In this document: positions 1 to 64,000 of the stretch, in pieces
How positions within the stretch are numbered: position 1 is the stretch's first letter
Layout of the letters: every line of letters starts with the position of its first letter
Program-made: the position numbers and the translations under genes
Virus record (IMG/VR): IMGVR_UViG_3300000285_000003
DNA length: 64,000 nt
Direction: 5' to 3' (one strand)
DNA from: a virus
Notes under the pieces: model-generated
The model's database searches: none
The model's input: the letters and a program-made list of their open reading frames with translations, nothing else
What the model was told of the DNA's origin: nothing

Positions 1-51
1 AGCAACAGACTCATAATCTGGAGGTCCTAGGTTCAAGCCCTAGCTGGTCCA
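1..51 (+). tRNA. tRNA, 5'-truncated by window edge, anticodon CAU (Met/fMet or Ile2 type)
   Basis: Anticodon stem CAGA(6-9)/TCTG(17-20) with loop CTCATAA. T arm is CTAGG-TTCAAGC-CCTAG (27-43). Acceptor 3' strand CTGGTCC plus discriminator A51. CCA is not encoded. Confidence 0.8.
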
Positions 52-122
52 CAAAAGATGATTCCGTGAATCTTTAAAACCCGGATAGTTAACATTTGTT
101 GAATCTCTAATAAATTATCAAA

Positions 123-614
123 ATGAAGAGATTATTCGAAAAGCTTAGCATGTGCTTAATCATGCTTATTGTAGCCGTCACAGTATCGTCATGTGACTAC
201 ATGAAAAAAACTAAGAGTGAGATCAAACACGATGACTCGCTCATGGTATCAAAGATGATGCAGGATATTGACAATCCTACATTTACCGACTGTTCTGACG
301 TTATAGAGTTTCAGAGATCGGAAGGTCAATGGAGACATCAGGACTCAGTGTTCTTCAACATACCTGAAAAGGTTATGCGCGATGTGGTATCGGTCTTAGA
401 AAAATCTGGGAAACCATTGACTAAGATGAGTATATCGAACGAGTTCGAGATGAACAAGCATGTATATTTGAATCTTCCTGATGAACAGGATCAATACAAT
501 GCGATTGCTCCTCCTGATATCCCTAACGTAGAAATGGTTGATACTATTATCGACGGTAAGCATGTGCAGATCGTGCAGTCCTCCAGTACTAACATAACAA
601 CAAAGGAGGATTAG
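123..614 (+). CDS. hypothetical secreted/lipoprotein-like protein
   Basis: 163-aa ORF. N-terminal hydrophobic segment ends in the lipobox-like VSSC. It terminates with TAG (612-614), so TAG acts as a stop in this block. Confidence 0.6.
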   Translation: MKRLFEKLSMCLIMLIVAVTVSSCDYMKKTKSEIKHDDSLMVSKMMQDIDNPTFTDCSDVIEFQRSEGQWRHQDSVFFNIPEKVMRDVVSVLEKSGKPLTKMSISNEFEMNKHVYLNLPDEQDQYNAIAPPDIPNVEMVDTIIDGKHVQIVQSSSTNITTKED

Positions 615-616
615 CT

Positions 617-1036
617 ATGAAGCGGTACATTATTATCTCTTACGATGGTTCTAGTTTAGATCCATCTGAAGTTATGGCAATAGCTTCACAACTGAACACA
701 GTTAAACCTGATGTTAAGGATGTGCATGCAGTTACAATGGATGAAACGGAAGTTAATTCCATTATTATCGGTCACGCAGAAGCCAAGAATGCTACAGAAC
801 TTTCTGTTGTGGAGTCTGCGTGCATCTACGTGAAAAAAAGATTTGGTATGTTTTTCTACTCCAAGATGAAGCTGTTGCTTGCATTGTCAGAGGCTATAAC
901 TAATGAGCCTAACAATGAATCTCTTATGAATGCCATCAGAGTTATGTCTGGTGGTATAAGTAAGAGAATGCGTGATTCTTACGGTATTTCTACCGATATT
1001 ATTTGTGTATTTAAAACGGTTCAAGATAACATGTAA
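617..1036 (+). CDS. hypothetical protein
   Basis: 139-aa ORF packed 2 nt after the upstream stop. No motif recognised. Confidence 0.55.
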   Translation: MKRYIIISYDGSSLDPSEVMAIASQLNTVKPDVKDVHAVTMDETEVNSIIIGHAEAKNATELSVVESACIYVKKRFGMFFYSKMKLLLALSEAITNEPNNESLMNAIRVMSGGISKRMRDSYGISTDIICVFKTVQDNM

Positions 1037-1038
1037 CT

Positions 1039-1185
1039 ATGTATAAAACACAACGTAATACTAAGAAAGTGTATCGTCAGCGTCACGCAGAAGCCAAAGC
1101 AAAGGCATATAAGCGTGACAAGTTTAAAAACAAGCTAAATCCTTTAGATTATGTGGAAGATTCCAGTATATACGACAAAAGCTAA
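1039..1185 (+). CDS. small basic hypothetical protein (48 aa, below track cutoff)
   Basis: ATG at 1039 lies 2 nt after the upstream TAA. Lys/Arg-rich peptide MYKTQRNTKKVYRQRHAEAK... ends at TAA 1183-1185. It overlaps the 1151 ORF in another frame. Confidence 0.3.
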   Translation: MYKTQRNTKKVYRQRHAEAKAKAYKRDKFKNKLNPLDYVEDSSIYDKS

Positions 1186-1384
1186 GGGAAAGGGTAAGAA
1201 TACAAAAACATTGGTATTCGAATCCAAGTACCCTAGTGAGAATCAAGCTATAGATGCTAGATTCGCACTTATTCATTTGGCTAATTGCTCTCACAACGCT
1301 CCATGCGATATCACCATTAATAATAATGGCGCAGTATTCGTTAAGAATCCATCCTGGAGTGTGGGAGAAGTAACAATATGTTAA
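1151..1384 (+). CDS. hypothetical protein
   Basis: 77-aa ORF from the track. No motif recognised. It competes with the 1039-1185 ORF. Confidence 0.35.
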   Translation: MWKIPVYTTKAKGKGKNTKTLVFESKYPSENQAIDARFALIHLANCSHNAPCDITINNNGAVFVKNPSWSVGEVTIC

Positions 1385-1420
1385 TTAATTTTATTTACAA
1401 ACATTTAAAACATTATCAAA
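1381..1420 (+). promoter_or_regulatory. conserved 40-nt leader/promoter region, copy A
   Basis: TTAATTAATTTTATTTACAAACATTTAAAACATTATCAAA lies directly before the ATG at 1421. It is near-identical to 4681-4720. A partial third copy (ATTATCAAAAT) precedes the ATG at 11032. Confidence 0.55.
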
Positions 1421-1915
1421 ATGGCAAAAGCAGAAACAAAAGGTGCTGCTAAAGAGCAGCAGAATGTGTCAGCAGACAACGTAGTAGAGAAGTTAATGAA
1501 GGGCAACCTTGTGACCGACATCGCAGACAAGGCGGCAGAAGAAATCCGCCAGGACGAGGAGAAGCGCAAGATCTCCCAGGTCAAAGAAATTGTCAAGTGT
1601 GCTGACTTCCTTAGAATTAAGGAACTTCTCAATGTCCGCAAGGACCGTGCGAAGGCAAAGATCACTCTCGACATTCTGAAGAAGCGTACAGAATTGTTGG
1701 CCCGTCTTCTGGGTAAACAGGAGGATGGTACCGCCGTTCCTGACGACCAGAAGATTACGCCAAATCAGTTCCGTGATCTGTCTCAGAATATTGATGATGA
1801 TCAGCGTAAACAAATGGCTGAACTGAACAAAGAGTACGAAAAGCACGACCGTGAGTTGCGCGACAAGTATCCTAATAGCTGGTGTTATGCCACCTATCAG
1901 TTCGATCGCTTTTAA
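1421..1915 (+). CDS. hypothetical charged protein
   Basis: 164-aa ORF beginning MAK, the same start as the 4721 gene and behind the same leader. K/E/D-rich. Confidence 0.65.
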   Translation: MAKAETKGAAKEQQNVSADNVVEKLMKGNLVTDIADKAAEEIRQDEEKRKISQVKEIVKCADFLRIKELLNVRKDRAKAKITLDILKKRTELLARLLGKQEDGTAVPDDQKITPNQFRDLSQNIDDDQRKQMAELNKEYEKHDRELRDKYPNSWCYATYQFDRF

Positions 1916-1923
1916 TTCTTCTT

Positions 1924-1955
1924 CTAGTACAAGTATCTTCGTATCACGTACATAG
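1924..1955 (+). repeat. hairpin presenting the conserved loop AGTATCTTCGTATCA, copy 1
   Basis: Stem CTAGTAC(1924-1930)/GTAC-A-TAG(1948-1955). The 15-mer is at 1932-1946. Confidence 0.6.
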
Positions 1956-2022
1956 ATTCTGAAGCACTGTAGAGGATCTTAAGAAGACGAGGCAGCGAAG
2001 GAATCCCAGAATGAATTAACAT

Positions 2023-2053
2023 TCTCATCAAGTATCTTCGTATCACGATGAGA
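2023..2053 (+). repeat. hairpin presenting the conserved loop AGTATCTTCGTATCA, copy 2
   Basis: Perfect 7-bp stem TCTCATC(2023-2029)/GATGAGA(2047-2053). The 15-mer is at 2031-2045. Confidence 0.65.
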
Positions 2054-2194
2054 GGAAGAGATGTGACCCCACACAGTAAATTGGGACAGTAGATCAAACA
2101 ATATGTTTTGTGCGTATCATTGTATCGGGGAGATTTGATTGCTCTGAAAAGTTAATTGAACCCTGCAAAATATATCAAAAATGCTGAATATAGC

Positions 2195-2220
2195 CCTCTA
2201 AGTATCTTCGTATCATGAGG
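2195..2220 (+). repeat. hairpin presenting the conserved loop AGTATCTTCGTATCA, copy 3
   Basis: Stem CCTC(2195-2198)/GAGG(2217-2220). The 15-mer is at 2201-2215. Confidence 0.55.
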
Positions 2221-2397
2221 ATTACTATATATTTTTAGCCATGTTTTAAGCGCTCTGAGGCAGAGTATGTCACCAAGTGGAGTAATTAACCACGAGTGCC
2301 GCAAAAATGTCTTAGAGCGCACCTAAAACGGCTTAAATCGAATGTTCTGACTGATCATCGGAACATTTACAAGAAATGTACAGTGTGTATGAAATAA

Positions 2398-2433
2398 TCT
2401 GTTTGGACAGGGGTTCGACTCCCCTCACGTCCA
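2398..2433 (+). ncRNA. tmRNA-like acceptor piece (P2 3' strand, GGAC, T arm, acceptor 3' strand) of a candidate permuted tmRNA
   Basis: The order is TCTGTTT(2398-2404), GGAC(2405-2408), AGGGG-TTCGACT-CCCCT(2409-2425), CACGTCC(2426-2432) and A2433. GGAC directly before a GGGGUUCGAcUCCCC T arm is the usual tmRNA 3'-end layout. The 5' extent of this piece is unknown. Confidence 0.5.
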
Positions 2434-2503
2434 CGGGGCATCCTCTACGCTATTGTGTAGATTCCATTTGGACAACCTAGACATGTTGTAAAACTGTCTA
2501 CAC

Positions 2504-2609
2504 GGGCGTGTTTGGTTTTGACAGACAGAGGAGATAAATACATTAAGCACTATACTATAAATTAAACGACAATGTAAATAACATTGTAGACTATACTAAC
2601 GTAGCGTAA
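2504..2609 (+). ncRNA. tmRNA-like coding piece (acceptor 5' strand, D-loop analogue, P2 5' strand, candidate tag ORF)
   Basis: GGGCGTG(2504-2510) pairs with CACGTCC(2426-2432) and gives G1-C72, G2-C71 and G3:U70. TTTGGTTTTGAC(2511-2522) resembles tmRNA UGGAUUCGAC. AGACAGA(2523-2529) pairs with TCTGTTT(2398-2404). A candidate tag frame runs from GCA 2547 to TAA 2607-2609 (ALYYKLNDNVNNIVDYTNVA). The 3' extent is uncertain. Confidence 0.45.
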
Positions 2610-2646
2610 GTTTAGTCTAGGTGTTTCCTACCAAAGTGGAGAGAAG

Positions 2647-2706
2647 AAGAAGTTGGTTCTTTGGGCTACACACCCGAGGATTAGGGTTCGACTCCCTAGC
2701 TTCTTC
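2647..2706 (+). ncRNA. 60-nt D-armless tRNA-like element immediately upstream of a CDS
   Basis: Acceptor AAGAAGT(2647-2653)/GCTTCTT(2699-2705) with one U:G pair. Only 7 nt (TGGTTCT) stand in place of a D arm. Hairpin TTGGG-CTACACA-CCCGA. T arm TAGGG-TTCGACT-CCCTA(2682-2698). Discriminator C2706. Confidence 0.45.
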
Positions 2707-2715
2707 CTATTAGTT

Positions 2716-3237
2716 ATGACAAAGGGATATAAAGCGATGATAAAGGACAGGTGTCCTCATGTCGTCAACCTCGCATTTAAATGGTGTACAGAATTTGGCA
2801 GATTATCTAATATAGGTAAGAAGCCACATGAAAGAATTAAGTATGCTGTAAAAACGCGATGGATAGACCGTGTATACCAAGAAAATGTAGCAATCTATAA
2901 CACTGGAAGAGGAATACCTCGAACAGATGAAAAGAACGCATCATTAAGAAAAGCTCTTGGGATCCACGAGGGGTCGCAAAATTTTAATTTTGCAGACTCT
3001 ATAAATTTGGATGGCATCAACAAAGTATTCAACTCTGGAGAACGAGCATTTTGGATATGGGTTAATAGCTGGGTAGTATGGTTTCAAGAGAACTATAAGT
3101 ACCTAGAAAACTATTATAACATATCATGTAAGTGTGGCAATATGGCTTTATTTGATAAAGCATTGTCAGAAAAAGCTAGTTTTCTAGATGAATATTTTGA
3201 AGATTTCTCTAAGTTTATTAAGAAAACATTTAATTAA
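2716..3237 (+). CDS. hypothetical protein
   Basis: The first ATG of track ORF 2653-3237 is at 2716. The upstream part of that ORF overlaps the tRNA-like element. Confidence 0.6.
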   Translation: MTKGYKAMIKDRCPHVVNLAFKWCTEFGRLSNIGKKPHERIKYAVKTRWIDRVYQENVAIYNTGRGIPRTDEKNASLRKALGIHEGSQNFNFADSINLDGINKVFNSGERAFWIWVNSWVVWFQENYKYLENYYNISCKCGNMALFDKALSEKASFLDEYFEDFSKFIKKTFN

Positions 3238-3249
3238 ACAAAATAAAAA

Positions 3250-3666
3250 ATGGAGTATTTCCCTAAAATGCTAATTTACAGAGCTAGTCTGTTAGGCTGC
3301 AAAGAAGAAGGTATAGAAAATGTGATTAACTGGTTTCATAACCGCCTTAAAAAGGGCTTTACTTATGAAGCGCACATATTCTGTGCAGGAGACAGCCTAG
3401 ACGAAGATTGTATATACGAATACTGTTGTAATGAGCAGTTACGTAGAGTTGGTGATTGGATTATGAAAACGATAATCCTAAGCAACCCTATAAAGTTTAA
3501 AACACTTACAACTCGTATGCGTATCGGTTCAGGACTACTTGAAAAAGTAGAAATGAAAACGGGAGGAAAGGATTTGAAAATAATCCTTTTCAACAATTTC
3601 GTCAACAACGTTTGGTCGCTATACCGTCAGAAGATGGTGTACGATCTTCCGTTTTATCAGGAGTAG
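3250..3666 (+). CDS. hypothetical protein
   Basis: 138-aa ORF. It terminates with TAG (3664-3666). Confidence 0.6.
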   Translation: MEYFPKMLIYRASLLGCKEEGIENVINWFHNRLKKGFTYEAHIFCAGDSLDEDCIYEYCCNEQLRRVGDWIMKTIILSNPIKFKTLTTRMRIGSGLLEKVEMKTGGKDLKIILFNNFVNNVWSLYRQKMVYDLPFYQE

Positions 3667-3695
3667 GGTGAGAGAGATCTCCCCTACCCCACAAT

Positions 3696-4253
3696 ATGGA
3701 GTATCAGCGTATCACTCAATCTGAGATTGAGACCATAAAAGAAGCTCAAAAGGGAAATGAGCTAGCGTTTAATAAATTGTTTAACCGTTACAAAGAGTTC
3801 GTTGACAACGTGCTCTTTTGTTACGTGAATGACATGGATGAAGCTAAAGATCTTACAAATGTTGTATTTCTTAAGGTTCACCAAAAACTCTCGACATTCA
3901 CAGATTATTCGTCTTTTGGCGGATGGCTGAGAATTATAGCTAATCGAACAGCTATAGATTATCTACGAAAAGTAAAGGAGAAATCCATGGAGTTAGGAGA
4001 AGACTCAGGCCGACTACCTGTCGAATTAACTAATTCTTCAGAAGAAGAAGATCTTGTCAATCTTCTTGAGTATGAATCTCTTCTAAAGGAGTTTGAAAAG
4101 CTCCCAAAGAAGACACAGAAGATTTTTAATCTATTTTACGTAGAAGATCTTACCGTTGATGAAATTAGCAAAGTGCTGAAAATTCCTACAGGCACTATAA
4201 AAGCTGCACTAAGCCGCACTCGTAGGAAAATTAAAAATAACTTAAAAGTTTAA
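3696..4253 (+). CDS. ECF-type sigma-70 family RNA polymerase sigma factor
   Basis: Region 2 (DEAKDLTNVVFLKV...GWLRIIANRTAIDYLRK) and the region 4 HTH (LPKKTQKIFNLFYVEDLTVDEISKVLKIPTGTIKAALSRTRRKI) can be read directly in the 185-aa ORF. Confidence 0.9.
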   Translation: MEYQRITQSEIETIKEAQKGNELAFNKLFNRYKEFVDNVLFCYVNDMDEAKDLTNVVFLKVHQKLSTFTDYSSFGGWLRIIANRTAIDYLRKVKEKSMELGEDSGRLPVELTNSSEEEDLVNLLEYESLLKEFEKLPKKTQKIFNLFYVEDLTVDEISKVLKIPTGTIKAALSRTRRKIKNNLKV

Positions 4254-4258
4254 CAAAA

Positions 4259-4654
4259 ATGACTTCACTTTTATTATTGATTCTCTCGATTTTTGTAGCT
4301 CTTGGTTTCGCAAGATACAATAAGAGCAACAAGTTGTTCTGGATCATTCTCGTAAGTCTCTTGCTCGGTTTTACCGGTAAGAGTATGGTCAACTATGCCT
4401 TTGTTGACCATAAAAGTGAAGCCAGTACAGTTAAATCTTCTGCAAATCCCATGCTGGCACCGACGTGCTCATTTCAGGCTTTGGAACCCTCAGAGGGCGC
4501 CGGTACATGTGCTGAGACAAAACCAGCAGGTAAGGATACAATTGTAGTAGATACTGTTACTGTGCTTAACTTGGGTGAAGACGAGCATATTAACGTGCTC
4601 ACTAAACCTCCACGAGATTGGTTAAAAACGAACTTTATATTCGACACAAGTTGA
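4259..4654 (+). CDS. membrane protein; its position suggests a possible sigma-factor partner
   Basis: 131-aa ORF 5 nt after the sigma gene. Two N-terminal hydrophobic helices (LLLLILSIFVALGFA, LFWIILVSLLLGFTG). No anti-sigma motif recognised. Confidence 0.55.
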   Translation: MTSLLLLILSIFVALGFARYNKSNKLFWIILVSLLLGFTGKSMVNYAFVDHKSEASTVKSSANPMLAPTCSFQALEPSEGAGTCAETKPAGKDTIVVDTVTVLNLGEDEHINVLTKPPRDWLKTNFIFDTS

Positions 4655-4680
4655 ATTTAAGCTAGTTGCCCAGAAAGTAT

Positions 4681-4720
4681 TAATTAATTTTAGTAAATAA
4701 CATTTAAAAACATTATCAAA
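4681..4720 (+). promoter_or_regulatory. conserved 40-nt leader/promoter region, copy B
   Basis: TAATTAATTTTAGTAAATAACATTTAAAAACATTATCAAA lies directly before the ATG at 4721. Near-identical to 1381-1420. Confidence 0.55.
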
Positions 4721-6232
4721 ATGGCAAAAAAGAATGGAAAGGGCAATGTAAAAGTTGCTCAGAATAACAACAATGGTGGTAACAATGCAGATGCAGCTGT
4801 TGAGGCTGCAGCTATGCTCACAACAACAGGTGGGTCAAGCATGGATCGTAATCACCAGGTAGATTTGTTGAAGATGGCTCACGATCGTTTCTTCTTGGAT
4901 GAGAAAGCTGCTGAGCACACTGGCTTCCCGCAGGGAACTATCGACAAACTCAACCATATTAATGCCCTCGGCATCGCAGTGTGTGTATGTAATGAGGTCA
5001 AGTATGGCACCAGCGATTTCGCTGTTGTAATCCGTAAGTCTGCGCTCCCAGAGCTTACTGAAGCTTTGAAGGAGATTGGTGTAAGCTTTGATGACACAAA
5101 GCTCTTGCCTTCAAAAGACGATGCTGAAGCAATTGAAGTTACAGCTTCAGCTGTAACAGTATCAGAAGAGACAGCAAAGAGTCTTGACAAGGATGCTAAG
5201 GCTCGTGCTGCAACAGCAGGTAAGGTTTTTGATCCTACAAAGATCAAGGACGAAGAAGAGCTCAAGGAAGCTTTGTCTGGATTCTTAGCTATGAACCGTG
5301 ATTCTAAGCTGATGGATAGCATCATGCAGTGTGTGAACTTCTATAAGTCATATCGCTCTATTGAAGCTAAGCATGCTATCGATTCTGCTGAGAAGACGCT
5401 CAAGAACACAAAGGACAAGAAGTACAAGGAGAACGCTGAAAAGGCTCTTGCTTCTGCAAAGAATGACCTTGAGCGCCTCAAGAACATGAACTTCCATGAT
5501 ACGTTTCGCAAGATTGTTGAGCTTACGGGTCGTGTCGGAACGCTTACTTATGGAATTGGTGCTCACTTCTTCAATGTTACCGCTACGTCAGGATCTCCTG
5601 TATCTGCGTTCTGTGAGCTTCGCGACCATTCTACTGACAAGAACACCGGCGTATGCAAGTATACCGATGATCAGATTGCAGACGCTGTAAAGTGCCTCGT
5701 AATCATTGGTGCAGACGATGTTCGCTCAAAGGGTAAGACCTTTCTCGAAGCAGAGAACAAGCTGCCAGAAAAGGATCGTGTCAAGGAGCACATTGATGCC
5801 GCTAACAAGAACATCGCATTCGCCGATAAGGCTACTGCAGCGGTTCTTGCGGCTCCAGGCGAGTTCGTTGAGAACTTGAAGAAGAACTTCTTGGAGGGTA
5901 ACAACTTTGCAAAGAAGACTGTTATCGCCATTAAGCGTGCATATTATCGAGACGTTACTCCAGAGATGATGGCTAAGGTTAAGTCTGACTCAATGCTTGA
6001 TAACGCTACGCAGCATGCTGGTATCATCTCTAACCTGTTCCGTAATCCTTCTGATCCGCTCGTAGGTTATGCCAAGGAGAATATCATCGACTTGGAGTTC
6101 AAAACCGATGAGGAGATCAAGGCTGAGGAAGAGGCTGTTGCCAAGGCTGCTAAGGAAGCAGCTGATAAGAAGGCAACTGAGAATAAGAAAAAGGAAGCCA
6201 AAGGTAAGGCCAAGGCTCAAGTAAAAAAATAA
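4721..6232 (+). CDS. hypothetical protein with Lys-rich C-terminal tail
   Basis: 503-aa ORF starting MAKKNGKG. The C-terminus is KEAADKKATENKKKEAKGKAKAQVKK. Function not recognised. Confidence 0.7.
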   Translation: MAKKNGKGNVKVAQNNNNGGNNADAAVEAAAMLTTTGGSSMDRNHQVDLLKMAHDRFFLDEKAAEHTGFPQGTIDKLNHINALGIAVCVCNEVKYGTSDFAVVIRKSALPELTEALKEIGVSFDDTKLLPSKDDAEAIEVTASAVTVSEETAKSLDKDAKARAATAGKVFDPTKIKDEEELKEALSGFLAMNRDSKLMDSIMQCVNFYKSYRSIEAKHAIDSAEKTLKNTKDKKYKENAEKALASAKNDLERLKNMNFHDTFRKIVELTGRVGTLTYGIGAHFFNVTATSGSPVSAFCELRDHSTDKNTGVCKYTDDQIADAVKCLVIIGADDVRSKGKTFLEAENKLPEKDRVKEHIDAANKNIAFADKATAAVLAAPGEFVENLKKNFLEGNNFAKKTVIAIKRAYYRDVTPEMMAKVKSDSMLDNATQHAGIISNLFRNPSDPLVGYAKENIIDLEFKTDEEIKAEEEAVAKAAKEAADKKATENKKKEAKGKAKAQVKK

Positions 6233-6234
6233 TA

Positions 6235-6272
6235 CGGCCAATTAAGAGAACTGGTTCACAACTAGTTGGCCG
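6235..6272 (+). terminator. long hairpin after the 4721-6232 gene (terminator-like, no U-tract)
   Basis: Outer stem CGGCCAA(6235-6241)/TTGGCCG(6266-6272). It encloses the inner stem AACTGGTT-CAC-AACTAGTT. Confidence 0.4.
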
Positions 6273-6333
6273 CATTAAAAGAGCCTTTGACATCCAATGG
6301 CAAAGTGAACACAAATAATTTAACTATCAAAGT

Positions 6334-6735
6334 ATGAAAAAATTAGTGATCACGTTGTTAGGAGCAGCATTCCTTACTATCGGCATGAATATTGCCGATC
6401 TTAAGAATGTTCCCCTTCCAACGACAGTGCAGACAGTAGCAGCATCTACTGTACAGCAACCAATGGACCATTTGTTTGGTCAAGTGAATCGTGCTAATCC
6501 TGATACAGTGCATGATACCGTTAGGGTAGAAAAGCCTGTACCTTGTAACCATAAACAGTTACCTGCAAAGGTAATTGTTAAACGCACCGTAATTAAGAAG
6601 ACAGATACGTCGTATGTACCACTTCTGTATATTATGGAACCTGGAGAAAAGGTCGACTCCACTAATCACAACTCTACCATTCGTAAGGGAGAGCTCAATG
6701 ATTATATTCAAATCGCCTCCAATGTGCATAAGTAA
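6334..6735 (+). CDS. hypothetical exported/membrane-anchored protein
   Basis: 133-aa ORF with the N-terminal signal-like segment MKKLVITLLGAAFLTIGM. Confidence 0.6.
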   Translation: MKKLVITLLGAAFLTIGMNIADLKNVPLPTTVQTVAASTVQQPMDHLFGQVNRANPDTVHDTVRVEKPVPCNHKQLPAKVIVKRTVIKKTDTSYVPLLYIMEPGEKVDSTNHNSTIRKGELNDYIQIASNVHK

Positions 6736-8899
6736 ACATAAGAACCCTATGCACTATAATTGGGTAAGTACATATAGTAGATCCCATTAGTCTACGTACT
6801 ATTCTGGAACATCCCTCGCGAAGGAGCTAGAAGAAAAACTCAATAAATTAAACTTGATCCGAGAATATGTTAACTCTGTCTTGCAGGGCGAGATCACTCA
6901 AAAGGTAGGATGAAATGTATCAAACATTGAAACAGTTTGATATAGGTAGGAGAAGCGTTGTATCAGCTCCTATAGATTATACAGCTGGACTTGTGAGAAC
7001 CGTCTGGAGACAAGCTGGATGAGGCTGTATAATCTAAAAACGCATAAGTCCCAAGAAGGGCATAATGAACCGTATCGTAATTATATGTGATAATACTAAG
7101 CATATACAAACGTTACACGAGATGAACTATATTGGTCCCCAGTAGGTGAACAGAATTGCATACATGGTATGGTGCATGGTGCTGGAAGAACCGAGGATAT
7201 CCCAAACAATATAGAAGTATTATTAAGCCGTAGGTAGTGTTTCTAGTGTCCAAAGCTAGTATAAAGGCCGAAAAAATTATCTAAGACGCAATATCGTGAG
7301 GATAATACTCACGGGACGTATGGTGAATACGTTGGCATATAGTCCTTGACGTTCGATTCGTCACAACTCCGTTGAAGGGGTGCCGGGGATGAGGTGTAAG
7401 ACGTCTGAGCTCATGGTAGACCGCCAGGCTTTTCTTGTTTATGCGGTATATAAAAGTAAAACAAGCGCAAGGGTTGGGCAGCCCCTTAATCGAAGCTCTA
7501 CGGGAGTATCGTACGCGGGTGAAGATCGCGGTGAAAATCTATTCCAGTTGTATTATTAGGATGTTAGGCAATCCAAACTTACAGCCAATTTCCATGAAAA
7601 TTAAATCGTTCATGAGACTATGATCGATGACTCCGTTACAGTCAAAGAAAATTGATGGAGAGCTATCCTAGAATAAGAAATAGCAAAGCAGGTAGAAAGT
7701 TGATTCGAGATATGTCCATCCAGGACCATTTGACCTCCACTTTCATCCAAAACGATCTAGACTAATAGTTTATTTGCACCATGATATACAATATTATATA
7801 GTCTCTACAGAGTAGTAAGCTGGTATATTATGTATGCGTATGTTGTATGCAAAAGATATAAATTATGAAAACCTAGAAAGTTTAAAAGATAACATGTTTA
7901 ACAAAAATTGATGTCCCTTCATAGAGTTAATCTTACGTTGTAAGTAAGGGCTTGAGGTGAAGAAATCGAGTGCCAACCGATATGCCAACCATGCTAAAGT
8001 ATACTGCGCAACAGTATATGTAAACATAAAGGTTCGAAGCAATACAGGAAATTGATGGGCAGCTTATATCTATGTTGTAAAACGACTGTGTATATTATAT
8101 GTGTATACTGTCTCTATACATGTATATTACGTTATAAGTGGGTGACAAGATGAAATGTATGGGTTGAATTCCCAATATTCGTGCACTATAAATAGGAGGT
8201 AGTAATACCGGTACAGAAAAATTGCAAACATCAGCAAAGATGTAAAAAGCCGTAAAGTCTGTGATGGGTTTGATCCTAAGACATTCCGATAACCAACCGC
8301 TGGGTACATGCCATAAGCCGAGTACCGCAGTAAGGAGCCATTTCGATAAGTTAGGCGCTTTTAAAACTTATTAGCCGAGGAAATCTGCGTTTAATCGACA
8401 ACCTGTAGGAAAATCTTGTAAGTATAGTAAGGGAAATACGACCGAGATTCTACATATTTTCGTGGGTTATAGAAAATTCTAAGATTCTATGAGTGTTAGT
8501 TGCTATGCAAAATTTCACCAACGAAAATTAGAATAGTTAAGTTAGAAAAAACGTGAACAAAATAGCAGAAAACAGTTCAGCATTTGATTATGCAAAGGAA
8601 GCATTCAAAGCTTTAGACGATGGGCCTGGATAAACCAGTAAATGCTAATTGCATCATACGTATGTAATTCCTGCTGCAAGCCTATTATCCTATTGTCGTA
8701 ATAGAGAAAGTGCAGCTAAGTCTAGATAAAGCGTCTACAATAGTAGAACTTCCTTTAGAAAACTAAGTACGCAAAGTAGTAACCGAGTATCTTCGTATCA
8801 GCGTTGCTTTATTCAATAAACAACGGCAAAGGTGTAGCCAAAATACACCATATTTTTCAATCATATCGTTAGTTAATCAATAACGATATCAAAAAGGAT
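6736..8899. other. 2.16-kb non-coding island with RNA-like structure and internal repeats
   Basis: No ORF over 62 aa in any frame. I saw no long TAG-only open frame in the stretches I checked. Contains T-arm-like hairpin TGACG-TTCGATT-CGTCA (7347-7363), hairpins CGTGAG-GATAATA-CTCACG and ACGTA-TGGTGAA-TACGT (about 7296-7335), and the motif AAATTGATG three times (7649, 7905, 8049). ATATTATAT...GTCTCTAyA occurs twice (7791-7809, 8092-8120). Confidence 0.7.
8786..8800 (+). repeat. conserved 15-mer AGTATCTTCGTATCA, copy 4 (weak flanking stem)
   Basis: Exact 15-mer 100 nt upstream of the ATG at 8900. The flanks CCG/CGT give only marginal pairing. Confidence 0.5.
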
Positions 8900-9493
8900 A
8901 TGATTATGTCAGAAATTAATGTAAACATCGTGGAAACAACTATTAAGTCAAATCGTACCCCACTGAGCATGCTCGGTGCAAAAATGTTTGGTCAGGACGT
9001 ATTTACTCCTCAGACCCGTTTATTCAACCCAGACCATGACAAGGTTTTGGAGCAGGCTAAGCAGAGCTCCAATGTAAACCTTGTACTCAATCGTTCACCT
9101 CGCCGTTTTGTGATCGGTTATATTACGATTGAGTCTATGGCAACCAAGCAGAATGCAATCGGTGATGTCGTTTGCCGTCTCAATGAGGGCACCGAGCACC
9201 AGATTGATATCCCTCTCGGTGAGAACAGCACCAAGTTTGGTGAGACCACAGAGGAGGCAGTTCAGAACGCTCTTAAGGACAAGAACTCTAAGGCTGTGTT
9301 CTCAGATCCTAAGGATTTGGGTGGCATTCTTAACGATCTTAACCGTGGTGAGATCGCTCGCCTTGATGCAATTATTGAGCAGGCTAATAAGGCTAAGGCT
9401 CAGTGTTTGTCTGCCATTGCAGCAAACGAGAAGATCATTGCAGACTACGAGCGTCAAAAGGCAGATTCTAAACCAGCTGATAAGATAGCATAA
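8900..9493 (+). CDS. hypothetical protein
   Basis: 197-aa ORF. The overlapping 9129-9488 ORF in another frame is judged spurious. Confidence 0.65.
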   Translation: MIMSEINVNIVETTIKSNRTPLSMLGAKMFGQDVFTPQTRLFNPDHDKVLEQAKQSSNVNLVLNRSPRRFVIGYITIESMATKQNAIGDVVCRLNEGTEHQIDIPLGENSTKFGETTEEAVQNALKDKNSKAVFSDPKDLGGILNDLNRGEIARLDAIIEQANKAKAQCLSAIAANEKIIADYERQKADSKPADKIA

Positions 9494-9497
9494 GTTC

Positions 9498-10082
9498 ATG
9501 GAGGCTGTTTTAACAGAAAAGAGCGTTAAGCTTATAGCAGTAATGCTCTCAGAACCGAAAATTAAGGCAGCCGTTTATGAAAAGTTGGACCATACAGAGA
9601 AGTACAAGATCTATACCATTAACGATGATGGTAGTATTACTCTGGGTTCAACTAGATTCCATTTTTGGAACAAGATAATCGGCTGTGAGCAAACCTTACC
9701 ATTTGAGAGTTTCGCTCTCAAGGTATGGGATGCACTAGTGAGTCTTTCCACAGGTCTTAACCAAAAAGCCATTATGGAAGGACTATCACAAGAAATTGTG
9801 ATGAAAGGAGTTAAAGACAAAAACTTTAACTGGGTCGTAGAACGACTGTATGATGTTGCGACAAAAGTATGTCAGAATTCTAGCATTGCTGATGGCGTAG
9901 GAGCGGACCCTGCGGGGTCCCGGGTGTCAGGGCCAAGGCTTAACGCTCAGCAAGAGTTTCCTGAGAAAATTGTTATCAATATCAACGGACGTAAAGAAGT
10001 TTTGCAGGTTAAAGACTGCATCGGTAAACCAATGATTGAGTTGGAGTACGGAATTGTAAACGCTAAACGAGTAATGCCATAA
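9498..10082 (+). CDS. hypothetical protein
   Basis: 194-aa ORF 4 nt after the upstream stop. It contains the GGACCC-TGCG-GGGTCC hairpin at 9905-9920. Confidence 0.65.
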   Translation: MEAVLTEKSVKLIAVMLSEPKIKAAVYEKLDHTEKYKIYTINDDGSITLGSTRFHFWNKIIGCEQTLPFESFALKVWDALVSLSTGLNQKAIMEGLSQEIVMKGVKDKNFNWVVERLYDVATKVCQNSSIADGVGADPAGSRVSGPRLNAQQEFPEKIVININGRKEVLQVKDCIGKPMIELEYGIVNAKRVMP

Positions 10083-10203
10083 ACAGAAACATTCCTGCGG
10101 GAATGGTGTACGAACTGTGCGCAGAAGAATACACATTCATGCATGGTATTATCGTTATTGTTTACAACGAAATGCAAAGACAATATTATTAGTTTATATT
10201 AAA

Positions 10204-10280
10204 AGGCATCCTTAAACGTTCTCTGCGGAGAATAGGTAATCCGCCCTGCGGGGCAGGATTGCCAATGGATGTCTTTTATT
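10204..10280 (+). terminator. composite A-tract / three-way hairpin / T-tract element (bidirectional terminator-like)
   Basis: Outer stem GGCATCC(10204-10210)/GGATGTC(10267-10273). Inside are TTCTC-TGCG-GAGAA (10219-10232) and AATCCGCCC-TGCG-GGGCAGGATT (10238-10260). Flanked by AAAA upstream and TTTTATTCTTTATT downstream. Confidence 0.5.
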
Positions 10281-10358
10281 CTTTATTACAGTTATATGTA
10301 ATATAGGAACTAGGTAAATGGCTGATTCAAGTAAATTGTTTAATTTTAATCAAACTAT

Positions 10359-10907
10359 ATGAATAAGAAATCAATTAAATTGAACTCAGCAAACATCATC
10401 ACAATTCGTAAGAATATTGATATTACTATCAATAAGTATTGGCGAATTATTCGAGCAGAGAACCTCATGTCTAAAAAGGCAATTGCAGCAAAGCAAGGTT
10501 CTGGCTTAGATCTCAAGAGCTTGTATAACCAGATTGTGCAGCTTAGTGAGAAGCGTATTATGATTAAGGGTATTTTGGTAGCTCTTAATACAGGTACAAC
10601 TACATTCTCTTACGAGGATTTTAAGAAGACAAATAACTATAGTATTTTTGCAGCATGCGAGGCAAAGGAGGCAATAGCACAACTTAAGATGATCAAGACA
10701 CTTGATCCATCAACTAAGGCAAAGAAGGGATTGAAGGCTATGCCTAAGCGTGAGATATTCTCATCAGCTAAGATTGCTCAGCTTATCCATGATCAGCAAC
10801 TACTAGCAAATAAGTTTGACGCTAATCTCGAGAAGTTTAACAATGAGACTTCTATTGAGATTAAAGATACTATTGCAGATAAGTTCGAGATGGATCTGAC
10901 AGTTTAA
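10359..10907 (+). CDS. hypothetical protein
   Basis: 182-aa ORF. No motif recognised. Confidence 0.6.
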   Translation: MNKKSIKLNSANIITIRKNIDITINKYWRIIRAENLMSKKAIAAKQGSGLDLKSLYNQIVQLSEKRIMIKGILVALNTGTTTFSYEDFKKTNNYSIFAACEAKEAIAQLKMIKTLDPSTKAKKGLKAMPKREIFSSAKIAQLIHDQQLLANKFDANLEKFNNETSIEIKDTIADKFEMDLTV

Positions 10908-11031
10908 ATACTATAGGTTCGAGACAAATATAAGGGTCGCCGAAAGGAGTAAGATCGAGGCTTACACGAACCACAATAAGGAATCCCTTGCCTTAAAAAT
11001 AAAATTATTAACACATTAAATTATCAAAATT

Positions 11032-11985
11032 ATGTCAAAGAAGAATAACAAGAAGAACCTCAAGAAGGTTCAGGCTAAGATAGGAACTACACCAGTTAAG
11101 GCTGAGGCAGCTAAGAAGGAAGAGTCTAAGGCTGCTATAAAGAATGCAGAAATTGCTGCAGCAAAAGACGATGCTAAGGCAAAGAAGAAGGCTGAAAAGA
11201 AAGCTCACGAGGAGGCTAAATATGCTGCCTCTAAAGCTCGCATAGAGGCCCGTAAGGCGCGCAAAAAGAGCATCATGGATAAACTGATAGACTCCAAGAA
11301 GGAAAAGGCTTCAGAGCCTGTTAAAATCACTCTGGAGGACCGTTTGAAGAAGCAGGAAGAGCGTCGTAATGTCGCCATGGCTCGTCATATCGCATCAATT
11401 ACCCGTCGGTGCAAGCGTATGCATCTCAATGATGCCGACACCAAGAAGGTGATAGACATCGCAAAGAAGCAGTGGGACAACGCCACTGTATACAATATTA
11501 CAGTTGTATGTGATTCTATTCTGAAAAAGAAGAAGGAGCTCGAGAAGTTGGTAAAGGATTGCGGCATTAAGTCTGCATGTATTACTAACTCTACAGCATT
11601 CTTCAAGAATGTGCCAGCAAGTGTGGTAGCAAAACTGCGTGATCTTGTAGGTAATGCTACATTCTATCAGTATCGTTCTGATGATAAGTCTCCATTCGAG
11701 GAGGCTGGCATAGATATGTCAGGCAATCACAACAAGCATAAGAAGGGAGGTGATCCTCATACTATCGAGTGCTCAAAGAACGCTAGTGTGAACTTCTACA
11801 ATCTCCGTAAAGCTAAGAAGAAGGCTAAGGAGACGCTCGAGAAGAACACGTATAACTTCCGTCACGGCTCTAAGGCTGAAGGACGTAAGCTTCGTCGTGA
11901 GCTCAAAGTTAAGGCTAAAGCCGTAAACAAAAAGCCTACACAGGTTAAAGAAATTAAACAAAAAACAGCTAAACAAGCAGCTTAA
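11032..11985 (+). CDS. hypothetical protein with histone-H1-like Lys/Ala-rich N-terminal half
   Basis: 317-aa ORF. The first ~80 residues are K/A/E repeats (AKAKKKAEKKAHEEAK...). A partial copy of the conserved leader lies upstream. Confidence 0.65.
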   Translation: MSKKNNKKNLKKVQAKIGTTPVKAEAAKKEESKAAIKNAEIAAAKDDAKAKKKAEKKAHEEAKYAASKARIEARKARKKSIMDKLIDSKKEKASEPVKITLEDRLKKQEERRNVAMARHIASITRRCKRMHLNDADTKKVIDIAKKQWDNATVYNITVVCDSILKKKKELEKLVKDCGIKSACITNSTAFFKNVPASVVAKLRDLVGNATFYQYRSDDKSPFEEAGIDMSGNHNKHKKGGDPHTIECSKNASVNFYNLRKAKKKAKETLEKNTYNFRHGSKAEGRKLRRELKVKAKAVNKKPTQVKEIKQKTAKQAA

Positions 11986-12002
11986 TCATAGGAGGCAACG
12001 TT

Positions 12003-12665
12003 ATGAATACCCAGAATAATCAATATTTGGACGATTGTGTTAAAAAATATCGTGACATCAAAGAGAAGTGGCTTAAGGACTTTAACAAGTCTCATGGAAC
12101 TACTTCTAAGTTCTGTAAAGAACATTGTATCCATGGTCTTTCCCGGAAGAAACCTTGGTTCATACTGCTCAAGCGTTATTCGATCAAAATTGAATCTAGC
12201 AGAAAGGTTACGAAGCTTAACCATACCGAGCTCATGGAAGGGTATGTTCAACACAAGTTGCAGAAATGGGAGCGAAAGCACCCGTGCCCGGTTAAGAAAG
12301 ACGACTTGTTCTACGCGCAGCAGTTCCCAGTTTGGGAAGCAGAAAAGAATGCTGCAGAAGAACATATTAGAGACTTAGTTGTCGCTAAATATGACAAATT
12401 ACAACTTGTAGGACGATTCCAACATTCGGACGACAAGTTTACTGAGCAGGAAGTTGCTCAGATAAAAGACAATGGCGAAACTGCTAAGTATGGAGGTGTA
12501 AACAAACTTCCGGAACACAGTAAAGTCATGAAGATGGCTCATAAGGAGACAAATAAGGTAAAAGCAAAACGAGGTAATCTTGTTTGTACAAACCTTAAAG
12601 ACCATCGAAAAAAGACGGGACGACTCCTGTTACCAGGCGCAAATAAGATGCGAATGGCAGCTTAA
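12003..12665 (+). CDS. hypothetical protein
   Basis: 220-aa ORF. The overlapping 12037-12378 ORF is judged spurious. Confidence 0.6.
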   Translation: MNTQNNQYLDDCVKKYRDIKEKWLKDFNKSHGTTSKFCKEHCIHGLSRKKPWFILLKRYSIKIESSRKVTKLNHTELMEGYVQHKLQKWERKHPCPVKKDDLFYAQQFPVWEAEKNAAEEHIRDLVVAKYDKLQLVGRFQHSDDKFTEQEVAQIKDNGETAKYGGVNKLPEHSKVMKMAHKETNKVKAKRGNLVCTNLKDHRKKTGRLLLPGANKMRMAA

Positions 12666-12761
12666 GGCGTAACTTCTTCAAAACCGACCAGGACACCACT
12701 GGTCACCCTAGTGTGCTCCGAAAGGATATGACTGCGAGGTGCAAACCCTCACTAGGGAACT

Positions 12762-14672
12762 ATGATAGTAAAGGAAAGACCAGTAGTTCTATATGACATA
12801 GAAGTTTTTCCAAACTGTTTTCATTGTACTTGTAAAGATTCAGAGAGTCATAAATTATATAAATTCGAGATATCCTGTCGTAAAAATCAACTAGAAGAAC
12901 TAGTTGACTTCTTCTACACAAACAGAACTGATCATATAATGTGCGGCTACAACAATAAGCATTATGATGACATAATCATAAGTTACATTATACATTTCTG
13001 TAGTAGAATGAAGCGACTAGGATACTCGAGAATTTGTAGTTCTCTCTACTATCTTAGTAAAGAAATAATAAGTTCGGAAAAAACAGGAAATATTGATAAG
13101 ATTAAAGTATACAAGTATTCAAACTACTTCTATTCATTTGATCTTATGTTGATGCTCTATAGTGCCAAACAGCAAAAAAGCTTAAAAGAAATAGAAATAC
13201 TCTTACATATGCCAAATGTACAAGAGTATGAAGGAAGCTTTGATCTGCAGATCCCAGAATGTGATATTGACGCTATGATAGAGTATAATGTGAACGACGT
13301 AGAAGCTACTGAGACTTTGCTTAATAAAGTAAAAGAAGATGTAGAACTACGTCTTGAAGTGGAAAAAGAATGGGGGTTTGATGCACTGTCGATGAGTGGT
13401 GTACGATTTGGAGAAGAAGTACTCTTGCGAAAGACTTTAGACATTACCAACACAACAAAAGACGAGCTAAAAACTCGTGCTCGAAAAGTCGGAAACATTC
13501 GCCTAGGTGACATCATACTCCCATTTATACAATATTCTAATCCAAAGTTGAAAGAAGTCTTATTGGATGTAAAAAATGCTACTTGCAATGCAAGTAAGTC
13601 TGATAAGAAACAAGAAAACTATGAGAAGAAGTTTGTTCTCTCAAACATTTGCTACTCTATAGGTGAAGGTGGTATACACACCATCAATGATCCTAGAGTC
13701 TACAAACCTACAGCTGGACAGTTTATAGGACACTCAGACGTTACGTCTATGTATCCTTCGTTAGCCATTATAAACCATTGGCTCCCTGTTCACTTAGGAG
13801 AAGATTTTTGGAATGTGTACAGTGCTCTATACAAGGAGCGCTTGGCTGCCAAACGTAATGGAGAGTTATTAAAGTCTAAGGCATTTAAACAGGCTCTTAA
13901 TGCTCTTACAGGAAAGATGCAACAAGAAAGTAGCTGGGCTTATGATCCACTTAACGTATACAAGATACGTATAAATGGGCAACTTATACTACTTATGTTA
14001 GTGGATAGGCTTCTAGAATTGAATTGTAAGATTGTACAAGTCAATACAGATGGTGTCGTCTACATTGCCAACAAATCCGCCCGCTTCGCAATAGCCGATG
14101 CAATTAAGGAAGTTGAGCAATTAACCCAGTTAACATTCGAATCCGATGATTACGAGTCGTTTTATCAGTACGACGTGAACAATTACTTTGGTGTTCGCAA
14201 AGGATACTCCCAATCTGGAGATCCAAGACTGATAGAAAAGAAAGGCAAGTTTATCACAGAAATTGGTCTTAACAACAGCATGACACCAGTTGTTATCTCC
14301 AAAGCTGTGATAAACTATTTTTTGAACAATGAACCGATAGACAAGTTTATTAAGAAGGATAGAGATGTCCGTGATTTCTTGATGTCACAAAGCGTAAACA
14401 AGGAATCAAAAGTTGAATATGGAGGAAAACAGATTCAACGTATTAATAGATATTACGCGTCAAGCAGTGGCTATTATCTTATGAGAATTAAGGACAAAAT
14501 GTACGAAAATCGTTCTGAAACAAAAATAACAGAATATGGAGTACGAATTCTTAACAAGATAGATGCTACACCAATAGAGAAACGTCATCTGGATTACCAA
14601 TACTACATTAGCAAAGCAAAAAAGATAGCTAGTGAGTTTGTTAATCGCCAGTTGACAATATTCGATGATTAA
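12762..14672 (+). CDS. family B DNA polymerase (compact phage type)
   Basis: Motifs ExoI YDIEVFPN, ExoII GYNNKHYDD and ExoIII EYNVNDVEAT. Polymerase motif A DVTSMYPS, motif B KQALNALTGK and motif C VNTDGV. Confidence 0.9.
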   Translation: MIVKERPVVLYDIEVFPNCFHCTCKDSESHKLYKFEISCRKNQLEELVDFFYTNRTDHIMCGYNNKHYDDIIISYIIHFCSRMKRLGYSRICSSLYYLSKEIISSEKTGNIDKIKVYKYSNYFYSFDLMLMLYSAKQQKSLKEIEILLHMPNVQEYEGSFDLQIPECDIDAMIEYNVNDVEATETLLNKVKEDVELRLEVEKEWGFDALSMSGVRFGEEVLLRKTLDITNTTKDELKTRARKVGNIRLGDIILPFIQYSNPKLKEVLLDVKNATCNASKSDKKQENYEKKFVLSNICYSIGEGGIHTINDPRVYKPTAGQFIGHSDVTSMYPSLAIINHWLPVHLGEDFWNVYSALYKERLAAKRNGELLKSKAFKQALNALTGKMQQESSWAYDPLNVYKIRINGQLILLMLVDRLLELNCKIVQVNTDGVVYIANKSARFAIADAIKEVEQLTQLTFESDDYESFYQYDVNNYFGVRKGYSQSGDPRLIEKKGKFITEIGLNNSMTPVVISKAVINYFLNNEPIDKFIKKDRDVRDFLMSQSVNKESKVEYGGKQIQRINRYYASSSGYYLMRIKDKMYENRSETKITEYGVRILNKIDATPIEKRHLDYQYYISKAKKIASEFVNRQLTIFDD

Positions 14673-14693
14673 TCGTTTATCAACGTATATAAG

Positions 14694-15260
14694 ATGATTA
14701 TTGAACTAAACACAAAACTCCTGGACATTCCAGGACTAAATTCAAATCAATTAATATTCCTAAGTTTGGTATTGGATAAGAATCAAAAAACTTATAATCA
14801 AGACGTCCGCAAAATTGTCAGCCTAGTTAGCGACGAAGAAATATCAAACTTAATTTCTCAGGGACTTATTACCTCGATCGAGAGAGGTAAGTCAATTACA
14901 TATCATGCAACAGATACGCTTAAAGATATAGTTCGACCTAAACAGGACTATTTCGATCTGTTCTATGAAATGTACCCAATATACGTTCTACGACCAGATG
15001 GTACAAAAAACTATCTGAGAGCCAACGTTAACAAGTGTAGACATTTATTTAATGTTTATGTAGGTCAAAGCGAAGCTATGGCTCAACATCTTATTCAGTG
15101 TCTCGACTTCGAAATGAAGAAAAAGACTAACGAGGGTAAACTAAGTTATATGAAGACGATGTGGAGATGGCTCGTAGACCATCAATGGGAAGAATCTGAG
15201 GAAGAAATGCAAGACAACTCTAAAATTGAGGAATCGACTTATGGAACAGAACTTATCTAA
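14694..15260 (+). CDS. hypothetical protein (positional candidate helicase loader/replication organiser)
   Basis: 188-aa ORF between the polymerase and helicase genes. No motif recognised, so the function is positional inference only. Confidence 0.55.
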   Translation: MIIELNTKLLDIPGLNSNQLIFLSLVLDKNQKTYNQDVRKIVSLVSDEEISNLISQGLITSIERGKSITYHATDTLKDIVRPKQDYFDLFYEMYPIYVLRPDGTKNYLRANVNKCRHLFNVYVGQSEAMAQHLIQCLDFEMKKKTNEGKLSYMKTMWRWLVDHQWEESEEEMQDNSKIEESTYGTELI

Positions 15261-16167
15261 TCTTATAAGACCAATGTCAGTTGTAGCCCAAGAAGCTATA
15301 AACTATATATCTGGTCGTAGAGATCACTCTATAACATCTCTAAAGACTAGATGGGCTAAGTTTAATAAGCAGTGTATGGGAGGTATTGAACCTAATACCG
15401 TTTATACCATAGCTGGTATTTCAGGAAGTGGTAAGAGCTCATTCGCAAATGAGATCTCAACTGATATTGTTGATTTGAATCCTGGTGAAGAAATAGTAAT
15501 TCTGATTTTCTCGTTAGAGATGGTTGGATTTAGGCAAGTTGGAAGAACGCTTTCTAGTAAGCTTAGGAAAACGACTTCGACTTTGTATAGTTCGGAAACG
15601 GACCTAGATGACGATACCTTCAGAAAAGTCATCTCAGTATCTAATCAACTAAAGGAGTATCCTATATGGTTTGTAGATAACCCTACAACTCCCAAGGAAG
15701 CAGAAGATATTATTAAGTATTTCTATAATACATACATAAAGGGTACCGATAAACATTTTGTGATAATGTACGACCATGCTCTATTAACGAAGCCGATAGG
15801 CAGCGTTATAGAAACCATGCAGGAACTCGAAAGAGTTTTCATAAGTGCTAAAAAGTATCCTATGACATCAGTGTTACAACTAGCACAGATGAATAGAAAT
15901 ATTGAATCACCAGAAAGAATAAACAATTCTTTGTCGCATTATCCTATGAGAAGCGACATTTCATCTGCTGACGCTTTATTTCAAGCTAGCGATTATGTTA
16001 TAGTCATTCATAGGCCTGAAATTCTTGGAATACAAGAATACGGCCCGAGCCATTTACCTACTCAGAACAAGGTGTATCTACACATCTTGAAGAATCGAGA
16101 CGCAGGAAAGCCCTGCATACTTGAATTCCAGAATGACTTAGCGTATAACAACTTGATAGAAAGTTAA
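15241..16167 (+). CDS. DnaB-like replicative helicase (RecA-like C-terminal domain)
   Basis: Walker A GISGSGKSSF and a Walker-B-like FVIMYDHA. The layout is typical of the DnaB C-terminal domain. The first ATG is at 15241; the track start at 15226 is TTG. Confidence 0.8.
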   Translation: MEQNLSNLIRPMSVVAQEAINYISGRRDHSITSLKTRWAKFNKQCMGGIEPNTVYTIAGISGSGKSSFANEISTDIVDLNPGEEIVILIFSLEMVGFRQVGRTLSSKLRKTTSTLYSSETDLDDDTFRKVISVSNQLKEYPIWFVDNPTTPKEAEDIIKYFYNTYIKGTDKHFVIMYDHALLTKPIGSVIETMQELERVFISAKKYPMTSVLQLAQMNRNIESPERINNSLSHYPMRSDISSADALFQASDYVIVIHRPEILGIQEYGPSHLPTQNKVYLHILKNRDAGKPCILEFQNDLAYNNLIES

Positions 16168-16190
16168 GCAATTAAAATTTAGGCTGAATT

Positions 16191-16646
16191 ATGACAACAT
16201 ACGATATTAAGTTTACTGACAACAACATTAAGAACACTAACAATGGTAACATTTATTCTCAGATTCTCGATGATATTATTCTTTCTACTGTAAAGAAGAA
16301 CAACTCTTATTTGTTTAACACAAAGAAGGAGGACGACGATCTGATTGATGCCATGTTCAACGAGTTGGATCATACTTATATCTACAAGCCTCTGAAGGGC
16401 GACACTTTGTTCGCAAAGGCTTGTGATATTCTTGCTAACTATGGCAAGAAGAAGAGTATTATGAAGGGTATTAAGCTCGGTAAGATTTACCGTCTTGAGA
16501 ATGGTCTCCCTGTCATTTTCTACAATGATGAGATTCAGATTGGTACCGACATTTATAGTTACTCTGATTTTAGTGATTACAACTTCATCTCTTCACTTAG
16601 TCCAGAGATTAAGAAGACAATCATTAATATTAACATTAAGCTTTAA
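16191..16646 (+). CDS. hypothetical protein
   Basis: 151-aa ORF. No motif recognised. Confidence 0.6.
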   Translation: MTTYDIKFTDNNIKNTNNGNIYSQILDDIILSTVKKNNSYLFNTKKEDDDLIDAMFNELDHTYIYKPLKGDTLFAKACDILANYGKKKSIMKGIKLGKIYRLENGLPVIFYNDEIQIGTDIYSYSDFSDYNFISSLSPEIKKTIININIKL

Positions 16647-16671
16647 TTAAAACTTTTAGTATCATTGTATC

Positions 16672-17412
16672 ATGAGTTTAACATTACCTACTAGTAAAAT
16701 TCCTGCAGTTTCTGAAAATCCTAGATATCTTATACTCTATGGTCTTCCAAAAGCTGGTAAGACATCTTGTCTTGCACAGCTGGATAATAACCTTATCATA
16801 GACCTTGAGGGAGGCTCTGTCTTCGTTGATGCGATGGCCATCCAGTGTCGTACGATCAATGATTTAGGAGAAGCAGCAAGTGCCATTCGTGCCAAGAATA
16901 AAGAAGTAGGTCATAATTTCTATAAGCATATCACTATCGATAATGCTACACGACTTGAGGATATTTGTATGAGCTATGCTTGTACACTCTATCGCCAAAC
17001 TCCAATGGGTAAGAAGTGGGACGGCACAGACGTAACCACCTTGCCTAACGGTGCTGGATATAAGTATCTTAGAGACGCAGTAAAGAAGGTAGTTGATATG
17101 TTCCGAGATTTGTGTGACGAATTTATTCTTGTAGGTCACGTTAAAGACACCGTAACTGAAAAGGATGGTGTTGAAGTTTCTGCAAAAGAGCTCGACTTAG
17201 TTGGTAAGCTGAGTAAAATCGTGTGTGGATTAGCCGATGCGGTTGGTTATGTATATCGCAAAGGAAATGAAACGCATATATCCTTTAAAGGTGGTACATC
17301 TGATACCATCATGGAGGCTCGTGCAAGACACATAGCCGGAAAGGATATCGTTATTGCAGAAGGTAATGAAGATGGGACACTTACAACACATTGGGATAGA
17401 ATATTTAAGTAA
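16672..17412 (+). CDS. Sak4-like / AAA_24-type recombination ATPase
   Basis: Walker A YGLPKAGKTS, followed by LIIDLEGG and ITIDNATRLE. Size (246 aa) and pattern fit phage Sak4-type RecA-like ATPases. Confidence 0.7.
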   Translation: MSLTLPTSKIPAVSENPRYLILYGLPKAGKTSCLAQLDNNLIIDLEGGSVFVDAMAIQCRTINDLGEAASAIRAKNKEVGHNFYKHITIDNATRLEDICMSYACTLYRQTPMGKKWDGTDVTTLPNGAGYKYLRDAVKKVVDMFRDLCDEFILVGHVKDTVTEKDGVEVSAKELDLVGKLSKIVCGLADAVGYVYRKGNETHISFKGGTSDTIMEARARHIAGKDIVIAEGNEDGTLTTHWDRIFK

Positions 17413-17502
17413 ATTGATATATCGATCTATTCGATCAGCAGCATACTATGCTGAGAATAAACTTGATATGTTAGCATTACGTATATTAAAATAATAGAGA
17501 TT

Positions 17503-18108
17503 ATGTTTAGTACAAAGACAGCCGCAATTAGCAACGAAGAATTTAGTAATAGTAGTTATATGCCAGTAGGCATCAACCAGGATGTCACTCTTAAAGAGGT
17601 AAACTGTAACAAGTCTCCTCAGGGTCTCGATTTCCTCGAGATCGTATTTGAGAACGAGGATGGTCAAACAGCTACTCTGACAGAGTGGAAGAATACAAAG
17701 GGAATGTATATTAAGACAGACGAAGACTTGCAGAAGCGTGATAACGCTCAGTTTGGACGAGTTTGTCAGATTCTTGATTGTTTCTACCCACAGAGACCAG
17801 ATGCAGAGCTTTCTACATTCAAGGAGATGATTGACTGGACAAAGAAGATGCTTGACCCTATGGTTGCTACCAAGAAAAAGCTCCGTTTGAAGGTTATCTA
17901 TGACAAGAAGGGCTATACTCAAGTAAGTAAGCTCGGAATCTTCGTTGAAGACATGTCTAATACAGATTCGCAGATTAAGCTCTTTAAGAACGATCTTATG
18001 GAGCGACCAATTGTTGCCGATAAGGAGAACAACGATCCGCTTAACGTGCCACCAACCGTTACTCCGGAAACTGCGGATGCAGCAGGCGCATCAGATCTTC
18101 CCTTTTAA
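17503..18108 (+). CDS. putative single-stranded DNA-binding protein
   Basis: 201-aa ORF directly after the Sak4-like ATPase. The C-terminus ends in DLPF, reminiscent of the SSB C-terminal tip motif (D-I-P-F). The OB-fold cannot be verified by eye. Confidence 0.4.
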   Translation: MFSTKTAAISNEEFSNSSYMPVGINQDVTLKEVNCNKSPQGLDFLEIVFENEDGQTATLTEWKNTKGMYIKTDEDLQKRDNAQFGRVCQILDCFYPQRPDAELSTFKEMIDWTKKMLDPMVATKKKLRLKVIYDKKGYTQVSKLGIFVEDMSNTDSQIKLFKNDLMERPIVADKENNDPLNVPPTVTPETADAAGASDLPF

Positions 18109-18401
18109 GGGGTTTACGCCTGAAGAAATAGAAATACTACTTGATTGTATGAAATCCGGTAAATGGTTCTTATACTGTCTACATAGCAGGAGTGCCAAAC
18201 TATACAACAAGTGGATACACCCAAGGGAGGTAATACTGCCATGAAAGGGTGTTGGTGGAGCTAGGTAATTCAGTTACCCTTTGGAGGTGAAATGCCTCCA
18301 ATAAGGCTCGCAGGGTGTCGTGAGACACAAGCATGGACGTATGCGAAAACAGATCCAAATCGACGTTTTAATCATGTTTTGTTATATAGACAAAAGTCCA
18401 G

Positions 18402-18426
18402 TAGGGTTCGAATCCCTACAGAGCCA
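18402..18426 (+). ncRNA. orphan tRNA-like 3' half (T arm plus acceptor 3' strand) within a structured non-coding RNA region
   Basis: TAGGG-TTCGAAT-CCCTA followed by CAGAGCC and A. The best upstream partner, GGCTC at 18306-18310, gives only 5 bp over a 120-nt span. Upstream hairpins are GTGTC-GTGA-GACAC (GNRA loop) and TTTTGT-TATATAG-ACAAAA. Confidence 0.35.
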
Positions 18427-18627
18427 CAACATTTCTGATGATAAGAAGAGCTACAGCTTGTGAAAGTAATAGCTCTGTCCGCCTGTGAAGGCCGATATTA
18501 TCTATGATGCACAGTTTACCTGGCATCAGATTTCATACGCGTGTACGCTACGTAAGTGCGGGTTTGAATAACCTAAAGTCCGAGCTTAGCATCTCCGTAA
18601 ACCGCTATACGTCCGTCAACGTAGACC

Positions 18628-18655
18628 TGAGCATGTCATTAAACTGCTCATTTTT
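18628..18655 (+). terminator. Rho-independent terminator
   Basis: Stem TGAGCA(18628-18633)/TGCTCA(18645-18650) followed by TTTTT (18651-18655). Confidence 0.65.
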
Positions 18656-18656
18656 A

Positions 18657-18760
18657 GGGAAGTTAGTCTAATGGTAAAACAAGGGCATTGATAGATTGGA
18701 ATGTGTGCAAGCTTAAAAGAAACACTACCCTGCTTATCGGTTCGAATCCGATACTTTCCA
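18657..18760 (+). tRNA. non-canonical 104-nt tRNA-like gene with a ~33-nt insertion in the anticodon region; identity undetermined
   Basis: Acceptor GGGAAGT/ACTTTCC with one G:U pair. D arm TAGTCTAATGGTAAAAC. T arm ATCGG-TTCGAAT-CCGAT, discriminator A. Between AGGGC(18682-18686) and ACCCT(18727-18731) lie 40 nt instead of a 7-nt loop. No reading gives a clean CUA anticodon. Confidence 0.45.
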
Positions 18761-18766
18761 CTACAT

Positions 18767-18815
18767 GGCTAGATTGGATCCTTGCAAGGAAGCGGTTCGA
18801 ATCCGCACCTAGCCC
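18767..18815 (+). ncRNA. 49-nt mini tRNA-like element (acceptor, short hairpin, T arm) immediately upstream of a CDS
   Basis: GGCTAGA(18767-18773)/CCTAGCC(18808-18814) gives 6 bp. Then TTGGAT, hairpin TCCT-TGCA-AGGA and T arm GCGG-TTCGAAT-CCGC. Discriminator C18815. The primase ATG is at 18830. Confidence 0.4.
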
Positions 18816-18829
18816 CTAACTTATAAGTT

Positions 18830-19801
18830 ATGTATAGTACTAGAACAGCGATTACTATGTCCTTGAAAGATATCTTGGACAAAGTAAATGATTTAGACAT
18901 CTATACGTATTGTCTAGGACAGTTCAAAGTTGGAAAACTAATGAATAGTCCTTTAAGGTCTGGAGATAAGAACCCTTCATTTGGAATATTTCATTCTAAA
19001 ACAGGAGGGTTGTTATGGAAAGATCTTGGAACTGGAGAATGCGGAAACTCTCTGAAGTTCCTAAAAGAATACAAAGGTATAACGACTAGAGAAGAGCTTG
19101 AACGAGAATTATTGAGAATAGTACGCAGAATAAATCCTAATACAATCGTAAGGACAAATACGTACGATAAACCGAAAGGAGATACCGATATCGGAATAGT
19201 TCGACAGCCGTTTACCAATGTAGACAAACAGTACTGGAAACAGTTCGGAATACATATTGATACCCTAAAAAAGTTCAATGTGTTTAGCATTAAATACTTT
19301 CTTTGTAATAGTATCGTCCGAAGTATCTACAAAGAAAATAGTCCTATGTATGCATATAAAGTGTATGATAAGTTTAAGATTTATCGTCCACTTGCTTCCA
19401 AGTTTACTAAATGGCGTACCAATCTGACGAATCGGCACGTACAGGGATTATCCGAATTGCCTAAGGAAGGAGGCGAACTACTCATAATAACAAAATCACT
19501 GAAAGATGTGATGTGTTGCTACGAGATGGGTTTTAATGCAATAGCTGCTGCTAGCGAAACTGTGTTTATACCTGAAGACATACTCAGGTCTCTACGTTCC
19601 AAATGGAAACATATAGTTATACTGTATGATAGAGATCAAACCGGTATGCTTAAGGCTAGACAATATAGTAAGCAATACAAAATAGATGCTTTTTTCATTA
19701 ATAAAAAATTTAAAGCCAAAGATCTATCAGATGCTGTTCGTGACAACGGATTTAGCACCATGAAAGACTGGTTAACAAAAACGTTACAGAAATATGATTG
19801 A
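18830..19801 (+). CDS. DnaG-like DNA primase (Toprim)
   Basis: Degenerate primase finger region SPLRSGDKNPSFGIF...GTGECGNSLKFL. Toprim signature LLIITKSLKDV...ILYDRDQTG. Confidence 0.8.
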   Translation: MYSTRTAITMSLKDILDKVNDLDIYTYCLGQFKVGKLMNSPLRSGDKNPSFGIFHSKTGGLLWKDLGTGECGNSLKFLKEYKGITTREELERELLRIVRRINPNTIVRTNTYDKPKGDTDIGIVRQPFTNVDKQYWKQFGIHIDTLKKFNVFSIKYFLCNSIVRSIYKENSPMYAYKVYDKFKIYRPLASKFTKWRTNLTNRHVQGLSELPKEGGELLIITKSLKDVMCCYEMGFNAIAAASETVFIPEDILRSLRSKWKHIVILYDRDQTGMLKARQYSKQYKIDAFFINKKFKAKDLSDAVRDNGFSTMKDWLTKTLQKYD

Positions 19802-20108
19802 TGTAGTAATAGGATGCCTATTAGGTGTGCTGGGAGGTGCAGTAATGTCTCCTCTATTGCATAAATGGCTTACAAAGAAGCTGACTAAGAAAATTCGTCT
19901 CGACAAAGGTGGATTTATGCGTATTTATCTTCCAAATAAATTGCAGATGACTATCTGGGATAGTTATAGCGATGATGGGTGTATATGCGTATGCGTTCAT
20001 CCTGGAGGCGAACAAAAAGTAACTGATGGCGAAATTGTCTATTTTAATAGAACTTCTGTATCCAAAATAAGGGGAAAGAATTTTTATTATGATAGGCAAG
20101 AAATCTAA
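19794..20108 (+). CDS. small membrane protein, hypothetical
   Basis: 104-aa ORF whose ATGATTGA start overlaps the primase stop. N-terminal hydrophobic helix VVIGCLLGVLGGAVM. Confidence 0.5.
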   Translation: MIDVVIGCLLGVLGGAVMSPLLHKWLTKKLTKKIRLDKGGFMRIYLPNKLQMTIWDSYSDDGCICVCVHPGGEQKVTDGEIVYFNRTSVSKIRGKNFYYDRQEI

Positions 20109-20487
20109 AAAGAAATCCAAAGGCAGAGTACGGAATGCGACAAAAGTCGATAAGTATGGTCTCCATTTTAGGAGTAAACTCGAATGCTATACTTATGAAG
20201 CTTTTATGAAAGCTGGAATACCAGTTAAATATGAGCCAAAGCATTTCGTATTACTGGATAAATTCGAGTATTTAGGTGAAAAAATAAGACCTCTAACATA
20301 CCTACCTGACTTCATTGGAAATGGGTTTGTAGTAGAATGCAAAGGTCTTATGGGAGATTCATTCCCTCTTAGATGGAAATTGTTTAAGCATTATCTTAAG
20401 CGACATCGAAGTAAAATGAAATGTTATCTCGTACGTAACCATGAACAGGTAGACGAGATGATAGAAGAGATAAAAACCAATATTTGA
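20089..20487 (+). CDS. PD-(D/E)xK nuclease (DUF1064/resolvase-like)
   Basis: HFRSKLE...YLPDF...VVECKG is the core motif of small phage restriction-endonuclease-fold nucleases. Confidence 0.6.
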   Translation: MIGKKSKKKSKGRVRNATKVDKYGLHFRSKLECYTYEAFMKAGIPVKYEPKHFVLLDKFEYLGEKIRPLTYLPDFIGNGFVVECKGLMGDSFPLRWKLFKHYLKRHRSKMKCYLVRNHEQVDEMIEEIKTNI

Positions 20488-20507
20488 GTATTATAATATC
20501 AGTAAAT

Positions 20508-21401
20508 ATGGAAAAGAAATTTTTGAAAGTAGGTAATAATATAAACTTTAAGTTTAACACAGATGGTCTTGAGTATGATTTGATTCCAGGAACAGTTTAC
20601 AATATTATTGTAGACCGTTATACTGACACCGTATCATTACAAGAGTCTGGTAAGTTACCTTTGCCTTCTAAGGTATATTGTACATCGCGTGATGAACGTT
20701 TCATAGACAAAGTTGTTAATAGTTATAACCTGTCTGAGAGCGGATTTACTGGTGTAATGCTTGCAGGATTGAAGGGATCAGGAAAGACAGTAATGGCTAA
20801 GATGATTGCCAATAAGAGCGGTCTTCCAATTGTGAACATAGACAAAAACATACGTCCACATATCCTTCGAAATATTGTAGAGATGCTCGGCGACACAAGT
20901 GTTTGCTTCTTGTTTGATGAGCTTGACAAAGTTCTTGCAGATTACGATGATTCTTTCTTATTACAGGTATTGGATGGTTCTGATACTAAGGGTAAGCATA
21001 TGATTTTGTTTACCTGTAATGATGACAGTGAGATATCAGAGTATCTGATAGACCGTTGTTCTCGTATTCGCTATTGGCGTGAGTTTGAAGAAATGTCTCC
21101 ATCTCTTATAATGGAGGTATTAAATGACAAGCTTAATGATAAGAAGGAAGTTAAATCTTTAACAGACTTTATTAAGGATAACTTCGAGGTATGTAGTTTT
21201 GATAACATTGTTTCTTTTGTAAAGGAAGCTAACAATTATCCTACTACGACATTCGAAGAGTTGTTTGAGGATATGAACCTTTCTTCAAAAGGTACTATAA
21301 AGCCTCACGCTCGTTCTTGTAAAGAAAACAATCATAAGAACGTTAAGAAGAAATTAACTTCAGATGATTGCTGTTGTGATTGTTGTTGTGCAGGATGCTA
21401 A
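20508..21401 (+). CDS. AAA family ATPase with C-terminal cysteine cluster
   Basis: Walker A LAGLKGSGKTV and Walker B CFLFDELDK. Ends in DDCCCDCCCAGC. The first ATG is at 20508; the track start at 20484 is TTG. Confidence 0.7.
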   Translation: MEKKFLKVGNNINFKFNTDGLEYDLIPGTVYNIIVDRYTDTVSLQESGKLPLPSKVYCTSRDERFIDKVVNSYNLSESGFTGVMLAGLKGSGKTVMAKMIANKSGLPIVNIDKNIRPHILRNIVEMLGDTSVCFLFDELDKVLADYDDSFLLQVLDGSDTKGKHMILFTCNDDSEISEYLIDRCSRIRYWREFEEMSPSLIMEVLNDKLNDKKEVKSLTDFIKDNFEVCSFDNIVSFVKEANNYPTTTFEELFEDMNLSSKGTIKPHARSCKENNHKNVKKKLTSDDCCCDCCCAGC

Positions 21402-22417
21402 TGATTACACCAAAGTACAAAATACCGGAATACGACATTCCATACTACGAAGATAATACACGTATTAGTAATAGTGCGATAGGCTGGTTCTTGAATAAAG
21501 GGCCGGCCTATTTTCGTAATATGCTGGATGGTAAAGAGAAAGGCTTAGATTTGCCACAGTTACGTAAAGGAACCATGATACATGAGTTCCTGCTTCAGCC
21601 AGATCAATTCTGGAATGATTACGTTCTGTTCGATGGCGAAAAGCCTAAAAGTGCGCAAGCACAAAAGTTCTGTGAAAACTTAATAAATACCGTTGAAATA
21701 GAGCTAAATAAACAGCTCTCAGAAGCCTATCGCAAGTCTTATAGTATAGTTGGCAAGAGTGAAGACAAAATCCTCTCAGAAGCGCTTAAAATAAGCGTAG
21801 AGTATAAGGATTATATCGAAGCCTTAAAAACGAACAAGATACTTATATCTGAATACGATTTAAAACAACTTGATACTATTAAGAATAATGTGCAAGCTCA
21901 CAAATTAGCATGCATACTGTTGCGAAAATCTGGAGAGTACGGCTTTACTCATATATATCATGAATTCCAAATAAATTGGGATTTTCATTTACCGTTTAAG
22001 TGCATTAAATGCAAATCTTTATTAGATAGTTGTACATTCGACTTTCAAAACAAAGTATGTACAATTATGGATATCAAGACTACGGCCAAACTGTGGCACT
22101 TTGAGGACAGTATGAAAGAATTTGACTACTGTAGACAATTGTGTTTTTATAAGGATGCTGTATATTGGTATCTTGCAAATGTACTAGGAATAACTGATGA
22201 ATTTGATAAATGGAGATTCGAGTTTTATATTATTGCTATTGATACAACAGGCAGTAACGAAATAAGAGTTTTCAGATTGGATTCATCTCAAGTTTGTTCT
22301 AGAAACGATGTAATAAATGATGCGATGACAGAAATAGCATGGCACATGGATAAAAATCTATGGGAACATGGTTATGAGTATTATGCTGGAGACGGTAGTG
22401 AAACTTTAAACCTATGA
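21401..22417 (+). CDS. RecB/Cas4-type PD-(D/E)xK exonuclease
   Basis: Motifs GTMIHEFL, IMDIKTT (D-x-K) and QLCFYKDAV (QxxxY). TAATG junction with the upstream gene. An alternative ATG lies at 21395. Confidence 0.7.
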   Translation: MITPKYKIPEYDIPYYEDNTRISNSAIGWFLNKGPAYFRNMLDGKEKGLDLPQLRKGTMIHEFLLQPDQFWNDYVLFDGEKPKSAQAQKFCENLINTVEIELNKQLSEAYRKSYSIVGKSEDKILSEALKISVEYKDYIEALKTNKILISEYDLKQLDTIKNNVQAHKLACILLRKSGEYGFTHIYHEFQINWDFHLPFKCIKCKSLLDSCTFDFQNKVCTIMDIKTTAKLWHFEDSMKEFDYCRQLCFYKDAVYWYLANVLGITDEFDKWRFEFYIIAIDTTGSNEIRVFRLDSSQVCSRNDVINDAMTEIAWHMDKNLWEHGYEYYAGDGSETLNL

Positions 22418-22947
22418 CAGATTTCGACAAAGTAGTAATTCCACTACTTGATGAAGATATACTGCCATCAGATATTGATGAGCAGTTCGTTGGATGTTTT
22501 ACAGAAGATCTGGATCATCCAACAGATATGCCTATAATTTACATGTTGTTCAAGTGTGATAAAGTTACACAAAATTCTATCAACCGTATCAATCGTATTG
22601 AGAAGTGTAAGAACTTGCATATGACTAGATACAAAATGATTGATAGCACAAATTGTGTAGCTTATGGATTTATTCTGACGGGAAAACGGAAAAGTCTTAT
22701 TACAGGTAACTGTTATTTAGACTTAAAAGATTGCTTGAAAATAGCATCTTTTTGGGGCTATAATGATAATATCATAAACGTTATTAATCATATGCCCTGC
22801 GTATTAATGGTGAATAAAGAAATGCCGTTGGAAGATTTCCAATATACAATTGATGACATATTTACAGGCAAAACAAAAGGGGAAGGATTGCAATTGAGCA
22901 GTCCCTCCCCTTATTTTTTTTCAAAAGAGTCGTCGATAATTCGGTGA
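22414..22947 (+). CDS. hypothetical protein (last gene of the plus-strand block)
   Basis: 177-aa ORF with an ATGA overlap with the upstream gene. It converges on the minus-strand block 17 nt away. Confidence 0.6.
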   Translation: MTDFDKVVIPLLDEDILPSDIDEQFVGCFTEDLDHPTDMPIIYMLFKCDKVTQNSINRINRIEKCKNLHMTRYKMIDSTNCVAYGFILTGKRKSLITGNCYLDLKDCLKIASFWGYNDNIINVINHMPCVLMVNKEMPLEDFQYTIDDIFTGKTKGEGLQLSSPSPYFFSKESSIIR

Positions 22948-22963
22948 ATTTCAGATAGAGTCA

Positions 22964-23929
22964 TTATGGCTGAAAACTTCCACCAGCATCAAATGATCCG
23001 CCTCCAAAATCCTATCCGGCGTCAAACGATTCTTCCCCAAAAGAATCGTTGTCGTTGTTGTAGTCGTCAGGCATTACAGGTTCGCCAGAAGAACTTCCTG
23101 TAGAATCGTTTCCAAACAAATGTAAATACCAGTATTTATTTCTGTAGTAATTCTATTTAGCTCTCAATGTATTATAGTTGGCATCTTCGTACAAATTACT
23201 AAATGGAATCATCTTCATCATGTCTCTAAACCATCTGCTAGACCCTTTATATGCGCCAGACTTTACTGTGTCAGTAGGATTATGACCAGTAAGACCCATT
23301 GCGTCAAGCATGTAAGTGAATCCTGTTCCAAAGTCATTCCATACAGACTACAATGTTGTAATAGATCCCACAAAGTCAGCAACAGTTGTTGGGTCAAGAT
23401 TTGTACCTCTAGCCTCTGCAAGACGAAGTGATACCAAGTATAGATACTGTATCCACCACGACTTATCCTCATCAGCTTTCATCTTTAAGAATATAGAACC
23501 TAACGTAGCAGCTGCGCAGATAGCAATATCGGCAGACACTGCTTTAACACCTTCAATTTCAAGCTATGTTATACCTTTTAGTTTTTCTCTCTTTTCTTCG
23601 TATTCCTATTTCTTTGATTGATCGCTAGACAAAAGTGAACGTAATCCGTAAACCCAATTGGTTACATATCTCCTAACCAAGTTAGCTATAGATGTATAAT
23701 GCCCTCTTTCTATTTCTCCGGTTTCATAGTTATAATATCCGTAGCTCTAAGCCTCTTCAGCTGTCTTAGGATTCTTTACAGGAATTCCGTTTTCATCCAA
23801 TTCCTTTACGATGTAATCGTTTGCATTCTGCATTCTTTCATATATATTACCTACAATAAAGTTACGCATCATAAACATCATTGCAGTATACAGATTCTAT
23901 CTAGCCTTGGACACTTCTGTTGCAGGCAT
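22964..23929 (-). CDS. late hypothetical protein (TAG=Gln), acidic SFDAG-repeat C-terminus
   Basis: In frame 2 there is no TAA/TGA between 22967 and 23989. It holds 7 in-frame TAG and ends at TAA 22964-22966, followed by a second stop. The first ATG after the TAA at 23990 is 23927-23929. The start is uncertain. Confidence 0.55.
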
Positions 23930-23989
23930 GACACCATTATAAAAAGCAGTTCTTTGGGCAATTTTGTTCTTTACATTCTTGGCTATCTT

Positions 23990-26900
23990 GTTATTCAAAT
24001 ATTTTGCAAACGCCTTATTTACGGTTGGTAAATAATCACCAGGCTCCCAATCATATGCGTCGTATAGTGTTGTATGTAAGTCAGAATATACAGCCTTAGC
24101 CTACTTTTTTGTATATCCAGCGTCAGTAAATGCTTTTATAAGTTGATTACGAGTATAGAATCCAGGCTTAACTCCAGCATATGATGTATCTTCAAAAAGT
24201 CTAGTGTGATGATAAAATGACATCATTACTATAGAGTTATTCATATAATCACCGAGAGTATAACCTCCCATCATAAGGTATTTAAGACAAAATCTTCTGA
24301 ACCAACCTTTATGTAAACCTTCAAATATTTCAGAGTTATTCTTACTTATTTGATTCATCTGCATTAAGGCTCCTTCTTTAGTTGTTGGCTAGGATTTTCC
24401 TAATCCCCTAAAATTATTCATAATAGTTTTAGGACTCAGCAATTTAATTATAGCCCAGCCGAAGTCTTTCATAGTAAGATATTTACCTACGAGAGAATCC
24501 TTAAATATCTGTAAGTTTGCATCTAATGCACCAACAGTCATAGAAGCCGTGTTAAGACCAAGCATATGGATAGAGCCGTATCTTTTTGCCCTAGATATCA
24601 AGGCTCTTGCAGTATCGCTCTTCTCATTATTCTTAGTAAGACCTGATACTACATTCTTACCATAGAACTATGTTTCAAGAAGTGTGTTTATAGCTTCCTC
24701 GCTTCTCTGACTACTATACTTATCCATCTTCCTGAAATGCTTGTAAACATTTCCTGATCTAGAGCTTTTATATTTATCTTCTCTATATTCTGGATTAAGC
24801 TGTTTCTATATAGCAAGAATTTCCGGCAACAATTCCATTTTACCTTCATAATTCTTAGCCATATCTACAAACTGTATAACATTGCTACAGATAGACGAAC
24901 TTATATATTCTGGATTATCTAATCGCTTGACAAATCTAATAGGAACAGTACTTTCATCTTCTCCGCTAGGGGTAACTCTTTGTTTTGCACCCTTTACTTC
25001 GACATCTGTATCACTAGGCATTATACTTACCATAGATTTACATATATATCCAAACGTATCTTTAGCTGAATTAGGTCCTTTAACTACTCTTGATAATAGC
25101 ATAGCCGTAGTGCCTTCTATCTAAGGAAGCGCATTATTATAGCCAGATTTAATGGCTGGTATTTTTTCATACATTTGCTTCATTGTACTAGTAAGCATGT
25201 CATAAAGTGCTCTGATATCTGAGTTCTAATTTATCTCCTAGTCAAAGTATTTGTCCTTATATTTATCAGTAAGCTAATATCCTGGTTCTTTTCTCTAAAA
25301 ATCATACCTATCGTCATAAATTTTATTTGGCACAGCATTACTTCTCTTAGAAAATCTTCCAGTAGGTTTTAATATAACAGAATTGTATGTATAGCCATTA
25401 TAAACAAATGTGTTACTCTTTGGTGTTATTTCATAGAAGCAATCAAGAGGCTATGGACCTTTCTTGGTAGTCTTAAAGAAGAATCTATTGTCAATAAGAT
25501 ATCTTAAATCAGCATCAGAAAACGTTGTTATATCTTGGCCAAAGAACTGATTAAGTTCTCCATTCTTAGCTCTATCAAGATATTTGTCTCTAAAGAAGTC
25601 TAGTTTACTTTTGTTTAAGCCAGGCTGCATAGCAAGCCTATAAGTAAAGTACTTTCTAAAATCAGACTTCATTCCATTTTTACCAGAATCCTCTATATCT
25701 TGTTCAATCTGCTGTGCATTAGCAAAGAATGCTTCTGAGTCATGTGGTAATCTAGAGAAGTCTTTAGATATACTTCTGTTGTCTTTTGTCAAAGTAAGAA
25801 GACCACTCTACAGATACTTTAATACAGGATCATTATACTAAGACTGACCAACATTTGCAAGCTTATATAACAAAGGATTTATAGCTACTGTAGAATTAAG
25901 TCTTATAAACTAATCTCTCTTTACAGGATCTGTAATTGCATTAAGCTCTTGTACAAAAGCAGCATTATCCTAATCGTAATCAGTCTAATCAGATACCCAT
26001 TGATTGAATGATCTTAACTCTATAGCCATTCTATATTTATCATCTTCCTTCTTTTCTCCATTAGGATAGAATGGATTAGATAACTACTCGGCCTCTTCTT
26101 TTGCAAGCAAATAGGCTTTCTGCTACTCTGGAGACAGATCTTCGTAATGTACTGTTCCGTCTTTTCTTGTAGCCTGTTTTGCATAATATCTAAGATCTTC
26201 GTCTATTCTTTGCTTTTCTCTTATAGTATCTGGCGATAAACCATGACCATGAGGATTAGCAGGTATAGGGTCATTCTTAGTTTTAGGATAATATATAGGA
26301 GCAGAACGCATCTCTTGGTAGTATTTTCTAGTGTACTACTTTATTCTTCTACCATCATCAAATGCGTCCATCTCATCAAGGTATTTATAATATTTTGGCT
26401 TCTGCCATCCAGCTGGAGTATACTTCCATTTTTCCTGGTATACACTACAACCTGTCTATTTATCGATAAGCTCTCCAGTGTCTTCATCCTGCTCATAGCC
26501 ATACTTTTCCATCAAGCGCTATTGTTCTTCACGACGGTCCTGTTCATACTGTCCTTGATTGTACTCGGTTCTAAAATTACCTGTAGCCTTACCATCTTTA
26601 TTAAATTCCATCAAAACCATCTCTGGATTTCCTGGAACAAGCTTACTCATAGCTTTCCAAGCATTACGTCTGAGCGCATCTATTTGGTGACCAATATTGT
26701 TTACGAATACCTATCTATCATAATCGATATCGTTAACCTTATTGTACAATATTCTAAGTATAGGAGAACTAGATCTTCCATACATTCCTGCCCACATCTC
26801 AAGCCAGTTGATATCTCCATACATAGCTTGTCTGAGAAGCCAGTCCTCAGCAACAATCTTAGCATTCTCTATATTACCAAGACCCATGTTATCATCTATG

Positions 26901-28447
26901 TATTGATCTACAATACCGGTTGTAAGCGCATGTAGTGCATTTCTATATAATACAGAAATATCCTGCATAGATGCATTTATTTGATCTATATGAGTCTTTA
27001 ATATAACAGGGAAGTTACCGAACACCTTAGCTGAATTTATTTGGTTTAGCACCTCTTTAAAGAAGCCTATAGAGTTCTTATCTATATCTATGAGCTATTG
27101 GGCTGTAATACCTTTAAAGTTATTTTTTCTTGAATTCTCCAAGAACTTGTATATAGAACCATCTGTTATATTTCCGTTTTGGTCCATATAACCAATTCTA
27201 TCTACAACGTAGTTTACAAATGTACAAATAGCGTCATCATCAGACTGTCTCTACATTTTCTGCATAGTCTAGAATAGCTTGTCCTATATCTTTATCTACG
27301 ATGGCGTTTTTGAAACAATATGGTCATATGTATCAAATAGGTCCTACAGTCTTTGTATAGCCTCATCTTTGCTAAGTGTATTGTCAGCCATAAGCTAGAA
27401 CTTAGCTTTGTTCTCAAGTTTTACTTTGTTAAACTCTGCTGATACCTTAACCTAATTAATGTCTATATTAAGTAAGAACGACTATGCCAGATACTCGTGT
27501 AGCATCTCTTTGTTGGAGTCGTCTATAACTAGGTCTTTAAATGCATCTCTAACCTACGTATTAAACTACTCCCACACGTCAGCGGCCTTTGTACGCTCGG
27601 CAATATCATTAGCTTTGCCAACAAGTATATCTACAAGCTTTTCCTCTGCTTCTGTTATATTTTTTATCTTATACTGACTCATAATATCAGATAGAGCCTT
27701 TTGCACCATCTGCGAATTCTGAAACATATTAAGATAATGATGACATATCTCATGAGATTCAGTGTTAAGCTTTGCAGAACTTCTTCCGAATGCTACTTTA
27801 ATCACGTTGCCTATAGCACTAAGCTTATTAGATATGTACTAACCAGAAGCTTTTGCAACATCTTTTAACGATGTGCTACGTATGTAGTCTACAAACTATA
27901 TCTACAAATCTTTAGAAGATAAAAGTATATTGCCTTCCTTATCTACTGATTTTATAAGACCAAACGATTTCTCCAATCTATCTGCCAAAGTAGTATGCAA
28001 ACGTTCGTATTCTGCCTAATTCCAGGCCTCTGTAGCCTCTCTAAGAGTCTTGCCTTCCTACTACTAAGCAAGGATAAAATTATCCTTTCTAGAGCCATAA
28101 TTTTGAGCCATAGAGCTAAATGATTTAGCGTCAAACTACAATACTCCATTATAGTTATCTAAGTCATCTATTGTAGGCTCTACTCTATCCTGCGTCCAGT
28201 CATAATGATCTTCTATAAACTTTGACGTAAATATAGTAGCCTTCTCCAATATGGCTTTTTCTCTACTACCTCCATTACGCTGTAATAAATCCTTATACAG
28301 TGCGGAGTCTTTACCATTTAAATCCTTATCTAAAGGATATCCGTTGTTCTATGATAAGGCATAATAGGCAGCCTCTCGGCTACCTAAAATACCCTCATAT
28401 TCATTTAACAACGCTTCGTTTTCTTTATTTCTTAACAAACACGTCAT
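23990..28447 (-). CDS. large late/virion protein (about 1,485 aa, TAG=Gln) with zincin HExxH motif
   Basis: A frame-2 triplet scan found no TAA/TGA between 23993 and 28444, with about 41 in-frame TAG. The ATG at 28445-28447 is preceded by an in-frame TAA at 28457. The motif SHEICHH lies at 27740-27754. Seven track ORFs (24101...27805) share this frame. Confidence 0.75.
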
Positions 28448-28452
28448 AATAA

Positions 28453-31400
28453 TTATTTATTACAGTCGTCCTATCTTCTCTTTCCGAGTTCTTTAAGATC
28501 GTCTTTTATATCCTAATCATTTTTAACTTTATAAGAATCTTGTTTCTTTCTAAGTTCTTCTCTTACTTCCATAAGAAGTTTAGGGAATTCTTTACCCCAT
28601 TTACTGTTGTCTTGTACATGAGTTAGAGTAGCATTACCAGTACTGAGAAGTATTTGAAGAGCTTGTGGGTTTTGCTCAAATGATTCTTTTAACAATTGCT
28701 TCATAACAAAAGAAGATGATCTATCCCAAGCCTAAACATTTAAGTTTTTAATCTATCTTCCTAAAGATCTTAACTAAGAACCAGTTGTAGTGTCCATAAT
28801 TTCAGCCTATATAGACTTTCCACTCGGTCTAGTATTTCCATCATTAGATCTTGTGTCAGCAAATTCACTAGCCTTGATATACTAGAACGCCTATTCTACA
28901 GACTAGAAATCTTTAACTGATCCATCATTAAAATGATGAGTAAAAGGTCTAATTGCAAAATTGCTTAAATCAGCATTCTCGCCAGTTCCAGCATATATAT
29001 TAACAGTATTAGATGTTTGAGCAGTATTAAAAGTCTTCTAGTATACAGCCTTTATAGCATTAGCAGCCTTCAAAGCTTTATCGTATCCTACATAACCTTC
29101 TCTATCAACCCACTATCCGTTTTTATTAACTTTATAATTCTATATATTCCTAGTACCAACTCCAGCAAAAGATTTTGTTAATACAGGTGTATCTTCTACC
29201 TCGAATCTACCTGTAGATTGATTATACTAATACCAGCTTTCTGTATTCAAGTCGTATACATGTACAGGTTTACCCTATTTAATACCAACTTGTACTGCCA
29301 TATTAGTACCACCCTATACTGCTTTATATGAACTAGTTATATTAGCTATAGCAAATACGCCGTCAGACTTATCTACCTGATAAAAGTTTCTTGCAAGTAA
29401 TTCTCCGCCAACATCATAAGGAAGCTCCATTCCAGTTAACCGTTTTATCTATTCTCTTGCATAGTTAGATTGTTCATGAGTGATTGAGAATGGTTTAACA
29501 TTTCTATCTCTAAGAGTTTTAGACAACCTCTAATTGTCTGCAGGTCTAAAATGATTTATATTTGTCAAACCAAACTGTCTACCTATAACATCCCAATACG
29601 TATCGCCACCATAAGCTCCACCAGAGTTCATTGTGTAATTTTGCGGATTATTATACTTATTCTACAAAGCACTCTAGCTTTTTGGTAATTTTGTAAATAT
29701 AGGAATATTTATATCTTCACCTGCCTTTGTTTTAGCCGATCTTTCTCCAGTCTTTGTAAAACCAAGATCTGCAAATCTACTTAATCCATGTATTCCGCCC
29801 TTGGTAAGCTCTCCCCATGTTGATAGATTTGCTCCATCTGGAATTACGTCAGCAACAGCCTAGAATAGAATAGCTTTTTCTTCTTGAGTAAAAGCGTTAG
29901 GATTTTTACTATCAGTAGGCTTAAAGTGTACAGAATAGTTATTGTCTTCTAAGTCTTTAACAACCTCAAAATAACCTTTACTTTCCTTTCCTTTAAGATA
30001 TATTCTTCTAGTCTTATTCTATTTACTACTATCAGATTTCCACGGCTTAGCAACATCTTTTACAACTACGTTGTCTGAATACGTATTCTAGAAAGAGTCG
30101 GAATAATCGTTATGAGTGCTCTTGTGTTCTGTGCTAACATATTTTGCTAAATCCGCAGTTTTATCATACAGGTATTTAAATAACACAGGAGTACGTGCTT
30201 CTGTAATCTATGAGATTTTACCATTAGACAAACCTGTAGATGGGAGATAGATTTTTCTATATTTACCTGTATCCCACTCATCCTTAATAGCCTAAAACTC
30301 TGCATCTATAATCTTCTTGAAATCATCTATATCAGAATCATTCCATCTACCAGAATCTCTTGTTCTACCTGTTGAAGGATCGTACCAATGCTGTGTAGAT
30401 ACAGGCATAGCATTATCCATACCTCTAATTATAGCCGCTGTTGTATTAGGGAACATCTTACCTAATCCATAGGTCCTAGCGTACTTACTATCGTTGCTTA
30501 TAGGATTACTACCAGAAGTTCTATTTGTATTGTCTCCGAATACATATAACACATCAGGATTATCATTAACTTCCTATCTTGTCCAATTTCCTGGATGATA
30601 TTCAATCTTTCTCTCAGCCTATTTAGGTAAAGAAGGATTCTCTATATCTCCTGTATAAGGGTTAGATACAGGTACACTAGATATAACGATAGCAGTCTTT
30701 CTAGGTCTTGTTAAAGCGGTATAGATAAGCTCTGATTTCTCTTGGTTAGAAGTAGCTGTTGTACCCATTATATCCTTTTCGTCTACAACCACAATATCGT
30801 ATGTAGAGCCCTAAGATTTATGAGCAGTAATAGCATAACCAAAATCAACATCAGCATATCGTCCTTTGTATTCCCAGAAATCACTCCAAGCCTATTTCTT
30901 TAATGCTCTATTTGTCTATCTCTTAGCATAAGAAGCTAATTCCTATAATTTCTGATTATATAACCCAATATCATTTCTAGATACAACCTATATAACACAA
31001 TCTTTTTGTTCATTACCAGTTCTCGTATATGCTGTACCATTTGTCTCAAGATATAATGTATGAACTCCAAATTCATCAACATCTGTATCCTAAATACTCT
31101 TTATCTGTATTTCTGAAGAGTTTTCCATTGTAGCATTAACATCCGGTAAATCGTATGGAGAATTTAAGATAAGCATATCTCCCTTTGAATAATCTGAGTC
31201 CTTACCGAACAAAGCCTCGTGAATCTTCTGGTTTAATTCAGTCTTCTCGTTTACGTGATATGTTACAATCTTCACATGATTAGTAAGACCTTTTTCAACA
31301 GCGTTCTTAACAGCTTTGATTACTGAATTTAAAACTTCTCCTTCGCTGTTGGAGAATAATAAAGATCCCTTATCAGTAATCTGGTTATTTCTAACAATGT

Positions 31401-34400
31401 GTTGTGTAGGATTAAGCTCCGGGTTTTCTTTCTAAGAGTTCTCCCAGAAATAATCAGCATATGGTAATATTGGATTAGCTTCACCCTATCTAACTCTAGT
31501 AATAAGCTTAGACTTATGTTTACTATTAAATATGTCAGACTTTTTATTTAAAAGATCCTTATGAGTTCTATAGAATTCACTTTGTTCGTCTCTGATTGGC
31601 TATATCTGACCTATATCTCCCAAGAATAACATCTAGAATGGTCTAGAAAGACTAGAGTTTATATCAATGATCTTTTTGAGAACATCTTCTGTTATCATTG
31701 ATGCCTCATCTATAACAAGCAATGCTGGAGGATTGTCTAACAATGGAACTTTTAGACCTACCTGGAATTTAGTTGTCTATGTATCATTATCATTAATACC
31801 CTTCATTCCGAGTAAACCTGCTATACTAAAGAATTTCTTTCCTCTTGTATCGTCTCCAAAACTACTCTTTATTACACCCTTAGCTTTATGAGATACCGCT
31901 GCAACATATATCTGCTCATCTTCGAATTCTTTAAGAATTTCTTTAGCTATAGTAGTCTTACCTGTACCAGCTTTACCTTCGATAACATAATACTATGTAG
32001 GATCTGTGTTAGTCTTTAAGAACGATACGGCGTTCACTATAGCGCTTTGCTATTCTTTGTTGTAAGTAATTCCTCCAGACTTACCGGTTGATCTAACAGT
32101 GGTGACATCAGTATTCCTTACAGGAGATTCTGCTTTGGTTTCTTTCGGTTCTAGTTTCTTTGCGTTAATATAGAATTTCTATTTAACTTCTTCTACAAGT
32201 TTTGCATATTGAGCATCATTCTCTTGATAACCAATATAATTCATACCAAATCCAAAGTCGCTATTACCAAACTCAAATATATCATTGCCTTTAAAATGTA
32301 ATCCCTTCTTCTTACATAGTACATAAATCGGAACTTCTGTTAGGCTTACGTTTCCTGTATCTTTATCTTTGATTCCATTAAATTTACTAACTCCAACCAA
32401 TCTGTAAAGAGATCTATTTACATTATTGTTGTACTTATCAGACAACTCATCCTTTACAGTAATATATCTAGGGTATTGCCCATTATCAAGTCTATTGATA
32501 GTAGTGACATATTCTGAATTTTTGTCCAATGCATAGCCACATAAAGCAAATGGCTTCATTAACTATGGGTCATATATTCCAGAGTCAGTAAAATTCTTTC
32601 GGCCTTTTCGTTCATAATCGTACTGTGGTACAAAATCGGTATCATTCCAATTATTTCTAAGTATATCATCTATAATAGCCTCTCTTATGCTTGGCTCAAG
32701 ATTTGTATTAAACTTATTTAACCAGAACTCTACATGTCCAACAAATCCGCTATTAATCTTCCATGAGTTAGGAACATATTTAAAGAATCTGTTAAAACCA
32801 GATTTCTCACCAGATGTTAACCATGCGTAAACTACAAGATCTCTAGCAAACTCCTTTAACTCCTAATCGTCCGGATAATTAAGCAATTCTTCCCAAGCAT
32901 CAGTTAAGTCATCCTGGTTAAATGATGATTCTGATATACTGTGGAATGTACTAACAAACTTAGGAGCAGGATAAGTCTATCCATTAGCGCCTGTCGTTGA
33001 TTCATCTTTAACCTAATCTGATTCTACGAGCGATGTAAGCAGTTTGTTATTTCTTAAGTAGAACAATTTATCATCTGGATTGTTGATCCTACGCTTTATG
33101 CCAGCAAGCCTGTCAGCTATTGTATTGTTACCAAAGAATAATCTATTAACGTCTATCTTATTATTATCTTCTACTGCATAAGCTCTAATAAAGAGTGATT
33201 TAATACACTGTGAAACATTTCTATCTAACTTGTTGGCTATATCTTCTGTCTATGAATAATTGTTCATAAACTGACCAAGCTAACCAACTAATGAAGTATA
33301 AGATGTAGTAGCCTCAAATACCTATCCAGCAAGAATACTCTTCATTGCTTTCATAAATGAATTAGTCTTCTTATCAATCCAAGAATGTGTCATCATTTTC
33401 ATAACGCCTTCTGGTTCGAAAGATGTGTTACCTTGCTGAATATCCTTTAAGAACTAATCGTACTTCTCTTTATATAATAGCTATTTAGCAAGCGTATTTC
33501 CCTGCTTCTTTGTATCGATCTTAGTAAGCTGTACGAGTTTTGAGATATCATTTACAAATGGCTGTAATATATTCCATGCCTTATATACCTGCACCTAAGC
33601 TCTACAAAAATCTGGATCTTTTAACATATCCTCCTTATTAGTATATTTAAGAGCGTAATTCTTAAGATATTTTTCGCTATCAAACATACTATTTATTATT
33701 CTGATAGGAGAATTATTTTTTGCAGCATTCAATATGTGCTATTCCTTATCGAGCTATTTTTGTATTCCAATTCTAGCTTCATCGGATGTAGCTTCCTACA
33801 AATTGCTAGTAAGCATTCGTACCCTATCTTCGATCTAATCAATTTCATCCAAAGAATCGAGTCTTACGCTATTTATAAATCCTAATTCCCTTGTAACATC
33901 TTGACTATATAATTCATTTCCTTTACCAAGATAGCCAGCTATGTATTGCCTAAGAGCTTTCTCAGTAGCATCCTTCTAAGCTCTGTATTTACTCTTTGTT
34001 AAATCTCTACCATAGTGTCCACTAGCTGCTTCTGCAGCGAATGCCATATCCTTAATAATAGGCTACGTGATAAACCAAACGGAATTATCAGCCTAACCTG
34101 TTCTAACAAGGAAATTAAGCATATTATATGTAAAGCTATTTACGTTTATCTTTGATACATATGGATCCTTTACGATATCACAGTGAGCATTAATAAATGC
34201 TGACAGCCACGACATAACAGCATTACCATTCTTGTCATCACGTAAGTCTATACGTTTGAATGGTGTCTGCTTAGTAAATTCTGTCTCCTTTAATTTTACT
34301 CCGTAAGCCATAGTAAGAGCCTAATTTGTCACATTAAGAGCAAATGGTGCGATACCAAGCTTACCTGTAATATAATCTCTACGTCTATCTGTCTACTCGT

Positions 34401-37400
34401 GAAGTGTATAGAAATTGTATGGCAAAGTTTTAGTTGAACCAGCACTATCAAATTGATTAGCTATATTCTAAACAAGATCAGTATCGTTATCGATAGATCT
34501 CATAGCTATCTGTATAGAATTATCATTATCCTTAAGGAGTGTCATGTAATTCTCAAGAAGTTTGTTTTGATAATACTACTTCGTGCCTTTAGGGAATTCT
34601 CTAGTTGCTTTACTATCCTTAACGTCATATGCTAATGATGCAAGATAAAGTTTATCGATATCGAAGTCGGATCCAGTTACTTTGGTAAACTCTCTAGGAA
34701 GAATAATTGTATCTTTTACAACAGGAAGTACATCTACAAAGCGTAAAGCATGTATAGATGATTGAGCCTATGTAGGAATACGGTAACCAATAGTATTGGC
34801 TTTTACATCACTTCTGTTGCCTATAATCTTATTATCAAACAACCATTTTCTAGCCTAATCAAAAGACATGCCTTTTGGTATTATATGCTCAAAATAGTCT
34901 ATAGATATAACAGCGTCCATACTGCCATCATTATTGATAAACTGAAGCTGTTTTCCTTCATTAAGAGTCTACCAATTAATGATCTTTCTAGCTGCTGCAG
35001 GTAACGTATCGTACTCATCATCTGATACGATATGTCCCTCCATAGCGAATACAGATCTCTGATAGAATGCGTTTCCTGGAGTCTTAACATCTACAATCCT
35101 CTTATTAAGAGCAGATGTAAGAATACTCTCTATCCAGTGTGGATCAGACTGAGCAGCAAGCGGTACATTTAAGTGTTTGCTACCATCTGCATCAACCTTA
35201 ATAGTAATAGCGTCAATTGTATTCTTGTTAGCATTTCTTGACGTAAGCTCATCATTTAAGAATTTAGCGAACTTTTGTATATCAAACTCTCCATCAGTAA
35301 AGAACAAATCATCTACTTCTTTAACTCCCATATCGGAAAGCTAGTTTATAGAATCCATGATATTATCAAGAATCTAAGATCCAGATATAGCTTCGCCTGT
35401 AAGAGAATCTGTATAGTTAACTCTATCAATAATTAAACTGGCAAGTGCTACCTTAGCAGTCTATGTACCAAGATTCATCTCAATCTTTCCATTAGGGTCG
35501 GTATTAAGCTACTTTCTAAGATATCTAAGATCCTATTTGAATGTAACAAATGGCTCTTCTATACCTTTACCCTGTTCAAATTTAGAGTTATGCTTGTTAC
35601 CAATCTTTACAGCAGAATCAAACAAAAGCATATCTACGCCTTCGTTTATCATCTTATTGTATACCTTGCCCATATCTCCCATTGCGATAGATGGGAATAT
35701 AGGGAACAATGCCATCTTATTATAATAAGGTATAAGTAGACTGCCAAGTCGTTCATCATTTCTGTGTCCAAATGCACTATACTTCTGAGCTCCAACAATA
35801 AATTCCTAAAGCTCTGTAAACGCATCTGCCTTCTATCTGAATGTATACTGCTTATTTGGGTCTCTAAGCATAGCAAACAGCTATTTGGCTTTATTGCTAT
35901 ATAATCCAAGAGACCTTAAAAGCTTTTCACACATCTTATCTGTAATGAATGCAGATCCATCTGCTACATTTATAGGGTCTTTAGCTTTAGGATCATATAT
36001 CTTTCCAGCATAAGCTTTATATTCTGCTTGATATTTCTTAGTAACTCTAGCCTTGTCGTTTTCGTCAAGATATTTGTCTCTAAACTCTTCGAAATCTTTT
36101 TGTGTTTTATGTTCTGCGTAAGCTATATCTGCTGCCTCTTTCTTACTTTTACCACTACGCACAAGTTTGTTGTATACAGCTTCTTTTGTATTAGCTTGCA
36201 CAAACATCTTTTCGACACTATTCTGGTAAGCGTCATCAATGTTACCATCGTGCATCTTGTCAGCTTCAGAAGAGACCATAAAATCATCAACCTGCGCACA
36301 TGTGTACTTCGATTCAGAGTCATCCTGGAAGTCGGTTCTAGGGTTAGCTCCGGTAGAAATAAGTCCTCCAAGACGTTTTAACTGGTCAGTTTGTCTATCT
36401 TCTAGCTCGTTCTCACTATACTACCATTTATAGAATGCAGGGTGACCACCAAATAGTCTTTCTACTTCTTGTACAGAAATAATAGATCTTGTAGAAACAT
36501 CTGACATCATTGCTACAACTGCCGCAGCATTCAGCTATTCAATAGTTTTAATACCTTCTGTTCCAGCTAACGAATGCCTAATACAGCTAAACTCATTGTA
36601 GCTTAGACCAACATTCTCTAATGAATAATAGTTGTCTACATCGCCTTTAATGAGCCCTAATTTTATAGCCTTCTTAACTTCTTCTTTAAACTGAATATCA
36701 AGAACTCTAGCCATAATATTTCTCTATTGTTCTCTACTCTTATTAAAGAACTATTCATCAGCTAATTTCAGGCAGTCTATACTACTCTTTTTAGGATCAT
36801 TAAACTTTATTCTGTTGCCATTGTCATCAAGTATGGATGTAAGTGACGAGAATCTTGTACCATTAGGCTCTACCTTTACTGTTTCACCTTTACTGTTTAC
36901 ATACTTATTAGGCGTATGATAATTCTTTATCTTTACAGTATCATCTATAGCTGTATCACCTTCAAAGTATCCAAGCTGATGCATACATTCAAGTATAGCT
37001 GCCTTTTCATCCTTAGCGTAGTCTATAAATATATCCAAAACCTAATCAGATGGTCTTACTATAGTCTTACCAGTTGTATCTGTAACTATTCTAGGGAGTG
37101 CTCCAAGTAACTCTTTTCTAAGAGCTGATTTTTGATCTTTATCAGAACTAGATATAAGTTTATTTATCAGCCTATAATCTATACCAGGAATCAAAAATCC
37201 GTTAATAGCTTGATCCGAAGCCTGTAAATACATATATGTCTTTTTATCAGACATTGTAGGATAAATCAATCCTCCGCTAATAAGCATTGTAACCTTAGAC
37301 ATGTAATCCTCTATATTTGAAACCTAGTTATAATCGGATCCGTAGTCGTCATTCTGATCAGTCTTAAATCCGGCATAGTTATTCATAAGAATCTTCGCCA

Positions 37401-40400
37401 TCTTATTTCCTTCGTTCTGAGCAATCCTTCTAAGGACTATTGAGTGCTTATTATAACAGAAATTCTAGATTCTCTACTTAGCTTCATTATTAGGATTTTC
37501 GTCCTATATATCAGCAAGTATATCTGATACTGTATTATTCTCTCCCTGTGTATATGCCTTGTTATTATTGGTTAAGAGGTTCATCATCTCATTCTTAACC
37601 TTGTTATTCATAGACTGATACTTAGCAAGCTCATTTACAAATGAATCTTTATTATATAATGTATCAAGCTATACTTCAACCTATCCAGCATTTCCTATTA
37701 CAGAATCAAGAAGGTTCAAAAATTTACTCAAACTTACAAGAACTGTTTCGTTAAGCATCTATCTAAATGAATCGGCACTAAACTCTCCGTACTTATTAAT
37801 AAGCATATAGTTAATGGTATCGCTGTCAATCTATATACCTATCTTATTAAGTGTTATAGTAATCTTATCTATAACTTCAGACAACTATGCAGGGCTTGTA
37901 ATGTCATATGTATTGTTACCTATCTTTATGTCATTTCCAGCATTTGCCTAAGTCCATATTGATTTAATCCAGTTTGATGTACGTTTAAATATATCCTTTC
38001 CAGGAGCATTGTATACTACACCGTTCTTGTCTCTATTGAATAATATTCTACCTTCCTAATCTTTCATTGTAGATACAACTCCAGTAACGCCATTAGCTAA
38101 TCTCTTTGACCAATCCTGTGAAAACTTAAGTGTGTCCCTATCAACTGATAAGTTTGACATTCTTATACTTACATTTCCATCTTTGTCTGTAGAAGACCTA
38201 GTCATCATAAAGTTATATTTCTGACCAACCAATGCCTGGAATACTTGTGTTACAACAGCCTCTGCGTTATAGTTGATTCCTTCTCCGGTTGTCTTATCAT
38301 AATCTATGTATTGAGCCTAGAAATACTCATCAAACGTAGAGTATACATAGAAGAACATAGGGTCCTATGAAGCGAGTCTAGCTAATTCGTCATGGAGTTC
38401 TTGAACAGTCTTTACATTGTGAAGCTATTCGAACATCTTACTAAATACTTCAGTCTAAGGCATAAATCTAGGATCACCAAACAAGCTGTGTGATGTATCA
38501 AGTTCAATGCCTTCTTCATGATTATTGGCATTAGCCCACTTAACATATGGTACAGTTCCAAAGAAGAATTTAGCTTTTTGAGATACGCTTTGCAGCTTAC
38601 TCATTTCGTAAGACTCCTTGCCAACATAATCCATATAAGCTCCAGCAGAACCAGCTTCAAGCTGTTCCTACATATCTTCGTCATTAGTATTTCTAACAAC
38701 ACCTTCTTTGCTTATGTTAGCAATCTTAGCATACACTCTATCGGCTATAACAGCAAAGTTTGGATAATACTATTCCTTTCCTATAGCTACTCCATTTTTA
38801 TCAGTTATATACTTCTCTTTGCCTTGCTTAAATATTTCCTGGAATGCTTTAGCCTAAGCTTCTGGTACCGGAACTTCTGGATCTTCACCCATAAGCTATT
38901 TCATCATATCTACACCGATAAGCTTTTTAATATTTGTACCAGTAATTGTAAGTTGATCTATATTATCTCCAACAGCATTAACTCTTCCTTCTTCGAGAGC
39001 CTTCTCTACTATATAAAAAGCTATAGTTTCAACGCAATCGTTGAGCTGCTCGTTGTTTAAGATATTTTCGAAGCTATGCTTCATACCAGTCTTCTGATTG
39101 TAAACATCATAATGAAGAGAATCGCCAAACTTAGCTTTAAAACGCTCAAGGTTTTCTTTACGTATATTGCTTCCTGCTTTTGTTTTGTACCAGCCAGTAG
39201 ACATTATTGCTGACAAAAGTGTAAGTCTAATACTTCCGAGATCCCTAGCAAATTGTACACCGGCTTTAATCTTCTAGAAAAGAGCTACTACCTTATTATT
39301 GGAAAACTCATTATCATCGTAGTTGTTTTGAGCATCCATATACAGATTTGCTAATCCTTCTGCAATCTCTGTATCAGACATCTTATCATTACCTTCTCTA
39401 CTCTTATACCAATCGTATATCTTCTGTCTTTCAGATGGTCTTAGCAACAGCTCCAATACTCTATGGAATGCTTCGTGATACTGCACACCGTCTACAACTC
39501 TATTACCAATGTAAACCATGTCTGACATACATTTTCCGGCAACAGCCATGTCTGCAGGTATATCGTCATTTAACTATTTACCTATCTCATAGTTACCTTC
39601 ACCTATAACGCGCTTTAAATACGCATTCATTTGCTCTCTATCACCATCTGTTATATCTCTAAGCTTATTAGGCTAAACCTCTAATTTTAGTCCTCTAGAT
39701 CGATTTAAAAGATTTTTGAGAGAGTTTAATCTAGGCATTGAGATTGAATCTTCTTTTTGCCGCTCAGTGAGTATATCGTCTATACGATCATCTTGTTTTG
39801 TATTAGGAACCAAATATGGGCCTCTAAAATAAGTGGCAGTATAATTCTAACCGACAACAGATGTCTAAGTGTACTGATGGCGCATAAGGTAACCAGCGTA
39901 TGTACTCTTTCTTCTTTCATTTCCATCCTGGTCAAAGAAATCATCTCTGCTAAACTCTAAGCCATTTGGAGCAACAAATGTATCAACATTAGGGTTATCT
40001 TCAAAGTAATGCTTTACGTTGTTTATAACAGAGTTGTTTGTAAAGTTAAGCTATTGACTAAGCATAGTCTTTTCGAAAGCAACACCAACAGATCTTAAAT
40101 CTGTTCTGAGTCTCTCTAAGTCATGCTCACTTGTAAGATCGTATGATTCTCCAGTTCCATATATATGCTTACCATTGTCGTCGTACTGAGGTAATCCTAT
40201 AATAATCTATTTGTTTGAAGAGAATGTTATAGTTCTAGTCTGATTTGTTTTATAGTTAGGCTAATTATTTTCATTAACATGTACAAGCATCTTAATAAGA
40301 TCATATGTATTGTATCCGTTATAATTAACCTATCCCTAAGCATAAGCTCTTAATAAGTCTACAAGAGAATCAGCTTGATTCTAAGAAAGCTTAGACTGAT

Positions 40401-43400
40401 ACAGTATAACTGGAATTGTAGTCTAGTTACCTTTCTTCTCATCGAAGTTTGTATGCCATAAATATACAGTAGAACCTACTGATGTATTCTGTGTTCCAAC
40501 CCTAGCACTATTTAAAGTATGTATAGGACTATTTAAGCCATCAAGACTCATTACGTTCATATTACCTTTCTTGTCCTATTTTACTATACCAATCTATTTG
40601 CTCTTAAGGTCAATAGAATACGTATCATCAAGACTCATTATGTTTCCAACAACAGAATGTAAACCCTCTACTGTTGGAGAGTTTTCATTATAACCAACAA
40701 ATGCAGGATCATAAATAAGCGATCCATTTGTTCTTGTAGGTATAACTCTTAATGAGTAATTCTTATGCTTCTAGCAGAACTTCCATAAATCGACGAGATG
40801 CTGCTGATATCCCATTCTACTTTCGTCACCACCTTCATATATGTGCAATTCTATAGACTGTCCTTTGTATGTAATTCTTAAGTAAGGTCTATTGCTGTAC
40901 TCTGTAGCATTTCTGAATATAATCTCAAACTTACCGTTAGTAATAAAGTCTGGCTAATTACTCCACTCTACATAAGTCTTGTTTTCCTACATGGCTTTTA
41001 CTCCAGGTCTATGTAATGTTGTTCCAACGCCTTGACCAGAGATATAATTATTACCACCAGATTCATACCACATAAACTCCTGCTTATTAAGCTCTTCTGA
41101 TTCTCTAATTATGGAAGCGTCTGTGTCAATGTATGAGTCATCAAGTTGCTTTCCATACTTGTTAGCAAAGCCAGATATAAGCAATCTACCTCTATTAATA
41201 TTGTCCTAAAGGACAGGATTCATAGGGTTATCTGGATTCTGTTCAATATAATCTTGAGCATTATTAAGCAACATTCCGAAGTAGTTCTTAAGTAACCTCC
41301 AATACCAATCAGATTCAACTTCACCAAGATTCTGTTGGAATTTATTTCCATACAGTCTCATGTAATCTGTTATCTTCTGATTATAATCAAGTGTAAGATT
41401 ATCACTTCCATTTGTGATTGTGTTTCTACTATCTCTTGGAAGTACTACGTTGCCTTTTGCATACTTAGTAAACCACCAATCAAGTATTTCTTCGCTAGTG
41501 TCTCCCCATATAGATCTATTGTTATTAAACTTCATAATAACATTATCTATGAGGTCTCTCTCCTAAGAAACATTTACAGCCTAAGCTTCATTATCCTGCA
41601 ACAGATTATCAAGGGCTATTTCTGCTCTCATTAACTGTATAGACAAATCGTTTATAGCGTCTCTTTCTGGCTATGTAGTAGGTTTTACATCAGCTATTGT
41701 GCTAGATATTGAGTCAAGTGTATTGCAAGCATCTTCCAACTCGAGGACTAACTATGCTACAGTCTTTGGAAGATCATTATAGTCTGTTACGAGCGGATCC
41801 TGTGGAATTTCTTTCTAGTCGTTAAGATTGTTTAACTAGTCAGTAAGATCGTTGTATACCTAGTTTGTGTTCTGTATTATGTTACCAAGCTGCTTTATAG
41901 CGTCTTTTAACTAGTCTTCAGTTGCAAGCTTATCTATATCCAGTATATACTGTGATATACTCGTCTTATCAAATGGAGTTAACGACTAATCTGCAATCTT
42001 CTGTATAGCTGATTCAATATTGTCTATGTTAGACAGATTCTGTTTTACCTGCTGTACTAGCTTGTCTACATTTTGCTTAAGCTGCTCAGTCTGATCTGTC
42101 TTGTCATTTTTAAGATAATTCTAAACACTTCCAACACTAAGAACATTCTCTTCTGAATCAAGATTCTCAGCAACAGTGCCAGCCTATTCTTTAGATTTAC
42201 TAAGATATACATATGATAACATTCCGCTTAAATCTGGAATATCCATAGCATCTAATGGCATATCTTTAATATCATCAAGAAATGTCTTAAACGAATAATA
42301 TCCCTACTATGTACCATAGGCAACAAGTTTTGCAAGAGTTGATAAAAACTTAGGGCTTATACCAGAATAAGCTTCACCAGATCTAGCCCACTCCTTGATA
42401 GCAGCTTTCATCTTAGACTTGAGAAGTCGTTTCTTAGCCTCTATCTTAGCTCTTCTTTCATTTCTCTCTTGTCTTTGTTCAGAAAGATTATTAAGCCTTT
42501 CAAAGGAATCTGCTAATTCGTCATCAGGTTTAGATTTATCTACAATTGCTCTATTAGGTTCCAATCCTGCATTAAGAAGCTAATCATTGATATAATCTTC
42601 GATTATTCTAGCATTGTCTTCATTTCTGGTAATAATGTTCTTATATCTCTTAGAAGACTATAGCCATCTATTTATTTTATCATAGCTTCTACCTCTAAGG
42701 ATCATGTCATCAATCTTGCCCTTGAGTTTTCCTACGGAGCCAAGCTTGTCTTCTTTTATCTTGAGTTCAAGATCATCATGAACATAAGGTCTATCTGTAT
42801 TCTCAAAAGTATTATTTTCTACAGAATAATTGTTTTCCGGAGTATATACTTTATTTTCCTACTTTGTAAGAGATTCTACATGAGACTATGTATCTTTGTG
42901 CTCTGTATTTATTTCTCCAGTAGAAGTATTGTCCTGGTTCCACTTTTGTCCATAAGGATCATTAATAGCATCTGCTAAAGCCCAATCTATTGCCTTATTT
43001 CTCTCTGTGGTAGCCATGACGTCGTCTATGAACTTACTGAATTTAGTGTTACCATTTCCTTCAGCTTTTAGACCATCGGAGAACATCTTCTATCTATCCG
43101 CTATAAGATTTGCGTCTGCATTAAGAAGAGCTCTTACTCTTGTATTCTCCTCTATGTCATCAGAGAACTACTCAATAGCTCCCATGGCGTCAAGCTTATC
43201 CATTACTTGTGCATCATTAAGGCCATCAAGATTGATACCAGACAGCTCAGACAGTCTCTGAGAGATAATCTTTATATCACTATCTATAGACTTGTGTATT
43301 TTAGCAGCATCTTCTCTTATAGTATGCAATCCAAACTTATCTCTAAGCATATTGAAAAATCCGTCAGAAGTCTTGCAATCTGATCTAAGCTTAAGCAAGC

Positions 43401-46400
43401 CTCTAAGCTATCCTACAAGTATAGTTCTTTGACGAAGATCCTCAACGTTGCTTATTCCGGTAGGACCTGTCATTCTATTGAGCTTATCCTATTCAGACTG
43501 TGCTGATATCAAATCTACTTCCTAGCCTAATTCCTCAAGAGACTAAGCATTCTGCTCTGCTTCTTGTCTAGCCTTATCAGCTCTCTGCTAAGCAAGACTC
43601 TCTATAGATGATCCACTCTATCTTCTTCTTAATTCCTCATCAATAGCTTGATTAAGCTGTACCGAATGTATAATCTAATTATATTCATCTATAGCCTTCT
43701 GTCTCTAATCTCTGTTCTCGTCAGAATTCTAACCAGTCTAATATACAGATGCTACAGCTGCAGCATATTTATCTGTACCATATTGTATGCCATGCTTCTC
43801 CATTATAGCCTTAGTAGTAGGGCTTAATGTCATTCTCATTATGTCCTATGCCGCTTTTATTGAGGAGTCCCACTCATCGCTTGAGTAAGTATGCTCCTTT
43901 CTTCTAGCGTCCTCCTATTTAAGCTATTGCATAGTATTTAAGATCTACTCCATATTAGATCTACCTTTCATGGCTTCTTTTGCAAACAGCTGTCCCTAAG
44001 CTCGTTCATTTTGCATCATTATACGATTGGTAATACCGGCATTAAGTATTGCCTAATCTGCTGATATCTGACGTACAAGTCCAGGTATTTCCGATACAGC
44101 TCTCATCGCAACGGTATGACCGCCTCCAAGAGCAAATCCTCCTTTATAATTCTACCAGAACTCTTCATTGTCAAGGAGATCGCTATCTCCTATTCCTAAT
44201 TCAGCTAATATGGCGGCCTGTGTTCTTGAGCCTGCGCTATATTCATTTGCAAACAAACTACCTAGGCTAGGAAGCTCTCCAAGGCCCATCTGCTGCCTTT
44301 TAGCCTGCTCTGCATTAACATACTGTCTGGCTTCTTCTGCAGCCTCAGAGGCTGAAGAAACAGCCCAAACCTTACCCATTTTTAAGCCGTATGCAGAAAG
44401 TCTTCTTGCTGTCAATGGTATCTTATCCAAGATGTCTTGATAGTACTATCCTGCTCTATGTGTAGCAAGTCTAATAAATGCCTAACCTCTGGTTGGTAAA
44501 GCTTTTTTAGCCTAATCTAATACAGCCTTTCCAATACCTGTCATAGTACCATACACATACTAACCGGTCATACCATGTCCTAATACTGTAGCAGTCTGTT
44601 CTCCTAATCCAAATCCGCCTCTAAAGCTATCTGTGAACTCCTTTCTAAGAGTTGCGTATCTACTACCGTTTACGGCGTCTTTAGCTGCTTCTGCAGCAGC
44701 ATTTGTAGCTGCTCCTTCAACTGTATGCTCTATAGCGCCCGTAGCAGAATTAGCTGCACGTTTAATAGTTTTATTCGCAATCCAGTTTATGGTTCCTTTT
44801 CCAGCTTTGTATAGCTCTCTTCCAAATATACCAACCTGTAAACCCTTCTGTACCATAAGATCTGATCCTGTTGTTATGTTATCTTTCTGGAAAAGGGCAT
44901 TACTTCCAGCAAGTGCTCTAAGCTCAGCCTTTCTGTATTCTGGATGGTTAGAAGTTATAATGCCGGATAATGCACTGCGAAGTATCTCGTCATCGCTTTC
45001 TGTATCTGGATTCATGTTCAGTTTCGGATATGCCTATTTAGCCTTTTCTCTCAAGTCTTTTATTATATCCTGGTACTGTTTCTTGCCACCAGACATTAAG
45101 TTTGATTTAAGCTTATCAACATTAGCATCGCTAACTTCGCCCCTATTCTCAAACTTCATGTTCTCTATATCAAGACCTGTGGCAGTAGTCGCTACCTATG
45201 AGCCAATGTTTAACAAGGCTTGTCCTTTTGGTCCTAAGAACGCACCACCAATAGCAGCTCCAGTATTCAATGCCATAGCTATTCTTCCGGCAGTAGAAGC
45301 GTTAGAAGCAGCTATCTGAGAAGGCATTTCGTACTGCCAGTATTCTGGTGAGAATACACTAGCATTAGCGTATCTCTACTTTTTCTTATTGTAATCGTCG
45401 CTAATTGGGAACCACTTCTCGTCAGCCTGTCTGTACCTTACATGCTTTTCATAATCCTCTTGAGCTCCCTTTATTTCAGCATTAAGCTGAGTCTGGAAAT
45501 CTGTATAGTCATCAATCTGTGCTCTAAGTGAGTCTTTTAAAGGTAAGCCCTAGAATCTCTTTCTGTTGTTATCTATATTCTTGTCATATATATACTAGTG
45601 TGCAGCCTAAGAGAACTTTTCTTTATCATTCATCTTAAGTGTTTTATAATCCTAGTTGTTATGCGCACCATAAGCATTAGATGTATTAAGATAAGCTCCA
45701 GCCTTACCTAATACGTCTAAAAGGAATCCACCTGCACCAGCTAATCCCTCTTTGACTGAGTTCCATACATTATCCATGTCGTGCTGAGCTCGGAGCTGTT
45801 CAGCTCTCTGCTCATACACTTCACCATTGTTTATCTGTTTATCAAGCTATTTAATCTGACTATTTATTCTAATAATGTTCTATTTATCTCTATTTGATAA
45901 GTTAGCCCTATTATTAGAGTAGTCTTGTAATTGCTGCTAAAGTTGTAATCTCTACAACTTTAACTCTTTATTCTTCTTAGCTAAATCAACTGTTGCCGAA
46001 GTTTCCTTATTCAGCATTACTTTACCAGAAGCGTTACTCGCCCTTACCTGATCAGTAGATCTGAATATATCTCCAAGCATTTCCTTGCCTATCGCTGTAA
46101 AATCAAATCCAGGATTCTAAGGTCTAAACAATGGGCGCTCCATAGCAAGCTCATCGTTCACTTCCTTAGCCTTTTTTAATTTATTGTACGTATCAGATAG
46201 GTTTCTAGTTTCACGCTCCTCTCTATTAAGCGATTTGGATACATTTACATAATCTTTGTATCCATTATTTACAACTCGTTGAACAGGAGATGTGCTCTGA
46301 TATCTAGCTAAGTTGCTTCTAAATCTATTTGTAACCCTACTGTACGGCGTACTATTATTACGTCTTATGTACCCGATAGGATCATAAGTACTGCCTTCGG

Positions 46401-46449
46401 ATCCCCATGGGATTATACTAGGACTTACGTTCCTTGTTCTGTTTGCCAT
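28453..46449 (-). CDS. giant multidomain virion protein, 5,998 codons if all TAG are read through (RNAP-type DFDID motif, HExxH, SF1 helicase, NADAR-like domain)
   Basis: A frame-1 triplet scan of every sequence line found no TAA/TGA between 28456 and 46458, with about 166 in-frame TAG. ATG at 46447-46449 and TAA at 28453-28455. Twenty track ORFs (28513...46449) all sit in this one frame. Whether this is one polypeptide or several cannot be decided from sequence. Confidence 0.75.
28530..29010 (-). other. NADAR (YbiA/DUF1768)-like domain at the C-terminus of the giant protein
   Basis: Translation reads NIYAGTGENADLSNFAIRPFTHHFNDGSVKDF-Q-SVE-Q-AF-Q-YIKA ... FEQNPQALQILLSTGNATLTH...WGKEFPKLLMEVREEL. 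This follows the LSNF / xVEhxFQxxK / Tg...L.E / WG...LG.iLm.vR pattern of the family. Three of the Q residues are TAG. Confidence 0.6.
30700..32060 (-). other. RecD/Dda-like SF1 helicase domain inside the giant protein
   Basis: The Q-motif region is YNKE-Q-QSAI. Walker A EGKAGTGKTT at 31951-31977 and Walker B LLVIDEASM at 31696-31722. Motif V is AITAHKS-Q-GSTYD, with the Q encoded by TAG 30811-30813. Confidence 0.8.
34654..34668 (-). other. DxDxD metal-binding signature (DFDID) of a double-psi-beta-barrel RNA polymerase-like domain
   Basis: The context is KVTGSDFDIDKLYLAS. It is analogous to NADFDGD of beta-prime. As far as I recall, it also matches the catalytic motif of the virion RNAP of crAss-like phages. 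Confidence 0.55.
39463..39477 (-). other. HExxH zincin metallopeptidase signature (HEAFH) inside the giant protein
   Basis: The context is VVDGVQYHEAFHRVLELLLRP. Confidence 0.45.
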
Positions 46450-46454
46450 AATTA

Positions 46455-48248
46455 TTATTTATAATACTGATTGTAACTCTTGTTTATATTTGTCCATTTT
46501 GAAGAATGGGTAGAAGTATCGTAACTATCTATTGTTACATTTCCACCATTATCATACCATTCTGTTCCAGGCATAACTTTTCCTCTATTTACAACCTTCT
46601 TTGTAGTCTTTCCATTCTTATTTTTCTGTGTAGTATAGCTCTTCTTTGTGAAAGATACGTCTCCTGCAGGTAATTCTTGATAAGCTGAATAATGGCCTCT
46701 TTGTTTCTTTAGAGATTTAATTAATGCCTTTCCTTCATCGGTGTCTTCAACTTCTTTGCCTGTAGTTATATTCGTCCACTTACCATCTACCATTTTATAC
46801 TTATTGCCACTATTATCTCTAGATGTGCCATCAGTTGTATATACTGTAACTTTCTGATACAAGTGCATTCTTCCATCTCTTCCAACAATTGCTATACCAT
46901 TTCTAGATGATTCATCAGGGGTCACTCCAAGAATATTGTTCTTCTTATACAATTTATCTGTATAGGTTCTATATACGTTTTTTCCGGTTTTAATAGAAGA
47001 AGCTTTGATTCTAAGCTCACCTTCGGTAAGTATCTTTCCTTTGACTTCGTTAGCATTGTATGCGTATCCGAATGTAGGATTAAGCTTGTTCTTCTGTACA
47101 CCAGTCCAAGCAGAATATCCTCCTCTAGGTAAATCGAATGAAACATCATTTAGATTAAAGCCCTTATTAGAGAATGCTTTTCCTTGTGCTCTAGATAAAT
47201 ATCCTAAGTTATTGCCATAATTCTTTTCTCCAAAAGTATGAGTAGCAAAATAATTCTAAAGCGTAGACGAAGCTTGAGTCATAACATCTGCAACAAGATT
47301 GTAATCATATTTGCTGCCTTCTCCATTTCCTTTAGCTGCCTATTCAGCAATTTTATTAGCACTCTTTTGCTCAGGCTCTTGCGTATCCCATTCATGCTGC
47401 TGTTTTGCCATTTCTCTCTAGAATTCTCTCTGTTTAGCAGCTTCATTAGCCTAGAACTACTGGTCATTGAGATGAACTTTTACCTGATCAGCTCGTCTAT
47501 CTACCTGAGTATACTCTCTGTTACGATTAATAATATCAGCCTTAAGGGCATCTATATCACCTCCATACATGTTGAGATAGTATCTGCCAAGATCAGATTT
47601 TGTCATATCCTTTATATTCGCATCAAGAATCTACTACATCTTCTTAGGAGACTTTGAATATACCTAATACAGTCCTCCAGCTTGTTTTGTTAGCTCTGGA
47701 TCGTATTCTAGCTACATGTTGTCAAACAGATTGCTTGTCCAATCTTTTAAGCTAGAATATTTAGAAGGAGCTTCTCTAGTCCACATTCCATCTGTAGCTG
47801 GATCCCAAGTTTCAAGAGTCTTACCTCCAAGTGCAAACTTCTCAAAGTCTGGATCATATGTACCATTGCGCATAGCCTCTGCCCTATATCTCTAATAAGT
47901 CTTCATTGACTCATTCTGAGCTTTAAGGTTAGCTATTTCTGCATATGGTCTCTCTCTAATAATCTTGGCTATATACGCTCTTCCTTCTGCTGATCTAAGA
48001 GGATCTATTCCGTTCTAATAGAGATAATCTAATCCTTTATTAACAGCCCCCCTTGTGATATCGTAAAACTCTTTATTTACATTAGCATTAGGCCCATATA
48101 GCTCACCGAATTCCTTAGCGAACTCCTTCTAGTCCTATACTGCCTAATTGTATTGTTCTCTTGCAGCACTGATGTACTATGACATCATGCTACTATCCAG
48201 TAGGTCGATTATGGGCACAGCTACTGGTTCGTCATACATTCCTATCAT
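46455..48248 (-). CDS. late/virion hypothetical protein (597 aa, TAG=Gln)
   Basis: Frame 0 is open from TAA 46455-46457 up to TAA 48273. ATG at 48246-48248 shares an ATGA with the upstream gene's stop. About 15 in-frame TAG. Track ORF 46455-46952 is only its C-terminal quarter. Confidence 0.7.
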
Positions 48249-49840
48249 TTTCTTAATCTTAAGCTAGTTATATTATATGGGTTATAATCAAATGTACTTC
48301 CAGCCCATGTTGGTAAGAATAATCCATTAGGACCAAATCCGCCAGTATAATCGCTAGAGAAATTAATTCTCTCATACGGTGTACCAAAAGCACCTCTCTA
48401 ATACTATTCTTTTGATTTCGCCCAATTTCTTGTATACTTTGCAGAATCAGCAACCTTGTCAGGATCTATATACCAGTACTTGCCGTATGGCGCTTTTAAA
48501 TTATTTAAAGAATAATCATCATATTTTAAATCAAGTACTCCTCTGTTTATTCCTGTACCCTAATAAGGTATATTAGGTGATACAGAAAATAACTAATACT
48601 GACTAGGAGTCCAGCCTGGAGCTATGTTTCTATAATTAATAGAAGATGATCCAGATGCATTACTTGCTTTATTTATAGATACACTTGCTGCTGTATCTTT
48701 TGAACCATCTGCACCTATACCGTATATTGTTTTTAATGCTTCTTTCTTGTTGTCTACATCCTACTGATATATATCAAGAATATCGCCATACTGCTTGTTT
48801 TTAATGCGTTGTGACAACCATTTCTGACCAATAAGACCAAGATTAGATAAGTGTGTTTCTATACCCTTAGTCTTAGCACCGTGTGCTCTATTGTAAGCCT
48901 CCCATCCATATTGGTTAGACTGCTGTAATCTCTGTGCATCACTATCACCAAGTCTGGCAGCCATCTCAGCATAAGCATTTCTATATGCAGCATTCTTTTC
49001 CTGTACATTCATGAGTGCATCAGCAACATTTCTCTAATTTCCTAAAGCTAAAGCTACTCTATTAGCCTATCTCTGACCACCTGTATAACCACCAGAATTA
49101 GCAAGCTAATAAGCAGCCTGTCTATCTTGTGCATATAGCTTTTCGAGAATAGGATTAGCTGATACTCTATTACCAGCCATTGTCTGTAAAGCTATTGGTG
49201 CATATTTATTAGCTGCATATATATTTGGCATTACAGGATTTTCTCTACGCCAATGATTAAGCATCTATGTTTCAAGCAGTGCTGGTAAAGCATAACCTGT
49301 ATCAATCATAAGATTTGATACCTTTCCTTTTCCACCTGTTGTGTAGGATTTCCAGAAACTTTTTCCTTTATCAAATCTATCTTTCCCGCAATTATGTTTA
49401 ATCTAAGCTGCGTAATCTTCGATCTAATGCTATTTCTCTTGTCTGTCTGTAATATTCTTCATAGCTTGCAAAATAGGGGCCTTAGCGCGATCTAATTGAT
49501 TTTTCTGAAGCTCAATCGTCTACTTTGATAAAGAGCTAAGATCGGATTTCTTACCTGCTCTTTTTTCAATATCATTATACATCTAAAGCTTAGCTGTCAA
49601 CGGGGCTACTTGGTCAGAAAACTTCATTCCATTGCTCCAGTCTATATCGTTACCAGCTATAACATTATTATCATCTCTTCTAACAGAGCTAGGCTAATTA
49701 TCAACCCCAACCTTACCCTTCGTTACAAGAGTGCCGGTACCATTTGTATAATCTATAATAGACTCTCCTTTACCGACCAAACTATTAACCGGACCAGCCT
49801 AATAACCATTAGGTGTCCATACTTTATTTCCCTTTAACAT
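48245..49840 (-). CDS. late/virion hypothetical protein (531 aa, TAG=Gln)
   Basis: Frame 2 is open from TGA 48245-48247 to TAA 49853. ATG at 49838-49840. About 16 in-frame TAG. Contains track ORF 48761-49012. Confidence 0.7.
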
Positions 49841-50612
49841 ATCTTGGTTTTCTTAAATCTTTTCCTCGGTTAGCATATAATACATCATCATACGTGTTAC
49901 CATTATCTAAATAATATTGCTATGTAAGGCCTTCTGTTGCAGCTGACGATTGATTAACCTAGTTGATAAGATTAACTTTCTATTGTGCGTTAAATATCTT
50001 TCTACGCTATCTTTCTCTAGCTTTTTTACTTCTAAACAAGCCTCCGAATAATCCTGTGATAGCTCCAACTGCTCCTCCTATAAGTGTACCGACACCAGGT
50101 ATAGCTGAACCTATAGAGGCTCCAGCAGCGGCTCCAGATCCAACCATTCCTAACGTCGCATTTTTATTTGACTTAGATATATCATCCATAGCTTTCTGTC
50201 TGTTGATATCATTCTGTGCTTGGTAATTTACACCGAATGCCTAATCTGTTCTTTGTCCAGAATAAGCCATAAGTTCATCCGTTCCCTTTACTGCGTTCTG
50301 CATGGAATTATATCCTTGTATCATTCCTATTGTTCCATTAACAGCTCCTGTTACAGTACTAGAGCTTATTCCGACTCCTCCTGCTGTCTAAACTACGCCT
50401 TTTGGGTTCCATTTTGAAGCTGGTGTTTGCCCAATATTAAATGACGCGCTAGAACTTCCTACTCCAGCTATAGCTGATCCAGCAGGAGCGTTACCGCCAA
50501 TCATGCTTGCAAGATCATTAGCTTGATACTATTGTCCAAAACCAACTTTTGAATCTATACCATTATTGAATTTTGATATATTATTTATCTTTTTTCTCTA
50601 CTTTAACTCCAT
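49824..50612 (-). CDS. glycine-zipper membrane-like late protein (262 aa, TAG=Gln)
   Basis: Frame 0, from ATG 50610-50612 to TAA 49824-49826, with about 8 in-frame TAG. Gly/Ala-rich hydrophobic segment GSGAAAGASIGSAIPGVGTLIGGAVGAITGLFGGLF. Confidence 0.6.
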
Positions 50613-53600
50613 GACTATCTATATTTTGTTATTATATATTGTATTGCCATAGCTGGATTTGGTTTAATATCTTCTATACTGCAAATCATGACCTTACCTC
50701 TAGCTCTATTGCCAAATAATCCATCAGCCCTAGGTATGACAAATCTATGATTATTTTCTCTAAGTGTTATCTGTTCTTCTAGACTAGACTCTATTTTCTA
50801 AGATTCTGTCTACCATGTATATTTATGATTTTTTGAGAAGTAGTCATCCTAGTCGTATATAACATCCTGTAACTATAGATTTTCGTATGTAACAATTTCT
50901 TGATTGTCAAACACCTTTGTAACCAATGGCTATTGAGCAACAACATATTTAACGTAACTTGAAAGTAACTACTGATTTGTTGATTTAGGCGATTCGTCTA
51001 GATAATCGTACTAATACACACATACAGTATCATTCTTCTTTACAAGGTATTCTCCATTAAAGAACTATATAGCTCCATCAAACGGAATAGTTAGTGTTGA
51101 CGTGAATTTTCCAATCATTTCATTGTATACGATTTGCATATCATCGCTTAAAATATTGAATACAACTTCATTGTATTTATTGTTGTAGAATACCTTAAAG
51201 TTATCGTTCTTTTTATACTTGTTCAGTATATTCTATACTTTACCTTGTTTTGAAAGCTATACTACACTCTATCCGTCGAATAAGCAGATTACATTATTAT
51301 GACTATCAAACCAATATAAACCACCTGTAGTACATACTGAACAGAATTGCTGCTTGTGTATTCCATAAGTATTGCTGTAGTAGTCATATCTATCAAGTAC
51401 TCCTCCAGTTCCTAATACTATATTTTGTCCAGAATTATCTGTAGCAACACTACGGTCATTAACACTGAGTACACCAAATGATTGCTCCTAGAAAAATGTA
51501 AGAACATTCTTAAATGTACATATATCAGTTATAGGGCCATATTCCTAATCTACGTCTATAAAGTTAGAGCTTCTAAATTTACACCAGCTATCTATAATTT
51601 CATCATTCTGTTTTAAATCAGAATAATATACTCTTGTATCTATAGTTTTATTATAATCTTGTGGATTAAGATCATCGTACGCAGCAAACGGCATACTTGT
51701 ATTCTATATACTGTAGACAGAATTATAAACGTATTCAGGCTCTTTCTGTACGTAAGCTTCTGTTATTTCACACGGTTCAGACTGTATAAAAGATGCGTAA
51801 TTGTCTCTTGCGTTAGAACTAAGTGTCAATCCATGTTGAAATTTGCACCATATATTTGATTCTGTTGGTATAGAGTATGTTATCATATGAGTATTAGGGA
51901 ATTGTAATTCATCCTTTCCGTTCTTTGTATAAGCTCCATACACTTTATGCATAGATGTATATTCGAATGTCTCTACGTGACAATCTCCATCAAATACTGT
52001 ATTCCATTTATTTTCAGACTCAAAGTAATTACCATCTCCGTAATATATATTCGTAAGTCTATTTGTAAACGAATACCCACCATAAGGAGTTGTTTGCTAT
52101 CTAAGATTGGTTAGGTATGTTCCAAGTAGAGTTGGCCTAATTACTTTTGTGATCATACCAAAATCACTAGATTCTGTCTAATATGGCTCTTCTTCTAGAC
52201 TATCATAATAATTACCATTCTTAGGATAATAATAAGAAAATGCACCAGCTGTACCAGTTTCTTTATACTAACAACTTAACAATAAGCACTTTCCACCAGT
52301 TCCAAAACATACATTTTTATTGAACTTTGCATCAGTTCCATCGCCTTTAAATCCTCCACTATAATTACCAAACGATTCAAATATATTACCATTAGTATCA
52401 TTGCAAATTCCTCCGGTAATCATATTTGTAAATAGCGCTCCACCGGCAGAAATAGCATAATTAGTGTACGTTTTTGATGAGGCCTATTCGTTATTATCTT
52501 TGTTAAAGTTTCTTTTGAACGCCTAATCCCATTTTATTTGATCAACTAACTAAAAGTCCTATATATAATTTATCTAAGATTTTCCAAACCAATCATCATT
52601 AGATGCAAAATTACCATCAAAAAAATCCTATACACCAGCACTCTGTTCGTACAATTTTATATAAGCAAAGGCCTTCTGTATTATGAATTTGCCAGATTTT
52701 TCCTTTCTTTTATTAGCAGACTAGTCATCATTATTATATAGTCTATCAAAATTTAAAATGCAATCTTTTATTAATGCATAAGAATATGGCCTATCATATC
52801 CAAGACCACCAATAGAAGCGTAATCGGCCTCGAAACCAATATATGTTATACCTTTATTTTTATACGACTAAGGATTAATCCTGTAAAAATAACTTGTGTT
52901 ATATGGTGCATCTAAATAGCATATTGGACTATTTTTTGAAATCTTATTTATAACATCTATATCATTAACATGGAAAGTCCCCCTTGCATCACCATCATCG
53001 TTTGGTCCAGTAAATAATTCTACAGCACAGTTTGAAATACATGGTATTACAAACTTAAAATTTCTCCTATTGTTATGACCAATCAACATTCCATACTCTG
53101 TATTTGTATATCCATTCTTAGGAGAATCATACTAGTCGTCATTAAATTTATGGTCACCTCTTGCTCCAAATAAAAAAGACTATTTTTGCAAATAATATTT
53201 TTTGTCTTTTATAAATTGTTTAAATGATTCTGGTTGATAACAAACTTCCTTTGAAACAAATTGCAATAATTTGTCATTATCTATGTTTGTCATACATTGT
53301 GATGCTAAATCATCTCCTTTCCAAACAAGCTAATTATGTACATTGTATCCTTCTATAAACTTATTTGTTGTTAAAAACCCTGTTGGGCAAAACATATGAT
53401 ACTTAGTTACATAATATTCATTATTTTTCCCCTCATACTGTCTACTATAAGCATTAGATACAGGAGAACTAAGTACACCTTGTGATATTGTAGCGATATC
53501 AGATTCATGTCTAGCACATCTAACTATTTGATAACCAGTACAGCCTTCTGGTAAACTTTTTACCATAAACTGTATTCCAAGATTTCTGATAACTAGTTCG

Positions 53601-55297
53601 TAACGCTTGCCATTAACGATAGTATTTGATGACATTAACTAGAAACCTTCTTCAGTTACATTTGGGGTTCTTATATCAGCAATCCATTTAACTGGAGAAG
53701 CTTGGCAATATTTATCATACAAAACAATTCCGTAACGATAAATCTCATTTCGTCTAAGTGACTTTATCAACCATGTGTTTTTATTTATTCCAGGATCAAA
53801 TTCTGCTTTCTCTATTATGGATGGTTTAAAATTTTTATCAATGTAAAAAACATTATTTTGCTATATGTTTTCTTTCTGAGAATAATTGTATAGCGTTCCT
53901 ATCTTTCTTGTATTGTTTTCTTTTATGCAAGAATCTTCTACCTAAGAAGAAATAACAAATCTCCATTCTATATTTTTACCAGATCCTCCAACCCATCTAT
54001 ATTCTGAATCGAATACAAAATTAACATAATACAATGAAGCTTCTTTATTTATGTTGTTATAAGTACCATCATAACAATCATGGTCAAATGGAGGAACTGC
54101 AACAGAGTCGTCTTCTATGTCTTTGCCGTGCGCATCTATTATAAATGAGTTATTACCATTAATGTCTGTTACAGTACTAGTATTTAGGTAATTGAACCTA
54201 AATGCTCTAGCGTCCCATTTATCGAAATCTTTAATAGTAGTCTGTATTGTCTTTGTGTTTGCGGCAAACAGAAAACCGTCTTTAGATGCCAATGAATTAG
54301 GTATTATTCTAACACCTTGTAATGAATTTAACTCTTCAACACTGATATGTTCTATTGGATCATTACCAACATCATTTATAACTATATCTGTAGAATCTTG
54401 TTCATTAAAGTCTACTTTAGCGTCACATATTACAGATACTATTGGCATCTATCCGTTTTGCGTATACTGTACTCTAAATACTTTAATATAATCAAGATGC
54501 CAATAATTACTAGGAATTTGTATAGATATCTTTACTCCACAATTTGATATAGCACCCTGTTTACCGCCGCACTTTACATATTTGCTGTCGAAATCATAAT
54601 TACCAATTGGTATTTGCTAACATTGTATAGATGCTCCTGTATGTATTCCGTATCTATTGTACAGCTAATAACAATAACTTACAACGCCAAATTCTATTTT
54701 TCCTGGCACATACTCTTCAAATATCGGTGGTTTACAAACTGCTTCTGGATAAGATAAGCATTTGTTAAGATCATCATATAAAAAATCATTGCTTATATTA
54801 AAAACCATTATAGGATGTATTGAATCTGCTAAGTATAGCTTGATGTTGTTTTCGCTCTCATAATTAAGCTGAATATCAAATACATCTGGATACTTCTACC
54901 CTTTATCTAAGGGCAATAATGGCGCATTTACAATAAGACTGATTTTCTATATATCATTGAAGTCCTAGTCATGCACTGTTCCGCCTATTGCGTTTTTAAA
55001 ACTATAGATCTTAAGTCTATTTTCATTTTCATCAATGCAAACAACTACTCCGTAATCTCTTATTGAACCAGTGGCAACAACTTTGTTACCATCGCCAGCA
55101 AATGATCCAGCTAGCTTTACACCCTAGACTGGCATTAATGATCCATGTCTATTATCTCTGCCTTCTCCACCTCTATATGATGATATTTTTATATTTCTAG
55201 CATCAATATACTAGTTTGTGGCAACAACAGAGAGATCATCATCACTATTTAATCCTCCTGCGAAACTATTAATTTGTGGTTCAGTATTAGTATCCAT
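50603..55297 (-). CDS. large tail/baseplate-type structural protein (1,564 aa, TAG=Gln), function unassigned
   Basis: A frame-2 triplet scan found no TAA/TGA between 50606 and 55315, with about 40 in-frame TAG. ATG at 55295-55297. Joins track ORFs 51704, 52868, 53330 and 53942. The structural role is inferred from size and position only. Confidence 0.7.
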
Positions 55298-56105
55298 AGC
55301 AATAATCGTTAAAGTTTAACTATTTCTTTCCGGTGTTATTAAAGAAGTTCTCGTCATCATCCCACTCTGGTATAAGCTTAGTCCACTCATTCTTAATAGT
55401 AAGCATTTCGCTTTCGTTTGGCATCATTGCTTCAGCGTAAGCCTGGTTTCTATAGAAATTCCACTACTACTATATGTAGAAGTATGTGTTCTAATTATAT
55501 CTAGCTTTTCCACCAAGTGATCCTCTAAGGAACTTTGGAAAGCTTAACTTCATCATTACATACCAGTATATAGCTTCCTAATATGAAGCTAAGTCTGGGA
55601 TAAGTGGGTAACCCCTTTCGTCTGTAGCTATTGCCTTGTATGACAATTTAACGAAACCTTTATCTTTATTAAAGACTATCCAACCTGGCTTAATCCAGTA
55701 TGTAGGAACATCTACTTTATGGTCTCTAATAGCATCCATTAGTGCAGTGCTACCATTGATTCCTAAAAGCTATGATCTATGTGTAGGTAGCATTACTCCA
55801 GCTGGTTGTTCTGGGTGATAGTGATGTATATGCTTTGTGCTAGCTTTAGACTTAAATGAGCTTTCATCTTTTAGTGCCTATACCCAATTTGTTCCATTGT
55901 TTGAATAGGCTACAGTTGTCAATGACTCTAAGTCTTCTGGTATTGGAACTTGATGTTCGTGTATTTCAAATATTGGAACGCAATCTTCACCAGACTCTTT
56001 CTATACATACTATACAGGAGCACCAATCTTCTCAACAGCTTCAAAGATCCATTCTCGTATATCTGTAATACGTATGTTCTTTTCTTGCATGTTTGAGTCA
56101 GCCAT
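55287..56105 (-). CDS. late hypothetical protein (272 aa, TAG=Gln)
   Basis: Frame 0, from ATG 56103-56105 to TAA 55287-55289, with about 10 in-frame TAG. No minus-strand ORF of 60 aa or more is listed here in the standard-code track. Confidence 0.6.
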
Positions 56106-56124
56106 AATTTTAGCTATAACTGAC

Positions 56125-56595
56125 TCACATTTTGTATATTTGTATATCATCTATATTTATATAATCTTGTTTATTAAATATAAGTTGAGCAAGGTGCCTT
56201 TTGTTTTCTCTAACCATACATAGCTAGTATTTATATCTATCAGAAAATACCCTGGGTATTTTTGACCAATATAATCTATATTTGTATCCATTAGAGTGCT
56301 CGTTTAAATGATAAACCCTTTTACCTACTTCTTTTGTTGATTTATAATCTGTAGACAATGACTAATCAGAATAGCTCTTAGGTTTATATTTTACTATGCA
56401 TATAGTACCTAGCCCATAAGGCATTTTAAATGGCTGTGAGCGCTCTAAAATCTCTTCCTTGACAACTTTATTAAATTCGTCTATAATGCGCTTATATCGC
56501 GCGTAATTAAGCTCTACATCGTTCTTTTTAATGTAGTCTCTATATATATCAGCTATTGTATAGCTTTTCTTATTCTTCCTTATCTTGAGGACCAT
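56125..56595 (-). CDS. late hypothetical protein (156 aa, TAG=Gln); weak HU/IHF-like resemblance
   Basis: Track ORF 56362-56595 continues through TAG 56362 to TGA 56125-56127. The segment FKMPYGLGTICIVKYKP vaguely recalls an HU-fold beta-arm. Confidence 0.55.
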
Positions 56596-57262
56596 TTGGT
56601 TTAACGCTTGCTAATGTTGAGTTGTTACTATCGTCACTAGGCCTCTTAAGCATAAACGCTAATTCGTTAATCATGATAGCTTTTTTAATATCTGGTATCA
56701 TCCATCCAGGTATCATTATATCATCTTCACTACCAGCTGTTTGTGTTGGGTCAAATATTCCTGTAACGTATATGTATTTAAAGTTTTCTGAACCATTACC
56801 ATCAACGTATATATACTAATCATCAAACCAACACATAGGTTCATTGTATGTATACCTTCTAAAATTATGATAATGCTTTCTAGATTTACTCATAATCTGT
56901 ATAACGCAACCACTAGCATCAGTAACGTTAACTATGTCGTCGCTACTATTCTCCATTGTATACAGCTTATTTTTTGTTCTCTTTAGTTTACCACAACGAC
57001 AGCAGCAACAGTCCTTTGACCCAGAATCTGGGTCGTCTATAAGTTCAAGTGGTCCAATAGTTGATAACTAGCTATCATCCGGATCCTCGTCATCACCGGT
57101 CTCAGCATCTTTATCATTTTCTTTCTTAGACAAATAAGCTTTATACTACATTATCCAAGATAAGATCTAATCTCTAGACATGTCCTCACTCTCACTTATG
57201 TTGTTATTTCGTACAATAAGAAGTATGTCATCTATCAATGTACGAGCTGAGAATGTTTTCAT
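56570..57262 (-). CDS. late hypothetical protein (230 aa, TAG=Gln) with CCCCRC cluster
   Basis: Frame 2, from ATG 57260-57262 to TAA 56570-56572, with 4 in-frame TAG. An acidic linker is followed by KDCCCCRCGK. Confidence 0.6.
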
Positions 57263-57909
57263 ATTGCTTCTATTATTCTTATACTGTCTTCTTTAAGTAT
57301 GTCATTCGTATTACGTATCTTGTATTTATACACATCTTTCTTTTTCCAGTCAAATGTTATCAATCTCTTAAAGAAGTTCTTTTTGTTTTTATATTCTCTA
57401 TGCTTATAAACGTAGAGGTACTAAGTGTTCTATACATCTAACTTGATATTAACACTATCTTTACCGATTGTATAGTATACTTTAGTTAGGTTGTTATATT
57501 GTAAACTATCCTTATAAACAGAGTCTTTAAGTATAGTTATAATATCACCCCCTACCCCCTTACTCTTATTAACGTTTATAATCTACTTCTAAGTTGCCGC
57601 TACCTAAATTTCTTTGCTTTTTAGCTTTTCTGTCTTGCGTACAGAATCCAACTACTACACAAGATTATCGTTATAATCTTTAAGCTTTTTCATATCTAGC
57701 CTTAAAACACCAGAAGCCTACTAGGCACCGCTTAAGGCATCCTAATAGGCTTCGATGTTATTATTAGCCATTTTAAGCTCCTGTGAGAGCCTATTAGCTT
57801 TGTTGTGGTAGAATATACCAGACGCTACACAAAAGGCTATTAGAAGCCCACAAATGGCATTAAGCAGCGTTTTGTAGTTGTTCTTTATTTTGCTTAATAT
57901 CTACTACAT
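57259..57909 (-). CDS. membrane-anchored coiled-coil protein (216 aa, TAG=Gln), spanin-like candidate
   Basis: Frame 1, with ATG 57907-57909 inside the end of the holin-like gene. N-terminal TM LLNAICGLLIAFCVASGIFY, then a charged heptad-like region. TGA 57259-57261 shares an ATGA with the next gene. About 12 in-frame TAG. Confidence 0.5.
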
Positions 57910-58165
57910 CACAATTGCTTTCATTATTAGTTAAACACTCTTTTAAATATGTTTTTATCTCACCAAACTTACCTTGTATATAAATAGATACTCCATATAT
58001 ACTAGCTGAATAAACTAATGTTTGGGCTACAAACCCTAGTACACCTGTGGAGATTTCACCCTATTGTAAATACTGCACCCAGGTGAGAACCTAACCGCTT
58101 AAAAACGCGAGGCATGCGGTTGAATACTAAATCTTCTCGCGCCATGTTCCTGTTACATTGTTCAT
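57860..58165 (-). CDS. holin-like small two-TM protein (101 aa, TAG=Gln)
   Basis: ATGA overlap with the upstream cell-wall enzyme gene. Hydrophobic helices STACLAFLSG-VLTWV and GVLGFVAQTLVYSASIYGVSIYI. 3 in-frame TAG. Ends at TAA 57860-57862. Confidence 0.5.
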
Positions 58166-58587
58166 TTTATCTCAATAGTTACATTTCCGTTAGAACAAGC
58201 TTCCTTTATTATTGGATAAAACTTGTTTATAGTAGCTCTTGAGTTAAGGACTTTTCCAACCTATTTGTTTTTGCCGAGAATCAAACAGCCTTCAGTGTCA
58301 GCGCTTGTGTTTCCTGCGTGAATACGTATACCTTCAAATGATGGAACGTTCATCAGCTGTGGTGTATACTTCTTAAACCTAGGTGAATATGTCCACTTGA
58401 TCTCATAAGTTCCGTAAGGTATTGCCGTTTTGGAATGTACCTTTTTCTCTCCATTGTCAAATTTGCCATTCTTATTGAGGTCTCTTACAGTATCTTCTAT
58501 AGTGTCGCAAAAATATACATCGTCTATATAAAGTTTTCCTATAGTGTAAGTTGGACGGAGAGCTATTCTTTTTAATGTTAATTTCAT
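58162..58587 (-). CDS. YkuD-fold-like cell-wall enzyme (DUF5675-like), candidate endolysin (141 aa, TAG=Gln)
   Basis: Track ORF 58261-58587 continues through TAG 58261-58263 for 32 codons (VGKVLNSRATINKFYPIIKEACSNGNVTIEIK) to TGA 58162-58164. IRIHAGN...EGCLILG resembles a His/Gly-Cys active site. Confidence 0.55.
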
Positions 58588-61500
58588 ATTATACTTACTC
58601 CAGTTTCTTTATAGTACTTTAAACTTTCTCCAGAATTCTAAATATTAGCAGTAGTTATAGTTATACCCTAATTTATATCTGCAAACATCTTATTAACAAT
58701 ACTACTATTTGCTGCAGGCCATTTTATAAAGCTAGATGTATGGTTACCAACATTTTCTCCCCACGTTGATACAATTTTAGCATTATTAGAAGCCATTTTA
58801 CAATTAGATATATAATATGTACCAGCAAATATTGGGCCGTTTAATACACATAATAAGTTTGTATACAACATCTGGTCTAGCGTAATTGATGAGAATCTAG
58901 TCATATCAAATCCTTCAACAAGGTTTCCGTTATTATAGGAACAAGCCAAATTTAATCTAGCTTCTCCAGAATAACTTCCATAATCTATACCATAAATTAT
59001 ACAACTATTCTTAAACGCATTGCTCAATGTGGATGTTGTAGAAGGTATTGACTCATTTAATATTACAAACGAATAATTGTGTATTGTATGTGTGCCAGAT
59101 ATGCTATCCTATAATATAACTGGCTGCGCTCCAAACGCATCATTCAAAACAGAATATGTAGTATAGTTTTTAGGATACTAAACATATACATTTGTTGTTT
59201 CGTTTCCAGATGTTGTAGAACCTACTAGACGAGGTATAATTACCTGGTTGTTAAATACGCCGGTTACAATACCTGACCTATTTGCTTTAAAAATATTTTC
59301 AGGTATAATTCCAGCCATTGCATTAGACGTATTATCTTTAGCAAATGCATAACTATAGTTTGTTATACCATTATCTCCACTATCTGAAGTATGAGAAGTT
59401 GCTGCACAATAAAAGAAATCTGGTGGAATAATCAAGTTGTTTACGCCTCCATCAGGAACCTATCCATTATTAAACGTTGTGCCATTTCCAAGATTATATG
59501 AAGCCTAATATCCACCTGTCAAATGCTATGTATCAGTAAGCTCTGTGCAGTGATTAATGGTATGTTTTGTATATGTATATTCTTCAGTTTCCGGATCCTA
59601 TGTGCGAGTATAATATTCCATATACGCAGTCTGATCGCTTGTGTCATTATTCTTTGCACAGTTGTCTGGAATTTCTGTAGTCATATCAAACTACTATGCA
59701 CCACTCTATGGACTAACATTGTAAAATACATGAGAGAAGCTCCAGATTTTATAAGTGTTATCTCTTCCGTATCTATAATTATGCAGAGTTGCAGGCTTAT
59801 ACTCATTGCCAATCTTTATGAATACCTAAGTATTAATATTGTCATATCTCTTTCTAAAGAAATCAAATGGTATAGGTTTTGCTAAAGATATATTTGCAAA
59901 GCAATATCTAACATCTTGTATTTTAGGTAATTTAGAGAAGAAGTTGTCATCCAATCTTAATGCTCCATTATCACACTTAGCACCATCGAACGTATGTCGC
60001 ATATATTTTGCGTTTGAATTTATTGTAGGTAAACTTCCAAACGTTAAATCTCCATCAGTTTCGGTTATATTTGTATTATAGAATAAGTTACTAAGATTCT
60101 CTTTGTTATGCTTAATGTACAGATTACATATATCTCTATAGTGTGCCAATGAAACATGGGCTTTAAAGTTATAGCATCCGTAATCATGTCTATATTGACT
60201 TGTTAAGAATCCACCGTAACTTCTTGGAACAAACTTCTCCCAATTAATAAACTCCCATAAATCAATATCATCGGTACTTCTTCTATCTTGCGATAAACAT
60301 GTTTCAATGTTGTCTATATTTGGTAGGTCATAAAGTAAGCCATCAAGGTTTACACTATAACAACTAAGGAAGCTTGCGCGCAAAGTTGTTAATGATTTCC
60401 AATTAGAGTTGAATAATTCATTCAAATCAACCTTGTATGAGTTAGATATATTAAAGTCCTATATTCTCCAAAGTTTCTTAGGAGATACACCGTTAGGATT
60501 CCATATATCTTTAGCAGATATAATTTCTGATGTTGATATATCGTTACCGGTAGTTGGATCCATTGGTATCTAAAATTCATGACCTCCATTACCGTCATCA
60601 CCACCCCAATCTGTCATCTTTGATACACAGTGTTCAAAACAGTCTATAGCCATTCTTGAAGTATGTGTACAAAATAACTAACTATACGAACATCCTGATG
60701 GACTACCGAAATTATACAACTCTTTAAAGTGTACATTTATACCTGTAAAAAGATACATCTAACTAGCATTAGTAACCTTGTTTAAAACTGATGGATCTAT
60801 AGGGCTTTTAAATACACCTTCTATTATGCACTTCTTATAATCATCTTGTGTAAACCTAACACTAGAATAAGCAAACATTAAACTAGTGTTAGTAATGTTG
60901 TTATCTTTTGGAATAGCATGTGCAAAAAAGTTTGCTACAAATTCAAGATCAACACCACTTCTTTCAAATGCACTATTTAAAGACGTTGTATCAGGTTTTA
61001 CTGATAACTCTGTATAATCTCCACTCTAATCTAAACCATGATAATTAAAACAGTTATAGAACGTATATGGCCCAATATATAGATGTGTAGCATCAACGGT
61101 CTAAAGACCTGTAACATTCTAGAAGCAGTGATTTATAGCTGAAATATTTGGAGGAAGGATAACATGCTTTATATTTGTGCTATTCTAGAAACATACATTC
61201 TAAAGATGTGTTGAGTTATGCAAGTCTACAGTATTATTAACGGTTGCACCAGTATTATCTTTGATACAAAGCTAACCATGTATGCAATTTGTTACAGATA
61301 TACTCTTAGGGTAAATCTATACATTAGAATGGTTGTCATACTCTGTAATTGTAACGGTTCTAAGCTTAGGACAATTGTTTATATTTATTGTTTCAAAACC
61401 TTGTAGTGTTATAGTCTCAACAGAATTGTCACCAGAAAGAGTAAAACTACTGCCACTCTCAATGCAGCTTAAATTAAAGTTTGTGATATTCGTTTTATTA

Positions 61501-64000
61501 TTGAACGACAAGTTCTTGTATTGCCCCTATATCTATGACCACTGAAGCGTCTAAATCTAACTATTGTCTACAGAGAAACTGGTGATATTAGTACAGTTTG
61601 TTATAACAATACTTGCTCCTGGGTTTTTAATATTACTAACATTAACAGTTGCTATATTTAAACCATTCGCAGTTAAACCCATTTTTGATCCGCTAAGATT
61701 AATAGAGCTTAGGTTCGGATAATTGTCAGCTCCATTAAGTGTTAATGTTGCAGTATAACCAGGTGATGTTAAATTGATCTCCTTAACGCTAGGTGTATCA
61801 AAAGAGAAACTTCCAAATGTATTCGAAGAACCGTTTATTGATTCAAGTTTATCAGACCCAATGTACAAACCAGTCTAAGCATTTCCTTCTATCCAGTTTA
61901 TATTTTCAAGATAAGACCATAGCTAAGAACCTCCAACCTTAACACCTTGCACACCGGTTGTTTTAATGTCGACCTATTGATAATTATCTCCACCAATTAT
62001 GTAGTTTGCAATAACCGAGTTAGCCTTAGTAATCTGTAAAGGAGAAAATTTAGGACATTTAATCTTAAAGCTAGCATTTGAACCAAGCTGAATACCGGCA
62101 GAAGAACTTCCAGAAGAGAATATGTCTCTAAGGATAATTACATCTTGATTCATAGGTACAGAATAGTTTGCGGCGTTATAAGTAAGATCGTATACGATGT
62201 TTTCAACATTTGGATCGCTACTTAGATTTATGTCCTTCCACTATCCGTCATCATCTCTATATTGTATAGGAACACCTATTCTTGAGTTAATATTAAAGTA
62301 TGCATCAAGGATGTGCAATCTACCATTAAACCAATCTCTTACATAGTTGATTCTGGTTCCGTTAAACTTCTGGTAATCAATAGGATTCCATTGTGTACCC
62401 TAACCATCGAGTGCAAGATATTTAGATCTATAGTTATATGTTACAAGTAGGCTGTTTATAGAACCGAGATTATTAGCGTAGAAATTATCTACAAAATAAT
62501 CAGCATTTTTTAGAATGCCTTCGTGAGTCTTGTTGTTTATAACATTACTTCTCCATTTTGCATACAATTCTTGCGGATAGTTAACCGTATACTATTCGTC
62601 GTCCTTAAATATTAATCTGGCATATTTAGCGACTGCAAATAAATATGATGAAGGAACATCGAATCCGTTTGACCCAAGTGTAGATGGTGAAAAGTCTCTG
62701 TATATATTTACATTATCTGGATAATCAACACCGTCTTGAGTTTTCTTTAATTGTCCATCCCAATAGTCTGAGAAAGCAAAATAAGAAATTTTACCACCGC
62801 TATTGTTAATACCTAAACATGTATCCATATCATAGAACGCTGTTACCCAAGTTGTACCAGCAGAATTCTTGCCAGACCACGTCTTAATATTAAGATTCTT
62901 CATTACACTATCAACAAGACCAAGAACCATACATATTGTATAATACTCTGATATTGACTAGAAGTTTAACTCTGATGGTCTATTGTTGTCCATATCTGGT
63001 ATACAAAGATCTCTTAAATTATTCTATGTTCCAGGACTAATAGTGCTCTTCAACACGTATTTCCAACTTGAACCATCAGATCTTCTTTGATACTATTTAG
63101 TATAATCTGGAACCATATTTAATGATTTTCCAGTTTTGTTTCCAGATTTATCAATCTCTTCTGCAGAATATCCATCTTCATAAGAACCTCTTCCTTTTTT
63201 TAGATAGTCAAATAAATAACCACCTCCAAGCGTTACTGATTTTACGAGCTTTTGTATAGATTCCTACAGTTCTGCTTCAGAAAAGTTTGAGCCATGAACA
63301 AGGTCTCCAAACATGTATGTGTTATCGTTCTCTTTGTTCTGCTAAAATAATATAGTAGAATCATACTGTGAGAAGTCAAAGTAGTTAGAACCGCCCTAAA
63401 TTTCAGCAACACCAAGACCTTCTCTCAACGTATTATCATCGTTATTTATTTTATAAAACACAAAGTCTTTTCCGCTACCAGTTAATGTAGTCTTGTCACC
63501 AAATACTCTAAGATCTTTATAGCCGAGATTAAAATACGACTCACGACCAAGGTTAAAGTTATATACTCCGAAGTAATAATAAACGTCATCTTTGAGCCCT
63601 GTATCAGGATCTTCTGTAACAATATGCATAAACAAAAGTATAGGAAATCCCTCAAGGCAGTTCTTTATGTACGGCTTAAATACGCTATCTTCACTAATAC
63701 TGTCGCTAAATTTTTCACAAACTGTATTTACAAACTTTCCGCAAGTTGTATTATTTGAGTGAGAGCTATCAACGACATCAGCTTTTAATGTAAACTACGT
63801 TTCTGGTAAAAATGTCTCAAGGTTATTTTGATTGAAATTAGGAGAATACAAGTAAACGTCAGCAGTTTCAGATTGGTCTGTATTTTCTATTTCCAATGTA
63901 AAGTTTTTTACTCTATACAATTTTGTAGAAGAACCTTGTAACGATGCCCTAAACTGTGCATTAGTAAACGAATCTGGTACCTTAACTTCTGTTAACGCAG
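58584..64000 (-). CDS. very large tail-fibre/receptor-binding-type protein, 5'-truncated by the window edge (at least 1,805 codons, TAG=Gln)
   Basis: A frame-0 triplet scan found no TAA/TGA between 58587 and 64000, with about 40 in-frame TAG. TGA 58584-58586 shares an ATGA with the next gene. Leucine-rich-repeat-like segments occur at 61317-61868 (INLTSPGYTATLTLNGADNYPNLSSINLSG..., NITNFNLSCIESG...). Confidence 0.7.

Follow-up and report, generated by a model that had tools for sequence, protein, structure and literature searches.

On the plus strand of a crAss-like phage genome, a sequence that reads as the 3' end of a transfer-messenger RNA (tmRNA) is found upstream of a sequence that could form its 5' end, and the same genome recodes TAG. 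Is this a functional tmRNA gene in a permuted order, and is it connected with the recoding? The window analyzed here is the whole 64,000-nt stretch of the IMG/VR record IMGVR_UViG_3300000285_000003. CrAss-like phages are among the most abundant human gut viruses, and their handling of host translation is poorly understood.

Sequence comparisons place the core of a circularly permuted tmRNA gene at 2398-2609, and show that this gene is conserved in gut crAss-like phages. The entire gene, about 2378-2641 with a start possibly at about 2237, is most likely a functional permuted tmRNA (ssrA) ancestral to the crAss-like family Suoliviridae, which serves as a general supplement or replacement for ribosome rescue. 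A tmRNA conserved family-wide would mean that these phages come with a ribosome-rescue function of their own. The features of the locus are as follows.

2237-2333, plus strand: structured 5' domain upstream of the annotated gene, from covariation
2251-2262/2308-2319, 2277-2280/2290-2293 and 2237-2240/2330-2333, plus strand: its long helix, the hairpin that this helix surrounds, and a weak outer helix
2340-2368, plus strand: hairpin GAATGTTCTGA-CTGATCA-TCGGAACATTT, from covariation
2378-2405, plus strand: P2 3' strands of the acceptor piece (P2d 2378-2380, P2c 2383-2386, P2b 2387-2390, P2a 2398-2405), from covariation
2406-2433, plus strand: 3' half of the tRNA-like domain in the acceptor piece, from ARAGORN, Rfam and covariation
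2409-2425, plus strand: T arm AGGGG-TTCGACT-CCCCT after GAC (stem 2409-2413/2421-2425, loop TTCGACT)
2426-2432, plus strand: acceptor 3' strand CACGTCC, followed by the discriminator A2433
2434-2503, plus strand: intervening spacer of 70 nt, variable in length and sequence among relatives
2444-2461, plus strand: spacer hairpin
2504-2555, plus strand: 5' end of the coding piece, from ARAGORN, Rfam and covariation
2504-2510, plus strand: acceptor 5' strand GGGCGTG, with G3 at 2506
2511-2521, plus strand: D-loop analogue TTTGGTTTTGAC
2522-2529, 2538-2541, 2547-2550 and 2553-2555, plus strand: P2 5' strands of the coding piece (P2a, P2b, P2c and P2d), from covariation
2568-2609, plus strand: tag ORF GAC...GCG TAA encoding DNVNNIVDYTNVA*, from codon-type conservation and ARAGORN
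2570-2574/2582-2586, plus strand: hairpin inside the tag ORF
2587-2619, plus strand: P5-like helix around the last tag codons and the stop (2587-2593/2613-2619 and inner pairs), from covariation
2620-2641, plus strand: compact H-type pseudoknot, 3'-terminal in the coding piece, from covariation
2620-2623/2629-2632 and 2625-2628/2638-2641, plus strand: pseudoknot stems S1 (GGTG/TACC) and S2 (TTCC/GGAG)
2646-2707, plus strand: tRNA-like minihelix directly 3' of the pseudoknot, from covarying stems
2646-2653/2699-2706, 2658-2665/2673-2680 and 2682-2686/2694-2698, plus strand: acceptor, pseudo-anticodon and T arms of the minihelix

The acceptor 3' strand lies upstream of the acceptor 5' strand, and the order of the gene is thus permuted. 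ARAGORN reports a permuted tmRNA in the window, with the 3' tRNA domain at 2398-2434, the 5' domain at 2504-2529 and the tag at 2568-2609. The merged Rfam model RF04321 (tmRNA_permuted) matches the window at 63 bits (gathering score 47, E = 8e-10) and Bohxovirus at 70.6 bits. The gathering score of this model is not reached by cr273_1, Dulem virus 42 or unspliced cr118_1, whose tmRNAs are recognized through ARAGORN or in-silico splicing. Among 21 lineages, 98.8% of the cells of 62 pairs (RNAalifold and pair counts) are paired; when the partners are slid in the same lineages, 32-47% are. Double-sided, compensatory change is seen in 31 pairs versus 4-9 in the slid controls, and none of 500 shuffles gets to 31. 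The permuted two-piece tmRNA gene proposed by the first-pass annotation is thus upheld by ARAGORN, whose coordinates agree with it, by Rfam, and by covariation over many lineages, which is strong; the agreement goes well past what chance would give. Every sequence element it listed is found where it had been placed.

Two other approaches were abandoned. A one-piece tmRNA, in which the downstream T arm (2682-2698) would be combined with G1, is rejected since the strand flanking this arm pairs locally with 2646-2653 instead. A search of viral contigs with the T arm and acceptor alone is too generic and returned unrelated phage tRNAs and tmRNAs; these matches were used only for comparing tag endings.

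In the tRNA-like domain, four of the five T-stem pairs covary among the 21 lineages. G1-C72, G2-C71, G3:U70 (U70 is at 2430), C4-G69 and A73 are unchanged in all 21. The G3:U70 alanine identity element, previously noticed in the acceptor GGGCGTG/CACGTCC, is therefore invariant. Acceptor positions 5-7 covary as GTG/CAC, ATG/CAT, GAT/ATC, CAT/ATG and GTA/TAC. Distant genera have GGGGCTG/CAGCTCC or GGGGGAT/ATCCTCC with G3:U70 retained, and the alanine identity features are retained in Bohxovirus, Dulem virus 42 and cr118_1. The motif TGG.TTTGA is near-invariant, the exception being one decayed copy (L028), and the domain has no anticodon arm. CCA is absent from the gene after A2433 (A-CGG) and is likewise unencoded in most lineages.

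P2 is composed of four segments with 19 bp, 14 of which show compensatory change. The pairing of AGACAGA with TCTGTTT in the first-pass annotation is present as P2a, where TCTGTTT(G) at 2398-2405 pairs with (C)AGACAGA at 2522-2529; seven of its 8 bp covary, compared with 6/7 in P2c and P2d together and 1/4 in P2b. The equivalent of P2 in cr118_1 is TATTGAC/GTCAATA, 7 bp.

The tag ORF has 13 codons, with its TAA stop at 2607-2609. The tag had been proposed to run from GCA at 2547 to this TAA. The stop is correct and the start is not: a 1-nt indel upstream of 2568 breaks the frame, which lineages share only from the GAC/GGC at that position on, so the tag is DNVNNIVDYTNVA and not ALYYKLNDNVNNIVDYTNVA. 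In the rejected extended tag, GCAC (2547-2550) corresponds to the P2c strand. The resume codon is GAC or GGC across lineages. The tag consensus reads (A)-[D/G]N[V/Y]N(N)[I/V]VDYT[N/H/C]VA, and its VDYT-VA core is kept despite many synonymous third-position changes, which indicates purifying selection at the peptide level. The predicted C-termini of tagged proteins would be A[D/G]NVNNIVDYTNVA or A[G/D]NYNVVDYTHVA.

A degron-type end, ...(A/L/V/M)AA, is typical of the tmRNA family although not strictly defining. It is not found here: most lineages end in ...[N/H/C]VA, and only the tag of Buhlduvirus cr273_1 ends in ...QEAA. The ARAGORN output for the tag peptide is "Tag not identified". The tag of the Bacteroides host is GETNYALAA. 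Since the phage tag is without the ...ALAA degron of this host tag, it can be speculated that the fate of tagged proteins differs from that in host trans-translation.

The last tag codons and the stop are enclosed by the P5-like helix, whose 12 pairs are 97.6-98.8% paired with compensatory change in two; one of these two joins the third positions of two codons. Both stems of the following pseudoknot are 100% paired, and variation is almost wholly in the loops. The few stem changes are compensatory or preserve a wobble, and in distant genera S2 is formed by other complementary pairs (AAACC/GGUUU, GACC/GGUC and GGC/GCC). Between P2d and the resume codon there is only a 12-nt, A/U-rich linker (2556-2567). 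The pseudoknot PK1 normally matters for tmRNA function, and none was found between P2 and the resume codon by RNAalifold or by a covariation scan of 47 unique sequences. Candidates of 4 bp have at most two covarying pairs each and clash with better-supported helices. A cryptic tertiary interaction may possibly exist there.

Relatives have spacers of 14 to 180 nt between the two pieces, with about 230 nt in Dulem virus 42, and the spacer sequence is unconserved. The distance from G1 to the 3' tail is constant at 115-118 nt despite the variable spacer. A clade-specific hairpin module, CCTAGACATGTTGTAAAACTGTCTA, is located inside the spacer immediately 5' of G1. The spacer is presumed to be excised from the RNA, and variation in length from 14 to about 230 nt is what is expected of an excised segment.

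Upstream of the annotated gene, 95.4% of the cells of the 5' domain are paired versus 31-45% in slid controls, with double-sided change in 11 pairs versus 0-4. Its RNA strand is the plus strand, because G.U pairs are frequent with G on the 5' side. The domain is common to Oafivirinae and missing in cr118_1; it could possibly be a part of the mature acceptor piece. The hairpin at 2340-2368 has 10-11 bp with 3-4 compensatory pairs, and 97-99% of its cells are paired. In its loop, the central TGATCA is invariant while the first position is mostly C and T in two rows. The gene start given by RefSeq and ARAGORN, 2344, falls inside this hairpin. A pairing of the leader ACCTA (2323-2327) with TAGGT (2618-2622), noticed by eye, was dropped, since several lineages cannot form it and it would use strands of P5 and of the pseudoknot. 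Farther upstream (about 1960-2237), the RNAalifold energies of the two strands, -91.1 and -91.9 kcal/mol, are too close to tell the strands apart.

The gene is found at one position, upstream of an ECF sigma gene, in Burzaovirus, Chuhaivirus, Cacepaovirus, Buhlduvirus, Bohxovirus, Dulem virus 42 and cr118_1 (Uncouvirinae). This position is kept in at least seven genera from two subfamilies. In bacterial genomes, the tail motif is seen on phage-like contigs only. Two of the IMG/VR variants look decayed, with the T loop destroyed in L028 and the 5' half replaced in L031; because of these copies, the gene seems dispensable in some genomes.

RefSeq already annotates "tmRNA, SsrA" in cr7_1 and cr124_1 (about 99% identical), with arbitrary ends from ARAGORN, and "transfer-messenger RNA, SsrA" in cr130_1, cr131_1 and cr273_1. 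Phage permuted tmRNAs are also known (PMC9004378). The suggestion of the first-pass annotation that such a gene is new to crAss-like phages thus fails, and no paper discussing the crAss-like tmRNA was found in the searchable literature. The find is solid, though only moderately novel. The details that are new here are the lack of PK1, the 3' H-type pseudoknot, the downstream minihelix, the structured 5' domain and the VA-ending tag. The public annotation can be corrected in three respects: the ends of the RefSeq tmRNAs are arbitrary, the "tRNA-Cys" of cr7_1 is likely spurious, and the tmRNA is unannotated in Bohxovirus, Dulem virus 42 and cr118_1.

The minihelix, named "tRNA-Cys(ACA)" by ARAGORN and in RefSeq cr7_1, has neither a D arm nor G3:U70. 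It is found in nearly all lineages, including Bohxovirus, cr273_1 and cr118_1, whereas Dulem virus 42 has no obvious minihelix. The stems of its acceptor and T arm covary in 17 distinct variants. Its interior ranges from a linker of a few nucleotides (in L035, 7 nt if the 7-bp register is used) to about 37 nt, and is elsewhere a 4-bp hairpin or an unstructured linker. From its anatomy and position, the minihelix is probably a processing signal, and would suggest a general route for cutting structured RNAs out of phage operons. An acceptor/T-arm mimic directly 3' of a structured non-coding RNA is also seen in mascRNA at the 3' end of MALAT1/MEN-beta (RF01684) and in tRNA "punctuation". In mascRNA-type systems, cleavage by RNase P makes the 3' end of the upstream RNA. 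The analogy is functional only. The minihelix belongs to a bacterial phage system and its interior is highly variable; the Rfam mascRNA match over 2649-2703 is weak, 15 bits, far below the gathering score.

A genuine decoding tRNA-Cys(ACA) beside the tmRNA would be another reading of the minihelix, and a very unlikely one. ARAGORN calls it in the window, cr7_1 and L018, its fold has an arm of 8 bp with a loop of 7 nt, and real tRNA-Met and tRNA-Leu genes come after the locus in cr273_1. A decoding tRNA is hard to reconcile with the absent D arm, with an interior that is replaced between lineages while the acceptor and T arm covary, and with the truncated anticodon loop of cr118_1. Conservation of the ACA loop across lineages is not seen. 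The gathering score of Rfam tRNA (RF00005) is not reached, and the sole tRNA-type match is tRNA-Sec at 29.7 bits against a gathering score of 47.

Could the tmRNA be an accessory of TAG recoding, as the first-pass annotation suggested? It would rescue or tag products at unsuppressed TAG in late genes, or deal with a non-stop load caused by suppressor-driven read-through of host TAG stops. In favour of this, recoded TAG is found only in the minus-strand late block while the tmRNA is in a standard-code plus-strand block; the six Oafivirinae representatives that have the tmRNA are all TAG recoders, and the tag stop is TAA or TGA, with TAG in none of the variants seen. Yet the homologous permuted tmRNA is carried by cr118_1, whose late genes are in the standard code (a 4949-codon ORF is intact with zero in-frame TAG). 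The co-occurrence in Oafivirinae counts as one phylogenetic event, and the association is not a repeated one. In Bohxovirus, the tag is closed by TAA although the giant gene contains 31 TAA codons in frame. In addition, many non-recoding phages encode tmRNAs (PMC9004378, PMC4131195). An accessory role is thus unlikely; the link is attractive but unsupported and is removed here, and the tmRNA is not considered a device specific to stop-codon recoding.

The RNA might also do something other than productive tagging. A decoy or inhibitor of host trans-translation, which titrates SmpB, AlaRS or EF-Tu, would be consistent with the non-canonical C-terminus of the tag, the lack of PK1 and the failure of ARAGORN to identify the tag, and has a precedent in the inhibitory TLD-only tmRNA proposed for mycobacteriophage DS6A (PMC4131195, PMC11915505). 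This is quite unlikely, as conservation extends to the tag ORF, the context of the resume codon, the P5-enclosed stop and the 3' pseudoknot, and synonymous third-position changes around a conserved VDYT-VA core are unexpected for an untranslated ORF. Automated phage tmRNA calls can be host ssrA fragments (PMC9004378), and the two decayed-looking IMG/VR variants would fit a non-functional relic flagged by chance by ARAGORN, for instance a piece of ssrA captured from a host or what is left of an attachment site. The extensive compensatory evolution in every helix effectively refutes a relic, and makes it extremely improbable. Its position in at least seven genera and two subfamilies, and the confinement of the tail motif in bacterial genomes to phage-like contigs, are also against it. 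Bacteroidota hosts have a standard one-piece tmRNA, unlike the permuted gene of the phage. A functional permuted tmRNA for general ribosome rescue remains the preferred reading.

As to the recoding itself, TAG is recoded in this phage and in the four other TAG-only Oafivirinae representatives examined. Bohxovirus, the sixth representative, shows apparent read-through of both TAG and TAA; the alignment of its giant protein with that of the window is too divergent for assigning the residues at TAA and TAG. ARAGORN detects no CUA suppressor tRNA in the window, even with introns allowed, and its tRNA calls with long "introns" are artefacts.

The following pathway can be proposed for the permuted tmRNA. 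The transcript would contain the acceptor piece (P2 3' strands, GAC, T arm, acceptor 3' strand and A73), the variable spacer, the coding piece (G1 strand, D-loop analogue, P2 5' strands, linker, tag ORF, P5 and pseudoknot) and the minihelix, in this order. Because the gene is flanked by no promoter or terminator signals of its own, it would be transcribed within the standard-code plus-strand early/middle operon. Host tRNA-processing enzymes may release the two pieces: RNase P would cut 5' of G2504, and RNase Z or exonucleases would trim after A2433. Since CCA is not encoded, the CCA-adding enzyme would be needed to finish the 3' end of the acceptor piece. The downstream minihelix may be a second substrate of RNase P and RNase Z, which fixes where the coding piece ends 3' and detaches it from the mRNA that follows, with a CDS beginning at 2716. 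The two pieces would be held together by the acceptor stem and the four-segment P2, pairings that covary, and the host AlaRS could charge the RNA through the invariant G3:U70 and A73. There is no SmpB gene among the ten neighbouring ORFs, so the RNA would have to work with host SmpB. With it, the RNA would rescue stalled ribosomes and add the consensus peptide given above (beginning with A), the translation of which is supported by codon-type conservation. All biochemical steps, that is, two-RNA processing, alanylation, SmpB binding, trans-translation and tagging, are thus predictions from sequence. The defined RNA ends and the tag peptide are testable molecules, and the tag could be searched for in existing gut metaproteomes.

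The two-piece tmRNAs of Alphaproteobacteria, some Betaproteobacteria and some Cyanobacteria (RF01849, RF01850 and RF01851, merged as RF04321) have the same gene order. They share G3:U70, A73, the T arm and the D-loop analogue UGGUUUUGAC with the phage gene; in both, P2 joins the pieces and the tag stop is in P5. The merged model is passed by crAss-like genes at 63-71 bits. Of the lineage models, the best is beta_tmRNA with 41.4 bits against a gathering score of 84, for the tRNA domain only, and the alpha and cyano models score below it on the window and are removed by clan competition. Unlike the bacterial two-piece tmRNAs, the phage gene is without PK1, its tag begins with Asp or Gly and ends in ...VA, and the 3' part of its coding piece forms just one small pseudoknot, after which the minihelix comes. 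The hosts differ as well: the phages that carry it infect Bacteroidota-type bacteria, and these have a one-piece tmRNA of their own.

Among phages, marine myophages (OM43 phage Melnitz, pelagimyophages and cyanophages) encode permuted ssrA among early genes, for which a role in maintaining the hijacked translation machinery was proposed (PMC9004378). They resemble the crAss-like phages in being lytic with a permuted ssrA among early genes. However, the marine tmRNAs are similar to those of the alphaproteobacterial or cyanobacterial lineages to which the (former) hosts belong. Some have a glutamine riboswitch, and the tags have the canonical end ...ALAA. The gene of the crAss-like phages, from mammalian gut, matches none of the three lineage models and has a different tag. 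Mycobacteriophage tmRNAs are one-piece in the Bxz1 group and TLD-only with no tag ORF in DS6A (PMC4131195). They are phage-borne and dependent on host SmpB like the crAss-like gene, but belong to actinobacteriophages and are one-piece or tagless.

It is conceivable, although doubtful, that the Suoliviridae tmRNA represents a fourth, phage-borne two-piece lineage independent of the alpha, beta and cyano origin, marked by no PK1, the single 3' pseudoknot, the excision minihelix and the non-LAA tag, and in cr118_1 also split by an intron. If so, the minihelix would let host RNase P and RNase Z excise the tmRNA from the phage operon, and rescued proteins might be marked or routed differently, not to ClpXP-type degradation. 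The gene of cr118_1 would then be the first tmRNA gene that needs both splicing and permutation-type cleavage.

The permuted tmRNA gene of cr118_1 is additionally split by a group I intron, 759 nt long and containing an HNH ORF, at the boundary of the T loop and T stem, with U at -1 and a terminal G. A group I intron in the T loop with -1 U and terminal G is also the character of the intron-form tmRNA genes (PMC11915505); the gene in the window, unlike these, is without an intron. The tmRNA database paper (PMC11915505) lists neither a permuted form with an intron nor an intron above 700 nt, and its endonucleases are all LAGLIDADG, whereas cr118_1 combines a permuted gene, a 759-nt intron and an HNH ORF.

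The locus is a genuine permuted tmRNA gene. All sequence elements from which the first-pass annotation had assembled a tmRNA with its 3' half before its 5' half are found in place. ARAGORN calls a permuted tmRNA in the window, and its detailed map gives the following anatomy.

Parts of the tmRNA gene in the ARAGORN detailed map
2398–2434, + strand, 3' tRNA domain
2504–2529, + strand, 5' tRNA domain
2568–2609, + strand, tag

The Rfam 15 model RF04321 (tmRNA_permuted) matches 2374–2609 with 63 bits (E = 8e-10), above its gathering score of 47 bits. In contrast, the beta_tmRNA model scores 41 bits where its gathering score is 84, with the match confined to the tRNA domain, and the alpha and cyano two-piece tmRNA models score below beta_tmRNA.

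The window is ~98.7% identical to RefSeq cr7_1 (Burzaovirus coli) and cr124_1 (B. faecalis), which are classified in Suoliviridae, subfamily Oafivirinae. Both records contain a feature "transfer-messenger RNA, SsrA" corresponding to 2344–2700 of the window, and the same feature is annotated in cr130_1, cr131_1, and cr273_1. The ends of this feature are algorithmic: the ARAGORN end is 91 nt past the tag stop in every lineage, and the start is 54 nt ahead of the tRNA domain in both verbose outputs. Therefore, the gene as annotated starts inside a conserved hairpin and runs on into a separate downstream element. Phage-encoded tmRNAs are known, including permuted ones (53 of the 133 unique phage tmRNAs, nearly all marine; PMC9004378), and those of mycobacteriophages have been covered (PMC4131195). 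RF04321 comes from a paper in which RefSeq viruses were scanned (79 phage sequences; PMC11915505). Our literature search found no paper discussing tmRNA in crAss-like phages. The gene is an uncharacterised addition to the known permuted tmRNAs, preceded by its database annotation, and several of its architectural peculiarities are worth recording. Homologous permuted genes are present without annotation in Bohxovirus (L239, PV686213.1, 2284–2473) and Dulem virus 42 (L241, PP511876.1, 1589–2104); in the latter record, small spurious ORFs are annotated across the locus.

A search with the conserved 3' motif yielded 39 IMG/VR loci in 20 clusters, 57–99% identical to the window, and an internal motif yielded 14 further loci with slightly different tails. 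In bacterial genomes, the motif is seen solely on a 101-kb contig from a Segatella copri MAG bin and on one short contig. The former (L236, JAJXAL010000002.1, 101,041 bp) is a complete-phage-sized contig with the tmRNA; because the binning is its sole basis, it is a weak hint of the host.

To examine the structure, 21 lineages were aligned in spliced form, after trimming of the spacer. Pair counting in this alignment supports the fold: 98.8% of pair-by-sequence cells are paired, versus 32–47% when the helix partners are slid. Double-sided changes are seen at 31 pairs versus 4–9 in the slid controls, and none of 500 shuffles reaches 31. G1-C72, G2-C71, C4-G69, and the alanine identity elements G3:U70 and A73 are invariant, while covariation is free at acceptor positions 5–7 and in the T stem and P2. 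RNAalifold independently recovers the acceptor stem, the T arm, the four-segment P2, and the 5' hairpin from the same lineages, besides a hairpin within the tag and the P5 helix around the stop codon. Two relatives carry apparently decayed copies. L028 has GGCAGAG in place of the T loop and a G-to-A change in the D-loop analogue, and in L031 unrelated sequence stands in place of the 5' half, the 5' T-stem strand included.

The tag reads [D/G]N[V/Y]N(N)[I/V]VDYT[N/H/C]VA* across lineages, with TAA or TGA as its stop codon. Its coding signature includes many synonymous third-position changes (GAC/GAT, TAT/TAC, ACT/ACA/ACC, GCG/GCA, and AAT/AAC), and one compensatory pair joins the third positions of two tag codons. 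These changes indicate that selection acts on both the tag peptide and the RNA structure. The tag had been proposed to start at GCA 2547. A 1-nt indel just upstream of 2568 separates clades, so conservation of the frame begins no earlier than GAC/GGC 2568. As GCA 2547 also sits within helix P2c, the longer tag is rejected. The Bacteroides tag GETNYALAA is a strong degron, whereas the crAss-like tag lacks the ...LAA end; ...QEAA is seen only in Buhlduvirus cr273_1. Any consequence of this unusual C-terminus would be putative.

TAG is recoded in the phage of the window. The code is split by strand: plus-strand early and middle genes (1–22400) contain 0–1 in-frame TAG, while minus-strand late genes (22967–63998) contain many, with 166 (in a 6001-codon frame), 48, and 40 in individual frames. 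The block with the tmRNA, on the plus strand, uses the standard code. The window yielded no CUA suppressor tRNA.

Reading of stop codons in late genes of phages with the tmRNA
Window (Burzaovirus): TAG read through
cr130_1 and cr131_1: TAG read through
cr273_1 and Dulem virus 42: TAG read through
Bohxovirus PV686213: TAG and TAA apparently read through
cr118_1 (Uncouvirinae): standard code

It had been suggested that the tmRNA serves the recoded genome, but this link is unsupported. Since Oafivirinae form one clade, their recoding counts as one event. Besides, cr118_1 (Suoliviridae, Uncouvirinae) has, in the same position, a permuted tmRNA that is homologous, with acceptor GGGGCTG/CAGCTCC and tag GNNVNFFDYTLKVA*, and its late genes are intact in the standard code (a 4949-codon ORF with zero in-frame TAG). 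Based on this standard-code homologue, the tmRNA is older than the recoding and independent of it.

In Bohxovirus sp. 'endotrachealis' (L242, PV686213.1, 1–50000, minus strand), giant late ORFs of 5400, 2085, and 1805 codons become continuous only if TAG and TAA alike are read through; the GenBank annotation is broken up into tiny ORFs. The 5400-codon frame contains 64 TAG, 31 TAA, and no TGA, which suggests that amber and ochre are both reassigned and that TGA is the only stop. The tmRNA tag nevertheless ends in TAA.

The spacer between the acceptor strands varies in length between 14 and 180 nt, reaching ~230 nt in Dulem virus 42, without sequence conservation, while G1 and the 3' tail are a constant 115–118 nt apart. 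This pattern is expected of an excised intervening segment. A covarying hairpin module, CCTAGRCATGTTGTAAAACTGYCTA, lies just 5' of G1 (2470–2503) in Burzaovirus-like lineages. It is duplicated in long spacers of 135–180 nt (L018, L020, L027, L038, and L039 were compared) and absent from lineages with 14–16 nt spacers.

No PK1 was found: a covariation scan of 47 unique sequences revealed no extra helix between P2d and the resume codon, where PK1 is usual; the gap is 12 nt (2556–2567). Downstream of the tag is the following element.

Pseudoknot at the 3' side
2620–2641, + strand, compact H-type pseudoknot, S1 GGTG/TACC and S2 TTCC/GGAG

Pairing is complete (100%) in each stem, with nearly all of the variation at loop positions. 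In distant genera, S2 is AAACC/GGUUU, GACC/GGUC, or GGC/GCC instead.

Upstream of P2, a structured 5' domain (2237–2368), a possible part of the mature RNA, is conserved in Oafivirinae and absent in cr118_1. Its cells are 95.4% paired versus 31–45% when slid, with 11 covarying pairs versus 0–4, and its G.U pairs identify plus as the strand of the RNA. A motif in two nearly identical versions, CCAAGTGGAG and CCAAAGTGGAG, is seen once in this domain (2274–2283) and once in the pseudoknot tail (2631–2641). The likeness could be fortuitous, could reflect a recognition site common to both places, or could be left over from the duplication that gave rise to the permutation. Further upstream, intergenic 1960–2237 is conserved among lineages with covarying hairpins, namely GAATG-AATTAA-CATTC and a hairpin in two copies with loop AAGTATCTTCGTATCA. 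The region also contains the motif GATCAAA and has no match among Rfam families.

In the tabulated lineages of Oafivirinae, a tRNA-like minihelix begins 1–5 nt past the pseudoknot. It is present also in Bohxovirus, cr273_1, and cr118_1, somewhat farther downstream in Bohxovirus and cr118_1; in Dulem virus 42, none is evident. The minihelix consists of a 6–8 bp acceptor stem and a T arm, both covarying, and its interior varies between a few-nt linker, as in the relative L035, and a pseudo-anticodon arm, as in the window. The version in the window is called "tRNA-Cys(ACA)" by ARAGORN and in RefSeq cr7_1; it has no G3:U70 and is below the Rfam tRNA threshold. The cr7_1 "tRNA-Cys" (window 2641–2707; NC_055895.1 20926–20992), with ACA anticodon and no D arm, overlaps the annotated tmRNA and is most likely this conserved minihelix, not a decoding tRNA.

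No promoter-like or terminator-like signals were found around the tmRNA locus, and the next CDS begins at 2716. The most economical interpretation, drawn from the analogy to processing elements that resemble tRNA, is that the minihelix serves as a substrate of RNase P and RNase Z. It would then set where the coding piece ends on its 3' side and free that piece from the mRNA downstream. The sequences themselves show the anatomy, the covariation, the identity elements, and the coding signature of the tag; the route from transcript to tagging is inferred from them. The tmRNA would be co-transcribed inside the early operon. RNase P could cut at G2504 and at the minihelix, and A2433 could be exposed to 3' trimming and CCA addition. 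Alanylation and then SmpB-dependent trans-translation would follow.

The tmRNA gene of cr118_1 (L245, NC_055872.1, 1022–2035) is unannotated, circularly permuted, and intron-split. Its 759-nt group I intron (1038–1796; Rfam Intron_gpI, 76 bits) lies at the T-loop/T-stem boundary, with U at position -1 and G as the final intron base, and contains an antisense HNH endonuclease ORF. ARAGORN detects this tmRNA only once it is spliced in silico. The permuted-plus-intron form is not listed in the 2025 tmRNA database paper (PMC11915505).

The window also contains a cluster of odd tRNA-like genes at 18305–18830 on the + strand.

tRNA-like genes of the cluster
18305–18427, + strand, "stop" tRNA with UUA anticodon and 30-nt insert, called at a relaxed threshold
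18657–18761, + strand, tRNA with ~31-nt anticodon-loop insert, Ile-GAU by ARAGORN with introns allowed, Rfam tRNA 40.9 bits
~18767–18815, + strand, second acceptor/T-arm minihelix, no anticodon arm

Follow-up and report, generated by a model that had tools for sequence, protein, structure and literature searches.

In mascRNA (MALAT1/MEN-beta) and the MHV68 TMER, embedded tRNA-like structures serve as handles for RNase P and RNase Z and are not aminoacylated for decoding. An acceptor/T-arm minihelix is the smallest substrate accepted by RNase P, RNase Z and the CCA-adding enzyme. At the t-elements of plant mitochondria, and in mitochondrial tRNA punctuation, RNase P and RNase Z make both the 5' and the 3' ends of mRNAs (Forner et al. 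2007, PMC1920247). Among phages, the CDS-less tmRNA of mycobacteriophage DS6A is reported to inhibit the host tmRNA (PMC11915505), and phage tRNAs, for example those of T5, neutralise or evade tRNA-cleaving defences such as retron or PARIS (PMC11555353). Several defence effectors act on tRNA acceptor ends or tails (PMC10435456, PMC11245113, PMC12851939).

We analyzed a 64,000-nt stretch of viral DNA (IMG/VR record IMGVR_UViG_3300000285_000003; the window), which is a Burzaovirus genome (Suoliviridae, crAss-like) with ~99% identity to cr7_1. In its late genes TAG is recoded: once TAG is read through, the minus strand carries ORFs of 6001, 1830, 1804 and 1570 aa, as the first-pass annotation of the window had anticipated. 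The tRNA-like elements considered here, (a), (b) and (c) before the primase gene and a fourth at 2646-2706 (slot 2), sit on the early plus strand, as do all the features of the window given below by coordinates.

These modules resemble t-elements in being non-decoding acceptor/T-arm structures at putative transcript-unit boundaries (67 of 83 primase loci and 40 slot-2 loci) and in that a canonical tRNA can take the place of a degenerate tRNA-like element, or the reverse, in the same role. They differ in belonging to a dsDNA phage of Bacteroidota, in being hypervariable, cassette-like and often tandem, and in that several carry alanine identity; their cleavage is proposed. With mascRNA and TMER they share the placement of tRNA-like modules inside longer transcripts, where we propose that they define the ends of neighbouring RNAs, whereas those belong to eukaryotes or a herpesvirus and are transcribed by Pol II or Pol III. 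As with the T5 anti-defence tRNAs, the loci are variable and early-expressed, and an arms race offers a rationale for their turnover; the T5 tRNAs, however, are canonical and decoding, with altered anticodon loops, while most modules here are without an anticodon loop.

A shared top half

The T-arm motif GGTTCGANTCC has five matches in the window, at 18405, 18739, 18794, 2412 and 2685, against 0.02 expected from shuffles. The first three are the textbook T arms that had been described in the gap before the primase gene, and by this measure all four tRNA-like elements claimed by the first-pass annotation are real. The elements tested have an acceptor/T-arm stack of ~12 bp with a GTTCRANYC T loop: 7+5 bp in (b), 8+5 bp in 2646-2706, 5 bp, a G·A and 6 bp in (a), and 7+5 positions with two junction mismatches in (c). 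The lower half is abnormal. A D arm with G18 G19 is found in (b) only (GUCU-AAUGGUA-AAAC, with one C·A mismatch), its position being taken by a GNRA hairpin in (a), and (c) and 2646-2706 are D-armless; a 5-bp anticodon stem with a 7-nt loop containing U33 and a purine at 37 is lacking in (a), (b) and (c). ARAGORN in default mode called none of (a), (b) and (c), and Rfam searches at E <= 10 returned tRNA for (b) alone; (a), (c) and the conserved RNAs flanking them matched no family. The description of the elements as noncanonical and tRNA-like is upheld.

A73-C74 follows the stack in 85 of 109 distinct T-arm contexts, with AC having a background frequency of 5.8%. The trailers ACAA and ACTA also follow the canonical tRNA-Met and tRNA-Gln(CUA) of the phage, a match that points to common 3' processing. 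The tRNA-Met(CAU) itself lies at 1..51, where the window edge leaves the 3' two-thirds of a canonical gene (Rfam tRNA 34.6 bits, 5'-truncated) with the trailer A-CAA past its acceptor; the complete gene is at 18263-18337 of cr7_1. Searched against the window with blastn-short, the variable regions of (a), (b), (c) and 2646-2706 gave just 10- to 12-nt matches, which is chance level, and antisense targeting was rejected on these grounds.

The gap before the primase gene

The gap had been put at 720 nt. It is real but shorter, as 18109-18244 is protein-coding: the stretch lies in the +1 frame relative to the gene at 17503-18108, ends in …KGFTPEEIEILLDCMKSGKWFLYCLHSRSAKLYNKWIHPREVILP and a stop, and is conserved with synonymous substitutions. 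The +1 frame stays open after the upstream TTT_TAA in all 14 variants, that is, in every relative. A two-hairpin motif follows at 18245..18304 (AAGGGU…ACCCUU around UGGUGGAG, then GGAGGUGAAAUGCCUCC; fold z = -2.22) and directly precedes element (a). It is nearly invariant (alignment A2); one relative (L029) shows a compensatory change from GGAGG/CCUCC to GGGGG/CCCCC, and other genera carry related GGUCAGUGGUGGAG motifs.

Element (a) had been taken for an orphan 3' half at 18402-18426. The 5' acceptor strand is present at 18305-18309, where it pairs with 18421-18425 ahead of A18426, and the minimum-free-energy fold (-38.7 kcal/mol, z = -4.55) and covariation instead give a complete tRNA-shaped RNA of 122 nt (18305-18426). 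It has a hairpin in the D position (GUGUC-GUGA-GACAC, 18315-18328), a long AU-rich variable arm of ~60 nt closed by GGAC/GUCC at 18335-18338/18396-18399, and a T arm at 18401-18419 with a 6-bp stem and a UUCGAAU loop. We collected 24 sequence variants. Across 12 distinct variants 99.5% of the cells are paired, compared with 29-51% in slid controls, and 7 of the 16 pairs show compensatory changes. In one relative (L066) the homologue of (a) lies 20 nt before the primase ATG.

The conserved structured RNA 3' of (a) (18427..18655) was found by nhmmer in 31 relatives, and RNAalifold gave 23 pairs, 5 of them compensatory. Its end is terminator-like, with an invariant hairpin at 18628-18650 and then U5 at 18651-18655. 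The earlier call of a terminator at 18628-18655 stands in part: a simple terminator scan does not flag it, but an 8-bp interrupted hairpin (-8.5 kcal/mol) followed by U5 does fold.

Element (c) (18767-18815, fold -16.8 kcal/mol) is an anticodon-less minihelix of 49 nt with a 6-bp acceptor (GGCUAG/CUAGCC), a hairpin at 18779-18790 (UCCU-UGCA-AGGA, 4 bp and a tetraloop) and a T arm at 18792-18806, in agreement with the first-pass description of an acceptor/T-arm minihelix just before the primase ATG. It occurs in at least nine relatives, always as the last cassette ahead of the primase gene. Read directly, it contains CUUGCAA, which looks like the anticodon loop of tRNA-Ala(UGC) without its stem. 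The 14 nt between (c) and the ATG at 18830 form a conserved leader, CTAACTTATAAGTT (18816..18829), the invariant right-hand boundary of the slot in Burzaovirus, within which lies a palindrome, ACTTATAAGT (18819-18828), that changes symmetrically in other genera (for example, GCTTATAAGC, GCTTAAGC and GTTTTAAAC). The primase gene (18830..19801) is identified by weak Pfam Toprim matches and by the DNA primase annotation in cr7_1 and cr124_1.

An insertion in the anticodon loop of element (b)

Element (b) (18657-18760) has the body of a tRNA with a 42-nt insertion (18686-18727) and scores 40.9 bits with the Rfam tRNA model, above its gathering score of 29. The oversized anticodon loop noted earlier is evident in this alignment, in which the 42 nt occupy 9 model positions. 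The acceptor (18657-18663/18753-18759, GGGAAGU/ACUUUCC-A) carries alanine identity in the form of G3 (18659):U70 (18757) and A73 (18760), a true D arm is present, and the T arm spans 18736-18752. At least 10 relatives have element (b), in every case at this slot.

The insertion sits near 37/38, as in intron-containing tRNA genes, and (b) might be read as a real tRNA gene with an intron of ~31 nt whose spliced form would decode Ile (GAU) or Val (GAC/AAC). ARAGORN in intron mode does report a tRNA-Ile(GAU) with a 31-nt "intron" at 36/37; the acceptor, D arm and T arm are intact and the Rfam score is that of a tRNA; single-nucleotide differences in relatives keep or improve the stems (C12 to U restores U12-A23, and C25 to U gives G·U); and sister genomes have a tRNA-Val(GAC) in the same slot. 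Group I introns have ~200 nt or more and a P1-P9 catalytic core. To our knowledge they are the only tRNA introns in bacteria and phages, and we know of no bulge-helix-bulge splicing endonuclease in bacteria. The insertion, at 31-42 nt, is far below that size, and Intron_gpI had no match at E <= 10 in 17900-19000; no bulge-helix-bulge, with its 4-bp helix between two 3-nt bulges at the exon-intron junctions, is evident in the minimum-free-energy or centroid fold, in line with the earlier judgement. The insert is no more stable than shuffles (z = -0.43), the excision reported by ARAGORN leaves a C·A mismatch in the anticodon stem, and G3:U70/A73 predicts alanine, not Ile or Val. An intron-less allele, searched for as the exon pattern with a 5- to 35-nt gap, gave 0 matches in IMG/VR, and the unrelated insertions of sister cassettes cannot be excised to a canonical loop. 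An intron is, on this evidence, very improbable.

A 17-mer from the insert, TTGGAATGTGTGCAAGC, recovered the same phage group and two chance matches inside coding sequence. A short frame in the insert ends Ala-UAA (IDRLECVQA and the stop). A mini-tmRNA reading of (b) was judged a likely coincidence, one of three stops after GCN being unremarkable, and is disfavoured because the closed 42-nt loop is too constrained. A host origin or an attP site was likewise rejected: GTDB matches to the 3' half of (b) were confined to two ~101-kb "Segatella copri MAG" contigs, which are the phage itself, and with no host tRNA match attP is unsupported. The presence of both acceptor strands in all elements also counted against it.

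A permuted tmRNA and the second slot

Directly upstream of 2646-2706, and overlooked in the first-pass annotation, lies a permuted, two-piece tmRNA gene (2374-2609). It scores 63 bits with Rfam tmRNA_permuted (RF04321; gathering score 47), is called tmRNA* by ARAGORN and has a tmRNA annotation in cr7_1. Its tag ORF (2568-2609), DNVNNIVDYTNVA followed by a stop, is conserved with variants in relatives, and its acceptor, GGGCGUG/CACGUCC, carries G3:U70.

The slot-2 cassette, an anticodon-less minihelix (2646-2706; fold -22.8 kcal/mol, z = -2.35), had been described as a D-armless cloverleaf just before the ATG at 2716, and the fold agrees: an 8-bp acceptor (GAAGAAGU/GCUUCUUC), an 8-bp arm with the loop CUACACA in the middle, and a T arm, with 9 nt between its end and the ATG. 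ARAGORN names it "tRNA-Cys(ACA)", and its one Rfam match is tRNA-Sec at 29.7 bits, below the gathering score of 47. Both the acceptor and the T arm persist across 40 related loci, while the middle is swapped (at least six variants) or deleted, down to a bare minihelix of ~35 nt, which makes the top half the selected part. An 8-bp acceptor and a missing D arm are also known from D-armless or armless mitochondrial tRNAs and from 8/4 or 9/3 allo-tRNAs (PMC5389517). Unlike in those, the "anticodon" arm of 2646-2706 is freely replaced or deleted in relatives, so decoding is not the selected function.

The amber suppressor

No tRNA with a CUA anticodon was found in the window by ARAGORN (default and intron mode) or Rfam, in line with the first-pass annotation, which had sought the suppressor either upstream of position 1 or in a processed form of (b). 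The former is correct. In cr7_1 a canonical tRNA(CUA) (55.6 bits) lies at 9123-9194, ~9 kb before the window start; it ends 23 nt before the dUTPase ATG and aligns with tRNA-Gln(UUG) genes of related phages, and a canonical tRNA(CUA) is likewise present in a contig whose slot holds the same (b)+(c) pair.

The alternative that TAG is suppressed by one of these elements, in particular by an unusually processed (b), could draw on the lack of a tRNA(CUA) in the window and on a CUA triplet at 18725-18727, the 3' end of the (b) insert, seen by direct reading. We enumerated every single excision from (b) after which a 5-bp stem closes a 7-nt loop with U33 and R37. All give GAU, GAC or AAC, and none places CUA in the loop; together with the tRNA(CUA) of cr7_1 and of the contig sharing the slot, and its alignment with tRNA-Gln(UUG), this leaves the alternative next to no probability. 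The amber suppressor is none of (a)-(c) or 2646-2706; judged by its sequence, it is a conventional tRNA(CUA) of the Gln type whose gene lies ~9 kb upstream of the window. Its apparent absence reflects the point at which the window begins rather than any feature of the phage.

Conserved position and exchanged content

With the primase as anchor we found 202 relatives in IMG/VR and compared 83 related primase loci (71-99% protein identity). In 67 of the 83, whatever the cassette, the primase ATG follows the end of an acceptor/T-arm element at a distance of 15-29 nt; canonical tRNAs (Leu-UAA, Val, Lys, Trp and Thr) account for ten of the 67 and noncanonical elements for 57. Burzaovirus alone has ~17 different slot contents between near-identical flanks, and its slot before the primase is never empty. 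The contents are mosaic, with tandem arrays of up to four modules, and strict clustering gave 28 families, 5 canonical and 23 noncanonical. The cassette slot before the primase ATG is thus hypervariable, with its position conserved and its content not. The recurrence in relatives by which the elements were to be judged is present at both the primase and the slot-2 loci. Some relatives lack a module within the 40 nt preceding the ATG: L078 and L048 show the GGUGGAG motif only, and L007, L021 and L068 an unrelated insert of ~300 nt. A further T arm upstream of cr7_1 gp12 had no matching 5' acceptor strand and was left uncounted.

The acceptor is itself patterned. G·U at 3:70 occurs in 17 of 79 distinct elements, in comparison with 1-5 at positions 2, 4, 5 and 6, always together with A73 and G1-C72/G2-C71, and positions 4-7 covary within this class (GGGAAGU, GGGGAGU, GGGGUAU, GGGCACA, GGGUGUA and others). 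The pair is absent from (a), (c), 2646-2706 and the commonest minihelices, and in one family a variant (L007) has G3-C70 instead.

The modules are real and under structural selection. Mosaic contents, the canonical tRNAs in the slots of some relatives and the loop-like CUUGCAA of (c) would also suit functionless, decaying remnants of tRNA genes at a recombination hot spot. Neutral decay, however, would not spare the top half in 23 noncanonical families. The T loop is near-invariant across modules, in several independent families compensatory changes preserve both the acceptor and the T stems (the two stems covary in the slot-2 and 42-nt families), and the module frequency at the primase loci and the unfailing occupancy in Burzaovirus also tell against decay. 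We consider such remnants improbable.

Possible processing handles or tRNA mimics

Among the functions floated by the first-pass annotation (tRNA-like punctuation, processing signals or a 5'-UTR role), the relatives back this group of readings best, with a module at 67 of 83 primase loci and slot 2 behaving alike. Our preferred reading, to which we give somewhat less than an even chance, is that the modules are non-decoding tRNA-like handles at which host RNase P and RNase Z would punctuate the early transcripts. The modules keep the parts that tRNA maturation recognises, namely the coaxial acceptor/T-arm stack of ~12 bp, the canonical T loop and the R73-C74 trailer, the anticodon arm being lost or replaced. 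The two slots are fixed in place: each has a structured noncoding RNA (the tmRNA or the 18245-18655 RNA) on its upstream side and, on the other, the short A-rich leader with which the next ORF begins. An early transcript would read through the slot; host RNase P would cut at the 5' end of the module and RNase Z or an equivalent after position 73. The upstream noncoding RNA would be freed with a defined 3' end, along with small tRNA-like RNAs, and the primase or ORF-2716 mRNA with a leader of ~10-25 nt. At least one module per slot would be required, and the extra, fast-exchanged modules would be accessory.

The placement of modules before start codons would also fit cis-acting 5'-UTR structures retained on the primase or ORF-2716 mRNA, where they would control its translation or protect it from 5'-end-dependent decay, possibly with the palindrome before the ATG. 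The distance of 15-29 nt to the ATG is fixed, and the leader and its palindrome are conserved, the latter with symmetric changes across genera. For this a generic stem-loop would be enough, which leaves the conserved T loop, the 12-bp stack and the R73-C74 trailer unexplained, as well as the interchange of canonical tRNAs with minihelices; the upstream cassettes of tandem arrays, moreover, are too distant from the ATG. A retained 5'-UTR structure is quite improbable.

Several observations sit less easily with punctuation alone. A terminator-like hairpin (18628-18655) lies immediately upstream of (b), the relatives named above have no module close to the ATG, and the full D arm and G3:U70/A73 of (b) are not required for processing. 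Punctuation needs one module per slot, and the tandem arrays and extreme turnover therefore suggest that the released RNAs matter themselves; some may also act as Ala-type tRNA or tmRNA mimics or decoys.

A stronger version holds that the modules are mainly trans-acting tRNA/tmRNA mimics that titrate factors recognising the top half or elbow of tRNA. The G3:U70/A73 class, including (b), would be charged by AlaRS and, like the tRNA-like domain of a CDS-less tmRNA, compete for SmpB, EF-Tu or AlaRS; alternatively, this class would be a decoy for tRNA-targeting defence nucleases or transferases. The enrichment of G3:U70, always with A73, speaks for mimicry, as does the same identity pair in the phage's own tmRNA. 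GGGGUAU cassettes have sub-threshold Rfam tmRNA matches (18-19 bits, E = 0.002-0.003; gathering score 47), a YrlA match of 30 bits occurs among the cassettes, the D region of one class, AAUAUUCUAGAUAG, resembles the tmRNA motif AUUCUGGAUUCGAC by eye, and in GGGUUGU/GGGGUUAU cassettes a 21-nt loop is nearly invariant while the tRNA body diverges. Slot turnover is similar to that of counter-defence islands, and there are precedents in the CDS-less tmRNA of DS6A (PMC11915505) and in phage tRNAs directed against defences (PMC11555353). CDS-less tmRNAs (DS6A, mitochondrial and plastid) combine G3:U70, A73 and a T arm with no anticodon or tag, and (b) shares G3:U70/A73; this phage additionally encodes a full tmRNA, in two pieces.

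The resemblance has limits. Element (b) has a true D stem, unlike the tRNA-like domains of tmRNAs, and a 42-nt insertion; it scores as a tRNA and has no tmRNA covariance-model match at E <= 10, the weak tmRNA matches being on sister cassettes only. G3:U70 is missing from (a), (c), 2646-2706 and the commonest minihelices, and one family has the G3-C70 variant. Among 28 early ORFs searched with Pfam and PHROGs, the matches were an ECF-type sigma factor and weak Toprim hits, with none for SmpB, aaRS or RNA-processing genes, and ORF 2716, downstream of the tmRNA, had no SmpB-like match among PDB sequences. A purely trans role would also leave the strict adjacency to the start codon unexplained. 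Mimicry as the main role seems to us on the unlikely side, although it could coexist with processing as a second layer.

A more far-reaching proposal, which we rate as fairly improbable, is that the slots form a "tRNA-mimic arsenal", a hypervariable set of anticodon-less RNAs exchanged horizontally, many of which would accept alanine (G3:U70/A73) and imitate the tRNA-like domain of tmRNA. Once released by host RNase P/Z from early transcripts, they would work in trans, perhaps by tying up SmpB, AlaRS or EF-Tu or by absorbing defence enzymes directed at tRNAs; with the two-piece tmRNA, such an arsenal would re-programme ribosome rescue and defence during the switch to TAG = Gln.

As to transcription, a sigma-70 scan, which is uninformative for Bacteroidota, gave no consistent promoter for the slots, nor did reading the sequence for Bacteroidota -7 motifs. 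The -7 motif TAnnTTTG was seen, by direct reading, upstream of only some cassettes.

Implications

crAss-like phages are among the most abundant human-gut viruses. If the punctuation reading is true, host tRNA-processing machinery cuts their early transcripts into RNAs and mRNAs, a form of punctuation known from organelles and undescribed for phages of Bacteroidota. It would also explain odd annotated tRNAs such as the "tRNA-Cys(ACA)", an 86-nt "tRNA-Val" and the "intron" tRNA. This TAG-recoded Suoliviridae phage has a canonical Gln-type tRNA(CUA), and reports of a "missing suppressor" (e.g. 10.64898/2026.08.21.746148) should be compared with complete genomes before unusual suppressors are proposed. 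If the released RNAs are Ala-type mimics or decoys, the slot would do with noncoding RNA what anti-defence islands do with proteins, and would amount to a natural collection of tRNA scaffolds that display variable loops.

Structure of the tRNA-Like Elements

The tRNA-like elements of the window are real. The T-loop motif GGTTCGANTCC is present in five copies, all on the plus strand (2412, 2685, 18405, 18739, and 18794), against 0.02 copies in shuffled sequences. At the gathering threshold, Rfam identified three features in the window: a 5′-truncated tRNA (1-51, plus strand), a two-piece (permuted) tmRNA gene (2374-2609, plus strand; 63 bits), and element (b), classified as a tRNA (18657-18760, plus strand; 40.9 bits), in which nine model positions, one stem pair and the 7-nt loop, are replaced by 42 nt. 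The only calls of ARAGORN at default settings were the tmRNA and, at 2641-2707, a "tRNA-Cys(ACA)." In the fold of element (c) at 18767-18815 (plus strand), a 6-bp acceptor encloses a 4-bp tetraloop hairpin and a T arm; in that of the D-armless element at 2646-2706 (plus strand), the acceptor and the middle arm are 8 bp each and are accompanied by a T arm. The tmRNA was absent from the first-pass annotation; its tag, DNVNNIVDYTNVA-stop, has the unusual end …NVA instead of …LAA, and the variants in relatives are GNVNNIVDYTNVA, …TCVA, and …TNIA.

Element (a), previously taken for an orphan 3′ half, turned out to be a whole tRNA-shaped RNA at 18305-18426 (plus strand), with acceptor strand GGCUC (18305-18309) paired with GAGCC (18421-18425); the region 18300-18432 folds at -38.7 kcal/mol (z = -4.55). 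For a covariation test, we collected 24 variants from relatives and used the 12 distinct variants of the tested parts, namely the acceptor, the D-position hairpin GUGUC-GUGA-GACAC, and the 6-bp T stem. Among these, 99.5% of the cells were paired (29 to 51% in slid controls), and 7 of the 16 pairs had changed on both sides. The anticodon position is occupied by a long, AU-rich arm of variable length. In another genus (locus L066), 20 nt separate a homologue of (a) from the primase ATG downstream.

Cassette Slots in Related Phages

Anchoring the comparison on the primase protein, we fetched 80 loci at 71 to 99% identity and counted element positions over 83 loci. An acceptor/T-arm element (a module or cassette) ended 15 to 29 nt before the primase ATG in 67 of the 83. 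Canonical tRNAs made up only 10 of these 67 (Leu-UAA, Val-GAC, Lys, Trp, and Thr), the noncanonical remainder being 42 to 222 nt long and including many bare minihelices of 42 to 46 nt; strict clustering assigned 59 distinct elements to 28 families, five of them canonical. The flanks of the Burzaovirus slot were near-identical, with the invariant hairpin …AAACTGCTCATTTT on the left and CTAACTTATAAGTTATG on the right, and between them each genome carried wholly different content of one to four modules: (b)+(c), (b) alone, a 64-nt element, tRNA-Val(GAC) with an 86-nt odd tRNA, and many others.

The second slot, between the tmRNA and the ATG at 2716, was compared across 40 loci anchored on the ORF starting there. 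The tmRNA tail upstream and CTATTAGTTATG downstream were constant, the acceptor and T arm were retained with compensatory changes, and the middle had undergone at least six unrelated replacements or a deletion leaving a minihelix of ∼35 nt. Taken together, the two comparisons indicate that the selected part is the tRNA top half (acceptor and T arm) and its position. The modules could also be tRNA genes undergoing neutral decay, but the compensatory changes and the near-universal presence of the modules make this unlikely. We found no antisense targets of the elements in the window, and the insert of (b) occurred in no other context.

The Shared 3′ Trailer and Alanine Identity

Of 109 distinct T-arm contexts, 85 had the dinucleotide A-C directly after the acceptor (background 5.8%), usually continuing with A/T and then A to give ACAA or ACTA. 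The same trailer follows the canonical tRNA-Met (…GGTCC-A-CAA) and tRNA-Gln(CUA) (…GGGGTA-A-CAA), in which CCA is not encoded. As the trailer is identical, 3′ maturation is probably common to the canonical and noncanonical modules.

Direct reading of (b) gives G1-C72, G2-C71, G3·U70, and A73, which serve AlaRS as identity determinants; the phage tmRNA has the same set. G·U was found at 3:70 in 17 of 79 strictly defined elements and one to five times at positions 2, 4, 5, and 6. Seven families had G3:U70 in every member and two more in most members, and positions 4 to 7 covaried between families. A variant at locus L007 has G3-C70 instead, and the G3:U70 rule is therefore not absolute.

When introns were allowed, ARAGORN modeled (b) as tRNA-Ile(GAU) containing an intron of 31 nt and a mismatched C·A pair in the anticodon stem. 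A real short intron is nevertheless unlikely because the insert is below group I size, a bulge-helix-bulge is not evident, the spliced anticodon stem would be mismatched, IMG/VR contains no intron-less allele, and the identity elements indicate the wrong amino acid.

On sister cassettes, we observed subthreshold Rfam matches: weak ones to tmRNA (18 to 19 bits) on one of the cassette types with G3:U70, and one to the Y RNA-like YrlA (30.4 bits) at another locus. The sites are L026 2794-2921, L024 2907-2989, and L031 2821-2903. Such matches are a hint of mimicry, by some of the cassettes, of tRNA-like domains from other RNAs. CDS-less tmRNAs reduced to the tRNA-like domain are known, and the form in mycobacteriophage DS6A has been reported to inhibit host tmRNA (PMC11915505).

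Genetic Code and the Suppressor tRNA

With TAG read as sense, the summed length of the window's ORFs of 100 aa or more approximately doubled, and minus-strand ORFs of 6001, 1830, 1804, and 1570 aa emerged; the earlier premise of TAG recoding was therefore correct. Early genes on the plus strand (about 1-25000) follow the standard code. Over 731 bases around the elements, the crAss-like phages cr7_1 (NC_055895, Burzaovirus coli, Suoliviridae) and cr124_1 were 98.9 and 97.1% identical to the window, the match breaking off precisely at 18656, where element (b) takes over.

In cr7_1, positions 9123-9194 (minus strand) contain a canonical tRNA with anticodon CUA (Rfam, 55.6 bits), labeled "Pyl (cta)" by ARAGORN and tRNA-Gln in GenBank. 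Because the first tRNA of the window corresponds to cr7_1 18263-18337, this gene lies ∼9 kb before the window start. The same tRNA(CUA) is found in IMG/VR contig 3300045988_066466, whose primase slot has the (b)+(c) pair of the window. Its U1-A72, D arm, and variable region are common to tRNA-Gln(UUG) genes of related phages, a resemblance that supports TAG being read as Gln.

The first-pass annotation had suggested that the suppressor might lie upstream of position 1 or arise by processing of (b). The first suggestion was borne out; the second was not, as every single excision restoring a canonical anticodon arm in (b) gave GAU, GAC, or AAC and never CUA. The apparent lack of a suppressor was therefore a window-edge effect, and the puzzle is resolved as an ordinary tRNA. 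In cr7_1, the tRNA(CUA) 3′ end is 23 nt before the dUTPase ATG. Just upstream of this tRNA (about 9460-9540, minus strand) we observed a noncanonical tRNA-like element with acceptor GAGUCUA…UAGACUC, a D arm, a T arm, and, at the anticodon position, only a 3-bp stem with an 8-nt loop.

Conserved RNAs and Coding Sequence before the Primase

The gap before the primase is partly coding: 18109-18244 is conserved with synonymous changes in relatives, and its peptide is read in frame +1 with respect to gene 17503-18108. That gene ends in CCC_TTT_TAA, and in every relative TTT_TAA is followed by an open +1 frame. Counted from the stop codon, the frame stays open for 45 codons, and its protein (…[FY]TPEE.EILLDCMKSGKWF…) is conserved in all Burzaovirus relatives. 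The pattern suggests either that ribosomes shift to +1 at the stop codon or that a small gene, separate or overlapping, lies here; UUU_UAA may be a programmed +1 frameshift site like that of prfB.

Conservation and folding delineate a two-hairpin motif at 18245-18304 (plus strand), in which UGGUGGAG is enclosed in a stem and followed in Burzaovirus by the hairpin GGAGGUGAAAUGCCUCC. The UGGUGGAG motif is also found upstream of the primase at nine loci of related phages (L035, L038, L046, L048, L054, L060, L066, L069, and L078), and related forms (GGUCAGUGGUGGAGG-hairpin-CCCC) lie just after the stop codon of the upstream gene in several genera. Between (a) and the cassette slot, 18427-18655 (plus strand) is a conserved structured RNA of ∼230 nt with compensatory pairs (e.g., CGC/GCG, CCA/UGG, and CCC/GGG) and invariant segments CCGTAAAC and GACCTGAGCATGTCATTAAACTGCTC. 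It terminates in an invariant hairpin followed by U5, which a simple terminator scan did not flag. Neither RNA had an Rfam match. One nucleotide before the primase ATG, the palindrome ACTTATAAGT (18819-18828) may serve as an operator or in the control of translation; at the equivalent site across the 80 loci, symmetric changes maintain it in other genera as GCTTATAAGC, GCTTAAGC, and GTTTTAAAC.

Host and Genomic Surroundings

Among bacterial "genomes," (b) was found only in contigs of ∼101 kb binned as Segatella copri. Two such "Segatella copri MAGs" (JAJWOH010000001.1 and JAJXAL010000002.1) are complete Burzaovirus genomes with a (b) or (b)+(c) slot. The labels are a binning artifact, and the binning hints at the host. 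No host tRNA matching (b) was found, and no phage-encoded RNA-processing, SmpB, or synthetase genes were found among 28 early ORFs.

The early region also encodes an ECF-type sigma-70 family protein (3696-4253; Sigma70_r2 and r4_2, E about 1e-12), suggesting phage-directed promoter switching. Under the standard code, ∼2.2 kb at 6736-8899 has no ORF of at least 90 aa on either strand and could contain noncoding RNA or recoded or short genes. In cr7_1, the part of the early region shortly before the window start contains a RAGATH-1 hammerhead ribozyme (14726-14807; 68.6 bits versus a gathering score of 56.3), and the annotated reverse transcriptase at 4850-5809 likely belongs to a DGR.

Proposed Function of the Modules

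In the model that we favor, the modules would be non-decoding tRNA-like handles for host tRNA-processing enzymes. These enzymes would recognize the modules and RNase P/Z would cleave at them, with consequences for the flanking RNAs, such that early transcripts would be punctuated at the modules. The proposed role resembles mitochondrial tRNA punctuation and plant t-elements (PMC1920247). Its observed base is the structure, the selection on the top half, the fixed position, the interchangeability with canonical tRNAs, and the common trailer.

Punctuation alone does not account for the tandem arrays, the very fast turnover, or the fact that (b) has G3:U70 and an intact D arm; nor does it explain another cassette family, in which a 21-nt loop is near-invariant while the tRNA body diverges. 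We therefore retain, as the main rival or a second layer, a trans-acting role that we consider less likely: the modules would be Ala-type tRNA/tmRNA mimics or decoys for tRNA-targeting defenses (PMC11555353, PMC10435456, PMC11245113, and PMC12851939).

tRNA-like processing signals, CDS-less tmRNAs, and phage tRNA islands are already known kinds. In our search of the Crassvirales literature, we did not find a cassette slot before gene starts that is fixed in position, hypervariable in content, and filled with tRNA mimics that lack anticodons and are partly of the Ala type. While punctuation by host enzymes is a proposal as to mechanism, the module-before-gene pattern itself is a clear and testable genome organization in a very abundant phage group.

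Follow-up and report, generated by a model that had tools for sequence, protein, structure and literature searches.

Amber codons read as glutamine in the late genes of a Burzaovirus-like phage of the human gut

The viral DNA analyzed here, a stretch of 64,000 nucleotides referred to as the window, is from a human-gut crAss-like phage in which virion and lysis genes decode TAG as glutamine and replication genes avoid this codon. The window is very probably part of a ~100-kb genome of the Crassvirales (Suoliviridae, Oafivirinae, Burzaovirus-like) whose late genes use amber reassignment (genetic code 15). The phenomenon has been published for this phage group and a near-identical genome is annotated accordingly in RefSeq. 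The finding is therefore a further instance and holds no new idea. The terms "early" and "late" are used on the basis of what the genes encode. A standard-code annotation would replace the real genes of a 41-kb block by hundreds of fragments, so that recognition of code 15 is essential for correct gene calls. In general terms this is a textbook case of a phage that alters how codons are decoded in its host midway through infection.

The two closest relatives are cr7_1 (Burzaovirus coli, NC_055895.1) and cr124_1 (Burzaovirus faecalis, NC_055899.1). Window positions 1–22417 and 47415–64000 are ~98% identical to cr7_1. The corresponding values for cr124_1 are ~98% in the early block and 95.6% in the late part from 47.4 to 64 kb. 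Both genomes share the gene order, the TAG-recoded minus-strand block and two early TAG stops with the window. The RefSeq entry NC_055895.1 already contains read-through coding sequences.

Reading frames and gene content of the two blocks

With TAG read as a sense codon, the minus strand from 22964 to 64000 comprises 13 contiguous or overlapping ORFs with 13,821 codons. Bounded by TAA and TGA only, they measure 1831, 6002, 606, 536, 280, 1571, 290, 182, 241, 224, 104, 149 and >1805 codons. In frame we counted 370 TAG (~2.7 per 100 codons), no TAA and no TGA; the two off-frames contain 429 and 929 TAA and 152 and 621 TGA triplets, respectively. An initial annotation of the sequence had attributed all minus-strand interruptions to TAG, which these counts bear out. 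Its estimate of about 360 in-frame TAG codons was slightly low and its 14 gene ends became 13 on recounting, while the four ATGA overlaps it placed at 48245, 57259, 58162 and 58584 are all correct. The strand boundary at 22947/22964 coincides with a flip of the GC skew. Coordinates of all features are given in Table 1.

A comparison of translation tables yielded a gain in ORF length with TAG as sense only (up to 6002 codons). Controls with TGA or TAA as sense gave no comparable gain. Under table 11 the longest minus-strand ORF has 266 amino acids and the late frames fall apart into 383 fragments (median length 23 codons). Such fragmentation could be taken as a sign of decayed pseudogenes or of an assembly or sequencing artefact, but only one stop type of three interrupts the frames, 370 times and with zero frameshifts. 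Moreover, domain matches extend over their full length, and the aligned TAG codons are conserved in 137 of 148 cases in cr7_1 and in 129 of 145 cases in cr124_1. The exclusive use of TAG together with its conservation has already refuted this explanation, to which we assign a practically negligible probability.

Table 1. Features of the window with their positions, strands and characteristics.
Feature	Position	Strand	Remarks
Early/replication block	123..22947	+	28 ORFs, 6,157 codons, no internal TAG
TAG stop of early gene 123-614	612..614	+	TGA two codons on, overlapping the ATG of the next gene
Covarying hairpin	3663..3689	+	GTAGGG-T-GAGA / GAGA loop / TCTC-CCCTAC; 5' arm contains TAG stop 3664-3666
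ECF-type sigma factor	3696-4253	+	early block
DnaB-like helicase	15226-16167	+	early block
AAA_24 ATPase	16672-17412	+	early block
Toprim primase	18830-19801	+	early block
AAA ATPase	20484-21401	+	early block
DNA polymerase		+	early block, per RefSeq
Giant late ORF A	22964..28447	-	1827 codons, 48 TAG, stop TAA, no function assigned
Giant late ORF B	28453..46449	-	5998 codons, 166 in-frame TAG
NADAR	28588-28977	-	in ORF B
DUF7831	30163-30591	-	in ORF B
SF1 helicase	30682-32064	-	in ORF B
DFDID motif, crAss virion-RNAP type	34654-34668	-	in ORF B
Late ORF	46455..48248	-	597 codons, 15 TAG; start overlaps upstream stop as ATGA
Late ORF	48245..49840	-	531 codons, 16 TAG
Late ORF, glycine-rich	49824..50612	-	262 codons, 8 TAG; RefSeq: glycine-zipper; weak hits in PHROG families for tail lysin and tape measure
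crAss tail stabilization / virion structural protein	50603..55297	-	1564 codons, 40 TAG
CrAss_Ring_1 tail ring protein	55287..56150	-	287 codons, 10 TAG
Late ORF (phrog_12177)	56125..56595	-	156 codons, 2 TAG
Virion structural protein (phrog_9863)	56570..57262	-	230 codons, 4 TAG
Spanin-like lysis gene	57259..57924	-	221 codons; TAG = 12/14 Gln codons
Small late protein	57860..58165	-	101 codons, 3 TAG; no family match
DUF5675 protein	58162..58587	-	141 codons, 1 TAG at 58261-58263
Large late ORF, runs off window	58584..64000	-	>1804 codons, 40 TAG; counterpart of cr7_1 gp22

The late block contains signature genes of the Crassvirales and Suoliviridae, namely those for the tail stabilization and ring proteins and for a giant virion protein bearing the DFDID motif. 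Homologues of the stabilization protein were found across crAss-like phages, and a tblastn search matched giant proteins of Suoliviridae at 30–46% identity. Read-through of TAG is needed for a full-length Pfam match to CrAss_Ring_1 (1–271 of 272, E = 1.5e-108) and likewise for full-length matches of the NADAR and helicase domains. Read-through of TAG 58261 had been proposed to restore the missing C-terminus of the DUF5675 protein; indeed, the whole Pfam profile (1–114 of 114) is matched only in this way. Residues 12–365 of the ORF at 46455..48248, counted from stop to stop, are 75% identical to residues 1–358 of cr7_1 gp31. The spanin-like gene has the highest TAG density in the window, which matches the preferential recoding of spanins described by Borges et al. 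Judging from our own reading of the sequence rather than from a prediction program, the small late protein at 57860..58165 is apparently hydrophobic and located in a membrane.

The plus-strand genes, about 26 by the initial annotation, were said to lack internal TAG codons, and we found none in the 28 ORFs. At the rate of the late genes ~165 would be expected. Chance cannot explain either the TAG excess of the late block or the TAG absence of the early block. Early ORFs stop at TAA (20), TGA (6) or TAG (2); the two TAG stops belong, as annotated, to the genes at 123-614 and 3250-3666. The claim that TAG is a stop codon in the early block rests on these two of 28 stops, the former backed by TGA. 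The latter, TAG 3664-3666, is a real C-terminus, with homologues down to 36% identity all ending there. For the early block, "code-neutral" or the published term "dual-coded" is more fitting. Similarly, the clean strand and temporal partition held to stand out in this genome is real (0 vs 2.7% TAG), but it is the published norm and not a distinguishing feature. A minus-strand ORF within the early block (7113-7742, 3 TAG) was considered as an exception to the partition and rejected, its translation looking non-protein-like by eye; the region is better explained as a non-coding RNA. RefSeq annotates the cr7_1 counterpart of this ORF as gp52.

Code 15 might instead apply to the whole genome permanently, for instance if the host itself reads TAG as glutamine, with codon usage or composition causing the absence of early TAG codons. 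We know of no bacterium described as reading TAG in this way. RefSeq does translate the whole of cr7_1 through TAG, including the two early genes that end in it. However, the two off-frames of the early genes contain many TAG triplets (139 and 89), compared to 0 among the 6,157 in-frame codons, and protein homology stops at TAG 3664. Recoded prophages have also been reported in the genomes of standard-code bacteria (10.1101/2021.08.26.457843). We consider genome-wide code 15 very improbable and retain a code change between early and late genes.

Assignment of TAG to glutamine

The initial annotation proposed that late-block TAG specifies glutamine. Four independent lines, from homologue, substitution, domain and helicase comparisons, support this assignment. 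In the alignment of the stabilization protein with six homologues, three of which are without any TAG, glutamine ranks first among the residues opposite TAG (33 of 180 aligned sites, 6.8 times background); the enrichment of any other residue is at most 1.6-fold. Since glutamine faces just 18% of the aligned TAG sites, many TAG codons lie at variable positions, which allow no check of the decoded residue. Where window TAG codons differ in cr7_1 and cr124_1, the relatives have CAG or CAA in 16 of 27 cases. Conversely, the window has CAG at 9 of 14 sites with TAG in the relatives only.

TAG codons also coincide with conserved positions of the domains in ORF B. The codon at 30811-30813, exactly as annotated, encodes the Q of AHKS-Q-GS; the variable residue of HKSxGS is glutamine in all three solved helicase structures aligned. 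The same holds for RVRxGE in the sole structure aligned there, and likewise for NKExQSA. The F-Q of the NADAR signature corresponds to TAG 28882-28884, as had been noted.

Including TAG, glutamine accounts for 5.4% of late codons, compared to 3.0% in early genes and 2.6–3.0% in standard-code homologues. TAG thus does not simply replace CAA and CAG in the late genes. This unusually high glutamine content would be avoided if TAG were decoded ambiguously or as another residue (pyrrolysine, Tyr, Lys, Glu or Trp). Minority substitutions to TAT/TAC, GAG, TCG and AAT point the same way, as does the label "tRNA-Pyl" given by ARAGORN to the CUA tRNA of the relatives, which is the program's default for that anticodon. 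On the other hand, glutamine alone is strongly enriched opposite TAG, CAG and CAA are the main exchange partners, a transition between TAG and TGG was never seen, and TAG falls on conserved helicase glutamines. In addition, mass spectrometry detected glutamine peptides at TAG in two related crAss-like phages (Peters 2022, PMC9523058). Another residue is hence extremely unlikely, and glutamine remains our assignment.

Suppressor tRNA, proposed mechanism and related phages

A tRNA(CUA) was not found in the 64-kb window by ARAGORN (with and without introns) or Rfam. In cr7_1 such a tRNA is located at 9123-9194(-), adjoining the dUTPase, and cr124_1 has it at the same syntenic site. This site precedes the first base of the window by ~9 kb and is close to the 5' end of the minus-strand genes. 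Because the window itself has no tRNA(CUA), we extrapolate from the relatives in assigning one to this genome. A 98.5%-identical ENA contig of 103.5 kb provides a 10-kb flank that ends before the tRNA(CUA) site. Other tRNA signals in the window are a partial tRNA at 1–51, a tRNA-Ile(GAU) with an insert of ~31 nt at 18657-18761 and a doubtful "tRNA-Cys(ACA)" at 2641-2707. A "tRNA-Stop(UUA)" parse had a low score and was not trusted.

TAG could also be read without any phage tRNA, by a host amber suppressor or by near-cognate tRNAs after inactivation of release factor 1 by the phage. The lack of a suppressor tRNA in the window fits this idea. Yutin 2021 (PMC7886860) notes that the occurrence of recoding does not consistently match that of detectable suppressor tRNAs, and only 40% of TAG-recoded genomes have suppressor tRNAs (Borges, 10.1101/2021.08.26.457843). 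However, both ~96–98% identical relatives carry tRNA(CUA) at a conserved site outside the window, and no Pfam domain of a release factor or aminoacyl-tRNA synthetase was detected in the 20 plus-strand and four late proteins scanned, the C-terminal half of ORF B included. We regard such a route as improbable and favor a phage-encoded suppressor tRNA.

Building on the frames, the glutamine assignment, the partition and the tRNA of the relatives, we propose the following scheme. As the plus-strand replication and regulatory genes have no in-frame TAG, the standard machinery of the host could translate them right after infection. The TAG-rich late genes would be completed only after release factor 1 meets competition from a phage suppressor tRNA with a CUA anticodon, presumably charged with glutamine. 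Genes gated in this way would include the giant virion RNAP-type polyprotein, the tail, ring and stabilization proteins, the spanin-like gene and DUF5675, among others. Given its location near the 5' end of the minus block in the two closest relatives, the tRNA would be made before most recoded genes; we infer that the present genome carries the same tRNA. The purpose may be timing, or prevention of premature expression of late and lysis genes as in the model of Borges et al.

Late-gene confinement, the code change at a strand switch, a code-neutral early block and a heavily recoded spanin were all known beforehand. Yutin 2021 limited TAG-to-glutamine recoding in delta-group crAss-like phages to late genes, and the Borges 2021 preprint reported preferential spanin recoding and proposed a temporal model. 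In the phages of both studies code 15 is used in structural and lysis genes only, replication genes are unrecoded, a suppressor tRNA is phage-encoded and recoding is heaviest in the spanin gene; the window differs in no point of principle and adds one more such genome. The Mgcod preprint of 2022 (10.1101/2022.06.29.495998) describes a code change at the strand switch, which it attributes to Ivanova 2014 and Yutin 2021, and a dual-coded early block. We found no difference from these genomes or from "Phage 2" of Ivanova 2014. In these genomes, as in cr7_1, the recoded strand has its Sup-CTA tRNA at the 5' end. In the 94-kb and 191-kb phages of Peters 2022, TAG is translated as glutamine in late structural proteins; their proof is by peptides, ours is sequence-based.

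Early TAG hairpin and other observations

TAG 3664-3666 is invariant in nine sequences with proteins as low as 36% identical. For its orthologues a large protein database was used, the phage database having returned near-identical genomes only. The surrounding hairpin shows four compensatory base-pair changes, and 6 nt separate its end from the sigma-factor ATG (3696). From the sequence, TAG 3664-3666 could be more than a relic of the standard code and act as an internal sensor of the change of code, with sigma-factor output responding to it, although we consider this rather unlikely. As tRNA(CUA) builds up, ribosomes would pass the TAG and melt the hairpin. In the lineage of the window, translation would then proceed out of frame for 43 nt, crossing the sigma start. 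For three relatives (L011, L013, L014), read-through would stay in frame over the whole sigma ORF and give a fusion protein; in two others (L015, L016) the read-through frame is open to the contig end. Both outcomes would alter sigma-factor output at the code change.

A 25-kb giant-gene module distinguishes the window from cr7_1. Of the 64 kb compared, ~39 kb are ~98% identical to Burzaovirus coli and ~25 kb have no nucleotide match. This segment (22418-47414) holds the last plus-strand gene and the two giant ORFs, and it gave no megablast match to cr7_1, cr124_1 or any phage record. The giant proteins show only 21–35% local identity to cr7_1 gp33 (ORF A) and gp32; ORF B has 5998 codons compared to 5443 for gp32. 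No near-identical variant of the giant RNAP was found by megablast, and the best protein match is 52% identical, where fragmented standard-code gene calls in the protein database may hide closer relatives.

The window also contains a permuted tmRNA and a conserved ORF-free region of 2.1 kb (6736-8899) with covarying RNA helices, both shared with cr7_1 and cr124_1. Together with the TAG hairpin and the giant-gene module, these side observations may be worth more than the main finding.

Reading frames and gene content of the two strand blocks

We re-derived the ORF structure of the window with our own script, either with all three stops active or with TAG, TGA or TAA read as sense. With all three stops the longest minus-strand ORF measures 266 aa; with TAG as sense, minus-strand ORFs reach 6,001 aa. 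ORFs of 100 aa or more then add up to 16,974 aa instead of 4,404 aa, and no comparable gain resulted when TGA or TAA was made sense instead. Under the TAG-sense scheme the minus block comprises 13 ORFs, which abut or overlap slightly. Their 13,821 codons include 370 in-frame TAG, no TAA and no TGA; in the two off-frames, by comparison, TAA occurs 429 and 929 times and TGA 152 and 621 times. Under translation table 11 these coding frames fall apart into 383 fragments (median length, 23 codons). The initial annotation had stated that TAG is a sense codon on the minus strand and that only TAG interrupts its frames, which both the codon counts and the comparison of stop schemes bear out. Its estimate of about 360 in-frame TAG was of the right order but not exact, and the gene ends number 13 rather than 14. 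Four ATGA overlaps (48245, 57259, 58162 and 58584) were all correctly placed.

The coding strand changes at ~22.9 kb, coinciding with a flip in the sign of the GC skew. The 28 plus-strand ORFs (6,157 codons) are free of in-frame TAG, where ~165 would be expected at the late-gene rate. They end in TAA (20), TGA (6) or TAG (2), as had been described for this strand: no internal TAG and two genes ending in it.

The outer parts of the window belong to a known lineage. Positions 1-22417 are 98.4% identical to crAssphage cr7_1 (Burzaovirus coli, NC_055895.1; Crassvirales, Suoliviridae, Oafivirinae; 103.8 kb, from human faeces) and 98.3% to cr124_1 (Burzaovirus faecalis, NC_055899.1); for 47415-64000 the values are 97.9% and 95.6%. 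Because of the gene content of the plus and minus blocks (see table), the labels "early" and "late" are reasonable, the timing being read from this content.

Between these parts lies a 25-kb module for which megablast found no match among 50,697 phage records, even though the sequence on either side is ~98% identical to cr7_1. The last gene of the plus strand falls within it, as do the two giant ORFs of the minus strand (1827 and 5998 codons), whose products share only 21-35% identity with gp33 and gp32 of cr7_1. For the RNAP core, identity to other Oafivirinae is 40-46%, and the best match in a 5.8-billion-protein database reaches 52%.

Features of the window and of cr7_1
Feature	Coordinates (strand)	Content
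Plus (early) block	123-22947 (+)	ECF-type sigma factor, DnaB-like helicase, AAA_24 ATPase, Toprim primase, AAA ATPase; DNA polymerase (RefSeq annotation)
Minus (late) block	22964-64000 (-)	two giant proteins (one with crAss virion-RNAP DFDID motif, then SF1 helicase, DUF7831, NADAR); tail stabilization protein, ring protein 1; virion structural protein; spanin-like protein, small apparently hydrophobic protein, DUF5675
Partial tRNA	1-51 (+)	
First gene ending in TAG	123-614 (+)	TAG 612-614
Permuted tmRNA	2374-2609 (+)	Rfam RF04321
Second gene ending in TAG	3250-3666 (+)	TAG 3664-3666
Hairpin	3663-3689 (+)	10 bp, GNRA-type loop
ORF-free region	6736-8899 (+)	2.1 kb
Minus-strand ORF in early block	7113-7742 (-)	3 TAG
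Block with predicted pairs	7220-7500	
tRNA-like cluster	18300-18820 (+)	intergenic
Module without match	22418-47414	
Giant ORFs	22964-28447 (-), 28453-46449 (-)	
TAG at NADAR signature	28882-28884	
TAG in helicase	30811-30813	
Stabilization protein	50603-55297 (-)	
Spanin-like gene	57259-57924 (-)	
TAG in DUF5675	58261-58263	
cr7_1 tRNA(CUA)	9123-9194 (-)	72 nt, annotated tRNA-Gln
cr7_1 gp71	12041-12511 (+)	6 TAG
cr7_1 major head protein	92679-94214 (-)	0 TAG in 511 codons

The amino acid at TAG

Four independent lines of evidence point to glutamine as the residue encoded by TAG in the minus block. The 1564-aa tail stabilization protein, with TAG masked as X, was aligned to six Suoliviridae homologues (~29% identity), three of which have a gene without any TAG. 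Opposite TAG, glutamine occurs more often than any other residue (33 of 180 aligned cells, 6.8 times background), every other one staying at or below 1.6 times, in agreement with the earlier assignment. A codon-by-codon comparison of the window with cr7_1 and cr124_1 gave a second line. TAG is kept at 137 of 148 aligned codons in cr7_1 and at 129 of 145 in cr124_1, and CAG or CAA accounts for 6 of the 11 and 10 of the 16 differing codons, respectively. At the 14 sites with TAG in the relative alone, the window codon is CAG 9 times. TGG, the other transition neighbour of TAG, was never seen in this comparison.

Solved SF1B helicase structures, aligned by phmmer, place Q opposite the masked position: in all three structures for HKSxGS, in the sole structure aligned at RVRxGE, and likewise for NKExQSA. 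Finally, whole-profile Pfam coverage needs TAG read-through: CrAss_Ring_1 matches over 1-271 of 272, spanning 10 TAG, and DUF5675 over 1-114 of 114, with further matches to NADAR, AAA_30/PIF1/UvrD_C_2 and DUF7831. Three codons singled out in the initial annotation are indeed found as the Q of AHKS-Q-GS in the helicase, directly after the F of the NADAR signature, and inside the DUF5675 domain with its full-profile match.

TAG comes on top of CAA and CAG, not in their place. CAA and CAG make up 2.8% of late-block codons and TAG another 2.7%, compared with 3.0% glutamine codons in early genes; late proteins would contain 5.4% glutamine versus 3.0% in early ones. For the stabilization protein the glutamine content is 5.4% in the window versus 2.6-3.0% in standard-code relatives.

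Suppressor tRNA and the published picture

No tRNA with anticodon CUA was found within the 64-kb window. In cr7_1 the tRNA(CUA) has the first few genes of the minus strand on one side and dUTPase on the other. The divergent region separating the two gene blocks is ~2 kb away from it, and the start of the window lies ~9 kb to its right. The same tRNA occurs at the syntenic site of cr124_1. The RefSeq annotation of cr7_1 already gives the minus-strand genes as long CDSs through TAG, and TAG is present in most minus-strand CDSs checked in the full genome. The exceptions, which lack TAG, are the gene for the major head protein and three small ones that open the minus block, upstream of tRNA(CUA). 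The neighbours of the head protein gene are recoded. The plus-strand ORF gp71, left of the window, contains TAG and either breaks the strand rule or was called in error.

According to published work, late genes alone carry the reassignment (Yutin 2021, PMC7886860). The recoded strand has the Sup-CTA tRNA at its 5' end, the code switches where the coding strand does, and the early block is "dual-coded" (Mgcod preprint, 10.1101/2022.06.29.495998). Glutamine at TAG has been proven by peptides for two crAss-like phages (Peters 2022, PMC9523058). The window together with the tRNA of its relatives matches this picture. Its spanin-like gene, with TAG as 12 of 14 glutamine codons (5.4 TAG per 100 codons), reproduces the preferential spanin recoding reported by Borges et al. 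(preprint 2021, 10.1101/2021.08.26.457843). Since a 98%-identical genome is annotated in this way and every element has been described for the phage group, the finding is already known; it is correct, well observed and ordinary for the lineage. The partition by strand and time, which had been presented as standing out, is likewise correct but is the published rule for these phages.

TAG stops and RNA elements of the early block

Support for TAG as a stop in the early block comes from two genes. In the first, TAG is followed two codons on by TGA, which overlaps the ATG of the next gene; therefore the two codes differ by only two residues. This arrangement is kept in hundreds of relatives. For the second gene, homologues down to 36% identity all finish at the same residue (...YDLPFYQ followed by E, G or S), and the end codon is TAG in 9 of 9 DNA sequences examined. 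RefSeq extends this gene by 24 codons, but in homologues with bodies only ~52% identical this extension shows 100% identity. Its conservation therefore has another cause, and the extension is not a protein tail. Judged from these sequences, TAG 3664 acts as the end of the gene. The proposed stop function is supported at 3664, where homologues end; at 612 the choice of code changes only two residues. Overall, code-neutral describes the early block best.

A hairpin whose 5' arm includes TAG 3664 ends 6 nt 5' of the ECF-sigma ATG. Pairing is kept in 98.8% of cells, with double changes in 4 of 10 pairs. This covariation was reached in 0 of 500 shuffles, and sliding the 3' partner by 1-3 columns as a control left only 42-56% of cells paired. 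The TAG is invariant across nine diverged sequences. Read-through would produce a 24-codon out-of-frame overlap in the window; at three of the relatives' loci (L011, L013 and L014) it would continue in frame to the end of the sigma ORF, fusing the upstream protein to sigma, and at two more (L015 and L016) the frame past TAG is open to the contig end.

Whichever stop-codon scheme is applied, one region of the early block lacks a credible ORF. In four other Oafivirinae genera (cr131_1, cr130_1, cr273_1 and Bohxovirus) the syntenic position is likewise a gap of 2.0-2.2 kb without genes, and the gaps align at the nucleotide level over ~2 kb. Of the two strands, the plus strand folds far better. 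Within the region, RNAalifold predicted 62 pairs in one block from five sequences, 25 of them with compensatory double changes. No Rfam family matched the region, which is a candidate for a large structured ncRNA in crAss-like phages of the Oafivirinae. A TAG-containing minus-strand ORF, whose cr7_1 counterpart is gp52 in RefSeq, overlaps this conserved structured region. Its translation was judged non-protein-like by eye, and it is probably a false gene call.

The early block also encodes a permuted (two-piece type) tmRNA, whose full-model match scores 63 bits (gathering score, 47); RefSeq annotates it in cr7_1 too. The tag peptide given by ARAGORN is DNVNNIVDYTNVA, followed by UAA. The genome that carries this tmRNA is that of a phage suppressing a stop codon. 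Further downstream, a cluster of tRNA-like elements contains three GGTTCGAATCC T-loops. One element is a tRNA (Rfam, 40.9 bits) that carries an insert of ~31-33 nt in the anticodon loop and is tRNA-Ile(GAU) by ARAGORN -i; the remaining elements gave no clean parse. The window start cuts another tRNA, of which the 3' part is left and which is tRNA-Met in cr7_1.

Follow-up and report, generated by a model that had tools for sequence, protein, structure and literature searches.

An 18-kb, TAG-recoded gene of a crAss-like phage, predicted to encode a virion RNA polymerase polyprotein with variable C-terminal domains

The window analyzed here, a 64,000-nucleotide stretch of viral DNA (IMG/VR record IMGVR_UViG_3300000285_000003), belongs to a crAss-like phage of the Suoliviridae type (Crassvirales). 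Its minus strand carries a reading frame so long that it raises the question of whether it is a single gene and, if so, what kind of protein it encodes. The frame (28453..46449, minus strand) runs from an ATG at 46449-46447 to a TAA at 28455-28453 and comprises 17,997 nt or 5,999 codons including the terminal TAA, which corresponds to a protein of 5,998 aa and ~679 kDa. A preliminary description of this DNA had reported a frame free of TAA and TGA for 5,998 codons with about 166 TAG. Our re-translation agrees: the terminal TAA is the first TAA or TGA encountered in the frame, and in-frame TAG codons number exactly 166. The closest in-frame TAA upstream of the ATG is only three codons away, and the ATG together with a nearby upstream in-frame stop is kept in five related contigs. 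Based on strand base composition, a TAA or TGA is expected every ~17 codons, and the chance of 5,998 codons without either is P ~1e-157; the other two minus-strand frames contain 243 and 698 TAA plus TGA codons over the same stretch.

The description had also held that the whole stretch is coding in this frame, which the improbability of so long a frame and the substitution pattern both bear out. Compared with an 88%-identical relative (L007), dN/dS was 0.018-0.052 in all eleven 500-codon tiles spanning aa 321-5447, and the frame is thus coding under strong purifying selection. One could still suppose that it is not one gene, being instead several genes joined by an assembly or sequencing error, a gene with an intron or intein inside, or a stretch with real genes on the opposite strand. 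Group I introns do occur within this gene in related genomes, the C-terminal cassette of one relative (L008) is frameshifted, and under the standard code several ORFs of 150-250 codons lie opposite the frame on the plus strand, for example at 44564-45319 and 38494-39060. However, over aa 321-5447 the ORF aligns collinearly with five relatives that were assembled independently, and no large insertion breaks the alignment. Its start is conserved, an Rfam scan of the window found no intron, and with dN/dS at 0.02-0.05 throughout the minus frame neither a non-coding insert nor an overlapping antisense gene could be accommodated. We rejected the plus-strand ORFs as genes because of this strong constraint on the minus frame, and consider any reading of the frame as something other than one gene very improbable, all the more as a single CDS occupies this position in nine annotated Suoliviridae genomes.

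These nine genomes, which represent four subfamilies, are all of those inspected, and in each the syntenic slot holds one CDS of 4,272-6,386 aa; the gene order flanking the giant ORF is the same as in annotated relatives. Where the gene is interrupted, the interruption was traced to a group I intron, in cr131_1 (one of the nine) and in the related contig L010, where the intron sits exactly at the DFDID motif discussed below. A megablast search with the 18-kb ORF against 50,697 phage records gave no match; relatives emerged only in protein-level comparisons, and 111 phage records match the polymerase module described below in tblastn. The giant ORF is collinear with single RefSeq CDSs, cr130_1 gp79 (YP_010113266, 5,801 aa) and cr272_1 gp23 (YP_010113476, 6,386 aa). 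As in the window, these lie between cargo-like genes of ~500-700 aa and a gp49-like gene, facing an exonuclease/ATPase/primase block, and they share a collinear core (aa 155-4738, 24-33% identity), TAG recoding and C-terminal domains of DUF7831, SLOG and NADAR type. They differ in lacking the helicase, in the order of the C-terminal domains and in TAG content (74 in cr130_1 gp79 and 37 in cr272_1 gp23 versus 166 here, a density 2-5 times higher in the window). Even the best-conserved RNA polymerase part is only ~39% identical to that of these two giants, which places the phage in a different genus or subfamily. The giant gene is a new example of a kind already annotated and described in the crAss-like family, a point which the preliminary description had overlooked: homologues of comparable size are already in RefSeq, and the literature mentions a "single huge polyprotein" and RNA polymerase genes "up to ~6000 aa".

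Codon alignments indicate that the giant ORF uses genetic code 15, in which TAG is glutamine. Opposite the window TAGs, four close relatives have TAG, CAG or CAA in 492 of 540 comparisons; for the 135 TAGs compared, the aligned codons were TAG (351), CAG (87) and CAA (54), with 12 gaps and any other codon seen no more than seven times. The substitution profile of TAG positions against distant homologues is the same as that of CAA and CAG, and TAG is the commonest glutamine codon of the giant ORF (166, versus 107 CAG and 72 CAA). Metaproteomics has shown that TAG is read as glutamine in crAss-like phages (PMC9523058). All 11 minus-strand ORFs between 22964 and 64000 contain TAG and form a late, code-switched block. 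None of the 20 plus-strand ORFs on the replication side has an in-frame TAG (their stops are 16 TAA, 3 TGA and 1 TAG), and these early or replication genes are compatible with the standard code.

An amber suppressor tRNA was not found within the 64-kb window. In two close relatives (L019 and L022), a tRNA with a CUA anticodon is encoded ~9.5 kb beyond the left end of the window, and since its D and T arms match tRNA-Gln(UUG) of cr130_1, it is probably a tRNA-Gln derivative. Within the window, a 104-nt tRNA at 18657-18760 was rejected as a suppressor, as it lacks a CUA anticodon and contains an insertion next to the anticodon loop, and a low-score "tRNA-Stop(tta)" call at ~18305-18427 was disregarded.

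The preliminary description had raised the alternative that some of the 166 TAGs act as leaky or regulated stops, in which case the frame would yield programmed, nested N-terminal products rather than one chain. Inefficient reading does compound over so many codons: full-length yield falls as the per-codon read-through to the power of 166 (0.99^166 = 0.19; 0.95^166 = 0.0002). Truncated products are therefore likely unless reassignment is nearly complete, and some premature termination is plausible and would dominate early in a code switch. In addition, 37 window TAGs are invariant across the four close relatives. Yet these occur all along the chain and in many cases fall within mapped domains (codon 3865 in the polymerase core, 4891, 4939 and 4988 in the helicase, 5292 and 5386 in DUF7831), and we rejected conserved TAGs as regulated stops for this reason, while the TAGs that do lie by domain junctions (4757, 4800 and 5277) are CAA or CAG in relatives. 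TAGs are spread evenly at 6-20 per 500 codons, the base following TAG resembles that following CAA or CAG, and TAG exchanges freely with CAA and CAG among close relatives. Finally, the standard-code phages cr118_1 (4,946 aa) and cr10_1 (4,460 aa) encode the whole homologous protein in a single TAG-free ORF, showing that the fusion is independent of TAG. Regulated TAG stops thus find no support in these comparisons and appear unlikely. What the 166 TAGs do imply is a constraint on the code switch, as each codon must be read through with an efficiency well above 99% if full-length protein is to be made in useful amounts.

What would a single chain do? Its central part, ~aa 2430-4750 (32200..39162, minus strand; limits extrapolated from the gp66 and gp50 alignments), resembles the virion RNA polymerases of phages phi14:2 (gp66) and crAss001 (gp50). 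A phmmer search against the PDB matched chain A of 6VR4, which is phi14:2 gp66, in two stretches (E 1e-17). The DxDxD signature at 34654-34668, proposed in the preliminary description as a polymerase catalytic motif, is DFDID at aa 3928-3932, and its context TGSDFDIDKLY (aa 3925-3935) aligns with TGSDFDIDKMY of gp66, which holds the catalytic residues 1361-DFDID-1365. Likewise, aa 1163-1802 of crAss001 gp50, with the motif SGSDFDVDKLY, match aa 3590-4136 of the giant protein (E 3e-11). A DFDxD motif at the homologous position combined with significant similarity identifies the module, by sequence, as a crAss-type virion RNA polymerase. A word-indexed search of a 5.8-billion-protein catalogue with the polymerase core returned 142 homologues, the best 120 of which are all fragments of 275-844 aa. 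This fragmentation reflects standard-code gene calling, which shatters the gene so that protein catalogues hide it, and these matches are uninformative on architecture.

The N-terminal module (aa 1-2240; 39730..46449, minus strand) has no recognized domain. No Pfam or PHROGs family scored above threshold in it, and the PHROGs scan gave no family for the first 4,000 aa of the protein. Its homologues are limited to the Oafivirinae giants (aa 155-1847, 24-26% identity) and, weakly, cr118_1. A Kyte-Doolittle scan of the giant protein showed no convincing transmembrane segment.

The module is followed by a block (aa 2240-2400; 39250..39732, minus strand) with the HExxH signature that had been noted at 39463-39477. 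The motif is HEAFH (aa 2325-2329), and H2325, E2326, the alanine, H2329 and a glutamate 35 residues past the second histidine (E2364, 39358-39360) are invariant in nine sequences from four Suoliviridae subfamilies and from gp47 of the Steigviridae phage crAss001. Residues 2105-2207 of gp47 match aa 2273-2373 of the giant protein (E 1e-5). The conserved motif is like that of zincin-type metallopeptidases, with the fold putative: a PDB profile search with the block gave only the HEAGH region of FtsH at a sub-threshold E of ~0.5, a Pfam scan of it gave nothing, a word-indexed protein search with the HExxH region found no match, and a single-sequence AF2 model of 99 TAG-free residues surrounding HEAFH was of low confidence (pLDDT 64) and had no Foldseek match. 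The body of gp47 has no sequence match to the N-terminal module, which we treat as its counterpart solely on account of its position, N-terminal to the HEAFH block that both proteins share.

Together, these matches indicate that the giant chain fuses homologues of the crAss001 cargo proteins gp47 and gp50. The gene that follows (22964..28456, minus strand; 1,827 aa with 48 in-frame TAGs) matches crAss001 gp49 (E 4e-5) and cr130_1 gp80 (E 8e-87) and is, by homology, the third RNA polymerase-associated cargo protein, separate from the giant chain. Virion mass spectrometry detected gp47, gp49 and gp50 in crAss001 (PMC10172136). There they are three standard-code genes, with gp47, which has the same single HEAFH, on the strand opposite gp49 and gp50, and they lack helicase, SLOG or NADAR fusions, whereas the gp47 and gp50 counterparts are one chain here. 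Homology and synteny therefore support the view of the preliminary description that a single chain fuses functions that are separate in characterized crAss-like phages. In phi14:2 as well, gp66 is a stand-alone protein of 2,180 aa and its zincin-protease neighbor gp65 is a separate gene; flanks of the gp66 DFDID are nearly identical to those in the giant protein, but beyond the catalytic region the two sequences share too little identity for alignment by the tools used here. This polymerase is packaged in the virion and transcribes early genes, and its translocation into the host was deduced from rifampicin-resistant early transcription (10.1101/2020.03.07.982082).

A broader parallel is found in the polyvalent proteins surveyed by Iyer et al. 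in 2017 (PMC5512222), which are very large chains of unrelated enzymes with variable accessory domains, encoded in a virion-gene context and predicted to be delivered with DNA. The giant protein likewise has several unrelated enzymatic domains, a virion-gene context and cassette variation. The survey, which does not mention crAss-like phages, includes the N4 virion RNA polymerase with a metallopeptidase domain; the polymerase here is predicted to be of the two-barrel crAss/QDE-1 type and not T7-like as in N4, and the resemblance is one of architecture, not common descent.

Presence of a peptidase-like block raises the possibility that the polyprotein is translated whole and then cut, by its own zincin-like domain or by a host protease, and never functions as one chain. 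The pieces would be a gp47-like protein, the polymerase, the helicase and small C-terminal enzymes, an arrangement functionally like that of crAss001, in which corresponding modules are separate genes. HEAFH with its downstream glutamate is invariant from Suoliviridae to crAss001 gp47, and Iyer et al. predict autoproteolytic domain release by metallopeptidases in polyvalent proteins (PMC5512222). On the other hand, no cleavage sites are readable from the sequence, the peptidase assignment is the putative one described above, and the N4 virion RNA polymerase is packaged unprocessed despite its metallopeptidase domain (PMC5512222). Since cleavage concerns only the fate of the protein after translation, it is compatible with all results presented here, and we regard it as a serious possibility whose chances fall somewhat below even.

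Beyond the polymerase, the chain continues with a Dda/RecD-like SF1 helicase (aa 4750-5257; 30679..32202, minus strand). The assignment, already proposed from sequence motifs, is borne out by PHROG 325 "Dda-like helicase" (E 5.9e-68) and by the Pfam families AAA_30 (50.2 bits, cutoff 27) and UvrD_C_2 (42 bits, cutoff 27.4). Helicase motifs I, II, III, V and VI are readable as GKAGTGKT (Walker A, aa 4825-4832, 31954-31977), VIDEASM, GDIGQIQP, AITAHKSQGST and YTALTR. Two further domains were found beyond the four signatures of the preliminary description. One is DUF7831 (aa 5287-5429; 30163..30591, minus strand; PF25176, 40.9 bits, cutoff 27), which is 49% identical to aa 5418-5577 of cr130_1 gp79, where the domain order is different. 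The other is a SLOG or DprA-like Rossmann-type domain (aa 5602-5747; 29209..29646, minus strand) with the motif SGGAYGGD and a match to PHROG 768 "DprA-like DNA recombination-mediator protein" (E 4.7e-12), conserved in L006-L010 and in cr130_1. Between them lies an unassigned segment (aa 5448-5595; 29665..30108, minus strand) with no Pfam family and no counterpart in the close relatives L006, L007 and L010. The C-terminal NADAR-like domain seen earlier (aa 5823-5977; 28519..28983, minus strand) scores above the gathering cutoff for PF08719 (57.5 bits, cutoff 35.1) and matches PHROG 1017 (E 1.2e-20), with further matches to E. coli YbiA (2B3W, E 0.004) and NADAR 8BAU (E 0.085), and a conserved 29-aa tail follows it. 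On re-derivation, the coordinates given earlier for HEAFH, DFDID, the helicase and NADAR were all correct.

Phages with an 88-93% identical core protein (aa ~321-5447) differ in the cassettes which they carry after it, with the unassigned segment, DUF1848, SLOG and NADAR observed to date. In L006, L007 and L010 NADAR is missing and SLOG is joined straight to the tail, and by these alignments NADAR behaves as an in-frame cassette. An apparent separate SLOG-NADAR gene in L008 is in fact due to a frameshift inside the DUF1848 cassette and is not a gene boundary. NADAR is known as a phage anti-DarTG1 enzyme (AdfN, PMC11825919), and SLOG-NADAR fusions occur in phages (PMC9503650). The giant protein, with NADAR directly downstream of SLOG, has this described viral architecture, but those systems are stand-alone or two-domain proteins, while here the pair ends a polyprotein of ~6,000 aa and its activity is predicted. 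We tentatively propose, as a possibility which we do not favor strongly, that the region beyond aa 5447 is a fast-exchanged, in-frame cassette array between the conserved core and the 29-aa tail, made up of swappable counter-defence enzymes. As these would be injected with the polymerase, they would be present before any phage gene expression. If so, the array could strip DarT-type ADP-ribose from incoming DNA or destroy ADP-ribose-derived immune signals.

Overall, we consider it highly probable that the frame is one late gene, read with code 15, for a 5,998-aa polyprotein which is built around a virion RNA polymerase and predicted to be packaged and injected. From N- to C-terminus it would consist of the gp47-like module with the zincin-type HEAFH...E motif, the gp50/gp66-type polymerase, the Dda-like SF1 helicase, DUF7831, the unassigned segment, SLOG, NADAR and the tail. 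By analogy with characterized homologues (phi14:2 gp66 and crAss001 gp47, gp49 and gp50), the protein would be made late, once an amber-suppressor tRNA-Gln permits read-through. It would travel inside the capsid as cargo and enter the host together with the DNA or before it, whereupon the polymerase module would transcribe early genes. Cleavage of the polyprotein into functional parts, or activation of the polymerase, may be the role of the zincin-like domain. Judged by family membership, the helicase, SLOG and NADAR might serve during entry as nucleic-acid and counter-defence effectors; NADAR could, for example, remove DarT-type ADP-ribose from DNA.

Giant virion RNA polymerase polyproteins and TAG-to-glutamine recoding are established hallmarks of the crAss-like family, and in this respect the gene adds little as a discovery. 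What merits further study is its cassette-like C-terminus, variable among close relatives. Phages that differ by whole in-frame C-terminal domains, among them a NADAR of a type that other work has shown to overcome DarTG1, offer a testable system for counter-defence enzymes as virion cargo.

The minus strand of the window carries, between 28453 and 46449, a reading frame of 17,997 nt (5,999 codons) that runs from ATG 46449-46447 to TAA 28455-28453. Re-translation identified 166 in-frame TAG codons, no TGA and no TAA besides the terminal one, in agreement with the preliminary description of a 5,998-codon frame free of TAA and TGA. Based on the base composition of the strand, TAA or TGA is expected about every 17 codons, which corresponds to a probability of about 1e-157 for 5,998 codons without any; the remaining two minus-strand frames contain 243 and 698 of them in the same stretch. 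The encoded proteins of five IMG/VR contigs (about 103 kb) are 88-93% identical across aa 321-5447 with large indels absent, and the giant-ORF ATG, together with a stop closely 5' of it, is conserved in five relatives. Comparison with the related contig L007 gave dS of 1.3-2.2, at which synonymous sites are saturated, and dN of 0.03-0.08, while dN/dS was 0.018-0.052 in every one of eleven 500-codon tiles. No stretch of the frame acts as non-coding, and plus-strand ORFs overlapping the giant gene are not credible genes because of this. These findings demonstrate one uninterrupted, selected coding frame. An artefact or a multi-gene origin of the frame is extremely improbable in view of the tiles and the conserved start.

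In aa 1-2240 of the product no domains were recognized, and homology is confined to the nearest subfamily. The block at aa 2240-2400 contains HEAFH (aa 2325-2329), which is the protein's sole HExxH, and a glutamate (E2364) 35 residues past the second histidine. The H, E, A, H and downstream Glu residues are invariant in nine sequences representing four Suoliviridae subfamilies and gp47 of phage crAss001, a pattern that is a zincin signature and marks a putative metallopeptidase. The region at about aa 2430-4750 matches the virion RNA polymerase gp66 of phi14:2 (PDB 6VR4, E 1e-17), with TGSDFDIDKLY aligning onto the catalytic TGSDFDIDKMY. This module is followed by a Dda-like SF1 helicase with intact motifs (aa 4750-5257; PHROG 325, E 6e-68; Pfam AAA_30 and UvrD_C_2), DUF7831 (aa 5287-5429), a segment without assignment (aa 5448-5595), a SLOG/DprA-like domain (aa 5602-5747; PHROG 768, E 5e-12) and a NADAR domain (aa 5823-5977; Pfam 57.5 bits, cutoff 35.1). 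The four signatures read earlier along the frame (HExxH, DxDxD, a RecD/Dda-like helicase and a NADAR-like domain) all hold on re-examination, and the coordinates then assigned to HEAFH, DFDID, the helicase and NADAR were exact.

Opposite 135 TAGs of the window, TAG occurs 351 times in four aligned relatives, CAG 87 times, CAA 54 times and gaps 12 times, with any further codon occurring at most 7 times. In the reverse comparison, TAG in the relatives faces CAA or CAG of the window 102 times. In distant homologues the residue profile of TAG columns is that of CAA/CAG columns, with Gln first. Among glutamine codons of the giant ORF, TAG is the commonest (TAG 166, CAG 107, CAA 72); TAGs are evenly distributed, and the longest run without one is 179 codons. 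It had been proposed that a subset of TAGs could act as leaky or regulated stops. The 37 TAGs that are invariant across all five genomes are scattered, many of them within the polymerase core, helicase and DUF7831, and the TAGs close to domain junctions (4757, 4800 and 5277) are replaced by CAA or CAG in relatives. Free exchange of TAG, CAG and CAA likewise speaks against this proposal. Most tellingly, in the standard-code phages cr118_1 (4,946 aa) and cr10_1 (4,460 aa) the homologous protein is encoded by one ORF with no in-frame TAG; the fusion thus belongs to the protein itself and does not depend on recoding. Programmed termination at TAGs is thus improbable, and the codon comparisons show that TAG is glutamine here, not a regulated stop.

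An amber suppressor tRNA was not found within the 64-kb window. A tRNA with anticodon CUA is present on the minus strand of two related contigs (L019 211-282; L022 725-796), some 9.2-9.7 kb upstream of where window base 1 aligns, and resembles cr130_1 tRNA-Gln(UUG) almost exactly in its D and T arms. A tRNA of this type, outside the window, likely decodes the 166 TAGs. Full-length yield scales as p^166, where p = 0.99 gives 19%. So many TAGs in one ORF place a heavy demand on suppression efficiency, and unless reassignment is close to complete, truncated products would build up. The window also contains a permuted (two-piece) tmRNA gene at 2374-2609 on the plus strand (Rfam RF04321, 63 bits, gathering cutoff 47), also called by ARAGORN with the tag DNVNNIVDYTNVA; all six related contigs examined conserve a near-identical tag (L014, L018, L019, L022, L024 and L038). 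A text search returned no obvious prior description of tmRNA in crAss-like phages. In a stop-codon-recoding phage, a tmRNA might be linked to ribosome rescue at unsuppressed TAGs.

Two further tRNA features lie on the plus strand. A 104-nt tRNA at 18657-18760 (Rfam 40.9 bits) has an insertion of about 31-35 nt beside the anticodon loop; ARAGORN gives no call by default and tRNA-Ile(GAU) when introns are allowed. In cr130_1 a tRNA-Leu/tRNA-Gln pair occupies the syntenic site. More T-arm/acceptor-like fragments occur nearby in the window (18396-18430 and 18767-18816). At 1-51 the window edge truncates a tRNA-Met (anticodon CAU), leaving its 3' part; relatives have this tRNA complete, e.g. L014 9633-9707.

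Read with the standard code, the 41 kb on the right of the window are nearly without long ORFs. When TAG is read through, the minus strand at 22964-64000 resolves into eleven tightly packed ORFs, with 4-166 in-frame TAGs apiece and stops that are all TAA or TGA. The 20 plus-strand ORFs at 114-22947 have no in-frame TAG and end in TAA (16), TGA (3) or TAG (1). They include a DnaB-like helicase and an ECF-type sigma-70 factor identified by Pfam, the latter at 3672-4250 among standard-code genes (Sigma70_r2 and r4_2), and a primase, RecA-like ATPase and exonuclease recognized by homology to annotated cr130_1 genes. Such a sigma factor would be in keeping with middle or late transcription that depends on host RNAP. 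GC skew reverses near 22-23 kb. This layout matches that of published TAG-recoded crAss-like phages, in which early genes can be read with either code, late genes solely with code 15 (PMC7886860, PMC9523058). The plus strand at 6232-8873, about 2.6 kb, has no ORF of at least 150 codons under the three codes tried; the sole ORF there is on the minus strand (7113-7742, 210 codons, 3 TAGs).

In crAss001, the same single HEAFH is located near the C-terminus of gp47, which matches aa 2273-2373 of the giant ORF, while gp50 aa 1163-1802 match its polymerase module and gp49 matches the next gene of the window (22964-28456). These are three genes in crAss001, with gp47 on the strand opposite the other two. 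By homology, the giant ORF is a fusion of gp47 and gp50 counterparts with four or five extra domains, which bears out the suggestion that a single chain combines functions separate in characterized crAss-like phages. All three crAss001 proteins have been found in virions, where they are regarded as capsid cargo (PMC10172136). The virion of phi14:2 carries gp66, and the rifampicin resistance of early transcription points to gp66 being translocated with DNA and transcribing early genes (10.1101/2020.03.07.982082). We consider it highly probable that the giant ORF is a single code-15 gene for a giant virion-RNAP polyprotein. Judging by these homologues, it is fairly safe to suppose that the protein would be made late, after the code switch, packed as capsid cargo and ejected into the host cell, and that its DFDID module would transcribe early genes. 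If this is correct, post-translational cleavage of the chain, into parts such as are separate in crAss001, is a serious if somewhat doubtful possibility; the zincin-like domain may be what cuts it.

The top database relatives of the giant ORF are Suoliviridae. Gene order around it is that of cr130_1, and the primase and RecA-like ATPase are 71-72% identical. Comparison with related genomes in RefSeq/GenBank showed that each of the nine Suoliviridae inspected has one annotated CDS in this place, that of cr131_1 being split by a group I intron (4,372 + 1,401 aa; 53 + 11 in-frame TAGs). Besides the two TAG-free proteins, the others are those of cr130_1 (5,801 aa, 74 TAGs), cr272_1 (6,386 aa, 37), cr109_1 (4,328 aa, 70), cr114_1 (4,272 aa, 69), cr50_1 (4,774 aa) and cr52_1 (4,464 aa). 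Group I introns (Rfam RF00028) were located in the giant gene of cr131_1 (contig L004, 23741-24653) and of L010 (10853-11688), in the latter exactly at the DFDID active-site codons; the window copy has no intron. Within the cr131_1 interruption lies an ORF of 242 aa whose annotation is based on similarity to Salmonella phage PVP-SE1 gp17; we regard it as a putative homing endonuclease. A 2023 review mentions an RNA polymerase gene of "up to ~6000 aa", and the general concept of multidomain "polyvalent proteins" delivered by virions, among them a virion RNAP fused with an HExxH peptidase, was put forward in 2017 (PMC5512222). With about 39% identity where conservation is highest, this phage represents a new lineage inside the known giant-RNAP picture, not a new kind of thing. 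In a 5.8-billion-protein catalogue, the best 120 of 142 homologues of the polymerase core are 275-844-aa fragments without Pfam annotation, and among the matches listed one 323-aa fragment is 100% identical to the window. The gene family is concealed in catalogues by standard-code gene calling.

Beyond aa 5447, the arrangement varies among phages whose cores are about 88-93% identical. In L006 and L010 the core is followed directly by SLOG and the last 29 residues; L007 has DUF1848 (Pfam E 6e-24) inserted ahead of SLOG; L008 has a frameshifted DUF1848, another segment, SLOG and NADAR; and in the window SLOG and NADAR follow a unique 148-aa segment. Some loci have NADAR as a clean in-frame block ahead of the conserved tail, and others lack the block altogether. 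This tail, aa 5970-5998 (28453-28540; KKQDSYKVKNDQDIKDDLKELGKRRQDDCNK), is kept in L006, L007 and L010 whatever cassettes precede it and may serve as a signal for packaging or interaction. The L008 frameshift at about 15828-15907, inside the DUF1848 cassette, splits the giant ORF, so that SLOG-NADAR looks like an ORF of its own, 705 codons long. The shift may be real or programmed, or it may result from an assembly error. More distant relatives have the same domains in shuffled order, with the helicase gained or lost. NADAR enzymes of other phages strip DarT1 ADP-ribose from DNA and overcome DarTG1 (PMC11825919), and fusions of SLOG with NADAR have been described in viruses, with a predicted role in processing derivatives of ADP-ribose (PMC9503650). 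The C-terminal domains are reasonable candidates for counter-defence enzymes delivered within an injected polymerase protein. It is this variable C-terminal cassette array, alongside the suppression demand of the TAGs, that gives the gene its chief interest.
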